A DNA stretch of 64,000 bases from Mobula hypostoma (Eukaryota): contig NC_086104.1 of assembly GCF_963921235.1 (NCBI RefSeq), positions 134,230,001 to 134,294,000 of the forward strand. Direction: 5' to 3'. Below the pieces are notes generated by a model. That model saw only the letters and a list, made by a program, of their open reading frames with translations. It made no database searches and was not told the origin of the DNA. The position numbers and the translations under genes were made by a program. Below, piece by piece: positions 1-64,000 of the stretch. The first letter of the stretch is position 1; each line of letters opens with the position of its first letter.

Positions 1-340
1 GCACCAATCCATAGAGGAAAGTAATTAGGTCAAGTTGCTCTGTAGCATCACCATCGGAATTTCCGACTGCCGAAATGATAATGAGTGTCAACGTTGATCC
101 CGAACAGAGGCGAAGAATAATGAGTTACTGATATCGATATTAAACAAACGAATGCGAGCTTGTGTATTCCCCGCAGATTCGGATCAGGACGAAACATATT
201 GATGGTTAGTTTGCGAAACATTAAGCCAGAACAAAGAGCCTGAGAGCAAAGAAATCATCGCAAAGGAATGAAACGTGGCAATAAATTTGAGAAACGAGGC
301 AAAAATATAAATAGGCTTTGCAAACAAATATCATTTGCAA

Positions 341-466
341 ATTACTGAAGGGATTCGGCTGGAAACGTCGACTGTAATATTTCACATAGATGCTGTATGG
401 CCTGTTGATTCCAACAATTTGTGTGTGTTGCTTGGTTTTCTAGTATCTGCAGATTTTCTTTTGTTT
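341..466 (+). mobile_element. Degenerate Penelope-like terminal-repeat (pLTR) fragment with decayed hammerhead motif
   Basis: tactgaagggattcggctggaaacgtcgactgt...atagatgctg...tgtgtgttgct...atctgcaga is similar to the reverse complement of the 25243 and 26909 copies. Confidence 0.65.
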
Positions 467-1223
467 GTCAATTCAATAGCAAATTCATGCGGAATAAAGC
501 GAAAAAAAAGAGAAGTCTACTGAATGCAGGGCAATGGGGTGGAGATATATCTTTAGCAAATGCGATGTAGGACGTTTTTCTCTCAACTAACTTGTGTTTC
601 ACCGTTGGGCAAGACGTAGAATGTGATTATCCGCCACTACCCTCACCACCACCCCACCCTCCCCCGGGTTAGGGGCACATGAAAGCATGGGAGCTCGTGG
701 TCGATGGTCTTATCTTAAATTCATGTCATGCTACAAAAAAGCATAATTTCTAGAATACCGAATAATCAACATTGATAATGTGCAAGTAACATTATATTCC
801 AAAGTAACACTCTAGAAGACATGGTCCTGAGTACACGTATTTTCAATAGAGATATCGATGCACATTGAGTAGCTGGTGTCGAAGTCAGTGGATACGCCTG
901 TATAACATTCCAATAAAACAATAGCTTTGTTTGTTAGGAGAAGGTGGTGTAGTGAATATGATTACCTCTTTAGGACTGGGAGCCAAGAGAAAAGAGAGCA
1001 AAGATGGACGGACAATGGTATCTATAGCAGTATGTAACGTGAAACACTTGGAGAATAATGAGCAGAGTCACTTTAAGCTGTTCAAAGTAACGGCACACTT
1101 GATAAGTTGATGTAAGAACTTTGCGGATTTGGGTATGTCAGTAGAATGGAAGAATGGTGATAGATGATAAAAGTATATTTAAGCTAATGAAAACGTTATG
1201 ATAAAGACGCATGGACGGTCTTG

Positions 1224-1316
1224 GCAACGCACACAACACGCTTGAGGAACTCAGCAGGTCGGGCAGCATCCGTGGAAACGATGAGTTGACATTTCGGGCC
1301 GGCACCCTTCATCATC
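1224..1316 (-). mobile_element. Penelope-like pLTR fragment with mutated hammerhead core
   Basis: gaggaactcagcaggtcgggcagcatc...gttgacatttcgggccggcacccttcatca; minus strand reads aTGATGA-agggtgccggccc-GAAAtgtc. Confidence 0.7.
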
Positions 1317-1849
1317 TTGCTGACATCTTAGAACTGATGAATCTGAAAATAATAGACAGACACGGATGAAGAAGATAACTAAAAGTGTACATATAGAGGA
1401 ATATACGTTTGGTTCACTCTTCTATTGGCAGCCGTTCTAATAAAGCATCACAATAGTCGTGCCTGAGAGCCAATTATGACACCCTCCACAATCATTGCTT
1501 CAGAAAATGAACTAAAGGCAATTTTTCCAATCTTTGCTATTGCACCAAACCAGTGTGGTGCGTCCAGTGAAGTTCCTGAGCACTACTAGCGGTTAATGAA
1601 TAGGTAACAACATTGCCGTTGAAATATGATGCTGGACATGAGATGTTCTGTTTCAGTAGGAATGAACATAAATATTGCTGTGTAATGTACCATCGCAGTT
1701 CCATATACATATCAAAGTTCATCACTCTTACCTATAATAGTCCCTGAATTAAAATATACCCACCAAACTATCTGACTCAGCAAACCCGTTATTTTGAGTT
1801 TGTCCTTCAATACTTCAGACATCGACCTTCATTTCTCAACTTTCAATAG

Positions 1850-2760
1850 CTGACCTGGGACTCTGGTTCCTAGTCCCCATCAAAACTAGTTTAAACTCTG
1901 CCGAGTAGAATCGGCAAATCTCCCATTCAGATTAGCTGCAAATCGTCTCTCTTGTACAGATCTCATCTTCCCTATGAAAGGTTCAATGATACACGAAATT
2001 GAAATCCTGCCCCCTGCACCTTCTCCGCAACCAATCATTCAGCTGTGTTACTATCCCATTCGTAACTCCACTAGCAATGGCGCAGGGAGTAATCCAGTGA
2101 TTAGAACTTTGGAGATCCGTCACTTCTGTCCTAACTTTTTAATCTCTCTGCATAGGGCCACTTCCTCTTTTCTGTCTATGTCATTGGTGACAATATGCTC
2201 TTACTACCCCCTTCCCCTGCATGGGAACGTACTTCATCTGTTCTGATACATCAGGAGCCCTAGAAGTTGGGAGGCAATGCCCTATTATGGTGTCTTTTTT
2301 GCCGCCACAAAATCTAATTTCTGTCTCACTAATTATCGAATTCCCTATAACTACCAGACTGCCTGACTATACCCTTCGCTGTCGAGCTCAGAGCCGGCCA
2401 CTGTGACAAAATATGACGGGTTATACCACCTATCAGTATCGAAAAGTGGTAACATGTGCCTGATGGGAACAATCACAAGGGACCCAGCCCTGACTTCTTA
2501 TTCCCCTCACCTCTTCTTTTCGTCGTCCTTCTATTGTGCGGCGCCTGTAGTCTCTGCGAGACCATCTCTCCAAAAATATCGTCCATAATTTCTTCAGCCT
2601 GAGTGCATACAATTGCAATTCCAACTGCTTCACTCGGCCAGTCAGGCTTTGAAGTTGGGTACACTTTCCCCAAATGTAGTCATCAGGTAAAAAGTCGGTT
2701 ATCCTGAATTCCCACATCTGTCAAGAGGAGTATTCCATCCTCACCTCTAAGTACGAGAAA
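1850..2760 (-). mobile_element. Degraded CR1 LINE 5' region (ORF1 zinc-finger/zipper and esterase remnant)
   Basis: ORF 2433..2717 MWEFRITDFLPDDYIWGKCTQLQSLTGRVKQLELQL matches the ORF1 start of the CR1 at ~48300-48500. Confidence 0.75.
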
Positions 2761-3344
2761 AAAATAAAATAAAAAAATCTTACCTCTTCTTACCTCTGCT
2801 TCCGCTAGTGCAAGCAAACGCTTTTTTGAGCCAATGCCTCGAAACTGTTGACAGACAACTCCGACAATGGCCGCATCGCGTGAGCTGACCTTTCATTTCT
2901 TTACCGCTGAGGATATACCTCTTGCATCAACATATTCAGCGCCACTGAAATGCAAAATGATTCCTTGCACGAATCTGCGAATGCTATCCTTTTTCCCGAT
3001 CTCCGTAGAGCTCGGATACGACATATGCTCCTGTAGCAGTTGCCGCCGAAAAAAAAATGAAATGGTCATTTTTTTTTATTTTGTATTGACTAAATCACCA
3101 GATTCTAATCTGGATCTCAGCACATTTTCACAACGCTTAAAATGTATGTATTGAAGACAAATGTTCGCGGCTTTCCAGGCTGACAGCATGGCCGCATTGC
3201 ACTTTTCAACGTGTTATCTTTCGCAGAACGCTACTAAACAGATACAATTGAAAGAAGGTGAATACTCAAACAACTTATCCTGTTTATCAGTTTACTCTGG
3301 TGTTAATGAAAGTAATTAACTGCCTTCAATTATTATTAAAACAG

Positions 3345-3659
3345 GGAAGGACGGACCACGACTTGTTGGCGGGGAGAGCAGATGCTCTGGCCGTGTGGAA
3401 GTTCTACACGGCGACCAGTGGGGTACACTTTGCGATGAATACTTCAACCTGGAAGACGCAGCCGTTGTCTGTGAACAGCTGCAGTGCGGTGCTGTAAATG
3501 ACACTCCTATCGGTGCTCACTTTGGCAAAGGAAACGGGCCGATGTGGAAGGACAACTACCGCTGTCTGGGAAAAGAGTCCCGATTAGCTGACTGTCCGGT
3601 CTCAGCCTGGGGTCAGAATAGCTGTTCTCATGGAAATGACGCTGGGCTCCGCTGCACTG
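3345..3659 (+). CDS. SRCR exon A (8-Cys group B domain)
   Basis: aaaacag|GG AAG GAC GGA CCA CGA CTT...TGC ACT G|gtgagt; 315 nt; GKDGPRLVGGESRCSGRVEVLHGDQWGTLCDEYFNLEDAAVVCEQLQCG...YRCLGKESRLADCPVSAWGQNSCSHGNDAGLRCT. Confidence 0.95.
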
Positions 3660-6600
3660 GTGAGTCGCAAATAATGTGGAATTGAAAGAAACTAATATTT
3701 GACCGTAGACTGTTACGGCAAGACGCTTTAATCTTCAGACTTAGCGATATTATATTTGCCACTAATGACTCGTGTTATGGATTGTAAAAGATTATAAAAG
3801 GTAATATGAAATTAAGGACCTCATATTAAATTGGATATGCAAGGCTAATATTTGGCATTATTCTGTGTTTCTTTTTGCTGTTACTGGCGAAAGCGAGATA
3901 ACAAATTCTTTCCACATGATGGTAAAACCCTCCTATTTCGATATATGAAAGAAAGTAAAGAGAGACTTCCGAATGGTCCCGTTTGTGCCAACTTAGAGCA
4001 TAGAAATCTACAGCACATCACAAGACCCCAAGCCCACAACGTTGTGCCGAACATGTAAACTACTCTCGAAACAGCCTAGGATTTCCCTAGCGCATTGCCT
4101 CTATCTTTTTTTCTAAGCTTCATGTACCAATCTAAAAAAGCTCTTAAAAGACCCTATTGATTCCGCTTCCACCTACGCCGGCGGCGCTGAATTCCATGCA
4201 CCCACCACACTCTGTGTGCACAAAAAGTACTGCTGATAGCCCATCAGTACCTATTTCCAAGCACCTTAAAACTATGCCCTCTTGTGTAAGCAAACTGAGC
4301 CAAGGAAAAAGCCCTTGGCTTTCCATAGGATCAATGCCCTTCAGCACCTTATACACCTCTATCAGGTCCCCTCAAGTCCCCCGTCGCTCCAAGGAGAAAA
4401 AGGCCAAGTTCTCATATAGTACGCCCTCCAATCCAGACAACATCGTTGTAAACCTACTCTGCACTATCTCAATAGTATCCACAATACCTCCTTTTGAGAG
4501 GTGACCCGCGCTGATCATGCTACGTCAAATGAAATCTGACCAAGTTCTCATATGGCTGTGATATTACGTCACGGCTCTTAATCCCACGGTTTATGAACGG
4601 AAACACACCATACGCCTTCTTAGCAGACTGTAAAACTCCGCAGCAGCATTCAGGTTCCTATGGAAACGGACCCCAAGATCTTTTAGACCGTCCACACAAC
4701 CAAGGTTTTTACCATTAATATTACATTCTCCTTCAATTTTGACCAACTAAAATGAACCACTTCACACTTATCTCGGTTGAACTCCATCTGCCGTTTCTCA
4801 GCCCTGTTTTGTATTTTATCGATCTCCCACTGTACCCCCTGACAACCGTCCAGATTACCTACAAAACCCCTAACGTTTGTATCATTAGCAAACTCACGAA
4901 CCTACCCTTCTGCTTCTTCATCTAGGTCATTCATAAAAATCACAAAGAGGACGGGTCGCAGAATATATCCCTGCGAACACCACTTGTCACCGAAATCCAC
5001 ATCAAATGCCTCACTGAATGCCATAAGGGCGGTGGCTGGCAACGGACCCAAGTACAAGACACAGACGCTGAAGTACTAGGGACAGGATTAGGATACAGGG
5101 CGATGGCAAGGACATAGACAGGAAAACCAGGAACCGGAACAATACTGGACATAAGAGCTAGGAGCCCGGGCTTGGACTCCGAGCCAGAGACTTGACAAGG
5201 ACCCAGTACCTGGGTCTTGCCTCTGGCTCGGACCTCAGAACTACGCAAGGACGAGGCTTGACAGGCAGGCAGGACGAGGCTGGAGTCTTCAGGCTAGAAG
5301 CTAGAGGCTAGAGACTTGGCTTGGCTTGGCAGGAGGCTCGAGGCTAGAGACTGGAGTCTACAGATTCGATGCTAGGCAAGAGGCGAGGCGAGGCTTGGCA
5401 TGAGGCTGGAGACTTGAGACTTGAGACTAGAGGCGAGGCTGGAGGCTTCAGACTTGAGGCGAGGCTAGAGGCTGGAAGCTGGAGACTGGAGACTGGAGAC
5501 TGGAGACGTGGCGAGACTGGAGACATGAGGCGAGGCGAGGCTGGAGGCTGGATATTTGAGGCGAGGCGAGGCTAGAGGCTGGAGACTTGAGGCGAGGCGA
5601 GGCTGGAGGCTGGAAGCAGGAGTCTTGAGACGATGCAAGGCTGGAAACAGGAGACTTGAGCCTTGAGGCGAGGCTTGGCTCCTCCTGGGCAGGTCCCGGA
5701 TCACCTGGGCAGGGCACGGATCACCACCCGACAGAGGCAAGGGACAGGAAGAGACAGAACCAACCCCAGGTAACGACAAGACGGCCTGGCTTACCTGGGC
5801 TTAGTCAAAGGACAGGAAGGTCAGAACCAACCCCAGGTAACGGCAAGACGGCGTGGCTTAACTGGGCGGAGGCAAGGGACAGGAAAGGAGCTAGGCACAT
5901 GGTGGCTCCAGGACCAGACAGCAAGACAAGGCAAGGTTACTGGCAAAGCAAGGCAAGACGAGACAGGGATTCTGGCGAGGAACAGAAGGCAGGGGAAGGG
6001 ACACAAGGAGTAAGGACAAGAACAATCCAGCAACCACGCCCTGGTCTCTGGAGGTATTTATGCAGCCAGCCCCAACTAGCATCAGCCGCCTCAATTAGCT
6101 CAACAACGACAGAAACAGGGTAGATAGGAAAACCTGGAGCAAGGGTCGATGGACCGGACCGTGAACCGGAATACGGACTTCACGGACCGGACTTTGACAC
6201 TGAAATCCATAGACATTACATCCACTGCTCTACCTTCATCAATGTGTTTTCTTATATCCTCAAGGAATTCAGTAGATTCAGAAGGCACGAAATACCCTTG
6301 ACAAAGCTATGCTAATCACCCCTAATCAGATTATGTTTTCTCCACGTGCTCGTAAATCCCGCTTCTCATGATCTTCTCCAAAACTTCTCCACAATTGAAG
6401 TAGGATTCATTGGTCAATAATTCCTTGGTTCTCTCTTCTCCCTTTGTTGAACAAGGGAACAACGTTTTAAAACCTGAAATGCACTGGCACTTCTCTCGTC
6501 CCTATTGGTGACGCAAAGTGGCTCAGCATTTTCCTCCCCAGGTTCCCACAGTAGCCTAAGTATATCCAATCCGTTCCATCTAACTTAATGTTTTTCAAAA

Positions 6601-9600
6601 GTCCAGCACACCCTCGTTCTTAATACCTATATGATCCAACGTTCCAGTGTGCTGTACGTCATCCCAACAACTACCATTTTTTTTCCCCGGTGAATGCTGA
6701 AGCAAAGCTTTCATTAAGTACCTTAGCTACCTCCTTTGAGTCGATGCGCACGTTTCCATTATCGCACCTGAGTTGTCCTATTCTCACACGGCTCACTCAC
6801 TTGCTCTTCACATACTTGAATGCATTGAGGTTTTCCTTAATCCTGTTCACCCTTTCTGGCTCTCCTAATTCCATTCATAATCTCCCTCCTTGCCACCTTG
6901 TAATGTTCTTGAACCCTGATGGATACCTTGTTTCTTGAAGCTTTCGTAGGTTATTTTCTCTTTTTTTATTGTATTTTCTACATCCTTTTGTATTCCAAAA
7001 TTCTTCAAACTTACTTTCCTTCCCTCAACGAATGCAGCATACCTATGCAGAACTCCAAGCAAATGTCTTCTTTTCTTCCTAGCATTTCCCTCAGAACATC
7101 TGCTCCTAATTTATCCTCACAAGTTCATACCTAACAGCTTTACATTTCCCGCTACCTGAACTGAATATTTCCCAAAATTGTCTGCTCCTATCCCTCTCCA
7201 GACCTATGGTGAAGGAGATATATTGTGGTCACTACCTCCAAATTGCTCTCACACCGAGAGAGCTGACTCCTGATCAGGTTTCATTCCCAATATCATATTA
7301 AGTACAGCCTCTAAATAATGTTATCTACATATCCTACCGAAAAACCTTACCGAACACACCCGATAAACTGTACCCTATCTGAGCACCTTCTGATATCGAG
7401 ATGCCTATCAATATTTGGAAAGATAAAATCTCCCATCACAACAACCCTATTATTATTATTGCACCGTTGCATAATCGGCCTCCACAGCTTCCCATCGATA
7501 TCCCAGTTACTCTCGGTAAACACCCAGTAGTGTTATTGCCTCGTTCCCGTTTCGGACTTCCAGATTGGCGCTAGCCAGGTGTAAGGGTCTATGATACATA
7601 GAGGTTTGATCAATACTTCCAATAGCTGAAAATAAAACTTTATCTATACGCCTCATATTTACCGTCTACGTTACTGAGACGAGGCTCAGAATTTGCTCAT
7701 TTAACTGTAATATTTATGATAAAACATACTAAATTGCTTGTCTCCTAAGTAGCATGTGGGAAATTAATGTACCAATCAACCATTTCAGCTAATTGCTGAA
7801 AATGCATGCTATATTTTGGCCTCCTAATAACCGGTTACCAAACTTATTCTATGTTATAGATGAAGTATTGTCTCTGAGATTAACCGATGGGTTAAGCCGA
7901 TGCGACGGCCGTGTGGAGGTTTATGATGGCGGTACCTGGAACATAATGCAGGATAAAGTATGGAACATTAATGACGCAAATGTTGTCTGCAGACAACTGC
8001 GTTGTGGCAACGCTACATTCGCCTACAACTCCTCCAAACTGATAGACAGCGTATGGCCCGTGAAGGTTATTGACGTTCAATGTGAAGGAAGCGAGTTGCA
8101 CCTCCGCAATTGCAGAAAGTCGATGATGAACCGGTCTTTTTCTGACATCACCGGCGTTGGTGTTCTGTGCTCAGGTGAATAATGTTAAAAAGGTTGAAAT
8201 GGGAATTTGTAAACTGGCATGACCATCGTTGTTTTGTCGTGTATCGAGTAATTTAGAGTCACTGACACATGCAAATTGATATCTGATAATCAAAGCCCCT
8301 TTGGCAGGATTTTCATATTAAGCTACACTCATCCCATGGTTCCGCAGCTCTGTCTCGGAGACTCTACAACTTATTCTGATACCAATGGAATTTACAGTCC
8401 GCAATTCATCTGCCACTTTTCCTATGTAGGGGAGGTGACTGAAAAGATGAATACAGAGGAATACCATGTCTACTCATCTCTCCTTCACATAGCTACTAAA
8501 GCAAGGTGATTTCCATTTATTGCAAACGTCCAGCGTGGCGACAAACCCATTTAAACATCTTATTTTATGGCACACTTTTCAAATGATTTTCATTATAGGA
8601 TGAGGAAATGAAAACAAAAATCACACATTGGAGTGGAAGGAGGAAATCGAGCATTTAAGTGAGGAAGGAACATAATCTGTGAAGAGTAATTTACGAGGAG
8701 CTGATTAGAGGAAGGGGATATAGTCAAATTAAATAAATAAATAAACAAACAAACAAACAAACAAATAAATAAATAAATGTTAATTCCACAACATGTGGTG
8801 CAACTTGCGATTGTTAAAATTCCTGTTTAGACAAGTCCATGTCTGAGTACATTTTTACATATCAATATGTCACTAAAGCAATCAAGCCTATAAGATAGCA
8901 GTATTCAGCAAGTATGCAAAGTTCGCACAACACATTAATTAACTATGTGACCAACACAGATGATTTGATTTGAATTGGGCTAAGTTCTGAAGAGGACTAC
9001 AGAGCCTACATCGAATGTGCAAATCCAGCTGAGTTAGGATTAGTTGGTGTGGGTCACACTAATCTCAGATCTCTATCGAAACCTATACGTGGCCTATTGG
9101 CAGAAGATGGGCCTCAAGCCACAAAGAATGTACTCTTCCTTTCCATTTTGTGCAGCCTTTAGTGTGTTTGTCATGATAAAGGAGTGATCCAGTATTTAAT
9201 CGCGGCAAAGTGCTCCATATTGAGGCGGCCAGAACTCAGACAAACCTAGGAACCTACTTCTCAGATGAGAAACTGTGTTTGACAATGTGATCCTGGCGGG
9301 CATCCCATGGCCAAAGAATTATGCTTCCAGCACATCCCATCATGGAAGGCACCAGACGTACCTGTGTCCATGACAGGCATAAAGATGGAATGACAGACCA
9401 GCGTTCAAATGTACACCAGACACTACTATGATTCCTCAGCTGGAAACAGACTTCAAGACTCGTGGCGTTTATTCAGTAGTTTTGGTTTCTTGAAAGAATA
9501 GCAACTTCAGAATTTCGACGACATCATTCGACAGATATTTTAAAAGTATAATTTCAAGGGCAACAGCAGAAATGATAACTGTGTGTTGCATTTTGTCTGA

Positions 9601-12292
9601 ACTGAGTGATTAACTTCCGATATTATTGATCCTCAGGCCATTTGCAAATTCGACTGTCCGGAAGTGAAGATCCGTGTGCGGGTCGTCTTGAGTTTTATTA
9701 CAATGGCACTTGGGGCACGGTTTGTGATGACTCCTGGGATCTGGATGACGCTAACGTTGTCTGCAGGCAACTAAGTTGCGGATATGCTTTGGAGGATAAA
9801 ACTCGCCGTTATTGCGGAGAAAGAACTGCTCCAGTTTGGCTGGATGAACTGAGATGTTCGGGTAACGAGACATATCTCTGGGACTGTCCCTCAGCACCAT
9901 GGGGCAAAACTGATTGCAGTCATAAAGAAGATGTGACAGTTACGTGTTCTGGTAAGGGTAATTTCAATTTTTGATTATATGCTGTAATCAGTGGTCGCAG
10001 AGATGTAATAAAATATTTGAAGCACCGAAGGAGATAATTGGGCACAAATGATCTGTGTAAACTGCATAAGTGTTCACCAACTCAACAACAACAGGCTCAT
10101 TCCATGTGAATATCTACCCATGGCGCCCCAATCGATTTTACAGATTTATGGATGTTGTCCAAATTTCCTGAAACATATCTTGGAAAACTCATGGTTTTGC
10201 TGCACAGTGACTCGCTTACTTTCGTAACATTTAGTTGAAAAGCCAATAAACAGGAGAAGCACATTCTGCTCCATATGATTCAAATATCTTCGTATTGTAT
10301 CGATTGTATTCCCTCAAATTTAAACTCGTTTCTTTCAGGGAACGGCACTGGCCCTTTTTTTTATATATAACTCACGATTTGCATAAACTTTCATTACAGG
10401 TTTCCGATAACAACAGCTCATCTCTACTTTTCGTGTTAAAATAAACACGGATTGAAATTTGCAATCTCCGACTTGCAGCATTATCACCTCAAACAATTCT
10501 TCTATTTTTCCCGTTACTAGTGTTCGAACGTTCACCGCCTCGATTTTTGACGTAACTCTAAATAATGTTACATATCAAACCCGAAGGATCAATCGTCCGT
10601 ACGAAAATAAAGTCAAGTTTATTCCGGAATGAATTATACTTAATTATGTTGAATTATGTTCTCCTTTCCATCTTGAATTTTCTTTTGTGAAATGTCTCCG
10701 CAACTCCCTACCTGATTGAACAAAGTGCTTTGAAAACAATCAGGTGAAATTACTCTTGCAACCCAACATAACTTAATCATTCGAAAAGACACGGACAACA
10801 GGAAATTAGCAAGATTTTAGTCGCAACTCAAGAGGATGTGGGATTTGCCGAACAAAGTGGCTAATTGTGATAGGGCTTTGTTCTGTATTTCGAGTATTAT
10901 CGATGATCAGAATAAACTGCCATGTTAGCAAAATATGCTGTTCATTGTCGACCCCAAGTCATGGAGACACGGCCACATTAAACAAATAAAAAAGAAACAT
11001 AAAACGCAGCAAAATTCTGAACATATTAAGAGACAGAACCGTTAAAGTCTGATACAGGCAGACAGAATAACAAAAATAGCTAACGATAGAAAATAGAAGA
11101 TTCACTCTGCAATATTTAGTGTGCCCAGAGGAAAAAAAAATCACTTAACTAAAGGCAGACTAGGCATAGTATAGGGAATGAAATTTCCTTGAAGCTGGAA
11201 TCTCGTTTGATATCAACCTTGGCAAAATCAGAATACAGATATCCTTTGTGCTGTCAAGCATTTTATGGATTTCAGCATTGGAAAGCCTACAATAAATCCT
11301 GCAATATATTTGAATCAAGAACGTAAGTAAAGATGTAACCCAACTGGAAATAATATGTTACGATTAGGCTGATAGAATAGCTTAAAGTAATACTGTAGTC
11401 TCTCATTTATTTGTGCCATATAGTACCATCAGCCCATATTTATTCGGTTGGGTCTCAATAATAGACCAGCAACCATGGACAAGCGATCCCCATAAAATCG
11501 CTGAAAGGCAATTGCTTCTCATTGATCGAATGCAGAAGAGATCACCGTTTATATCCGTCCATTTATTATCTGCAGCAATGTTCACATTTCTGCTCAAGGT
11601 CAGAGGAATAACATTGTTTCCTTGCTCCACATCATTGATAGCACTAAGCCTCGCATTCAGTCATTTACCATTGTATTTTCGTGAACCGCAACAAGATTGC
11701 AGATTTAGGTATATATTTTTCTACAGCACAATTTGCTCCCATCACTTTCTGCCCTGTTTTCAGAAATTCAATAGAATATCTACTTTGCGTTTCCGAGTGT
11801 GCTTATCCCTGCTCATCTACTGCTCCCTACCGAGGGGTTGCAATGATATATGCATTTCTTTTTTATGTTGTGTATCGCCGGACGTTTTGTGTTCTGAGAA
11901 AGAGTCGTTTGCTGTTGCAAGGAAATGTTCCAACGGCTTTTGTATCGGATGTTTCTTTTCAGAGTATAAGCAAATGCGCCTAGAGGACGGCAAGAATCCA
12001 TGTGAGGGGAGAGTAGAGGTCTGGTACAATGGGACCTGGGGAACAGTCTGCTCCACGAAATTTGATGCCAAGTCTGCGGAAGTGATCTGTAAACAAATGA
12101 AATGTGGACCCATGAAATCTATTTATCCTGGCTCCTATCAATACGGAATAGGACTTGGGCCCATATTGTTAGATGAGATCGAATGTACTTCACACGAGTC
12201 GACCCTTTGGCAGTGTCATTCACAACCGTGGGGAAAACACAGCTGTGACCATTCTTATGATGCAGGTGTTAAATGTCAAGGTACTTAATAAA

Positions 12293-12323
<31 letters not shown>

Positions 12324-15300
12324 CTTTACATTTTATAGCTTGATAAACATAATCGACGATATATTCCCTCTGTTAACAGAAGACGAAATGACGGAAGGCA
12401 CCAATGAAAAGTCTGTTCATTAATATTGTAACATATGATCTGTAAAATTGGAGACTTTTTTTGTCAACAGATGGAAGTATTTCTTCACGAAACAATGATA
12501 AAGTCTGCGAACAAGTGAATGATTCGCCCATCGGCACTTTAACAGGTGAGTAATGCAACATATTGTTATTCCTGATTTAGAGCGAGAAGACAGATTAATG
12601 TTGTGGTTTTAGAGTTGCATGGTAGGTTAAATTTCGTTTCATTAGCCCACCATTAAAATGTGGCAGCAAGAATTAGAGTCGAGTTTCCCCTGCTTATTGG
12701 CACAGCCAGGGGGATGCAGATTGGCAAGAAAATTCCATTGCTTCACAGATAGTGCAGGTAGTTAATAGGAATTAATCGAGATCAGCTGTTATCCGACAAG
12801 GCCACAACTCAACTGTGGCAGTTGTCTGAAGACTAGCTGATCACCGGTTCGAACCGATGTGTTCGAGTCAGGAGAAAACAGAGAAAATACAGAATGCGAC
12901 GTATGTGAATCTCGAATGGAGATAGACTTTGTTGGTTGAGTGAAAAACAAAATTAAGAAACCGTACATTATTGGCAAGAATCATAAATCCTACGGGGCTG
13001 TTGGGAAATATGAAGAAATCAAGAAAAGCTATGAGCAAAAGCTTTAGGGAGACAAAATAATCCAAGGAACGCTTTTGAAAAAAAGAGAAAACACCAAACT
13101 ATTTCATGCTTACCTTAAAGACAAACATAATTAGATATGTCCCAGGATACTGACGGACTTATACCGCTCTACCATTGGCAGCATACTCAAAAACGGCATC
13201 TCAGTGTGGCATGGCAATTTTCCCGTATCGGACCACACAATACTCCAGCGTGTGGTGAAAACTGCCCAGTGGATTATCGGCACCCAATTGCACTCCATTG
13301 AGAACATCTACCATAAACGCTGCCTGGGCAGGCGAAAATCATTATCAAGGATGCATCTCTCCCTAACTATGGATTTTGTACTCTCCTCCCAACCGGTAGG
13401 CACTACAGGAGCCTCCGCTCCCACACCAGCAGGCACAGGAAGAGCTTCTTCCCTGAGGCTGTGATGCTGATGAACCTCACATCACAGCGCTAAGCCATAT
13501 TGCACCCATATTGTACTGTCTCAGTAATTTTATATTTGTGTGCCATAGCACTTACTTTTTATTTGCAGTTACTTTATAAATAACACTATTCTTGGTATTT
13601 CTGGTTGGATACTAACTGCATTTCATTAGCTTTGTATCTGTGCTCGGCACAATGACAATAAAGATGAATCTAATCTAATCTAATATCTTGGAAAGCATAA
13701 AATCACGAAAGGAGAAAGCTGGAATTTATGCTTGGAATTGACAGAAGTGCATTAGTTCAAAAATTATATATTATACAATATATTAATACAATATATATTA
13801 ATGACTTGGATGAGGGAATTAAATGCAGCATCTCCAAATTTGCGGATGACACGAAGCTGGGTGGCAGTGTTAGCAGTGAGGAAGATGCTAAGAGGATGCA
13901 GAGTGACTTGGATAGGTTGGGTGAGTGGGCAATTTCATGGCAGATGCAATTTAATGTGGATAAATGTGAAGTTATCCACTTTGGTGGCAAAAATAGGAAA
14001 ACAGATTATTATCTGAATGGTGGCCGATTAGGAAAAGGGGAGGTGCAACGAGACCTGGGTGTCATTATACACCAGTCATTGAAAGTGGGCATGCAGGTAC
14101 AGCAGGCGGTTAAAAAGGCGAATGGTATGCTGGCATTTATAGCAAGAGGATTCGAGTACAGGAGCAGGGAGGTACAACCACAGTTGTACAAGGCCTTGGT
14201 GAGATCACACCTGGAGTATTGTGTGCAGTTTTGGTCCCCTAATCTGAGGAAAGACATCCTTGCCGTAGAGGGTGTACAAAGAAGGTTCACCAGATTGATT
14301 CCTGGGATGGCAGGACTTTCATATGAAGAAAGACTGGATGAACTGGGCTTGTACTCGTTGGAATTTAGAAGATTGAGGGGGGATCTGCTTGAAACTTATA
14401 AAATCCTAAAGGGATTGGACAGGCTAGATGCAGGAAGATTGTTCCCGATGTTGGGGAAGTCTAGAACGAGGGGTCACAGTTTGAGGATAAAGGGGAAGCC
14501 TTTTAGGACCGAGATTAGGAAAAACTTCTTCACACAGAAAGTGGTGAATCTGTGGAATTCTCTGCAACAGGAAACGGTTGAGGCCGGTTCATTGGCTATA
14601 TTTAAGAGGGAGTTAGATATGGCCCTTGTGGCTACGGGGATCGGGGGAATGGAGGGAAGGCTGGGGCGGGGTTCTGAGTTGGATGATCAGCCATGATCAT
14701 AATAAATGGCGGTGCAGGCTCGAAGGGCCGAATGGCCTACTCCTGCACCTATTTTCTATGTTTCTATGTTTCTATACATTGGTATTTGCTGTGGATAAGG
14801 ACATGGATGATATCACGATATCAGTGTCGGTGTTACTCGTCCTTTCCGATATTTTATTATATGCTGCAAAACTATGGCTTGACATATCTTACAAGTTTGC
14901 TCTCGCATTCAGGAACAATGTGGATGCTGAAGAAGAAACTTATTCGGAATCTGCCTGGTTGGGAAGATATATGCTTGCTGGAAAGGGTGGAAATAGTTGG
15001 GTTGTATCTTGTGCACTTGCAGTAAGTCTTCATAGAAATTTATGAAATTATGAGAGGCATAAGTAAGATACAAAGTCAGATTCAATAGTCAAAAATACGA
15101 ATCAAATACGAGTGGAACATATCAGGTCGGAGAAGAAAACATGAAGTAGTCGTCAGGGACAAGTTAGTTTCTTAAATAAAGGGAGAAACATAGATTTTTG
15201 GAACGCACTGCCATATGTAATGGTGGAAGTACGCTATATAAAATCGTAGTGCTTAAATGACTTTCCTATGGGCAGAAATTAGTAAAGAATGGAGAGTTAT

Positions 15301-18300
15301 GGGTCATGCCCGACAGAACAGAGATAGTTTTATTTGGCATCGTGTTTGATACAGACATCATGGAACGAAGTACCTGTACTTCCGGTCCATCGTAGAGTTT
15401 TGTTTTGACAAAACAACATTAATTTTCAAAGTCGTAGTCTCCCAAGGGTACACATCTGCGTGAAGTTTATCTCCTTGAAGACAGTGTTTGGGATCTGGGG
15501 CAAAAGCTGCTGACCTTTGGCTTGTACCGGAGAGTGAGCAGCTACTCGATCAGAGTTACAAGGAGATAGTCAGCCCTACTTCGTAGAAGGCGAGCAGCTG
15601 GGTGACTGTCAGTAGAAATGGAAATGTCAATAGCAGTTAGCGCAAAGCACACTTATTGCCATTTCCCTCAGTAATAAATTTAACGTTTTGAATAGTATTT
15701 TGGTGGATGGCACCCCAAGGGAATTCCACGGAGAGAATTTTACTGGCAACGAACAAGGGTCCATGGTGCAGAAAGGAAAGAGAAAGACGAGGGGACAGGT
15801 AGTAATGGAGAACTTATTGTCCAATGGAACAGACCGATGTTTTTGTAGACCTCAAAGTGACATTTGAATGGTATATTACCACCCAAGTGCCAGGGTCAAG
15901 AACATTCTGATCGTCGACAGCATCTTTCAGGAGAAGGGAGAGCAACCATATGCCTTAATACATATCGCTACCAGTGACATAGGAAGTGAAATCAAAGAGA
16001 TCCTGAAGAAAGAATTTATAGAGCTTGGCAGAAAGCTGGCAAGTAGGATCTCTAGTGCAGTAATCCTTGGATTGCTAACTGTGCCATGATCCAGTAAGGA
16101 GAGAAACATGATAATTTGCAGATAAATGAGTGGCTCAGAAGCTAGTGCTGCGGACTGCGCTTCAGGTTCTTGGTTAATTAGGAACTCGATTGGCGGAAGG
16201 TATCATCTCTACAAAAATGACGGGTTGCAACTGAAACCTCTGGAGAACAATATTCTGGCGTGTATGCTTGTTTGAGCAGCTGGGGTGGGTTTAACCTGAT
16301 TAGGTAGCTGGTTGAAACAATATTGATATGATTTAGGATGGGACGGATGTTTAAATAAAACTAAAATAGCGTGGGCGTCAGATTATCGGGAAGGGCGGTC
16401 AGATGATAGGACAAAATTGTAGCCAGTAAGGTGAGTATCAGTGTATTAGGGATACATAATCAAAAAGAGTAACACATACAGTACTCAAAGTATTAGATCT
16501 CAATGCACACTGAATAAGAAATAAGGCGGATGATCTTGCTGCAGAATTACTGATTGCCAGGTATGATTTTGTGGTCACAGATGAATCAGGGGAGAAGTAT
16601 GGTTGTAGTTTGAATACAAATGACCAAGTTTTATCGGGGTGATAGGAAGGTACGCAAAAGTGAGTTGTGTGGCTTTGATGATAAAGAATGGCAGCAAATA
16701 CGTTGAAAGTTGCAACATAGGATCGGGAAATGTTGAATCATTGTGCGTTGAGTTAAAAAAAATACAAGAGTAAAGGGACCCTGATGGAAGTTTTATACAA
16801 GCTTTACAATAATAGATGGGATGTTAAGCATTGATTACAAAGGGAAATAGAAACGGCGTGACAAAAGGGCAATGGGGGATTTTATCATGCAGGCCTATTG
16901 GAAAAAAAAACATAGGTTGACAATGGATCTCAAGAGAGTGAGTTCGCTCTACGCCGTTGAGCATTTTTTTTTTGTAGGAGTTTGTCATTGGGCATACTAC
17001 GGAATCAGCCATATTTGATTGGGCATTTATTTAACGAACTGGAGGCGATTAGGGCCGGAAGTTAAAAGAACCAATTAGGAGGCCGTGATCACTATATGAT
17101 AGTTTACAAATTGAATTTGATACGGAGAAAAAAAGATCTGACGTAGCAGCGCTACGTGGAGTAAAGGAAATTACACTGGTATCAGAGAGGAGTTGGCCAA
17201 ATAATTTGGGAGAAAATACTGGGAGGGATAACAGTAGTGCAGAAATGGCATGAGCTCCTGGGAAAATGAGCAAGGTGTAGGACAGTTGTATTTCAAAAAC
17301 AAATAAATACTCTAATGGCAAAATAGTGAAAGCAAGGCCGACAATCGATGGCAAAAGTAAGTTACAAGCAAAAGCAGGAGCATAAAGCAAAACCAAAAAT
17401 TAGCGGTAAAATAGAGCATAAGGAAGGTTCTCAAAAACCTACAGAGATGGACTAGAAAAATCATAAGAAGAGAACAGATGAAATATGAAATCAATCTAGC
17501 AAACAATATTACAGTGGATATTAAAAGCTTTTACAAGTATGTAAAAAAAAATAAAGGGGAGATGGGTGTGGACATAGTGCCGCTAAGAAATAAGCTCAGA
17601 GAAATAATATCGGAAGACAAGGAGATGGCAAATGAACAAAATGAGTAAAATAATTATATGTTGCATAATTCTTCACTGTGAAAGGCACTAGCAGTGTGCC
17701 AGGTGTTCAATGGTATGAGGGAAAAGACGTAAGCGTAGTTGCCATTACAAGGGAGAAGGTGAATATGTCATCCGAATCAGACGAATTGAATCCTCGGGTA
17801 CTGAAAGTGGTACTTGTAAATATCGTGCTCTCATTACTAATGTTCTAGCAAAAAGGATTGGATTCTGGCTTGGTGACAGAAGGCAGGAAAATTGAAATGT
17901 CCCTCCGCTCTTTAAGAAAGGGTGAAGGCAGCAGAAAGGAAATGAGTTAGCCTGACATGAGTGGTTGGGAAGTTGCTGGAGTAAATTGTGAAAAATGAGG
18001 TTATGAAGTAATTGGGGACACCTGACAAGATACAACCAAGTCAGCATAGTTTCTGAAGGGATAATGTGCCTGATGAGATTGTTGGAGAATTTCTGCTTGT
18101 TTGCCAATGACTGCTGATGATCGCAGTGGGCGGTGTTAGGTCTGCTTCTCTTTATGCTGTATTATAATTATTCAGACAGTAGAACAGTTGGCTTTGTTAC
18201 CAACGTTACACAATGACGATTGATGGAGGTGTAGATCGTGTTCAAGATACAGGTAGGCTGCAGAAGGATTTAGACAGATTGTGGGAATAGGGATGAAAGT

Positions 18301-21300
18301 GGCAAATGAAATTCAATGTTAGAAAGTACATGCGGAGTCATGATAAGTACTGGCGAGTTCTGAGCGTGAGTATTGTGTACAGTTTTGGGTTCCACATCTC
18401 AGATAAGATCTGCTGACATTGGAGATGGTTCAGCAGGATGATTCCGGGAATAAAAATGTTTAATATGAGGATAGTTTGATGGCTCTGTGTCCGGACACGT
18501 TCGGATTAAGAACGATGGAGGGGGATCCCACTAAAACCTTTCACGATTTGAAGGCCTAGGCAGAATTGATGTGGAATGATGTATCCCACGGTGTGAGAGT
18601 GAAGGACAAATCGGCAGAGCCTTGGAATAAAGAGTTGTCATTTAAAACAGAGATGTGGAAAAAAGTCGATGGCCAGAGTGTAGTAAATTTGTTAAGCTTG
18701 TTACTACAGGCAGCTGTGGAGTCCAGGTCTTTGGGTATATTTAATGCAGTGATCGATATTTTCCTGATTGGACAGGGCACTGGACAAGAGAAAGGCCGGG
18801 TAGTGGGTGTGAGTTCAGGGGGAAAAATGATCAGCTATAAGCTAGTGTGGAGCAGATTCGATGGGGGAAATGTCTTAATTCTGCTAGTATGTCTTCCGGT
18901 CTTCTGGTGTTAAAATGTCTATTTTGTTGTACTGTATCCAGGTCTCCCACTGCGTCTTTTCGCTGGCAGTCATAGATGCGCCGGGCGATTGGAGGTACAG
19001 TACAATAATACCTGGGGCACGGTGTGCGATGACTCCTGGGGTCTGGCCGATTCCCATGTAGTCTGCAGACAGCTGGACTGTGGCCGTGCTGGCTGGGCTC
19101 CAGATATACCTATAATTACCCAGGCATACGGTGATATTTGGCTGGATGAAGTAAAATGCACGGGAGATGAATCTTCTTTTTCCAGCTGTCTTTCCTCAAT
19201 ACCCGGCCATCACGATTGTGATCACAAGGAAGATGTCATCGTTGTTTGCTCTGGTAGGCGTTGTTGTACATATTCTTCATTCTTTCCAAATAGATTTTTT
19301 CGTCTCATAACTAGAACAGAAACTGAAGAGATGATTTTGCAGTAAATTCTGTGTAATATGTCCACAGATTCCGGTTTGATTCCCACTGACAGCAATATCA
19401 CAGGTATGTACTATTAATGACATTTTAACGTTAGAGTTCGAGTCTCTGATGTAGATACTGATATATGATTATAGTAATATACCAAATGATAAGATTATGA
19501 TAAACTTTTTACAATTTATCTGTCATATTAATTCGCTTCACAAGTGGCTTACGTAGGACTTCCAGTAAAAGTATGATCTCCAACTCCAGACAGATTTCTC
19601 TGTGCTATTACTGTCCTGATACTCTGGAAAAAGTGTTGGTACCCTACCAGTAATAGAAGTTCAAATTAAATTTATTTTTAAAGGAAATATACTTTACTTA
19701 CATAAACCTGAGTTTGATTTCCTTGCTGGTATTCGCAGAAAAGAGAAATACCACATGGAACCAGTGAAGACTTTATCCACAAATACACTCGAGCAAACAA
19801 AGCGTGAAAGACAAGAAAGTGCAAATGTGAAAAAAAAAACAAAACAAATAAACAGACACACAAACCAGCAAATAAATAAATAAATGAGTAAAACATAAAC
19901 ACATAAATGAATAAATTAACAAATGCATGAATGAATAACAAAATACATACGTGCATATTGAGAGCATCAGTTGTAGAGTCCTTAAAAGTGCGTTTCTGGA
20001 TTGTAGGTTCAGTTCTGAGTTGGGGTGAGTGAAGTTATTCAACCTTTTCTTGTGGGCTTGATGTTTGCGAGTAATAACTATTCCCGAACCTTCTGCTTTT
20101 GAACTTAAGGGTTGGGTGTCTCATTTATGACTGCAATAGCGCGAGCAGTGCATGCCCGGATGGCGAGGGTCCTTGATGTTGGACACCGATTACCTGCACT
20201 TTGGGGATCCATCATAATATTGAAGAAGTTGTATCACGTCTGAAATCAATATAACATTTGTAATTTGGAGAAGTTTCGTAACAGTGCAAATTTGTCCTGC
20301 AGGCCATCAATATTTACTTAGAATTTGCGGTTCTACTTCCTGTAATTTCATCTGGTTTCATAATAACTAGAAACCTTGTGTGGGCCTAGGCTGCAAATGC
20401 ATTCTCTATGATGAATAAAATTTTGCAGTTGCTGGTTACATACAGGACGTCATTGATATTAATCGGCATCTTCGCGACAATTTCGGGGATTATTGCATTC
20501 CATTTGGGTTGCTTCAAAATTGAGCCATCCCAAACCAAAGCCACTCTGCGGTTATCAGATGCGGACAGTGAAACATACAATGGCAGAAATCTCGGTATAT
20601 TTTATTCCTGGAGTTGTTTTCTTCAAAGTAATCCCATACCACACCGGCATTCCACCTCTACCTCACCCCTCATCCCCATCTACCCTCCCCAAACCACCCC
20701 CGTTCCAGTTCCAGAGTATTACGGAAATTAGGAAGTTGTTTCAGGCGAGTTTATCCTCCTGTGATATTATGTGATCTGGAGTCAATGCTAGTGATTTGCA
20801 GAAGTACACTTAATATCAAAGGATTCATTGAGATGTTCCTCTTTTAAAATGCATAGGAAGATAATCGAGAAAACTCACGACAGTTCACGAAACACAACCT
20901 GTAATTAAAATCATTTAAACTAGCTTCAGTATGTTGACTTTGCCTCTACAACGCTTGTTTTTAATTTTACCATTAATATTTATTTAAAGGATTTGGAACC
21001 GGGACCCCCTCGATTATGGCTATTGTCTGCATAACCCTTGGAATCATCTTCGTCGCTGAGTTATTCGTTCTGATAACGATAGCACGCAGAGGGTCAGCAA
21101 CAAGTGGTTAGGATCAAAATTACTACTCCAAATGATTTGATTTGCTGCACTTTTGGAAGTTCAGTTTTGTGTGTTTATATGTAAACTTAAGTAATGCTTT
21201 ACCTCGTATGTTGAGATGTTGAGCTGCATTCAGTGAGATACTTTAAACGGAGAATTACTGCCCATCAAAGCACAAGGTTCCATGATAATTTTTCGAACGT

Positions 21301-24300
21301 AGCAGAAAGCGAAATTTGCAGTGCATATAAAAAGAATTCACATCCCCTGGACGTTTTCATGTTTCATTCTACTTGAACATTACCCTACAGTGGATTTAAT
21401 TTGGCGTTGTTGACAGGTGAAAAATGAAATTTCGTATCAAAATGAAATCAGATCCCTAAAAAGTGATAAATTAATTATAAATATAAGACACAAAATAATT
21501 GATTGCATAAGTTCTCACCCGTTTCAATTTAGTATTTAGCAGATGCACCTTTGGCAGCAACTACAGCCTTGAGCAGTCTAGATACGTCTCTATCATCATT
21601 AAATATCTGGACACTGCAAATTTCCCCATTTTTCTTTACAAAACAGCTCAAACTCTGTCATATTACATGGAGTTCGTTTGAGAATAGCTCTTTTCAAGTC
21701 CAGCCACCAAGACCCAATTAAATTGAGGTCTGGACTCTGACCTGACCATTCCAGGACATTGTTGTTTTAAGGGATTCCTGTTTAGCTTTGGGTTTATACA
21801 TAGGTTTATTGTCTTGTTCGAAAACACATTTTCTCCTAAGTCGCAGTGCTATTGCAGACTGCATCAGGTTTCCCTTGAAGAATCGCTCTGTATTTCACTA
21901 CATTTATTTTACTCTCTACCTTCATACGCCTTCCGGGGCGGGTTTTAGTAAAGCATCCCCAGAGCATGATGCAGCCACACCCATGCTTCACAGAAGGGAT
22001 GGTGTATTTTTGATGATGTCCTGTGATTGTACAAAAATATGATTTTTGATTCAGGAAACGATAGAACGGTACCATCTGAATTTATAATTCCCCACATGCA
22101 TAACGCCAAACTCTTGCCAAGATTATATGTAAGTATTATTTTAACTGGTAGCTTTCTCTTTGTACTCTCCAATAAAAGTGCAACTGGTGAAGCACACGGG
22201 CAACAATTGTTGTATGCGTTGTCTCCCCATCTCAGGCACTGAAGATTTTAGCTCCTCTAGAGTTGTTACTAGTCCCTGGGTAGCCTTTCTTACTAGACCC
22301 CTTCTTGCTCGGTCACTCAGTTTTTGAGGACGGCCTGCTGTAGGTAGATTTACAGCTGAGCCATATTATTTCCATTTCTTGATGATTGAAATACTGTACT
22401 CTAAGGGATATTGAATGACTTGGAAATCTTCTTGTAACCATCTCCTGAATTGTGCTATTCAATAACCTTTTCTCGGAGTTGCTCAGAGAGTTATTTTGCT
22501 TTCATGCTTCAGTTTTTGCCTGGATACAGACCCACCAGCAGTTGCAGCTTCCAAATATATGTGTATATTCAATGCAGTCAATTGAAACACCATAACTGCA
22601 CACAACCTTCCAAAAACAGATCTCCATTTAACTACTTATGTGACTTAAAAGAATAGCTGGTTGTCTCAGTGATGATTTGGTGAGTCATATTGTGCGTGTG
22701 TGGGGGGGGGTGTAAATGCATGTGTTTTATTTTATATGTTATTAACGTGGATTACTTTGTAGAGATCTATTTTCACTTTGTGCGAAAGAGAAATTTTCTT
22801 TTAATCAATGAGAAAGAGTCAAATTAACTCCAATGCATTTCAATATTGTGGGACGATAACACATGAAATCATCAGCTGTGTGGGGGTGAATACTTTATAT
22901 TGGCATTGTAGTTTGGGAAGTGCTGCTTTACTGTTCATCTTAGTGTTATATCTCGATTCATTGGATATCTGTTGTTTATTCTTTTCTAGGTTCTGCTACA
23001 GTAACTCAAAAATTATGATTTGATATCATATTAAGTCGAGGCGTTTTCCCACATTTCTTCATCATGGAATACTTACTTTCCGTTTCTTTACAATTGTTCA
23101 ACAAAACTAAACCTTTCTATTGCATGTGCGAAGGTGACAAGCCCGCAGAGCTTACAGCCTGTCTTCATCTACCGGTATAATTGTTGGCACTGCGCCTATC
23201 TAGTAATGGTAGTCAACTTCCCATCAATTGAACTGAGTTATGTATCTATGATGGAAGGAAAGCTGGGAATATATTCAACTTGATGCAACCTATATTTGAT
23301 CGTTATGATGCGATAATGATTTGTTCGTATTTGCAGTGGGACCATTCAGCGACCACGTTCACCAACTCATTGCCTTGATTTACATCCCTTTTTCCTTTCT
23401 AATTTAATCACAATGGCTTAAATGTTTTATTAAAATTTACTGGATTAATATGTTAATATCACCTCTCTCTTCAGCAGGTCCACTGGCGAGTGGCAGGGAT
23501 TCACCTTTTGGCTTTTATCAAGCAATTTATGACGAGATTGAAAGTATTTCACAGGGGAAGAGCTTCACTAAAGCACAAGATTCAGGTGTGTGTGTTGCAT
23601 TTGCAATCCACTTCTGTTACCGATTGATATTGTCCTCGGCATTCCAATATCGCTATAAAATCAAGACATATGAAATAGTATATACTTCCAAACTGAAATG
23701 AAAACAAAATAAATAGGAATGCAGATAATAATCTCAAGATATTCTGCGGATGCTGAAAATCTTGAGCAATACAAGCAAAATGCTGAGGGCACACAGCAGG
23801 TTAGGCGGCACTTATGGACACGAATAATCACTCGATATTTTGCACCCAAACGCTTCCACAGGATTGCAAAGAAGCAGACAGAAGCTAAAATAGGAGTTGG
23901 AGACATGGGAAAGGAAGGCAAGTGGAGAGGATGTGATGGGGAAAGAAGCTTCGTGGCAGAAGAGAATAAAGTAAGAGGCTGGGTGGCGATTTGTGAATGA
24001 GGAAGAAGGCTGAAAAGGATGAAATATTGTAGTTCCAGAGTAGAACAAAGTTTTGCTTTATCTTCCGTCAACTCTTGAAGAATTAGAGACTCCGATATAT
24101 TTGAAATTGTTGTGCATTGAGAAGGATAGAGATATCCAGACGACATCTCTCCTAAAAGGGGTCGAAATACCATAGTCCTTTCAATCCCCATGTCCCTCAG
24201 AAATTGTTGACATTCTATTTTCTCATTCAATCAAAACTTTTCTCTGCAATTTCAAGCACGCTTCAATCTCAACACTTCTGCGAAGAACGGAGGAAATTAG

Positions 24301-27300
24301 AACATCGAATGCCCTGAGCATTACTGGAAAATGCAATCACTTATGCCACGATGTTGTGCCAATCATTTAATGAACTCCAATGCCAATCTAAGACTGTACT
24401 GCAGCACAGCCGTGAATTTGTCTATCATTACTATGCCTGCTGAAAAGATTGTTAAATGGTCCTAACGTATTTGCCTGTGTTAGCCTTGAAAGGGTGTTTC
24501 GCATACCCAGCTCTCTCTGGGAAAGAAGTTACTTTTCACAGTCCTGCCTCCTCCTCTGTGACATGTTCCTCTCGTAGCATTAAGATTATTCCCCCATTGA
24601 AATAGCTAATTATGCACTGGGAAAATAATCTGCATATCTCCATGTCATATCCTATAGTCCAGACAGCAGCTTCGTAAATCTCTGCATACTATCAAAATTT
24701 CTTCATCCTTCCTTTCCTAGGATGACCCGACATAAACACAATACTCAGAAAGTGGGCTACAAGGTAAATACCACCTTTAAAAATCCACTCCTTATTTTGC
24801 CCAGAAATGCATGCGACACGCTCTTTTATAGTTCCGAGGTATATTACCGTTGTATTTCTTGAACAAAGAAACTAGACATGCAAAGATAAGTCATAACACC
24901 AAAAGACCATAAGATATAGAAGAAGTAGTAGGCCATCTGGAACTCCAGTATGCTTCGCCATTCAATCAAGGTTGATCCAGTTCTTCCAGTCATCCCCACT
25001 ACCTTGCTTTCACCCCATACGATTTGAGGCTCTGGCTAATCAAGTACCTATCTATTTCTACCTTATGGACATCCAACAAAATGGCCTCCGCAGCCGCTTG
25101 TGGCAACAACTTCTTCAGATTTACCACCCTCTGCCTAAAGTAATTTATTTGCATCTCAGTCCTAAAAGGACGTCCTTCAATCCTTCAGTCGTGCCCTCTT
25201 GTCCCAGAAATCCCTACCATGGAAAATAACTTTGCCATATCTAGCAACACACATAAAAATTGCTGGTGAACGTAGATGAACAGGCAGCATCTATAGGAAG
25301 AGGTACAGTCGACATTTCGGGCCGAGACCCTTCGTCAGGACTAACTGAACGAAGAGATAGTAAGAGATTTGAAAGTGGGAGTGGGAGGGGGAGATCCGAA
25401 ATGATAGGAGAAGACAGGAGGGGGAGGGGTGGATCTAAGAGCTGGAAAGTTGATTGGCAAAAGGGATATGAGAGGATCATGGAACGGGAGGCCTAATCTG
25501 CTCAGGGCTTTTAACATTCGGAATGTTTCACTGAGGTTCCCGCTCATTTTCCTGAACTCCAGGGAATACAGCCCACGTGCTGCCAGACGTTCCTTATACG
25601 GTAAACCTTTCATTTATGGAATAATTCTCGTGATTTTTGCTCAACCCTCTCCTTTCTAAGATAAGGATGCCAAACTGCACACGATATTCTAAGAATGGAC
25701 TCAAAAGTGTGTTATAGAGCCTCAATATCACATCCCTGCTCTGATATTCTATACTTCTAGAAATGAGTGCCAACATTGCCTGCGGCTTCGTCACAACCGA
25801 CTCAATCTGGACTTTAACCTTTAGGATATCTTGCATAAGGACTACCAAGTACCTTTGTATATCTGCATTTTGAATTGTATTCCATCTAAATAATAGTCTG
25901 CCTGTATATTTCTTCCACCAAAGTGCATGACCATACACTTTCCAACATTGTATTTCATTTGCTACTTCTTTGCCCATTCTCCTATACTGTATAAGTCTTT
26001 CTGCAGACCCTCTGTTTCCTCAACACTACCCGCTCCTCTAACCTATCTTTGTATCATCGGCAAATTTAGCCACGAATCCATCAATACCGTAGTCCGAATC
26101 ATTAACATACATCGTACAAAAGTAGCGGTCCCTACAACGTCCCCTGTGGAACTCCACTGTTAACTAGCAGCCAGCCAACCAGAATAGGATCCCTTTATTA
26201 ACACTCACTATTTTCTGCCAATCAGCCAATGCTCCGAACACGCTAGTAACTTCCTAGTAATTCCATTGGCTCTTATCTTGCTAAGCAGCCTCACGTGCGG
26301 CACCTTGTCAAAAGCCTTTTCAAAATCCAAGCGCACCACGTCTACTGCATCTCCGTTGTCTACCCTGCTTGTAGTTTCCTCAAAGGATTGCAGCAGGCTT
26401 CTCAGACAGGATTTTCTTTTCCGGAAACCCTGCCGACTTTGGCCTATCTTTACATGCGTCCCCTGGTACTCTGTAATCTCATTCCTAACAATCGATTCCA
26501 AAAACTTCCCAACCACTGAAGTCAGGCTAACAGGTCTATAATTTCCTCCCACCCTTCTTAAATAGCAGAGTAACATTTGCAATTTTCCAGTCATCAGATA
26601 CAATTCCATCATCTATCGATTCTTGAAAGATCATAGTTAATATCTCTGCAATCTCTCCAGCTAATTCCTTCAGAACTCGTGGATGCATTCCATCAGCAGC
26701 GATTTATCCATCCTCAGACCGTTCATCTTCCTGACTACCTATTCAGTCATAACTTTCACTGCACAGACTTCACTTCCCTGACACGCTTGAATGGTCGGTA
26801 TACTGCAGGCGAATTGCACTGTGAAGACTGATGCAAAATACGAATTCAGTTCCTCTGCCATCTCTTCATCTCTCATTACAATATCTCCAGCGTCATTGTT
26901 ATCGGTCCCACGAGGAATTCTGCAGATGCTGGAAATTCAAGCAACCCACATCAAAGTTGCTGGTGAACTCAGCAGGCCAGGCAGCATCTCTAGGAAGAGG
27001 TACAGTCGGCCTGAAACTTCGACTGTACCTCTTCTTGGAGATGCTGCCTGGCCTGATAAATTCACCAGCAACTTTGATGTGTGTTGCTTGTTATCGGTCC
27101 TATAGCTACACTCGACACACTTTTAACCTTTGTATACTTAAAACAGTTTTTAGTGTTTTCCTTTGTATTAGTCGGCAGTTTCCTCTTAAAACTCATCTTC
27201 TCCTTCCGAATGACCTTTTTGGTTTCCTTCTGCAAGTTTTTTAAAAGTTCCCAATCCTTTATCTTCCCACAGCTTTGGCTTCCTTTAGTGCCCTCTATTT

Positions 27301-29485
27301 TGCTTTTACATTGGCTCTGACTTCATTTGTCAGCCACGGTGCTGTCCTTCTTCCCTTTGAAAATTTCTTCATCTTCTCAATATTTTCTACCTGGCCATAT
27401 GATATTTCCAAGCAATTTCATTAATTTATTTATTGCTAATGTATAGACCCAATTCCAAGAATTATGGTGAAAAACTGTAGTGATACGAACGTGGCCCACT
27501 ACTTATCCACCCAATGCCCATCCCCTCTGCTCAAAACACTGGAAATAAGAATAGTAAGATAACTGATGTGTCGTACACATGCAGATTGTTTGACGTGCAG
27601 TTCACTGTGCCATACCTTCCTTGTGAGGGTGTCTATTGTTTTACTGAAATGTATTCAGCAATGATGACTTATGAGTACATATATTACTATCATTAGGATG
27701 ATGATGGTTTGATAAATTCCTTCACAGAAAAAAATAAATAAAACAAACATCTCCAACAGCTATCTTTTCCATTCACCTTTAGTCACTGGATCCATTGATT
27801 GCATCCATCAAATCGAATATTATACTAGCGATAATATTAATGGGGAGTGTCATACCACAGAAGGTCCTGAAGAAAACTCTTCCAGTATTTGCGGTTGGTA
27901 CCCATTCTTTTTCTCAATGTTTCCATCTTTAGTTCAAAGTTCAAAGTATTTTTTTAACTCCTCGTGCATAAATGGCAACATATACAACAGTGCGATTTGT
28001 TTACTTGCGGGCATATATAGTAAATAGGGAAATTACTGTAGAATCAATGAAGCACAAGAAAATTTGCATATGCTGGAAAGCCGAGGTATTCAACAGGACT
28101 GAAAATATATGGGGGGGGGGGGGCGGTATTGGAGGAACATGTATACAGTGGTAGGTGATAAGTGAAACTGGGTTTTGGGGCAAGATGGCCTAATGAACTG
28201 CGGAGCTGATTGATGAAAGTGATAAGGAGATGAAGGTGGGTGGGGGAACGCGATAGAAGAGGACACACCGTAATCACGGGATATGGTAGAATACCCAACA
28301 GACGTGCAGATGAAGTGTCCCATCACATAGAAGGACAGCTGCCCGCCAAGAATTACAGTGACGACGACCTGTCATCGCAGTTGTTCTACTTGTTCCGCTT
28401 GCAAGGAGAAGTATCACGAGAGAAATGAGCAGTGAGGGATGTCTCGACAAGGTCGTCACGTTAAAAGCAATCACTCTGTAAAGCGGAGCGTGTGGGGTAG
28501 GGAGGGAGAGTTTTGATTAGTGGCGGACGTTACGTAAAATTAAGTGCCGGACGCGGCGGCAGTGGAGTAGAAGGAGAGAACAAGAGTAGGCAGTACCTGG
28601 TGTGGCGGTGAACTGACGGAGTGAGAGCTGACCTGCACTAGATGCGGTTGAGGGCAGTGTTGGTGGTAGAGGAAGCCAAGCCCCTTTCTTAGAATAAGGA
28701 GGATATCTCACTACTTCTGTATTGAAAGCCCTCATCCTGAGGACAGATGCGGCCAGAGCGGAGGAAATGAGAGAAGGAGTAGCATTTTCACAAGTGACAG
28801 GGTCGGCGGACATATTGTCCAGGTAGCTGTGAGAATCACTGCGTTTATCAAAGAAGGAATGAATGACATACAGCTCTAGAAAACAACCAATGTACAAACT
28901 TCTTTCTATCTGTGATCATGACCTGACAAAAAAAAGCTTGCAGTTCACATCATGATGTGACAATGTAACTGCATGTTTTATTTTTCATGAAATAAAGTAC
29001 AATAGGCCTGTGATCAAATTGATATAGGTCTATCTTCTGCAGTCAAATCTTGCATTAAATAAAGTTTTCAGTTCCCCCTTCACTTCACTTTGAATAGCAA
29101 GCCTTAATGTGATATGGATTCGTAAGCTTCAAGAGTAACTCGGTAGTTCAGAGTCCCCTGACGTTTGCTGAACATCGCTATTATCGGGAACATTGTTTGT
29201 ATTTATATTTGTTCCTATATATGGTTCCTGGCGTCTGCAATGACATTGTGAAAGAAAGTACTCATTCCTTGTGTTTTGCGAACGTGACTAACCGTAGCTC
29301 CAGTGATATTCTGATACCCAATGTGCCGACATTGCTCTCAACTTTCAGTCTACAATACCCGCACTACCAGAAATATATTCAGGAAACCATTGATCGTGTT
29401 GTCTTTTACTACGTATTCGTTTCTTGTATGCTTAGAACACCGTTTCCAAAAAGACATCGTGTCCGTGTCGGCGTCCAATGAGTAG
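3345..29485 (+). CDS. Multi-exon group-B SRCR type-I transmembrane receptor (CD163/WC1/SCART-like), 5'-incomplete: SRCR x4 - linker - SRCR - stalk - TM - cytoplasmic tail
   Basis: Ten exons (3345-3659, 7860-8174, 9637-9951, 11963-12280, 12471-12545, 18942-19253, 19368-19403, 20990-21106, 23475/23478-23585, 27783-27893) have AG/GT borders, are all phase 1-1, and join into one open frame. No signal-peptide exon was seen in the window. The terminal exon is tentative. Confidence 0.88.
5019..6199 (-). mobile_element. Solo LTR (Gypsy-type), copy 1
   Basis: Termini TGCCA...TGACA; 5-bp TSD CTGAA (5014-5018, 6200-6204); ends homologous to 36021-37216. Orientation is inferred. Confidence 0.9.
5270..5680. 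repeat. Degenerate 5-7-mer purine-rich minisatellite inside the solo LTR (gaggctg/gagactg/gaggc/gacttga)
   Basis: Directly visible; it generates the low-complexity ORFs at 5344-5779. Confidence 0.9.
7860..8174 (+). CDS. SRCR exon B (6-Cys domain lacking C2 and C7)
   Basis: gttatag|AT GAA GTA TTG TCT CTG AGA...TGC TCA G|gtgaat; 315 nt; [45 protein letters not shown]...VQCEGSELHLRNCRK...GVGVLCS. Confidence 0.93.
8728..8778. repeat. Compound (TAAA)n(CAAA)n(TAAA)n microsatellite
   Basis: aaataaataaataaacaaacaaacaaacaaacaaataaataaataaa. Confidence 0.9.
9637..9951 (+). CDS. SRCR exon C (8 canonical Cys plus 1 extra)
   Basis: cctcag|GC CAT TTG CAA ATT CGA CTG...TGT TCT G|gtaagg; 315 nt; [45 protein letters not shown]...DCSHKEDVTVTCS. 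Confidence 0.96.
11963..12280 (+). CDS. SRCR exon D (8-Cys)
   Basis: ttttcag|AG TAT AAG CAA ATG CGC CTA...TGT CAA G|gtactt; 318 nt; [45 protein letters not shown]...SCDHSYDAGVKCQ. Confidence 0.95.
12298..12323. repeat. (TA)n microsatellite just downstream of the exon D donor
   Basis: Directly visible. Confidence 0.9.
12471..12545 (+). CDS. Inter-domain linker exon (not in ORF track)
   Basis: tttttttgtcaacag|AT GGA AGT ATT...TTA ACA G|gtgagt; 75 nt, phase 1-1, consensus donor; DGSISSRNNDKVCEQVNDSPIGTLT. Confidence 0.8.
13145..13683 (+). mobile_element. Rex1/Babar LINE 3' fragment
   Basis: SVWHGNFPVSDHTILQRVVKTAQWIIGTQLHSIENIYHKRCL (ORF 13204..13464); ends with AATAAA and an (aatct)n tail. 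Confidence 0.85.
13787..14775 (+). mobile_element. Young 5'-truncated CR1 LINE (open RT C-terminal frame)
   Basis: IYINDLDEGIKCSISKFADDTKLGG...RSHLEYCVQFWSP...; (tttctatg)n tail; nearly identical to 32041-33030. Confidence 0.96.
14850..18915 (+). mobile_element. Old degraded CR1 LINEs (a 3' fragment ~14850-15415, then a near full-length relic with ORF1 esterase, APE and RT)
   Basis: ORF 15868 LIHIATSDIG...EFIELGRKL...AVILGLLTVP (SGNH-like ORF1); APE and RT remnants with many frameshifts; CR1 3' end just before exon E. Confidence 0.8.
18942..19253 (+). CDS. SRCR exon E (membrane-proximal, 8-Cys)
   Basis: tatccag|GT CTC CCA CTG CGT CTT...TGC TCT G|gtaggc; 312 nt; [47 protein letters not shown]...DCDHKEDVIVVCS. 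Confidence 0.96.
19368..19403 (+). CDS. Short stalk exon (not in ORF track)
   Basis: tccacag|AT TCC GGT TTG ATT CCC ACT GAC AGC AAT ATC ACA G|gtatgt; 36 nt, phase 1-1; DSGLIPTDSNIT with an N-glycosylation sequon (NIT). Confidence 0.75.
19655..20205 (-). mobile_element. Degraded Rex1-like 3' fragment with internal (AAAT)-rich tract
   Basis: aagttcaaattaaatttattt tail plus a 3' body resembling other Rex1 ends. Confidence 0.5.
20990..21106 (+). CDS. Transmembrane exon (not in ORF track)
   Basis: tatttaaag|GA TTT GGA ACC...ACA AGT G|gttagg; 117 nt; GFGTGTPSIMAIVCITLGIIFVAELFVLITIARRGSATS, a hydrophobic helix followed by RR stop-transfer residues. Confidence 0.85.
21319..22908 (-). mobile_element. 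Tc1-family DNA transposon, defective (~1.6 kb)
   Basis: Imperfect TIRs cagtgcatataaaaagaattcac / gtgaatactttatattggcattg(ta); minus-strand transposase motifs PSVKHGCGCIMLWGCF (ORF 21836..22075) and NVLEWSGQSPDLNLI (~21715-21760). Confidence 0.9.
23475..23585 (+). CDS. Cytoplasmic exon 1 with tyrosine motifs
   Basis: ctctcttcag|cag|GT CCA CTG...GAT TCA G|gtgtgt; AGPLASGRDSPFGFYQAIYDEIESISQGKSFTKAQDS; lies within ORF 23450..23701. Confidence 0.85.
23735..24000 (-). mobile_element. Highly degraded Penelope-like pLTR/3' region
   Basis: attctgcggatgctgaaaatcttgagcaatac..aaaatgctg..cagcaggttaggcggca followed by a purine-rich tract; same layout as the 25243 and 26909 copies. Confidence 0.6.
25244..25492 (-). 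mobile_element. Penelope-like pLTR fragment inserted in CR1
   Basis: Interrupts the CR1 at catatcta|atctg; contains the hammerhead motif and a purine-rich tract. Confidence 0.8.
25307..25342 (-). ncRNA. Minimal type-I hammerhead ribozyme motif
   Basis: Minus strand AGUC-CUGACGA-A-GGGU(CUCG)GCCC-GAAA-UGUC^GACU: complete CUGANGA...GAAA core, helix I AGUC/GACU, helix II, GUC cleavage triplet. Confidence 0.8.
26909..27087. mobile_element. Palindromic Penelope pLTR-derived insertion with 13-bp TSD
   Basis: Inverted arms 26938-27008 and 27020-27090; ttgttatcggtcc is duplicated at 26896-26908 and 27088-27100. Confidence 0.88.
27783..27893 (+). CDS. Cytoplasmic exon 2 (not in ORF track)
   Basis: ttttccattcacctttag|TC ACT GGA TCC...ATT TGC G|gttggt; 111 nt, phase 1-1; VTGSIDCIHQIEYYTSDNINGECHTTEGPEENSSSIC. 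Confidence 0.72.
28060..28860 (-). mobile_element. Degraded Penelope-like element 3' fragment (RT thumb region to pLTR)
   Basis: DKRSDSHSYLDNMSADPVTCENATP (ORF 28517..28897) resembles the PLE motif K.TDSHSYL.Y.S.HP..CK.AIP. Confidence 0.78.
29436..29485 (+). CDS. Candidate terminal coding exon
   Basis: ttcgtttcttgtatgcttag|AA CAC CGT TTC...GAG TAG gives EHRFQKDIVSVSASNE* in phase 1 and is followed by AT-rich unique sequence. No homology support. Confidence 0.3.
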
Positions 29486-30735
29486 TTGCCAAATCCGAGA
29501 ATATCGAATACACTTCAGATCACCTGTCGACGACAACGGGCGCATTCGTCAAAAAGAAATGCATTGAAGCTGTACTGATTATTATTTCAAGGAGGATGTT
29601 CATCTTTAAATAGTTTCTATGTCAGTGCGAAACCGTCATTTTTGCTTTCAAATTGCATCATTCGTTTTTGCACTCTCAGAATCGAGGCAGCAGATTCACA
29701 TGCACCCTAATTTCTCAAATCTCTATTCAACTGACGCCAATGACAAACTGAACTACAACACATGCAGAGTTCCAAGTCTTTCTGCACTTGAATGCGTGGA
29801 TGGTTTATTCCCATAATGTACATCGTTACAAAGAAGTAGTAAGAACGATGTTCCCTCGTTTGCTTCCACTGTCTGTATCCTATCATCTGTGAATGGAGGT
29901 TTGGAGAATTATTTAAATTGCAGGACAAGTGTACTGTGTTCAAATATTAGCGATAATGAATGGAACTAGCATTATCAAGGAGTACACTTCCATATATTTG
30001 TGTTGAAGATAAATTTAGTTTTCTATTGATTTGCATTCTTTCGTGATGACTGTAATATGTTTCAGAGAGACTAATAAAGTGCATTATGTGGTATTATACT
30101 AAAAATTAAAGGTGTAATATAATATCCTATTATGCACAATAAACTACAAAACCGAAATTTATTAATACAATAATATTGTCAGCGATATTGATATTGAATT
30201 CCAGTCCTTATTATCGAAAAAAAAACAAGTTGTTTGGACTCTCAAGTAAAATTAACGAAAAGTGCACAACCACTTCTTCAAGTGAATATATTGACTTCAT
30301 GATAAATATATTTTATCACGCGTTGTAGCATTTTCATTTAATCTGTCTGGAAAGAAAGTTTCACATCTTTGTTTCGTTTTCCTTCCTGTATTATCTCTGA
30401 AAAATATATTGATGTGTTGAAAGAGCATGTTGATTTTTGTCCTGTAACTTGCGAAATAACATTTTTATTCTCTTAATGGTCGGTGAAGATAGAAGAGTAC
30501 ATACCACGTTATGCCACTGGAAGTGATATCATGAAGATTATTTAATTCGTTAATGTTTTACCTGAGTGCAGTTTCGTTTTTTTTTAGACTTTCGCAGATG
30601 CTCAAAATATCCTTGGCCGGGGGCGCAGTTTGGAAGTGTGTTTAAATGGTTAAACAGTGATATCTTTACGTTTTGCTTTGCTTTGGGTAGGGGCGCGCGA
30701 ATTGTTTCATTCTTGCATCATTCAATATAAATATC

Positions 30736-30797
30736 AATAAAGTAATAAATATTTTCGATGAAATTCTATATTAAGGTGTTTTTCTTTTAATTTGTGG
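30736..30797 (+). terminator. Candidate polyadenylation site of the SRCR gene
   Basis: Tandem AATAAA (30736-30741, 30744-30749) followed ~25 nt later by a GT/T-rich tract (ggtgtttttcttttaatttgtgg). Further AATAAA at 30073 and 30138. Confidence 0.45.
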
Positions 30798-31789
30798 CTC
30801 TCAAAAACAAACAAACAAAAAAAAAAGAATAGAAACCATGCCCAAGGGGTCGTTGACAATATCAAAATTTAAACAAGATATTCTAAGTGGAAATTTGTGG
30901 CCATGCTGCGATTCGAAATTTGACAGCCAGGAAGATTATAAATTTTCATTATCATCGCTATAAATGCGTGTCCATTCTTGGGCTAGATGTTACGATTGCC
31001 CATTACTTCGCAAAACTGTTTTAAACAAAACGTCAGTTGCATTGCTAGATACAGACAAACGTCGTAAGTTAATTTTAGGAGCCGGGGAAACCGCACCACG
31101 CTTAGGAGATGAAAAAGACAGAATAAACCGTCGGCACAGCTCTTTGCTTACATCCTGAAACATAAATATCTCAGTATTAGATACTCATTTACACATGTCT
31201 TGAAGCATTTATAAATATATACTAAAATAAACACGTAATGTAAAAATAGAGCAAACATTTTGAGGTTCGTTTTTAAGTTTAATCTAATGTGATTGGAAAC
31301 CAGATCTATTCTAGTCAGATTTCTGAGCTACAGTACAAAGGAAGAAGTTCTTAAACTGCCATGGCAAAATAAAGGCTTTATGTGGAGCAATTGTAAAATC
31401 AGCTTTAACCACGATTACACACCAGGGATCCTTGCCAGACGGAAGGAATACGCAGAGGCAAAGAGGGTCCTAAAGGAAAACGACATCAGTTCCAGACCCT
31501 GCATCCAGCCCGGCTAAGAGTCTTCTACGACGAATGGACTAAATACTACGCTACAGTGGAGGAGGCAACGTCGGACCTGGCGGACCGAGGACTACCCTAA
31601 AAGTTATCAGCCAATCGGAGTCGTTAGTGGAGAAGATTCGGCGGTCGTCATGGCAGCCAGTGCGGCGAGGACGCTTCACTCGAGCCAGAGTATCAAGCTA
31701 CAAGGATAAGCTGCAAGTATTCAGATGTGAACGTACAGAGAGTACAGATTGATTAAAATAAATGACTGAAAACAGTAAATCTATCTTAA

Positions 31790-33030
31790 ACTAGTAGAGT
31801 GGATAGGGGAGAACCAGTGGATGTGGTATATTTGGATTTTCAAAAGGCTTTTGACAAGGTCCCACATAGGAGATTAGTGTGCAAACTTAAAGCACACGGT
31901 ATTGGGGGTAAGGTATTGGTGTGGGTGGAGAATTGGTTAGCAGACAGGAAGCAAAGAGTGGGAATAAACGGGACCTTTTCAGAATGGCAGGCGGTGACTA
32001 GTGGGGTACCGCAAGGCTCAGTGCTGGGACCCCAGTTGTTTACAATATATATTAATGACTTGGATGAGGGAATTAAATGCAGCATCTCCAAGTTTGCGGA
32101 TGACACGAAGCTGGGTGGCAGTGTTAGCAGTGAGGAGGATGCTAAGAGGATGCAGGGTGACTTGGATAGGTTGGGTGAGTGGGCAAACTCATGGCAGATG
32201 CAATTTAATGTGGATAAATGTGAAGTTATCCACTTTGGTGGCAAAAATAGGAAAACAGATTATTATCTGAATGGTGGCCGATTAGGAAAAGGGGAGGTGC
32301 AACGAGACCTGGGTGTCATTATACACCAGTCATTGAAAGTGGGCATGCAGGTACAGCAGGCGGTGAAAAAGGCGAACGGTATGCTGGCATTTATAGCGAG
32401 AGGATTCGAGTACAGGAGCAGGGAGGTACTACTGCAGTTGTACAAGGCCTTGGTGAGACCACACCTGGAGTATTGTGTGCAGTTTTGGTCCCCTAATCTG
32501 AGGAAAGACATCTTTGCCATAGAGGGAGTACAAAGAAGGTTCACCAGATTGATTCCTGGGATGGCAGGTCTTTCATATGAAGAAAGACTGGATGAACTGG
32601 GCTTGTACTCGTTGGAATTTAGAAGATTGAGGGGGGATCTGATTGAAACGTATAAGATCCTAAAGGGATTGGACAGGCTAGATGCAGGAAGATTGTTCCC
32701 GATGTTGGGGAGGTCTAGAACGAGGGGTCACAGTTTGAGGATAGAGGGGAAGCCTTTTAGGACCGAGGTTAGGAAAAACTTCTTCACACAGAGAGTGGTG
32801 AATCTGTGGAATTCTCTGCCACAGCAAACTGTTGAGGCCAGTTCATTAGCTATGTTTAAAAGGAAGTTAGATATGGCCCTTGTGGCTACAGGGGTCAGGG
32901 GGTATGGAGGGAAGGCTGGGTTCTGAGTTGGATGATCAGCCATGATCATAATAAATGGCGGTGCAGGCTCGAAGGGCCGAATGGCCTACTCCTGCACCTA
33001 TTTTCTATGTTTCTATGTTTCTATGTTTCT
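31790..33030 (+). mobile_element. Young CR1 LINE, 5'-truncated, uninterrupted 375-aa RT frame
   Basis: ORF 31799..32926 VDVVYLDFQKAFDKVPH...SGVPQGSVLGP...KFADDTKL; (tttctatg)n tail; sits between L1 ORF1 and ORF2. Confidence 0.97.
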
Positions 33031-33652
33031 AAAAGGTAAAATTAAAGCTGGTAACTGAAAATAAACTAGACAGCATAACTTGAATGATAACAATATGTTC
33101 GAGACATAAAAAGGAGGGAATTCTCCATGATTATTCACACTGCGGAGGGCCCTCTAATACAAGTTGAAGATAAAGGTTATCTATCTGAGCTGAGGCAGGT
33201 CAGTGCTCAGGCCTCACTATTGGAAGTCGGGGAAAATTTTCAAATGTTCTACGTTCAAAAATGCAAAATGAACCTGTAAAAAACATTTCCTATAATGTTA
33301 ATGGGGTTTTGAATCCAATTAAGCGAAATAAGATTCTGTCTAAATTGAAAAATAAAGAGAGGGCACACATAGCTTTCCTTCAGGAAACGCACATGAGCCA
33401 ATCCGAACATGCAAAATTTTAAAAAAAATGTTTTTCAGCATGTATTTTACTCATCAGATAAACTGAGCCACAAAAGATGAGTAGCTGCTTTAATATAAAG
33501 TGCTTTTAACTATGAACATATTTCAGAGACTAAAGACAAGGATGGACGATTTGCAAAGATTACAGAAAGAATAGAAGGTACTGAAATAACATTGCTGTAT
33601 GTTTATGCTCCATCAGGTAATGATGGTCATTCTATAGACACATTTTGACCTA

Positions 33653-34798
33653 TTTTTTGACAAGGTTCCACACAGTTGGCTTATTCAAAAAGTCAGAAGG
33701 CATGGGATCCAGGGAAATTTGGCCAGGTGGATTCAGAACTGGCTGGCCTGCAGAAGGCAGAGGGTCGTGGTGGAGGGAGTCTATTCAGATGGGAGGATTA
33801 TGACTAGTGGTGTCCCAAAAGCATTGGTTCTGGGACCTCTACTTCTCGGGGTTTTTATTAATGACCTGGATGTGGGGGTAGAAGGGTGGGTTGGCAAGTT
33901 TGCACACGACACAAAGGTTGGTGGTGTTGTAAATAGTGTAGAGAATTGTCGAAGATTGCAGAGAGACATTGATAGGATGCAGAAGTGGGCTGAAAAGTGG
34001 CAGATGGATTTCAAACCGGAGAAGTGTGAGGTTGTACACTTTGGAAGGACAAACTCCAGGCAGAGTACAAAGTAAATGACAGGATACTTGGTAGTGTGGA
34101 GGAGCAGAGGGATCTTGGGGTACATGTCCACAGATCCCTAAATGTTGCCTCACAGGTAGATAGGGTGTTTAAGAAAGATTATGGGGTGTTAGCTTTCATA
34201 AGTTGAGGGATATAGTTTAAGAGTCGCAATGTAATGATGCAGCTCTATAAAACTCTAGTTAGGACACGCTTGGAGTACTGTGTCCAGTTCTGGTCACCTC
34301 ACTATAGGAAGGATGTAGAAGCATTGGAAAGGGTACAGAGGAGATTTACCAGGATGCTGCCTGGTTTAGAGAGTATGCATTATGGTCAGAGATTAAGGGA
34401 GCTAGGGCTTTACTCTTTAGAGAGAAGGATGATGAGAGGAGACATCATAGGTGTGTACAAGATAATAAGAGGAATAGTTAGATTGGATAGCCAGCGCCTC
34501 TTCCCCAAGGCACCACTGCTCAATACAAGGGGACATGGCTTTAAGGTAAGGGGTGGGAAGTTCAAGGGTGATATTAGAGGTAGTTTTTTTTTTTTACTCA
34601 GAGAGTGGTTGGTGTGTGTAGTGCACTGCCTGAGTCAGTGGTGGAGGCAGATACACTAGTGCAGTTTAAGAGAATACTAGACAGGTATATGGAGGAATTT
34701 AAGTTGGGGGGTTATATGGGAGGCAGGATTTGAGGGTCTGCACAACATTGTGGGCCGAAAGGCCTGTAATATGCTGTATTATTCTATGTTCTATGTTA
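33653..34798 (+). mobile_element. CR1 LINE 3' fragment inserted in the L1 endonuclease domain
   Basis: ORFs 33719 and 34234 (TSGVPKALVLGP, LEYCVQFWSP); (ttctatg)n tail; L1 resumes at atgaccagct. Confidence 0.93.
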
Positions 34799-36020
34799 TA
34801 ATGACCAGCTCTCAAGGGGTAGTAATCTGCAGTGAGTATTTTAACATTAGATTAAACCCTGCATTAGATTCTTCAGCAACTGATTGACACACCACTAGTG
34901 AAGACTATACATAGTACTCCTCCCCTCATTCATCTTATTCAAGGATAATGTATTTAAATATATGTATATATTTAACGTAGATAGATTCAGGATGAAAGAG
35001 TGTAACGTTGCAACAATTGGTTTGTCGGACCATACCCCAGTCTCTGCATCTCTAATTGTGGAAAGAAAGACGAGGAAAATACTATGGAGGTTAAATTCAC
35101 AAATACTCAATGACCCGAAAGTAATGGAGAGATTAAGGGGAAAGTCAAAGAATACCTAAACCGGAATGACACGGGAGAACCATTTCCAGTGATCTTATGG
35201 GATACATTGAAAGCTGTACTGAGAGGAAAAAATATTTCTATTACTACTCACATGAAAAAACTATTAAAGCACAACAATTAGCAGACCTTCAAGCAAAATT
35301 AAGACAACTTCAAGTAGCAGATAGAAACAAAATTAATTGTAATTTTAAACAGGAAATTAAGAATTGCGAAGTGAAATTGATTAAACTTACACATTGGAAA
35401 CTCCAAGAAATTTCTTTACCTGAGACAAAAGAATTACGAGGTAGGAGGAAAATCAGCTAGGTTATTAGCATATAAGTTACGTGAACAAAAAGCAGGCAAT
35501 ACAATTCATAAAATAAAGAATCCAAAAACAAAGCTTGTTGTGAGTACAATAGGGAAAATTCAAGAGAGTTTTGAAACATATTATCGATAGATGTACTCTC
35601 AACCCCGGGCCTCCAATGAGTCCCATGTAGACACTTTTCTGAATTCTTTACAACTACCCAACCTCACAGATTTACAAAATGAATGCCTATTAGAACCAGT
35701 AACTGCTAAATAATTGAACGTGGCCATCTTTAGATTAATGACCGGAAAGAATCCAGGTTCTGATGGGTTTAGCTCAGAGAGGAACGAATCGCTGAAGTCA
35801 CCGTTAGCTCCATTATAACTTAACAGCTTTATTTGGATCTTACAGAGAGGAGAAATTCCACTTTCTTGGAGAAAGGCGATTTTCTCTGTTATTCCTAAAG
35901 AGAATGAAGATAAACTAGAATGCGGTAAATACCGGCCAATCAGTGTCCTTAATTTGAATTATAAATAATTTACATCTATATCAGCTCGTAAAGTGAAAAA
36001 GCTTCTACTTGGCCTCATCC

Positions 36021-37216
36021 TGTCACAGTAGGGGCGTTGGAAGCGGACCCAAATGCAAGACACAGACACTGAAGTACAAGGAACAGGACCTGACTAGAGT
36101 AGGGACAAGCAGACAAGGAGCTGGGACAAGAACGCAGACTTGGGCTAGGACAACGACTAGACAGGAAACCTAGACAACGAACTAATAACTAGGAGCCTGG
36201 GCTAGGGAGAGCGGGACCGGGATTCGAAACCATGGACTAGGAGATAAGGCTTAGACTCCGAGCTAGAGACTGGATAAGGACCCAGAACCTGGGTCTTGCC
36301 TCGGGCTCGGACCCCAGAACCAGGCAAGGACATGTCATGGCTTCAGGACTGTACATCGCTGAGGTCTAGAGGCTTGAGCTTGGAGACAGGCTGGGGTCTT
36401 GGCTTTGAGGCTTGAGGCTGGAGTCTTGGCTCTTGAGGCATGGGGCTGGGGTATTGCCTCTTGAGGCCTGAGGCTGGAGTCTTGTCCCTTAAGGCCTGAG
36501 GTTGGGTTCTTGGCTCTTGAGGCCTGAGGCTGTGGTGTTGGTTCTTGAGGCTTGAGGCTGGGGTTTTGGTTCTTGAGGCCGTTGTCTGGGGTCTTGGATC
36601 TTGAGCCTTGCAGGCTGGGGTCTCGGGTCTTGAAATGCGGAGGCTGATAACTCGGAGCCCGGAGCTCGGAGACAGACTGGGAACTGTACATCAACATAGA
36701 GCCAGGACTCATCTTTAACACGACACAAACATGAGACTGCAAAGAACATAGACATAGAGCCGGGACTTATCCCTAGACAAGCCGGGGCTCAACTTCATCT
36801 CCACACCAAGGTGGGACAGGTCCCTCTGTTGGGTAACGGCAGAACGGCCGGACTTACCCAACAGAGGCGAGGACAAGACAAGACAGATCCCCATGCAGGA
36901 CAGCGGACAGCTACTCAGCTGGACCCGGAAACAGCCGAAACCATACTTCAAACACGGCTCCAACTGTCGACAGCAAGGCTTGATGAAGCGATGGTTCTCT
37001 AACGTGGCCTAAAGATGGAAAGAGGCCGCTGTAGCCTTCCACCAGCAGGTTGTTCCGAGGGAATCTTGACAAGACAAACCAGCAGCCCACACTCAACCCC
37101 AAGGCTACCTATATTCCAAGCCCCAAGATGGGAATCAGGTGCCTATGATTTACTCAAACAAAACAAGGGACAGCTGGAAGACCCGGAGCCCTGAGTCCAC
37201 GGACCGGATCTTGACA
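36021..37216 (-). mobile_element. Solo LTR (Gypsy-type), copy 2, inserted in L1 RT
   Basis: Termini TGTCA...TGACA; 5-bp TSD CATCC (36016-36020, 37217-37221); internal ~21-bp minisatellite at 36360-36640. Confidence 0.92.
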
Positions 37217-40200
37217 CATCCACTGTGGCCAGGCTGGATTTATACAGCAAAGATAAACTCAGGACAACATAAGGAGAACCTTCCACATACTAGAACATGT
37301 TACAAAAAACGGAACAGAGACAATGGTAGTGGGATTAGATGCCGGGAAAACTTTTGGTTAATTTAGATGGTTATTCTTATATAAACTGTTAGGATAATTT
37401 GGCTTTCAAGAAAAGCTTATTAAAGTAATCCAGACGTTATTTGACAGCTCTACATCTCTAAATAAGATAAACAGGGACATCTCTGACTCTTTTGTTTTAC
37501 AGAGAGGAGCTAGACAGGGATGCCCAATTTCCCCTCTTATCTTTGCACTATATATTGAATCTCTGCCCAATTAATAAGACTGAGGGAAATTGTAAAAGAT
37601 TTAAAGGTGACAGGGATTAAACAGAAGGTGGCGCTGTTCGCAGAAGCCGTCCTAGTCTATTTGAGTGAACCAGAAAAATCATTCATAGGATTGTATACAC
37701 TGTTGGATGAGATGGGGAAAATATTAGGTTATAAAATTAATGTAAAGGAGACGCAGGTTATGTCTCTAAATTATACAGCATCCAAAAAGCTGCAGGACAC
37801 ATATGATCTTAAGTGGGAAGCTAAATCATTGAAATATTTAAGGATAACCCTGCCAAAAGAGCTTTCAACGATGTCACAAGTAAATTATGGGCCATTAATT
37901 TCAGAGATAAAAGCATATATACATAAATGGAATGTTGTCCCCGTTTTAAGTAAAAATTCAGGGATAAATACCAGAAAATGAATATTCTCCCTCGGTTACT
38001 TTACTTTTTCCGGACTTTACCTGTGGAGGTATACGATAATTAATTCAGGGAATGGGATAAATGGATTTCTCGCTTTATATGGCAAGGAAAGAAACCTAGA
38101 ATCCGGTTTAATACTTTACAGTTAGGAATGGAAGGAGGAGGTATGGTACTTCCTTGTTTGAGAAACTATTTTTATGCTACACAGATAACCCCTCTGTTAT
38201 ATTGGAGTAATGGGGAATGCATGCCTAGATGGAAGGGAATAGAAGTTGAATTGATTGACAGTTTTGCACTACAGCTCTCAATTGCGGACAAAGGATTGAT
38301 GGCCCAATTGGAAAAGATTAAATACAGCTGGATAAATCTCACACTGAAAGTATAGTAGAAAGTGGTTATTTCATGTGGAATCGACAACATGTTAAAACAT
38401 TTCAGATGGTGTGCTTATGATACAGAATTCCTTCCCAGCAGAGGAGATAAAAGATATGAACTATGGATAAAGAAAGGTCTTACAACCTACCTCTCATTCA
38501 CACATAAAAGTATATTAAAAAAATCCAATCCCTGCAGGATAAATACGGCCTAGAACACAATGTTTTTTTTTTATTTTTCGGTACCTTTAAGTACTACAGT
38601 ACTTTAACCAGAGTTGTAGATACGTAGACTTATCAACAGCAGAATTAGAATTGTTCAAGATTCTGAAATCGGATTAAAGTTCAACACCAAGTAAATCAAT
38701 TTCTCGATTATATAGTGCCCTATTTCATGCCAAAAATGAAAACACATTGTATATTAAAGAGAAGAGGGGGTGGGGGGAATGTGGTTAGTACTTTCAGAGG
38801 AGGCTTGGGGGGAAATATGCGATTTTCAGTGGTCTTCAACTAACTCTTTGATTTGGAGAGAACATTGTTGGAAAAATATTATAAGATACATCAAGACCCC
38901 ATACCAGGAAGAATATAAAGACAGAAACATGGCATATTGGAGAAGGTGTGGTTCCAAGGAGGCAAATCATTTCCTTATTTTTTGGGGATTGCCCTAAATT
39001 AAGTTTATATTGCAAAGATATTCACAGAGCATAATTTAAGACACAGATACCTATGAACCTGGAGACTCTCTGTTTGGGGGCATGTATTGTTTTTGGAACA
39101 GAAGAGAAATATAAAGCTACGGCAGGTCTTTTTAGCGGCAACTAAGAAATCAATCGCCAGAAAGTGGCTAAATCCAACATCACCTAAATTAGAAGACTGG
39201 CATGAAATTATTTTGGAAATATTTAAAATGTAAAAGATCACTTACTCTCTGAGAATTCAAGAAGAAGAAAAAAATCTTCAAATTTGGAATAAATGGATTG
39301 AATTTATAGCCCCAATGCGATCTGACTTTAGATGACTCTCCTAAAGGTTCATACTGCTTTCCTCATCAATATAGTAATATTGTTAACGTAAGCTGCCTTG
39401 TTTCGAATATCCACTGTTTTATTTCTGGAAAACGTGGTATTAGTACAAGAAAAGAAAAATATTTTGGAAAATGATGAAATGAAGTGAAATGAAGTAAATA
39501 AGTACACAGGGATTGGATAAGCATATCTGTGGGTAGGAGCAAATATAAATGTGTACTTGTGAATGTGTAACTATATACCCATTTATACATATATAAAAAT
39601 GGAAAAGGTCATTACATGTACAAAAGTTTGTGTAATACCTTATCCAAATAAAAAAAAATAAATCTGATGTCGGGGAGAAAATAACTGCTACGGTAGCGTT
39701 GACAGTGTGCCTTCAACTTCCTCTATGTTCTCCCCGATTATAGTATTGAGAGAAATGCATGTCTGTAATCGTAGATGCTGCCTTCATGAGGCACCGCACT
39801 TTATAAACGTCCTCGAGGGTGGAGGGACATGTGCCCATGATGGAGTGCGCTGAGTTTTCAAACTTCGGCAATTTTTTGTCGGCTCATTGGGACCCTCCTA
39901 TAATATTCATTATCTCCTTCACTCTCCCTTTTAACTATTGTGTAATCTAAAAACTTACTAAATGGCACTGTAACTTCTTATTACAAGAAACGTTGATATT
40001 ACTGGGGAAAAATGCTTCAACTTAGTCCCCCTAACGTTCATCAGCAGAAAATCAGCAGACCCTCCAGTCCAAGGAACAACATTCCATATTCTGGAATATT
40101 TACTTACTTCCATCGAGACAAAGTATATCCAATTAGTCAACACTCCCTGGATTTCATGCAAGTTATCTGTCCAGAGCGGGTGACCAAATAGAAATTTATT

Positions 40201-43200
40201 GAATGACATATTGGAGTCTATTTATGGTTTATTAAAAACATCATCTAGTAAGACATGATCTCGCAACCATAATGATTTGTCTGTTACGTTACTGAAATAC
40301 TCACTTTGCAGAAAGAGGTTCTGGGGCTTATAATAAACTTCTCTTGTTTTTTCTATCTAAGGGCTCATTTAAGATTGGAATGCCTTTGCTGGCTACTATT
40401 GTTTGCCTTTTTTATTTTTTTTGCCCCTTTCTCTGCGCACCGGGCGTTCGTCTTTATTTAATTGTTTTTATTCGTGTTTCTTACATTGTACTCGCCTGTT
40501 CAGAAAATACGTCTAAAGGTTTTATAATTTATACATTATTTTATAATAAATAAACTTTGTAATTTTAAACATTGACGTCTTATCTCTCAGTACTCTCTCC
40601 AATGACGTACCTTCCATAGACAATCGTTTAAATGTCTGTAGTTGCGTGTTTTTCCCTTGCCACCCTCCGGCCTTTTATTGCTCACCGGTGACGATGCATA
40701 CTTCTCAACGCGGCACTTCCAAATTGTCTCTAAATGTATACAGTCTTGGTGGATAATCTTTACTGAGTCCTGAGATTAATTTATCTTGTTCATTAATTTA
40801 ACATGGTGAAACAGAGGATCGTCACTTCTTATGTAATTCCCCTAATATCCAAGTGTCGACAAAAACAAACAAACAAATAAAATAAAACATTCTGGAAATT
40901 AAGCAATGCTGCATCTGGTATGTTGCTAAACGAGTCTGCTGGAATTTTATTTACTTGCTAAAGATACTCTGTGTCCAATTTTCGTCTTTGTTCTTCTTTA
41001 TTGAATATCCTCTGACCATTTATATACTCTTCTTTGCTTTAAGTTGATCCAGCTGCTATAGGCTTACTTCATTTGTCTGACCAGAGTGCCACTATGCCTT
41101 GCTATCCAGCTTTCCTTTCTCCTGGTGGCTTTGCTTTTCATTCCAAAAGTGGCATGCAGGTATGAAACTATTGATACTCACTTCTGAAAGACTCTAAACT
41201 GTAGACCTTCTTTTGCGTAAAACATGCTACTTTTTTTCAACTTTTCAAGTTCCTGCCTAATGTCATTGAAATTCGCTTTACCTCAAATAAGAACGTTAAG
41301 TTTGGAGCTGATCTAACCATTTCCACAGTGCATATATAAGTAATAAAACTCAGGTGACTGTTTCCAAAGTGTCTTTCTGCCGTTTCTTCAATCGGACAGT
41401 ATGACGTAATAGATTTAACTTCCTGGATGGCAGTACCTGAAAAAATGGGACGTTGTATTTTTAAAGTGCCATGCCCAATGCTGGTGTAATTTTATTATCA
41501 TGTGGACAACAGGGTAGCCATGGGACTATGGAATTTTTGACTGGACATAATTGAAGAAGTAAACTTACACAAAGTGGCAAATAAACGACTCATACATATG
41601 ACGGCAATTCACTTGTACAAGTCAGGAAGTATCCTTAATTCCAAATTCCCCTCTATGTTTTTAACATTAACAGACACGGACCAACTATTGCTCTGATCAG
41701 GAAGGTATTCATTTACAAACTGGAAACTGTGTTTCACGGATATTTGGGATATTTAGGAATATTTGGAATGAAAATTGGGAAGTACCACATAATTTTGATT
41801 TGATCAATTAATTGAAGAGCATAATCAAATACAGTAAAGCAAAGAAAGTTTTTCAAAAATCGTAAAAGTTTAAACTTAGATAGAAATGGCATTCAGCAGA
41901 CAAGAGGTTTATTAACAAAGAGTTAACCAACTTTTAAACTGCATTTATTGTTACAATTTCTATCAGTGCTGCAGCCGGGGAGGAAAAATAAACTGACGCT
42001 ATAAATATGCTGAAGCTCTGAAATGCTCCAGATTTTCTGGTTCGGTTAGCATTTAGAAACAAATAAGTATTATATATATTGTTTCATTGCAAGCTATTTC
42101 ACAATTATATGTAACAAATTTGAAAAATTATATCATCATACTTATTATGTTAACATAATTTCACAATTACATTAACAATAAATAAAAGAGAATGCCATCA
42201 ACGCAGCAGCAAATGCGAGGTGCGTGGGAACGCGTCATTTACCGCGAAGCCGGCCGTGCATCCGCTCGGTTTGGAGACAACATAGCTTAATTCTCGTTCA
42301 TCATCGTTGTGGCCATATAAATAGGTGCAGCACATCACGGAAGCATATCTTTCGATGCTGAAAGCATCTTCTTTGCTGCTCGCATTGCCTACATACGGCC
42401 CAAATTCGTCCAGGACTTTCTCTTCCATATACTATGCTGCAATTGTACCCACATTGTCTATTTCATCTGACAACTCATTCCACGCAATCACGACTGACTA
42501 CGTAAGTAAGTCACTGTTCTGGTCTCTTATATATCTATACTGATAACCTCTAACTGCACCCTCTGGATTCGTCGCCTCAACAACGCGGGAAAGACTACTA
42601 TAATCCAAGTTCTCCTTATCACTTATGACTTTATAAACATGACCTAAAGTGCAAGGAATACTCAGGTGTAGCCTCCCTCGCCCTATCACTCTGACACTTT
42701 CGTCCCGGCAACGTCCTCTTAAATCTGTTTTGCACACCCTCAAGTTGACAAGGTCTTCCTTTTAACAGGTAGAACAAATGTAAACGTATTACCCCAAGTT
42801 CGTTCCCAGCAACGACATATAAAACTCAAAAAATAACCCTCCTCGTAAATTCGATGATCAGATTATCTCACAAATGGATTATGATGTCTTCAAAATTCAT
42901 AACAATGACTTGCTTCACAACGAACATGTCCCCTAATTCCATGTCAATAGTAAAATTGCCAAATGCTTTGTGAATTCATATCTGAGTCGTTTCAGTAGTT
43001 TGAAGACGAAACGTGGAGCGTTAAGCGGAAGGGTATGAAGGAGGGCGTTCACCGAACTTGTTGATGTGTTTCGCTGCCCAGAATCAGGAAGGGAGAAATA
43101 CATTCTGGGAATCGTATATGGGATACCAAATAGATCGAGAAAATAGGGTTTGAGATTGCAAATGGAGCTCGAAAGGACATCTAGTAAGGTAGGCTCACAA

Positions 43201-43690
43201 TTGTAATGGGGGACTTCAATCGGAGGCTGTGATTGGGGAAAATCATGTTGATGTCCGATCGCAAGAAAGAGAATTTATTGGATGGCTTCGAGCTTCTGTT
43301 GGAATCTTCTCGGGAGTAGATTATATTTTAGATTGGCTGTTGTGCATGAACCCAAATCATATTAGGGACCATAAAGTAACGATACCCTGTGGAACAATGA
43401 TCATAATATGATCGATTTCATACTGCAATTTGAGAGAGTGATGCTTAAGGCACGGGTATCAGTACCGCAATCGGACAAAGGGAATTAGAGAAGCATGAGA
43501 GCAGTGCTTGACCTTAACGGATGAGAGAGCGATACTGGTGGGAATACTGGCAGAACAGATGTGGCTGAAGTTTCTGGGATTAGTTAACAGGGCGCAGGAT
43601 AGATATGTCTGACATAAAAATAAGTTGCCAAATTCAGGGCTGGCTGAAGGGAAGTTAAGGACGACTTACAAAACAAAGGAAAGGACATAT

Positions 43691-46487
43691 ATGAGACGTG
43701 GCTAAAGGATGCATGCCTCTGGAAGCTGAATGTCCAAGGACACACGGTGTATCGAAAGGATAGGAAGGTAGGCAGAGGGGCAGGAGTGGCTTTATTGGTA
43801 AGAAATGATGTTAAATCATTAGAAAGCGTTGATATACGATTGGAAGATGCAGAATCTTTATAAGTTGAGCTAAGAAATCGCAGGGGTAAAAGGACCCTGA
43901 TGGCAGTTATTTATAGGCCTCCAAGCAGCTGCAGTGATGTGGACTACAAATTACAACAGGAAATAGAAAAGGCTTGTCAGAAGGGCAGTGTTATGATAAT
44001 TCTGGGGGATTTTAACATGCGAGAGGATTGGGAAAATCAGGTCGGCACTGGATCTCAAGAGAGAGAATTTGTAGAATGCCAGGGAGATGTTTTTTTAGAA
44101 CAGTTTGCTGTTTAGCCCACTAGGGGATCGGCTGCACTGGATTGGGTAGTGTGTAACGAACCGGAGCTGATTAGAGAGATTGAGGTGAAGGAACCCTTAG
44201 GAGGCAGTGATCATAACATGATTCAGTTCGCTGTGAAATTTGAAGAAGAGAAGCCGATATCTGATGTGTCCGTATTTCAGTGGAGTAAAGGAAATTACAG
44301 TGGCACGGGAGAAGGAACTGACCAAAGTTGAGTGGAAAGGGACACTGGCGGGAAGGACGGCAGAGCAGAAGTGGCTGGAGTTTACGCGAGAAGTAAGGAA
44401 GGCGCAAGGCAGGTATATCGCAAAAAAGAAAACATTTTCGAATGGAAAAAAGGATGCAACCGTGGTTGACAAGAGAAGTCAAAGCCAAAATTAAAGCAAA
44501 GTGGAGGGCATACAAGGAAGCAAAAATTAGTGGGAAGACAGAGGATTGGGAATTTTTTAAAAGCTTACACAAGTAAACTAAGAAGGTCATTAAGAGGGAA
44601 AAGATTAACTATGAAAGGAAGCTAGCAAATAATATCAAAGAGGATACTAAAAGCTTTTTCAAGTATATATAGAATAAAAGACAGGTGAGAGTAGATAAAC
44701 GACAGATAGAAAATGATGCTGGAGAGATTGTAATTGGAGATAAGGAGATGGCAGAGGAACTGAAAGAGTATTTTGCATCAGTCTTCACAGAGGAAGACAT
44801 CGGCAGTATACCGGACACTGAAAGGCAGCAGGGAAGAGAAGTGTGCACAGTCACCATTACGACAGAGGAAGTACTCAGGAAGCTGAATAATCTGAAGGTA
44901 GATAAATCTCCCGGACCAGATGGAATGCACCCGCGTGTTCTGAAGGAAGTAGCTGTAGAGATGGCGGAGGCATTAGCGATTATCTTTCAAAAGTCGATTG
45001 ATTCTGGCATGGTTCCGGGGGACTGGAAGATTGCAAATGTCACTCCGCTATTTAAGAAGGGGGTAAGGAAGCAAAAAGGAAATTATAGACCTGTTAGCTT
45101 GACATCGGTGGTTGGGAAGTTATTGGACTCGATTGTCAAGGATGAGGTTACAGAGTACCTGGAGGCATATGACAAGATAGGCGGAACTCAGCATGGATTA
45201 CTTAAAGGAAAATCCGGCCTGAAAAACCTATTACAATTTTTTGAGGAAATTCCCACTAGGCTACACAAGGGAGATGCGGTGGATGTTGTATATTTGGATT
45301 TTCAGAAGGCCTTTAACAAGGTGCTACACATGAGGCTACTTAACAAGATAAGAGCCCATGGAATTACTAAAAGAAACCTACGTGGATAGAGCGTTGGCTG
45401 ATTGGCAGGAAACAGAGAGTGGGAATAAAGGGATCCTGTTCTGGTTGGCTGCAGGTTACCAGTGGTGTTCCACAGGGGTTCGTGTTGAGGCCGCTTCTTT
45501 TTACATTGTACATCAAAGATTTGGATTATGCAATAGATGGCTTTGTGGCTAAGTTTGCTGACGATACGAAGGTAGGTGGAGGGTCCGGTAGTGCTGAGGA
45601 AACGGCGAGTCTGCATAGAGTCTTGGATAGATTGGAAGAATGGGCAAAGAAGTGGCAAATGAAATACACTGTTGGAAAATGTGTGGTTATGCACTTTGGC
45701 AGAAGAAATAAACGGGCAGACTATTATTTAAATGTGCAAATAATTCAAAGTTCTGAGATGCTACGGGACTTTGAGTTCTCGTACAGGATACCCTTAAGGT
45801 TAACCTCCAGGTTGAGTCGGTAGTGAAGAAGGCGATTGCAATGTTGGTATTCATTTCTAGAGTAATAGAGTATAGGAGCAGGGATGTGATGTTGAGGCTC
45901 TATAAGGCGCTGGTGAGACCTCACTTGGAGTACTGTGGGCAGTTCTAGTCTCCTTATTTAAGAAAGGATGTGCTGACGTTGGAGAGGGTACAGAGAAGAT
46001 TCACTAGAATGATTCCGGGAATTAGAGGGTTAACAAATGAAGAACGTTTGTCCGCTCTTGGACTGTATTCCTTGGAGTTCAGAAGAATGAGGGGAGACCT
46101 CATAGAAACATTTCGAATGTTGAAAAGCATGGACAGAGTGGATGTTCAAAGTTGTTTCTCATAATGGAGGAGTCTATTACGAGAGGGCATGAATTGAGGA
46201 TTGAAGGGCGCCCATTCAGAACAGAAATGAGAAGAAATTTTTTTAGTCAGAGGGTGGTGATCTTTGGAATTTGTTTCCACGGGCAGCAGTGGAGGCCAAG
46301 TTATTGGGTGTATTTAAGACAGAGATTGATACGTAACTGAGTAGCCAGGGCGTCGAAGGTGATGGTGAGAAGACGGTTGGGGGGGGGGGGGACTAAATTG
46401 GGAAAATGGATCAGCTCATGATAAAATGGCGGCGCAAGCTCGATGGGCCGAATGGCCGACTTCTGCTCCTTTGTCTTATGCTCTTAT
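43691..46487 (+). mobile_element. CR1 LINE ORF2 (APE+RT), frameshifted
   Basis: AVIYRPP, ILGDFN, GGSDH, KSPGPDGMHPRVLKE, NYRPVSLTSVVGK, KFADDTK; cttatg tail. Confidence 0.95.
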
Positions 46488-49400
46488 ATTGGAGCAAATG
46501 TGAGTTGGGAGTTGGATGATTGGGTAGTTATTATTCAACAACAAAGCAGAGAACATCTAAAGGCAAGTAAAATCTATACGGAAAAATGTTAAATGTGAGG
46601 GCAAATTAGCTGGTAATACACGAAGAATACTAATTGTTCCCTGGTTATATAAAGAATAAATGGATGGTGAGACTTCATATTGGGCTACTAGAAAATGATT
46701 CTTTTGAGGTAGTAATACGTGACAGATAGATGACAGACGAACTGAATAAGTATCTCGTTTCAGTTTTTTTCTGTGGAAGACACTAGCTGCGTGCCAGAGG
46801 TTCGTGTGTGTTGTGGTTGGGAGGTGGGTGGGCTGGAGTAAGTGTCATTGCTACTACAAAAGAAAAAAAAAGTGCTTGGCAGCCTGAAAGGTATTAAGGA
46901 GGCTACGTGACCGGGACCAGCTGGACTACATCCTACTGACCAGAAAACGTTAGCTGAATAACAACAGATACATTGGTGATGATATTTCGTGAATCACTTG
47001 ATTCTAGCATGGTACTGGAAGACGTTAAAATTGCAAATGCCACTCTACTCATTAAGTAGGCAGGAGACAAAATAAATAAATTGTAGATCAGCTAGCTTAA
47101 CCTCAGTGGTTGGTAAAGTGTTAGAGTCCATTATTGGGGACGAGTTTTCCCGATGCTCTGGCGACTAATGATCAAATAAATCAATGTCAGCATGGTTTCT
47201 GTGAAGAGAAATCTTGCCTGTCTAATCTGTTTGGAGTTCTGCAAAGAAGTAACGAGCAGTGTGGACAATGGAGACGCAGTGGATTTCATTTACTTGGATT
47301 TTCCAGAAAGCATTTGGTAAGGTGCCTCTCATGAGGCTGTTTAACAAGCTTACATCCTATGGTGTTGCAGGAAATTTACTGGCAAGCATAGAGTAAAGGC
47401 TGCCATGCAGGAAGAGGCGAATGGAAATAAATGGGGTCTTTTCTGAATGGGTCCTCAGAGGTCAGTATTGGGACCCGTAATTTTTGCACTAACTCTCTAT
47501 GTTCTAGATAGTGGAATTAATGGCTGTGTCGCAAAGTTTGCAGATGACATTATGGTAGTTAGAAGGGTAGGTGCTACTGAGGAAACAATGGATTGCAGCA
47601 GGACTTAGACAAATTGGAAGGCAGGGAAAAATGGGATAGACAGAATACAGAGTTGGGAAATATAAGATAATGCATTTTGGTAAAAGGATTAATACTGCAG
47701 ACTATTATTTGAGGTTAAATAAAATTCAAACACCAGAGATGTAAAGGGAATTTGGAGCCCTCGTAAAGGACTGCCAGCAATTCACAGTGTCATCGCGGGA
47801 CCGTTGCAGCAGAAGGAGGAGCGAGGCGCTCAAGAGAGCGCTGAATGCTGGGAAGCAGCTGAGGAGCTGAGGTGAGTGTGATTTAAAAGGAGCGGGGAGC
47901 GGGGACTCGGGACAGTGCGATCGCGGTACAGTTGCAGCAGGAAGAGGACCGTGGGCTCGGCAGAGCGTTGAGTAATGGGAAGCAGCTGAGGTGAGTGTGC
48001 TTTAAAAGGAGCGTGGAGCGCAACTGAAGGGTTAAAAAGAGTGTTGATTAGTTGATTATAGGGAATGAGTACTTGAGATAATTGGCAGGAACAAATGAAA
48101 TAAGGGGTAACTGTAGATGAGTGGCAGTGAGGAGCGGCCAGTTTGTGAGTGGCTCAGGGTAGGAGTGGAGCTTTGAGGCTTTGGCTGGAGAAATTACGGC
48201 GAGCAGAGGCTGCGGACGAGCTTGCTCCCAGTGAGGTAAGGCCAGATAAGTTCCCTAAACTAATTTAATTAAGTTAGGGGTAGGTAATGTAGGCAGCTGT
48301 TAGGGCAGTCGAGTGCTCTGTATGCAGTATGTGGGAAATCAGGGACAACACAATTGCCCCAATGACTACACCTGTAAAAGGTGCATCTAGCTGCAGCTCC
48401 TGACAAACCGAGTTTGGAACTTGGATCTGGAGCTGGATGAACTTCGAATCATTCGTAAGGCAGAGGCAGACATAGACAGGAGTTTCAGGGATATAGCCAC
48501 CCCTAAAATTCAGGAGGCAGGTAGCTGGGTGACTGTCAGAAGAGGGAAGGAGAATAGACAGAAAGAGCTGAGCACCCCTGTGGCCGTCCCAACAACAATA
48601 AGTATACCGTTTTGGATATTGTTGGTGGGGACGACCTACCAGGGACACGTTGCTGTGGCCGCGTCTCTGGCACCGAGAATGGACTCACAGCTCAGAATGG
48701 AAGGAGGGAAAAGATGAGAGTAGTAGTGATAGGGGATTCGATAGTTATGGGTAGAGATAAGAGGTTCTGCGGGAGAGATTGAGAGTTTCGGATGGGTGTT
48801 GCCTCCCTGGTGCTAGGGTCCGGTGTATCACGGATCGAGTTCTCGGTATTCTCAGGAGGGAGAGTGTACAGCCAATTATCGTGGTCCTTGTAGGGACCAA
48901 TGCCGTCGATAGGAAGGAAAAGGAGGTCCTGCAAAGAGAGTTTTGGGAGTTAGGTGAAATTTGTAGGATAGGACCTCCAAGGTTGCATTCTCAGGATTGC
49001 TACCCGTGCCACGTGCTAGTGAGGCGAGAAATAATGCAGCTAAATACGTGCCTAGGAAGATGGTGCAGGAGGGAGGGCTTCATGTTTCTGTACAAATGGG
49101 CATTGTGCCAGGGAAGGTGAGAACTGTTCCGACGGGATGGTTTTCACCTGAGCTGGAGGGGTACTAACATCTTTGCGGGTAGGTTTGTTAGTGCTGCTCC
49201 AGGGGGTTTCAGGGGGGTGGGAACCAGAGTGTTAGAGCAGATAGAAGGGTAGAGGAGAATAAAGGTCATGCGAGGACTGCATGTACAGACAAAAATCAAA
49301 GGTTTATACGTGATAGAAATGCTCTCAGGTGCATGTATTTCAATGCAAAGAATATTGTAGGTAAGGCAGATGAGCTTAGGGCGTGGATTGGCAAGTGGGA

Positions 49401-51166
49401 TTACATTATTGCTACTAGTGAGACTTGGTTGCAAGAGGGGCAGGACTGGCAGCTTAATGTTCCGGGGATCTGTTGTTTCAGACCTGACAGAGGGGGAGGG
49501 ATGAAAGGGGGAGGAGAGTGGCATTACTGACCAGGGGAAATATCACAGCTGTGTGTAGGCAGGGCAGTCCGGAGGGCTTGTCTTCAGATGCCACATGGGT
49601 GGAGCTGAGGAAAGTGCAAGTTGTGACCATACTAATAGGGTTGTATTATAGACCACCCAATAGTCAGAGAGAATTGGAGGAGCAATTCTGTAGAGAGATA
49701 GCAGACCGATGTAAGAAACAGAAAGTTGTAATGGTAGGGGATTTTAACATTCCACAGATTGACTGGGACTGGGACTCCCACACTGTGAAAGGGTTAGATG
49801 GCTTAGACTTTGTTAAATGTGTTCAGGAAAGTTTTCTAATTCAACATATAGAGGTACAAACAAGAGAGGATGCAATACTTGATCTCCGATTAGGGGAACC
49901 AGACAGATCAGGTGACAGACGTATGTGTAGGCGAACATTTTGGGTCCAGTGACCATGATGTCATTAGTTTCAAGTTATTTATGTATAAGGATAAGTGTGG
50001 TCCTCGAGTTGAGGTTCAAAGTTGGATAGGGGCCAATTGTGTGGAAATGAGAAAAGATCCAGGAAGAGTGGATTGGGATAAGTTATTTTTTGCCAAGGAT
50101 GTGTTCACTAAGTGGAAGGCCTTCAAAGGCGAAATTTTGAGAGTGCAGACTTTGCACGTTCCTGCCAAGATTAAAGACAAAGTCAACAGGCAGAGGGAGC
50201 CTTGTTGTTCAAAGGATATTAGCTATATGGTTATGAAAAAGAGAGATGTTTATATCAGGAATGTCAACAAGGACCAAATGAGATACTTGTATAGAAATAG
50301 TAAGAAAATACTAAAGAAGGAAATCAGGAAGGCAAAAAGATGACATGAGGTTGCTTTTGCAGATACTGTGAAAGTAAACCAGAAGAGTTTCTGCATGTAT
50401 ATTAAGAATAAAAGGATAGTAAGAGTCAAAATTAGTCCCCTAGAATATCAGAGCGGTTGTCTATTTGTGGAGCCTCACGAGATGGGGAGAACATAAACAG
50501 TTCTTTTTTTTTTGCATTAGTATTTACTCAGGAAGCTGGTATAGCGTATATGGACGGAAGGGAAATAAGCAGTAGTGTCATGGATCTTATAGAGATTAAA
50601 GAGGAGGATGTGCTTGCTGCCATACAGCAAATAAAGGTAGATAAATCTCCCGGCTCTGACATGATATTTCCTCGGACCTTGAGAGAGACCAGTGTAGAAA
50701 TTGCAGGGGCCCTGGCAGAAACATTTAAAATGTCCTTTGCCACGGGTGCCGTGCTCGAGGATTGGAGGGTAGCTCATGTTGTTCCGTTGTTTAAAACAGG
50801 CTCCAAAAGTAAACCAGGTAATTACAGGCCGGTGAGCCTGACATCAGTAGTCGGTAAATTATTGGAAGGTGTTATGAGAGATCGGATATACACGTATTTG
50901 GACAACTAAGGGCTGATTCAGGATAGTCAGCATGGCTCTGTGCGTGGTAGATCGTGTTTAATGAATCTTGTAGAATTCTTCGAGGAGGTTACCAAGAAAG
51001 TAGATGAAGGAACGGCTGTGGATGTTATCTACATGTACTTTAGTAAGGCCTTTGACAAGGTCCCACATGGGAGTTTAGTTCAGAAGGTTCAGACACCAGG
51101 TACGCATGGAGAGGTTTTAAACTGGATTCGAAATTGGCTGTGTGAGAGAGGACAGAGAGTGGTAGT

Positions 51167-54100
51167 TGTTATCTGATCGGCAACAATGACTATAGAATTG
51201 AGTCAGGTTTTATAAACAAACATAAACATTTATTAAACTCTGCTCAACAGTATTGAAAAGGAAACAAACGACTAACTGAACCGGAAGTTAACTGCTATAC
51301 GACAATTTAACAAACAGCCGAACTCTGGAACAGTTGTTAAAGTGATAAATTTGAACACGGTCTTAAAGTGGAAAATTCGGAGGTCCAAGTGTTTTACACA
51401 GTCAGTAAGAAGGGACGTCCCCTGAAAACTGATTTATTTGAAGACGTGAAGTTACTGCTGATCCCAGCCGAGAGGAGCCTTGCCCAAAGGATTCGCCACG
51501 AAGGAAATAAAACGATTTAAAGGAACTGACCTTTTGCTGGAGGGAGAACACTGTACAAACCTTCCTGATCTTGCAAGGGCTATCTCAGATGCAGGCCACT
51601 ATTCCTGAACGAAGATTCAATAAGGTCGATCCTTTATAAAACCGTCGAACGACATAAACTTTACTCAATCCTTCGGGTTCGGGAACTTTGGTATGATCTT
51701 CACCCACCAATACTAGACTGTGACAAACAGGAACTGACAGCAGTTGGCGAAACTGCTGAAAGCAACCTTTCCGCCTTAAAATACAAAGTAAAACTCCGCA
51801 TTAAAACAAAACTGCGTCATGAGACGAATATGCAGCAAAAACAACTGACGCACTAACTGATGAACTAACTGCGTGGCAACAGGGGTGTCCCCTTATATAC
51901 CTGTTGGAACATGCCATCACGTGACTTCACACTGCCGGGAAAATTACATCATGTGACCTCATACAGGCGGGAAAATTACATCACCCCATTATCACAAGAC
52001 AATTACATCATGGTCATAAGAGTCAGAAGATACGCACGAGGCATGTAACACCTCCTTGCAAAAAGAAAGAAAAATTTTGTTCTGTTATGAGCAAAATTTT
52101 AACAACTATTTACAAAAAAAAGTATGAAATCTACAATATACACAATATACACAGTATTATCATAGGGCACCGCACAAACTGATATACTGTAGGAGTGTTA
52201 CAAATGTTAAAATACCACTCCATCAAAAAATTACATGGTACATTCAACATCTAAATAGACAGTCAGCAATCACATTATCTTTACCTTCAATGTATGTTAT
52301 CAAATTATTATACTCCTGTAGCGTCAAACTCCAATTCAGTAACCTATTTTTGTTTTTCATTTTACTCAACAGTACTAACGGATTATGATCGGTGTAAACT
52401 ATGAGTGGTTCCTGAGTTGTACCACATGCACATAAAAATATTGTTAAGCCAAAACAAGAGAAAATAATTCCTCTTCTATCGTTGAATAATATCGTTGATG
52501 TTCATTAAACTTACCATCATCACCCCTTTGGAGTAACACTTCTCCTGCAACCTCATCACTAGCATCTTCAGCTAATGAAAATGGTTCTTCAAAGTCAGGT
52601 GATTTGAGCACAAGGCTGTCACATAGGATAGCTTTCAATTTATTAAATCTCTCCTGACACCACTCTGTCCAAACAAACGTTTCATTTTTCTTCAAGAGGT
52701 TAGTTAATTGAAGGGCAAAGTCAGCAAAATTGTTAATAAATATTCGGTAATATCCTGCCATTCCCAAAAATCTTCTGAGAGTCCTTGCAGCAGTTGGAGT
52801 TGGTACGTCTAAAATTGCCTGCACTTTTGCCTGAATCGGAGCTAACTTACCTATATTTCTAAAGTAACTGCTTCATCTGGTGCCTCTGCTCTGGCTGTAA
52901 ATGAGTTAATTTCTCATCAATATTTTCCAGAATTGTTCAGTTTGGTAATCTGGCAGAAATATGTTGGGTTTAAAATATGTTTCAGATGAATCATCCAATA
53001 AGTTCCCAGTGAGATCAGACTCACTATTATTGAACACAACAGTCATTGTACCGGCCTTCTTCGATCCGGTGTTTTTATCACGTAATTCACATCATTAACT
53101 TTAGATATAATCTCATAAGGACCATGGAATTTAGCTTGTAAAGGGCTCGTTTGCACCGGGTAAAGAAACAACACTTTATCTCCAGGCTTAAATGACCTCA
53201 TTGTTGCTTCATTACCAAGTTTTCATTTTCTCTTGACGCAATTTTAAATTTTCCCTGGCTAAGCTACAACCTTTATGCAATCTTTCCTTAAATTTTAAAA
53301 CATAATCCAGCAAATTAGTATGCAACTCTTTATTAACCCACTGTTCTTTTAACAAGGCCAAAGGTCCTCTAACTCTATGCACAAACACAAGTTCAAAAGG
53401 ACTAAAACCTAAGGACTCCTGCACTGGCTCCCGTACTGCAAATAAAAGTAAATGTACGCCCACGTCCAAATCCTTTTCGTTTTGCACACAATACGTCCTA
53501 ATCATAGTTTTGAGGGTAGAATGTTACCTCTCCAAGGCTTCTTGCGATTCTAGATGTTATGCAGACGAGGTCAGCTGCTTGGCTCCCAGTTTAAAAACAA
53601 TCTGCTGGAACATTCCAGACATAAAAATACTACCCTGATGAGATTGTATTTCCTCAGGCAAGCCAAAATAAGTAAATAAGTTTGTCAGAGGTTTTATTAC
53701 AGTTTTAACCGTTTTATTCCTGTGTGCTACTGCCTCTGGAAATCTACACGCTGTTCACATGATGGTCAGCAAATATTGACGGCCAGTTTTAGTTTTTGGC
53801 AATGGGCCTACAATAATTTTGGAAAACGTTCACCAAATGCTGGAGTAGGTTGCAGTAGGGCCACTGGAGTAACTTGATTAGGTTTACCCACAATCTGACA
53901 AATATGACAAGTTTGGCAAAATGTAGCCACATCTTTTCTTAAAGCAGGCCAGTAAAAATGTTGGAAAAACCTTGTTCGCAGTTTTCTTCACACCTTGATG
54001 ACCACCCAAGTGCAGGCAATGAGCCAAAATGAAAATCTATTTCCGATGAACTTTAGAAACTAGTACCTGGTGAATAACCTACCATTCCTCACTTGCAGGA

Positions 54101-57100
54101 ATTGTACGTGATCTCCACTTCCTCATTAATACTCCCTTCTCAAAATAATATGCTACTGGCACCTTCTTATTTTCACTATCTGGGAGAGCTTGCTCTTTTA
54201 ACTTGAATATCCCCGGGTCTCTACTCTGCTCTGCTATTATCTCCTTCCGAGACAGAGACAAATCTTCATGGTCAGACCTACTACAAGAATCTTGATCAAA
54301 CTATGAAGGTAAGAAACCTTCTGACATATCCTCAAAATTTGAATACCCAGTTGAGCAGTTATGGGTAGCAGCTTCATCCTGCGCAGACACATTCAACTCT
54401 GCAATCTTGTTGTCCATATCGCGGGTTACAATACAGGAGGAGTCCATCTTTGGTCGATTAGAGATGGGCCTAATCGTCAAATGCAGTTCAGGAAAACGTG
54501 TTCATCTGCAAAGTCATTCCCTAACGATAGAGAAACATTATTCACGGTTAAACTGAGTTGTAGTTCTACTTTAACAGGTCCTGTAACTAACCCTGACCTT
54601 AAATTTACTCTATACAAATGGACAGGCATAAGGGCACTCCCAACAGCTCGTATACAGTTTATCTCACTAATGTCAGTCTAATCGCTAAACATTAGAGCAC
54701 TGTCTAATATAAGTGACTTAGAATCTCCAGTATCCCTAAGGATTTTTACTGGAGTGGACTCCTCTTTCAAGGATACATATCATTCGGTAATAATGATCAT
54801 ATCCCCTCTTAACTTGGTCATACCCTAACAGAGATTCTTTCGTATTCATCCAACCCTGTGGATTTACAGGCCTCTCAATATGTTCCACACAGGCATCTCG
54901 GACTGCTTCCTTCTCCTTCTTCTTCAGTCGGAAACAGTTACCTATCAAGTGACCAGATTTCTTACAATAGTTGCAATTAGGACCAGAATGTCTTTCCTTT
55001 ACATGTCTCTCTTTATCCTTACCTTTCTCTCTAACTGCTGATTTACCTTGACTATCCATGCTATTTTTCTTTTTAAAAGATCTACCCGGAGGAAATTTAT
55101 TCTTATGGGTTAAAGCATACTCATCTGCTAATTTAGCAGACTCCTGCAATGTAGCACAGTCTCTCTCATTTACGTATATTCTTACGTCAACAGGGATGCA
55201 CCTTTTAAATTCCTCCATTAAAATCAACTCTTTTAAGTTATCATACTCCCCATTCACATTTTTAGTGGAAACTTGTCGCTCAAAACACACAGATTTATCA
55301 TAAGTAAACTATACGTAAGTTTTTTCTTCCCACGGAGTTCTTCAAATTTCTGAATCTTTCTCTGTAAGCTTTCAGAACCTGTTTATACGCTTTCAGTATA
55401 GGCTGCTTCACAATATCATAATCAAGTGCTTGCTCAGCAGTTAAAGCTGTATAACCTTGTTGTGCTTTACGTCCAATTACACTTTGTAACAGCACTGGTC
55501 ATTTAACTTGAGGCCACTCTGAAATCAGAGCAAAATTTTCAAAATGCTGGAAATATTTATCTACTTCTGCCTCATCAAATGGAAGAACTAATTTAGTTTT
55601 CTGCCTAACAGTAAACAGTTTCCTGGAACCAGACGCCTCATTCTCGGACTTCAATTTCTCCATCGTTAGAAACCATAGAAAAACTACAGCACAGAAATAG
55701 ACCTTTTGGCCCCTCTTGGCTGTGCCGAATCATTTTCTGCCTAGACCCACTGACCTGCACACAGACCATATCCCTCCATACACCCCCCATCGATGTATCT
55801 CTCCAATTTGTTGTTAATTGTTAAAAAAAGAACCTACATTTACCACCTCGTCTGGCAGCTCATTCCATACTCCCACCACACTCTGTGTGAAGAACCCCCC
55901 CCCCCATGTTCCCTTTAAACTTTCCCCCCCTCACCCTTAACCTATGTCCTCTGTTTTTTTTTCTCCCCTGGCCTCTGTGGAAAAAGCCTGCTTGCATTCA
56001 CTCTATCTATACCCATCATAATTTTATATACCTCCATCAAATCTCCCCTCATTCTTCTACGCTCCAGGGAATAAAGTCCTAACCTATTCAACCTTTCTCT
56101 GTAAGTGAGTTTTTCAACTCCCGGCAACATCCTTGTAGACCTTCTCTGCACTCGTTCAACCTTATTTATATCTTTCCTGTAGTTTAGTGACCAAAGCTGA
56201 ACAAAATACTCCAGATTCGGCCTCACCAATGCCTTATACAACCTTATCATAACATTCCAGCTCTTATACTCAATACTTTGATTAATAAAGGCCAATGTAC
56301 CCAAAGCTCTCTTTACGACCCTATCTACCTGTGACGCCACTTTAGGGAATTTTGTATCTGTATTCCCAGATCCCTCTATTCTACTGCGCTCCTCAGTGCC
56401 TTACTATTAACCCGATATGTTCTACCTTGGTTTGTCCTTTCAAAGTGCAATACCTCACACTTGTCTGTATTAAACTCCATCTGCCATTTCTCAGCCCATT
56501 TTTCTGGCTGGTCCAAGTCCCTCTGCAGGGTCTGAAAAACTTCCTCGCTGTCTACTATACCTCCAATCTTTGGATCATCAGCAAATTTGCTGATCCAATT
56601 TACCACATTATCATCCAGATCATTGATATAGATGACAAATAACAATGGATTACCCAGCACTGATTCCTGTGGCACACCACTAGTCACAGGCCTCCACTCG
56701 GAGAAGCAATTCTCTACCACCACTCTTTGGCTTCTTCCATTGAGCCAATGTCCAATCCAATTTACCACCTCTCCATGTATACCTAGCGACTCAATTTTCC
56801 TAACTAACCTCCCATGCGGGACCTTGTCAAAGGCCTGACTGAAGTCCATGTAGACAATATCCACTGCCTTCCCTTCATCCACTTTCCTGGTAACCTCCTC
56901 GAAAAACTCAAAATTCCTTCTGTGTATCTGCTTCTCTAGCCGCCACCTCCGTTTTAAATTGTTCTAACTTTATTTGTTCGACATGTATCTGCATCTCCAG
57001 TTTATTCATGGGAATAACATCTAACACATCTTCATTAAAATAACCAGATTTATATATTCATCTGCTATTTTCCTCTGAATTACGAGCTTTGTTGTAACCT

Positions 57101-57278
57101 TCGATATCTCTTTAAGGTCCAACCTTTTAGCAATCTAGGATACAGTACCCTTTTTCGTCTTCGCTAATACCTCCGGGTCTGGCGCTGCCAGAAAGTTGTC
57201 AATATTCATTGTTGCCGAATACCACCAACGGACAAATCAAACAAAATAATCGGGTATTTCCCTTTTTCAAATCAGATC
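51167..57278 (-). mobile_element. Gmr1-like Gypsy LTR retrotransposon (3' LTR 51167-52050; gag-PR-IN-RT/RH; 5' LTR lost)
   Basis: LTR TGTT...AACA; gag LKELILMEEFKRCIP...LADEY with knuckle CNYCKKSGHLIGNC; protease ILRDTG (~54730); integrase HLGGHQG...CQTCHICQ, LLFAVREPVQESLGFSPFEL, FHGPY; then LRRFLGMAGYYR...YSTIEEE. Confidence 0.93.
55667..56910 (-). mobile_element. CR1 LINE 3' fragment inserted in the Gypsy gag
   Basis: ORFs 56376..56882 and 55942..56340; tail at 55667 (tagaaaccatagaa). Confidence 0.95.
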
Positions 57279-57500
57279 CTGGCATTCATAAATCAAAGTA
57301 CTGAGTATAGGCGTTGGGATGTTATGGTGAGGTTGAATAAGACATTGGCGTGGCCAAATATGGAGTACGGTGTGCAGTTCTGGTCACCTATATATAGGAA
57401 AGTTAGCAGTAAGATTGAAAGAGTGCGGAGAAGATTTATTAGGATCCTGCGGGGTCTACAGGAGTTGAGTTACAGGGAAAGATTGAGCAGGTTAGAACTT

Positions 57501-57791
57501 AATGTACTGGATGGGTGCAGGAGTACATTCAGCCAGAGACTCATTCCACCGAGATGCAACACAGAGCGTCATAGGAAGTCATTCCTACCTGTGGCCATCA
57601 AACTTTACAACTCCTCCCTTGGAGGGTCAGACACCCTGAGATAATAGGCTGGTCCTGGACTTATTTCCTGGCTTAATTTACACATTGCTATTTAACTATT
57701 TAGAGTTTTATTACTATTTATTATTTATGGTGCAACTGTAACGAAAACCAGTCCCCCCCGGGATCAATAAAATATGACTATGACTATGACT
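57501..57791 (+). mobile_element. Rex1-like 3' end inserted in CR1
   Basis: RSTFSQRLIPPRCNTERHRKSFLPVAIKLYNSS; AATAAA and an (atgact)n tail. Confidence 0.8.
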
Positions 57792-59138
57792 CTTCCATGA
57801 ATCGTAGTATAACGAGGGCTGAATTGATAGAGGTTTACAAAATTATGAGGGGTATCAACAGAGTAAATGCGAGTAGGCTTTTTGCACTTAGATTAGGAAA
57901 GATAAATACGACAGGACAAGGCTTTAGGGTTAAAGGGGAAAGGTTTAGGGGGAACATTACGGGTAACTTCTTCATTCAGAGTAGTGGGAGTGTCGAAGGA
58001 ACTGCCATCTGACGTGGTAAATGCGTGCTCACTCTTAAGTTTTAAGAATAAATTGGATAGATACTTGGATGGGAGAGGGCTGGAGGATTGTGGACTGGGT
58101 ACAGGTTATTGGGGCTAACAGAATAAAGTTTAGACATAGACCAGAAAAGCCAAATGGTCTGTTTTCTGTGCTGTAGTGTTCTACGGTTCTATGGTTCTAG
58201 ACTGAGTCTTGGGAAAGAAGACAAATGCAAGGTTGTCATTTTATTTCAAGGGGAATAGAATATAGAACATGAATATAATGCTGAAGGTTTAGCAGGCGCC
58301 AGTCAGGCTGCAATTGCATTACTGACAACGGTTCTGGACTCCTTGTCACAGAAAGGATGTATTGTATTTGGAGAGAGAGCAGAGGAGGTTCAAAAGGATG
58401 ATTCCTGGCAGGAAGTGGATTAACATACGAGGAACGATTGGTAGCTTTGTGTCTCTACTCACTGGAATCTTGAAGGAAGCGTGCCGATCTTATTGAAACA
58501 TACCTCACACTGAAAGGACTAGAAAATGTGGAAGTAGAGAGGATGAAACTTCCGGTGGGGATATTCAGTACCGCAGTATACAGCCTCAAAATTGAGGGCC
58601 GAATTTTTAGAACAGAGGAAAGGACATTTATTTTATGTTCTTTTATTTTAAAGTTTGGTGACCCTGTGGATTGTTCTGCCAAATAAAACAGAATTTGATA
58701 GATATCTCACTTTTCAGAGAATCGAGGGATATGGAGACGTAACAGGTATATGGGTTGCATGGGATCCAGCGGACTCAATCGCAACATGGCCTAATTCTGC
58801 TCCTCTGTCTTATCCACCTAAGAAAAAAAGCCTAGGATTTTTCATTGCACCGAACCTATGATTGTGCTATAGATCTACCGCCTGGTATTTGTCCTCCACA
58901 CGCTAAGAACCGAAGAGAAGCGTTATGGAGGAGGAAATAAAGGACGATCTCCCCTAGGGATTAATTCTGTCCTCCATCTAGCCAGGCAGCGCAGTCTTCT
59001 CCTTCAAGCATAAGAAGTATGGGGGCCACTGTCATGAATTGATTATGGAGAGACGAATCGAAAGACGTCCGGGATTCGTTATCCCGTTCCGCAATTATAC
59101 ACTGTCGTCGAGATTGCTAAATGGCAATAGCATTCTCG

Positions 59139-59556
59139 TACTACTACTACGTCGACTCAGGCCTAGGAGGCCGGCGTCGGGCACTCTCCACTTCTCCCCT
59201 CTCCCTCATAAGTGTGTTCAGTTCACCTACATTAGCCACGCCGCTGCCTTCTAGGAGCGTGTTGACCATAGTCTTGGGAGGGCGCCCAGGGTTCATCCTC
59301 CCGTGCTTGGGCTCCCATATGATGACTAGACTGGCAGGTAGCTCGGGGTGGCGTAGACAGTTCCCCGCTAGTTGCAGTCGTCTGGTCTCGATTTTAGTGG
59401 AGAGCATCGGTAGATTGTTATAAACCTCAACGTTCGTCATGTGATGTTGCCAACTCAAATCAAGAGCCATCCGGAGCATTCGGGTATAGCAACCATCTAG
59501 AGACTTTCGCGTCGTCTTGGTGAGTGTCCACGTCTCACATCCGTACGTGAGAATGG
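59139..59556 (-). mobile_element. RTE-clade LINE 3' fragment
   Basis: ILTYGCETWTLTK...LDGCYTRMLR...RRLQLAGNCLRH...GRPPKT (ORF 59147..59713); (TAG)n tail. Confidence 0.9.
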
Positions 59557-60659
59557 TCAGGACAAGACAGGGCCTTGCCTTGCTACTGATACCACGTAGC
59601 CCAGTACTACCTGTCTCGGGTCGGGTTGTCGGCGACTCAACCGGCACACCCCCTGGTCCACTTCGGTTAACCAGGAAGGAGGGTGTGTAGGCACCCAGCA
59701 GGACTAAAAACAAAACCTGCCAAAGAGCGGATGAACTCTTTGTGATTCAACTGCCACCTGCTGTCTGTGTGAGGAGTTGCGCGCCACACAGTCTTTCGTT
59801 TCGCGCCTTGTAAGGCATTATAACAACCTAGTCCGGTGAAAATGATGAAGTTTTAAGCTTATTCGGATAAAAGAAATGATTATTTGTACTCTTATAAATA
59901 ATGGGTTAAAATTAAGTGCGAACTTATGTGTGCTGTTCTGGATAGTGTTTTTTTCCCCTTCACTGTGGAATCTGGTTTAGCCTGTTTAGATTAACGTCTC
60001 ACAGATATCTCTTGAGAACGATATGGGGGTTAGGTTCACATATGTCGCACACACAATGCCTTACGGTTTCGCACCACTGATCTAAGTTCCTTTGTTTGTT
60101 TAGGGAAAACGGTAGAACTCACTGATAAGGACAAAGAATGGACATTTGTTTGTAATTTAAATTTTGCTTTCGTGGTCTCTCTTATCTAAGTAATTAAGTT
60201 TTGCTCTAACTGAGTTTGCGGGAATATCTGTTGATATTCTGAACTTTATTTCGTTAGTTCTATAAATTGTAACGTTTCTGCATGTTAGACAAGGTTAGTC
60301 ACGAGCCGCCAGAGGGAGAGGAAATATGTCTCTCTGATGCTTGGCTCCGAACTTCTCGCCGGCTGAGCTTGAACAAAAAAACTGATGAAAAGGATAAAAT
60401 AAAGAACTGTTTGTGATGAGGTTATTGAATTTAAGTTTATAATAGTGAGCGACTAGTGGAAGACTACATTCAAGACACCATCACCACACTGTGAGTAGCT
60501 AGTCATGCGCTCCACCTCGCGAATAAGCCAGCAGTTTTCGAGACATTTGAAAATATGTGCTCCGGTTTCCTCTCCAAATGTACACCTTCATCTGCTTGGA
60601 TGATAACCTGATGTTCTTGAAGTCCTTCGAAGAGTACGTCACTTACGTCAAAGATACCA

Positions 60660-63300
60660 TAAAGGAAACATAAGACCATAAGAGATAGAACAGCAGTACG
60701 CCGTCTGGCACGACGAGCTTGCCCCATCTTCAATAAAAATCTTGGCTCATCTGGCCATGGATTAAGCTCCACTTACCTGTATTTTCTCCATAACCGTTAA
60801 TTCCCCTACTATGTGAAAAATATACAAACCTTGTCATAAACATATTAACTGATGTAGCTTCCACTGCTTCATTGTGCAGAGATTCTCCACTCTCTGGGGT
60901 TGAAAAAAAGTCAGTTCCTCCTGATCTACGTTCTATCAACCCCCGCACCTCCCCCAAGAATCTCGAGTGTATGTCCTCAGTTCCTGTGCCACTTGACAGT
61001 GGAAACAAATTGCTTGTCTCTATCTCATCTATACATTTCATAATTTTATATGTATCAATAAGACCTCCACTCATTCTTCTGAATTCTAGCGAGCACCGTC
61101 ACAGGTGACTCCATCTCTCCTCACTGTATAATCCTGTCTCTCTAGAATCAACCTGAGGTACCTCCTCTGCACCACCTCCAAAGCTAATATATCGTTCCGT
61201 CAGTAAGGAGACTAGAAATGCACGCAGTACTCCAGTTACTGCCAGACCAGTACCCTGTATAGTTGCAGCATAATCCTGCTCTTAAATTCAATCCCTCTAG
61301 CAATGGAAGCCAACATTCCATTTGCCTTCTTTATAACCTGCTAGATATGCAAACTAACATTTTATGATTCATACACTAGCATTCCCAATTTCCTCTGCAT
61401 AGCAGCATGCTGCTTTTTTTTTGCTATTTAAAAAATAATCGGCTCTTTCATGCTCTTAAAAGGGGATGAACTCGTATTTGCCTACATTGTAATTAATATG
61501 ACAGACATCAGTCCACTCGCTTAAGCTTTCTATAGCTTCATGCAGATGCTCTGTATTTCCTGCACATTTTTTTTCCACTCAATCTGCTGCCAACAGCTAT
61601 CTTAGTCTCGGTCCCCTCTTCGAGATCGTTATTGTATATCGACAACAGTCGCGGTCCATCACCGACCCCTTCAGCACACCGCTCACCACTGATTGCCAAC
61701 CATAGTCACATCCATGTATCCCGACTCGCTGTTTTCTATTGATTAAACGATCCTTTATCGACGCTAACACATCACGTATTCCCCCAACTCTATTCCTCCT
61801 TATATAATGGAGAAAGCTTTCATGTGGCAATTTATTGAGCGCCTTCTGGAAAGCCAAGTAAGTATCATCCATCTGTTCCCCTCTATCCACTACGCTCGTC
61901 ATATCCTCAAAGAACTCCAGTACGTTTGTCAAACAAGAACTGCCTTTGCTGAAGCCATGCTCCCACTGCCTGATGGATCTATTTCTTTCCATCTGTTTTG
62001 CTATTCCTACTTTCATAATAGTTCCAGGCATTTTCCCAACTGCACATAGGAAGACAACTGGCCTACAGTTACTCCACTTCTGCTGACATTCTATTTTGAC
62101 CAGTGGCGTTACATTGAACTGCTTTTTATCAGCCGGAATCTGCCCACAGTCTAGAGAATGTTGGAACACCATCAGCAAAAACTTCTGGCAATTATTTCAG
62201 TACCGTGGGATGCATTCCATCAGGAGAAGGGGAAATACCTATCTTCAGACCAAAAGTTTGCTCAGAACTAACTCTTCAGTGATATTTATTGTACCGACGT
62301 CGCCACTACCCTTCGCATCCACAGCATCTCTCATTGGCATGTTCGACGTGCCATACACTAGAAATACAGAGATTACCACATTTTTGGGTCTGCTTTTAAA
62401 TTTAATGCCCAGCTGCTCAAATTCCCTCTGCAGAACCTCTTTCCTCGTTCTACCTATGTCATATAGACAACAGTATCCAAAACTTACCCCTCCAATACAA
62501 ATGCCACTGCAGGTCAGATAAAATGTCCCGATACTGGGCACAAGGCAGGTAAAACAGCCTTCGGATTGCTAAATCCTCGCGACAGCTATCTCTGTCAATC
62601 ACAAGAACTAAGGTTCCTCCTGGCCTGTCTCTTCAATCCAACTAACCGGCTCACTCACATCTTGTCGCAGACTACAGACCAAATTTGAAGCAGTTATTAT
62701 AATTTGATGTGACTACCTCCTGAAAGAGAGCGTCCAGATAATTCTCCCCACCCCACTTGATGTACATTAGTGTTCGTAGCTCAGATTCAAACTCTTCAAA
62801 TTTGAGCCTGATTTCCTTGAGCAGCCAAATCTTGCTGAATATGTGGGCACTAGGAGCCGCAATGGGGTGCAGCACTCCCAGATCATCCAGCTACTGCACA
62901 TCCCCTGATGCTGCATCATTCCTACTTTATGTAATTAGCTGTAATTTAGTGACTTTTTCTTCAACCATTACAAAAGCCTTACCCGACAGTCTCTTGTGTC
63001 AGCTTGCCGGAACCTCTTGAACCAAAGCCTCGGGTTCCACTCCTACACTGGCGCTCTCACACAATGGTCACTCCGGTTTGATCCGGCTTTATTTTTATTT
63101 GTTGCTGTTAATGAATCACAAATCGATTGGTCGTTTACAAATGTGCAGAACCCAGTGAAACACCCTTTTTTTAAGCTCTTCTCCCCCGACCTGTGCAAAG
63201 CTGTTTCTCTTTCTGTGAGTAATTTGGTCTTCCGCTGATGCGCCAACCCCGCGAAACGATCTATTTCTTTCAATTCTGCTTCCCGATCTATGCAAAAAGC
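60660..63300 (-). mobile_element. Degraded CR1 LINE with internal deletion (ORF1 joined to RT)
   Basis: Tail at ~60670 (cataagaccataag); RT ORF 61597..62178; ORF1 remnants in ORFs 62245 and 62672. Confidence 0.85.
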
Positions 63301-63829
63301 TCTCTCTCTCTCTCTCTCTGTCTCTCTGCAAATCGATTAGTCTACCGCTAAACAGGCTTGTATATCCTTGACGTTTTATGAAGCTGGAGATATCCGCATG
63401 GCATATTCCTAGCACTTGATTTTTTGTTATTTTATCATTTCCAACGGCGATATGAAAATGGACTCCATTAAGGCACAGAGAGTCACAGAATGGCTACAGT
63501 CACCCAATAGGATACAAGTCCAGGGGATCCTGGGAATTGCCGACAGTTAACCAGACTTCATCAGGAACTTCAGCTTAATGGGCACTCCGTTAACAGCCCT
63601 AAATAAACGATCTACGGGCTCTCTTGTTTGGACTACCTAAACTGAGACTGATTTTGTAGAGATCAAATAACGGTTACGGAGCGCTCCAATTTTGGATTCA
63701 CCTATCTCGGGTCTTTCCTTCATAACGGACACTTTCGGGCAATATTACCTTTAACACAGTCCCACAAACTCGCGTTTATCTCATATCCCTCTAAACATTT
63801 CTAATCGAAGTATCTGTCATAGAGTTATA

Positions 63830-64000
63830 GAGAAATAGAAAACCGCACGCACAGACACAGGTCTTTGGACCATCTGGTCGTTCCGAAGCAATAAAGCCAC
63901 CATCTCCCATCAAGTTGCTTCCAGACCATAGTCCAATATACCACTATCATCAATATATCTATCCAAGTTTTCTTAAGCATTAAAATCGAGCTTGCCTGCA
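63830..64000 (-). mobile_element. CR1 3' end running off the window
   Basis: atagaaaaccgcacgcacagacacaggtctttggaccatc resembles the 3' end at 55667. Confidence 0.6.

Follow-up and report, generated by a model that had tools for sequence, protein, structure and literature searches.

A SCART/WC1-like group-B SRCR receptor gene, predicted to encode a signalling co-receptor, in the ray Mobula hypostoma

The locus described here raises the question of what kind of protein is encoded by a row of group-B SRCR exons in a cartilaginous fish: a signalling receptor of the WC1/SCART type, as an earlier note on the DNA had claimed, an endocytic scavenger receptor, a secreted agglutinin, or nothing functional at all. 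The stretch of DNA that was analysed (the window; 64,000 nucleotides of Mobula hypostoma, contig NC_086104.1, positions 134,230,001 to 134,294,000) contains the 3' two-thirds of a group-B SRCR receptor gene on the + strand. A Mobula hypostoma protein at NCBI contains six of the exons (S2, S3, S5, stalk, TM, and tail 1) with 100% identity, so the earlier guess of a cartilaginous fish was right. We consider it likely that the ray gene encodes a type I membrane glycoprotein of the CD163 family that is nearest to SCART/WC1 by architecture and acts as a signalling co-receptor, the function being predicted.

The ten internal exons in the previously proposed span of 3345-27893 fit exactly, all with AG..GT borders, phase 1-1, and a length that is a multiple of 3. 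Four of them (interdomain, stalk, TM, and tail 2) are, as had been observed, absent from the list of open reading frames of at least 60 amino acids. When the visible exons are spliced, the frame comprises 719 codons without an internal stop. The features, all on the + strand, are the following.

3345..3659, +: SRCR exon S1, 'b'-type, 8 Cys; first visible exon; Pfam SRCR E 1.9e-30
7860..8174, +: SRCR exon S2, 'n'-like, 6 Cys (C2 and C7 lost); Pfam E 1.3e-19
9637..9951, +: SRCR exon S3, 'd'-like; Pfam E 2.8e-34
11963..12280, +: SRCR exon S4, 'e'-type; Pfam E 1.1e-31
12471..12545, +: interdomain (ID) exon between 'e' and d', 75 nt, 25 codons, one Cys; AG/GT
18942..19253, +: SRCR exon S5, membrane-proximal, d'-type; Pfam E 4.9e-30
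19368..19403, +: stalk exon, 36 nt, 12 codons; AG/GT; 100% in P0253
20990..21106, +: TM exon, hydrophobic; CITLG at 21028-21042; Glu codon at 21058-21060 in mid-membrane, then RRGS
23475..23585, +: cytoplasmic exon 1 (tail 1), FYQAIYDEIE; AIYDEI at 23522-23539, YDEI at 23528-23539
27783..27893, +: cytoplasmic exon 2 (tail 2), IEYYTSD; matches shark and ray tails
29215..29330, +: possible relic of a cytoplasmic exon 3, put forward on a weak, non-significant similarity
29680..29816, +: last coding exon, beyond the earlier span and in frame with tail 2; stop TAA at 29814-29816

The five SRCR domains and ten exons counted earlier are all present, but as totals these are minimum counts, because the gene extends to the stop at 29814-29816 and, at its 5' end, beyond the window. 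In full-length relatives a signal peptide precedes seven SRCR domains, and by comparison with them a signal peptide and two further SRCR exons are probably located upstream of the window. S1 to tail 2 could be matched one-to-one and in order with a 7-SRCR sawshark protein (37-73% identity) in a comparison confined to exons other than the ID and last ones. Skate DNA is collinear for the end of S2, S3, S4, S5, TM, tail 1, tail 2, and the last exon, and an equivalent of the stalk exon was found in skate as well. In syntenic place and order, respectively, skate DNA matches tail 2 with E 2.6e-10 and the last exon with E 1.3e-5; the C-termini of two Rhinoraja proteins, P0286 and P0304, match the last exon as well (E about 1e-5). 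The ID exon is a 100% match to residues 273-297 of P0253; the TM exon is likewise 100% in P0253 and aligns with skate and shark TM segments. An alternative donor of tail 2, at 27884, also preserves the frame.

Mis-annotation of such genes is systematic. DMBT1-like names are given to them, and in Mobula hypostoma the NCBI annotation divides the gene between two models, one of which also takes in a paralogue 178 kb away; the chromosome carries several such paralogues. The first NCBI model terminates via read-through of the S1 donor. The second begins within the intron preceding S2, uses a cryptic donor inside S4 (after 12088), and extends into the paralogue. This failure to model the locus as one gene might mean that this copy in a tandem array is decaying or non-functional, with at most weak transcription that yields aberrant messages. 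The putative third tail exon could be read in the same way, as it has lost its tyrosine motif (CNDI where sharks have YDDV) and is preceded by no AG acceptor; skipping it keeps the frame. RNA depth was also very low in the three possibly-RNA contig sets on the region, with no contig covering the TM or tail exons and the TM exon appearing in no listed run. However, all eleven exons are open, canonical borders flank each of the ten internal exons, S1, S3, S4, and S5 retain an intact cysteine framework, and the cysteine loss of S2 is old, because it is common to orthologues. Rhinoraja also lacks the second tyrosine motif, the loss of which may be a batoid trait. Correctly spliced RNA was found too: run X3 contains a 221-nt contig that matches 19014-19234 without mismatch and a spliced contig that joins S5 to the stalk exon (19252->19367, GT..AG). 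A decaying copy therefore seems quite improbable. Because RNA covers only the S5-stalk junction, the joins of the SRCR exons to the TM and tail exons rest on frame, conservation, and the gene models of other species.

The claim of five group-B SRCR domains was borne out by five Pfam PF00530 matches (E 1e-19 to 3e-34), one exon each. The eight framework cysteines of group B are found in S1, S3, S4, and S5, with one extra in S3, and S2 has six, without the C2-C7 pair. Taken by its database name, the gene would encode a secreted mucosal agglutinin like DMBT1. The names assigned automatically to the protein from the window and to many relatives agree with this, matches of single DMBT1 SRCR domains to the domains in the window have scores of about 66-121 bits, and DMBT1 and SSC5D, like the ray gene, have group-B SRCR domains in single phase 1-1 exons, which is the origin of the automatic name. 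However, DMBT1 and SSC5D are secreted proteins that have CUB/ZP or mucin-like regions but lack a TM segment and a tyrosine tail, whereas the last SRCR domain of the ray gene is followed by a 12-codon stalk, a TM segment, and a tyrosine tail, with no room for CUB/ZP. Furthermore, the ray SRCR exons abut directly, without the short spacers (SIDs) of DMBT1. Per-domain trees of 79 and 120 rows were built, including domains of WC1, SCART1, CD163A, and DMBT1 under reference names taken from the sources (sheep WC1.1, Tasmanian devil SCART1, and marmot M130); SSC5D was represented by no curated reference in the sample. In these trees, the DMBT1 domains formed a separate group that belonged to none of the b, c, d, e, and d' clades. 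It is highly improbable that the gene is DMBT1-like, and this reading is disfavoured.

S4 was placed in the 'e' clade with WC1, SCART1, and CD163A (98/92 and 100/94 in the 79-row and 120-row trees), S5 in the d' clade with the same three (96/91 and 71/82), and S1 in the 'b' clade with WC1 d2/d7, CD163A d5, and SCART1 d3 (81/84 and 80/83). These domains thus clustered with the e, d', and b types and not with DMBT1; clustering with a different SRCR family was the outcome that the earlier note had set against its own reading. Placement of S3 in the 'd' clade was weak (52/84) and was not resolved in the larger tree. Support for grouping S2 with SCART1 d5 was 99/93 in the 79-row tree but only 77/0 in the 120-row tree. 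The loss of C2 and C7 in S2 is common to SCART1 d5, turtle d10, and Bombina d4, and S2 and SCART1 d5 have further motifs in common, both of which favour an n-like type. The n domain has been described as specific to CD163c-alpha, of which it is the fifth domain (Herzig 2010, PMC2906472).

In the same study, e and d' domains adjoining the membrane and an interdomain exon were described as CD163-family features, and Y-(Q/E)-(D/C/E)-(I/L) as the cytoplasmic motif (PMC2906472). The ray gene has single-exon group-B SRCR domains, e and d' near the membrane, a separate interdomain exon (12471-12545), and, as in SCART/WC1, a tyrosine motif (here Y-D-E-I) after a single TM segment. Its spacer occupies the same position as that of SCART1 (24 residues), before the last SRCR domain; in full-length elasmobranch proteins this spacer is 22-28 residues long, with one Cys in every copy read.

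The CITLG of the TM segment and the AIYDEI of the tail, both pointed out earlier, were found in exons 20990-21106 and 23475-23585. A TM-tail profile was built solely from 16 bony-vertebrate WC1/SCART-like proteins, and the ray TM-tail scored 32.2 bits against it; 1000 segment-wise shuffles gave a mean of -0.6 (SD 2.3) and a maximum of 12.0. The tyrosine in YDEI is 28 residues past the TM segment, compared with 21-33 in the other proteins listed. Tail 1 is 50-69% identical to its elasmobranch orthologues, which read YQAIYEEIE. The motif is YDEI in the window and YEEI in every other elasmobranch family member listed, with D a conservative substitution at position 2, which is given as Q or E in the published pattern. 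The EYYT(S/G)D of the second tail exon is also found in tetrapod WC1-like tails.

A different member of the same family could account for some of these results. If the gene encoded a macrophage endocytic scavenger receptor like CD163A, the ectodomain would capture ligands for uptake and YDEI, which fits YxxPhi, would direct internalisation instead of docking a kinase. For every domain, CD163 (M130) chains score highest among solved structures (for S1 the best match is SRCR5), several relatives are named M130-like by NCBI, and the ray b, e, and d' domains stand apart from all three bony-vertebrate lineages. The structure ranking is inflated, however, because CD163 has nine domains whose scores are summed, and tail exon 1 matched no PDB chain even though full-length CD163 was included. 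The TM-tail of marmot CD163A is a weak fit to the WC1/SCART profile (15.0 bits), and the ray tail scores twice as high. In the trees, neither S1-S5 nor d1 and d2 of the paralogues grouped with CD163A d1-d4 (h, i, j, and k), and the 'k' domain has been called diagnostic of CD163A/b (Herzig 2010, PMC2906472); S2, in addition, has SCART-type n features. Thus, it seems unlikely that the ray gene is a CD163A-like scavenger receptor.

The earlier identification as a WC1/SCART-like receptor holds as homology, on the domain trees, the S2 cysteine loss, and the 32.2-bit tail score, but not as strict orthology to WC1 or SCART1. The gene is SCART-like rather than a strict SCART1 orthologue, because there is no 'c' domain and the N-terminal domains of the paralogues are not m/l. 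No 'c'-type domain was found between S1 and S2 in the window or in the 7-domain relatives, and d1 and d2 of full-length paralogues did not group with SCART1 m/l or WC1 'a' domains in the trees. Within each of the clades b, e, and d', the elasmobranch domains branch together and are separated from their WC1, SCART1, and CD163A counterparts, so the ray gene may be co-orthologous to all three rather than SCART-specific.

Among known systems, SCART1 and SCART2 (CD163c-alpha) are, like the ray gene product, type I membrane proteins with single-exon group-B SRCR domains in n-d-e-spacer-d' order by the membrane, an n-type domain (n-like in the ray) without C2-C7, a C-x-x-L-G TM segment, and a YxE/D-I/L tyrosine at a similar distance. 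SCART1 differs in having eight domains (m-l-b-c-n-d-e-d') rather than the seven of the ray family. WC1 has the b, d, e, and d' types, the interdomain exon, the C-x-x-L-G TM segment, and several genomic paralogues in common with the ray gene, and its YEEL-type tyrosine lies 24 residues after the TM segment. However, WC1 consists of an a1 domain and a repeated b-c-d-e-d cassette, with 6 or 11 SRCR domains (11 in the sheep protein), whereas the ray gene has an n-like domain in place of c and a single cassette of b-n-d-e-d' type, with no second WC1-type cassette in the window or in the 7-domain relatives. CD163, the macrophage haemoglobin-haptoglobin receptor, resembles the ray gene in the b, d, e, and d' types of its C-terminal half but adds four domains at its N-terminus (h-i-j-k), places a spacer between c and d, and has a tail of YREM/YQEM type.

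The function and phosphorylation of WC1 have been demonstrated experimentally (PMC2906472 and papers cited there), whereas the ray gene is known from sequence. In order, the visible part of the ray gene encodes b, n-like, d, and e domains and, after the interdomain spacer, d', which a short stalk connects to a single TM helix and the cytoplasmic tail. From homology, microbial or other polyanionic molecules are the predicted ligands of the SRCR ectodomain, and engagement of ligand or of an antigen receptor would lead to phosphorylation of the tyrosine in the membrane-proximal YDEI, a predicted Src-family SH2-type motif and the likely counterpart of WC1 YEEL. The receptor would thereby serve as a signalling co-receptor. 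By analogy, expression on gamma-delta T cells is plausible.

An acidic residue (Glu or Asp) is present in the middle of the TM segment in 19/19 elasmobranch segments from 11 genera but in 0/33 bony-vertebrate WC1/SCART-like segments, SCART among them. It is conceivable, though we think it doubtful, that this residue allows intramembrane assembly with a partner that has a basic residue in its TM segment, as CD3 assembles with TCR chains. If so, a germline SRCR receptor would be physically part of an antigen-receptor or adaptor complex in cartilaginous fish, beyond the action of its tyrosine tail.

Comparison of this locus with its relatives in at least 11 elasmobranch genera indicates that the membrane-proximal d-e-d' cassette, the C-x-x-L-G TM segment, and the YxEI tail coexisted in the jawed-vertebrate ancestor, and that the SCART/WC1/CD163 receptor type dates to that common ancestor. 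In keeping multiple copies on a single chromosome, rays resemble ruminants. A gamma-delta-like cluster of T cells in cod has been found to express an 'm130' homologue (PMC9276791). The ray gene provides a marker for asking whether SRCR co-receptors have been linked to gamma-delta T cells for as long as the TCR has existed.

A six-frame scan of the 64-kb window, which contains no runs of N, found exactly five SRCR-like open stretches, all on the forward strand, and every one of them is a full Pfam SRCR domain (E values, 1e-19 to 3e-34). These stretches, designated S1 to S5, are bordered by AG and GT and are thus exons of 312 to 318 nt in phase 1-1. Group-B SRCR genes classically have this arrangement, with each domain in a single phase 1-1 exon. 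Eight cysteines are present in S1, S4, and S5, nine in S3, and six in S2, which is without C2 and C7. The five group-B SRCR exons, the transmembrane (TM) exon with CITLG, and the tail exon with AIYDEI, which an earlier note had reported from the sequence alone, were all found on the forward strand by Pfam matches and exon borders. The ten exons counted in that note are completed by an interdomain, a stalk, and a second tail exon, and the four that it described as absent from the list of open reading frames are the interdomain, stalk, TM, and tail 2 exons. However, the gene extends past the span proposed there (3345-27893), adding a last coding exon, and with this exon included the exons from S1 onward splice into a frame of 719 codons with no internal stops.

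Exons of the SRCR receptor gene and features within them
3345-3659, +, S1, SRCR exon
7860-8174, +, S2, SRCR exon
9637-9951, +, S3, SRCR exon
11963-12280, +, S4, SRCR exon
12471-12545, +, interdomain exon
18942-19253, +, S5, SRCR exon
19368-19403, +, stalk exon, 36 nt
20990-21106, +, TM exon, 117 nt, with CITLG; 25-residue hydrophobic helix, then RRGS
21058-21060, codon for a glutamate of the TM segment, in the TM exon
23475-23585, +, tail exon 1, 111 nt, with AIYDEI
27783-27893, +, tail exon 2
29680-29816, +, last coding exon, stop TAA; matches Rhinoraja protein C termini and skate DNA at the syntenic position

All full-length relatives possess a signal peptide and two N-terminal SRCR exons, none of which was found in positions 1-3344 of the window. 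The paralogue P0312 has a signal-peptide exon; an exon of this type together with two SRCR exons, upstream of the window, would bring the gene to seven SRCR domains. Near the other end of the gene, the stretch at 29215-29330 is treated as only a possible relic of a third cytoplasmic exon, and not as an exon, because its similarity is non-significant. It has no acceptor, its polypyrimidine run terminating in ATG rather than AG, and where sharks have VPGDYDDV it reads VPGVCNDI (YDDV to CNDI). Rhinoraja proteins likewise have no tyrosine at the YDDV site (HDDA), which suggests that the second tyrosine motif may have been lost in batoids. No paralogue exons were found when 30 to 64 kb of the window was searched; at 32 to 64 kb only LINE-type fragments were shown, with no additional SRCR exon. 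Long overlapping open reading frames on both strands at 5402-5885, in the S1-S2 intron, are explained by a minisatellite rich in G+A, whose repeat units measure 14 to 67 bases.

LINE-type reverse transcriptase fragments with the motif YLDFQKAFDKVPH
13728-14696, 31799-32926, 33719-34659, 44685-45823, and 49518-50909
25594-26612, 55942-56882, and 61597-62178, - strand

The probable origin in a cartilaginous fish was borne out by S2, S3, S5, the stalk, the TM exon, and tail exon 1, which are 100% identical to P0253, a 1,383-residue NCBI protein of Mobula hypostoma named "deleted in malignant brain tumors 1 protein-like". The P0253 model is a chimera that spans 178 kb. It begins within the intron preceding S2 (window position 7802), exits S4 via a cryptic donor after 12088, and has tail exon 1 (to 23585) spliced onto exons of a downstream paralogue beyond the window end. 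A separate 417-residue NCBI model stops 4,117 bases ahead of the start of the next model, at window position 3685, which is the exact stop met on read-through of the S1 donor. Thus, in the annotation S1 closes a model that covers an upstream part of this same gene. At least three more family members are located on the same 162-Mb chromosome (the paralogues P0312 and P0153 and the second half of P0253), and public annotation already contains these genes under the automatic names DMBT1-like, M130-like, and WC1.1-like. In the skate Amblyraja radiata, model P0021 ends via read-through of the tail exon 1 donor, upstream SRCR exons are assigned to a different model, and the conserved tail 2 and last exons are found 0.5 and 1.7 kb past the end of P0021, outside its annotation (14224-14328 and 15389-15496 of skate DNA L001).

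RNA contigs from three Mobula-labelled runs were mapped to window positions 18900-24000. In run X3, a 221-nt contig covered S5 with no mismatches and one contig skipped 19253-19367, a segment that ends in GT..AG, which confirms the S5 donor and the stalk-exon acceptor. Contig depth was zero in the intron around this joint. No contig from the three runs fell on the TM and tail exons within the mapped region, and the run search listed no runs containing the TM exon, which does not prove silence. Spliced RNA joining the SRCR exons to the TM and tail exons was therefore seen only as far as the S5-to-stalk joint. Splicing onward to the TM and tail exons is predicted from phase, the open frame, and conservation. 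In the thorny skate genome, the end of S2, S3, S4, S5, TM, tail 1, tail 2, and last exon follow one another in the same order, and a skate gene model contains precisely the joins proposed for S5, stalk, TM, and tail 1 of the ray gene. The sawshark protein P0141 (1,003 residues, seven SRCR domains) gave a one-to-one, in-order match to each window exon tested, with 60 to 73% identity in the SRCR exons and 37 to 51% in the TM and two tail exons.

Between the TM exon and tail exon 1, the intron contains a high-copy repeat (21294-22832) that includes a - strand remnant of a Tc1/mariner-like transposase. In each of the three runs, summed contig depths on this repeat were in the hundreds to thousands, with 90 to 95% identity. 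Depth at 21.3 to 22.8 kb was rejected as gene expression because of this high-copy repeat.

The per-domain phylogeny that the earlier note had proposed was built from 120 SRCR domains excised from 15 proteins, with maximum-likelihood trees on 79 and 120 rows. The set comprised the window gene, three relatives from elasmobranchs, a turtle DMBT1, three reference proteins whose names were taken from their sources (sheep WC1.1, Tasmanian devil SCART1, and marmot CD163/M130), and WC1-like proteins from camel, echidna, turtle, Bombina, coelacanth, sturgeon, and gar; CD5, CD6, SSC5D, CD163L1, and human and mouse SCART were left out.

Placement of the window SRCR domains, with support in the 79-row and 120-row trees
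S1, with b (WC1 d2/d7, CD163A d5, SCART1 d3): 81/84; 80/83
S2, with SCART1 d5, an n domain: 99/93; 77/0
S3, with the d group: 52/84; unresolved
S4, with e (WC1 d5/d10, CD163A d8, SCART1 d7): 98/92; 100/94
S5, with d' (WC1 d11, CD163A d9, SCART1 d8): 96/91; 71/82

S4, S5, and S1 thus grouped with the e, d', and b domains of WC1, SCART1, and CD163A, and the DMBT1 domains fell outside the b, d, e, d', and n clades. Independently of the trees, the C2/C7 pair is missing alike from S2, its elasmobranch orthologues, SCART1 d5, turtle d10, and Bombina d4, and flanking motifs are common to the same domains. The n domain is specific to CD163c-alpha-like molecules (Herzig et al. 2010, PMC2906472). Domain typing from per-domain PDB searches was rejected, since the scores of the nine CD163 domains sum up; best-stretch mapping in the PDB matched the tree for S1 only (CD163 SRCR5). 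A search with S5 against 1.84 billion representatives was dominated by giant multi-SRCR proteins, and its matches were screened for TM and tail motifs.

In many membrane-bound multi-SRCR proteins, ranging from sheep WC1 to sturgeon, a TM segment of the type C-(I/L)-(I/V)-L-G-A-L-L-F is followed about 22 to 28 residues later by (A/G)-(V/I/L)-Y-(E/Q)-E-(I/L) and in several (gar, tarpon, sturgeon, and some sharks) by an additional YDDV/YEDV-type motif. The order in the elasmobranch family is V-C-I-T-L-G, YQAIYEEIE (YDEI in the window copy), and EYYTSD. When a TM-tail profile was built from 16 bony-vertebrate proteins only, the window TM-tail scored 32.2 bits, compared to a maximum of 12.0 (mean, -0.6; SD, 2.3) for the 990 of 1,000 shuffles, with TM and flanks pooled separately, that gave a score. 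The ray module is therefore homologous to that of WC1/SCART. With the same profile, the highest score among other elasmobranch members was 47 bits and marmot CD163A reached 15 bits; the ray TM-tail is thus nearer to the WC1/SCART module than the CD163A tail is. Tail exon 1 had no matches in the PDB, and a skate TM-tail query for short transcript-derived proteins matched only itself.

All 19 elasmobranch TM segments (15 Glu and 4 Asp; 11 genera) carry an acidic residue at the tenth position after the TM cysteine, but none of the 33 bony-vertebrate WC1/SCART-like segments in the sample does, and most of these have Val there. This conserved residue is a lineage-specific feature and suggests intramembrane pairing with a basic partner.

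The ray gene has those features of the CD163 family that were examined, namely single-exon group-B domains, e and d' near the membrane, an interdomain exon, a TM segment, and a tyrosine tail. Identity with DMBT1 was rejected, as the domains fall outside DMBT1 and a TM segment and tyrosine tail are present. The gene is not a strict WC1, which has an a1 domain and a repeated cassette, both missing here. Nor is it a strict SCART1, since it has no c domain and its paralogues lack m/l-type domains at their N termini, or a CD163A, since the h-k domains are missing. A spacer immediately before the last SRCR domain is common to the ray gene and SCART1, whereas in CD163A the spacer is between c and d. 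In the b, e, and d' clades, elasmobranch domains formed their own group, separate from the bony-vertebrate domains, which suggests that the elasmobranch family may be co-orthologous to WC1, SCART, and CD163A. The family retains the WC1/SCART tail type. A previous survey of the CD163 family reached back only to chicken and platypus (Herzig et al. 2010, PMC2906472), and full-text literature searches found no description of WC1/SCART/CD163c-alpha-like genes in cartilaginous fish.

By homology, the ray protein would sit at the cell surface as a type I receptor and bind ligands through its SRCR ectodomain, like WC1, SCART, and CD163. Its membrane-proximal tyrosine, in a pYEEI-like context, would be a likely substrate of Src-family kinases and a docking site; phosphorylation of the YEEL tyrosine is required for WC1 to potentiate T-cell activation (PMC2906472). 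In cod, a cluster of TCR gamma- and delta-positive T cells expresses a CD163-like "m130" gene (PMC9276791), which makes T-cell expression of the ray receptor plausible. Several diverged paralogues on one chromosome would widen the range of ligands, as has been proposed for WC1.
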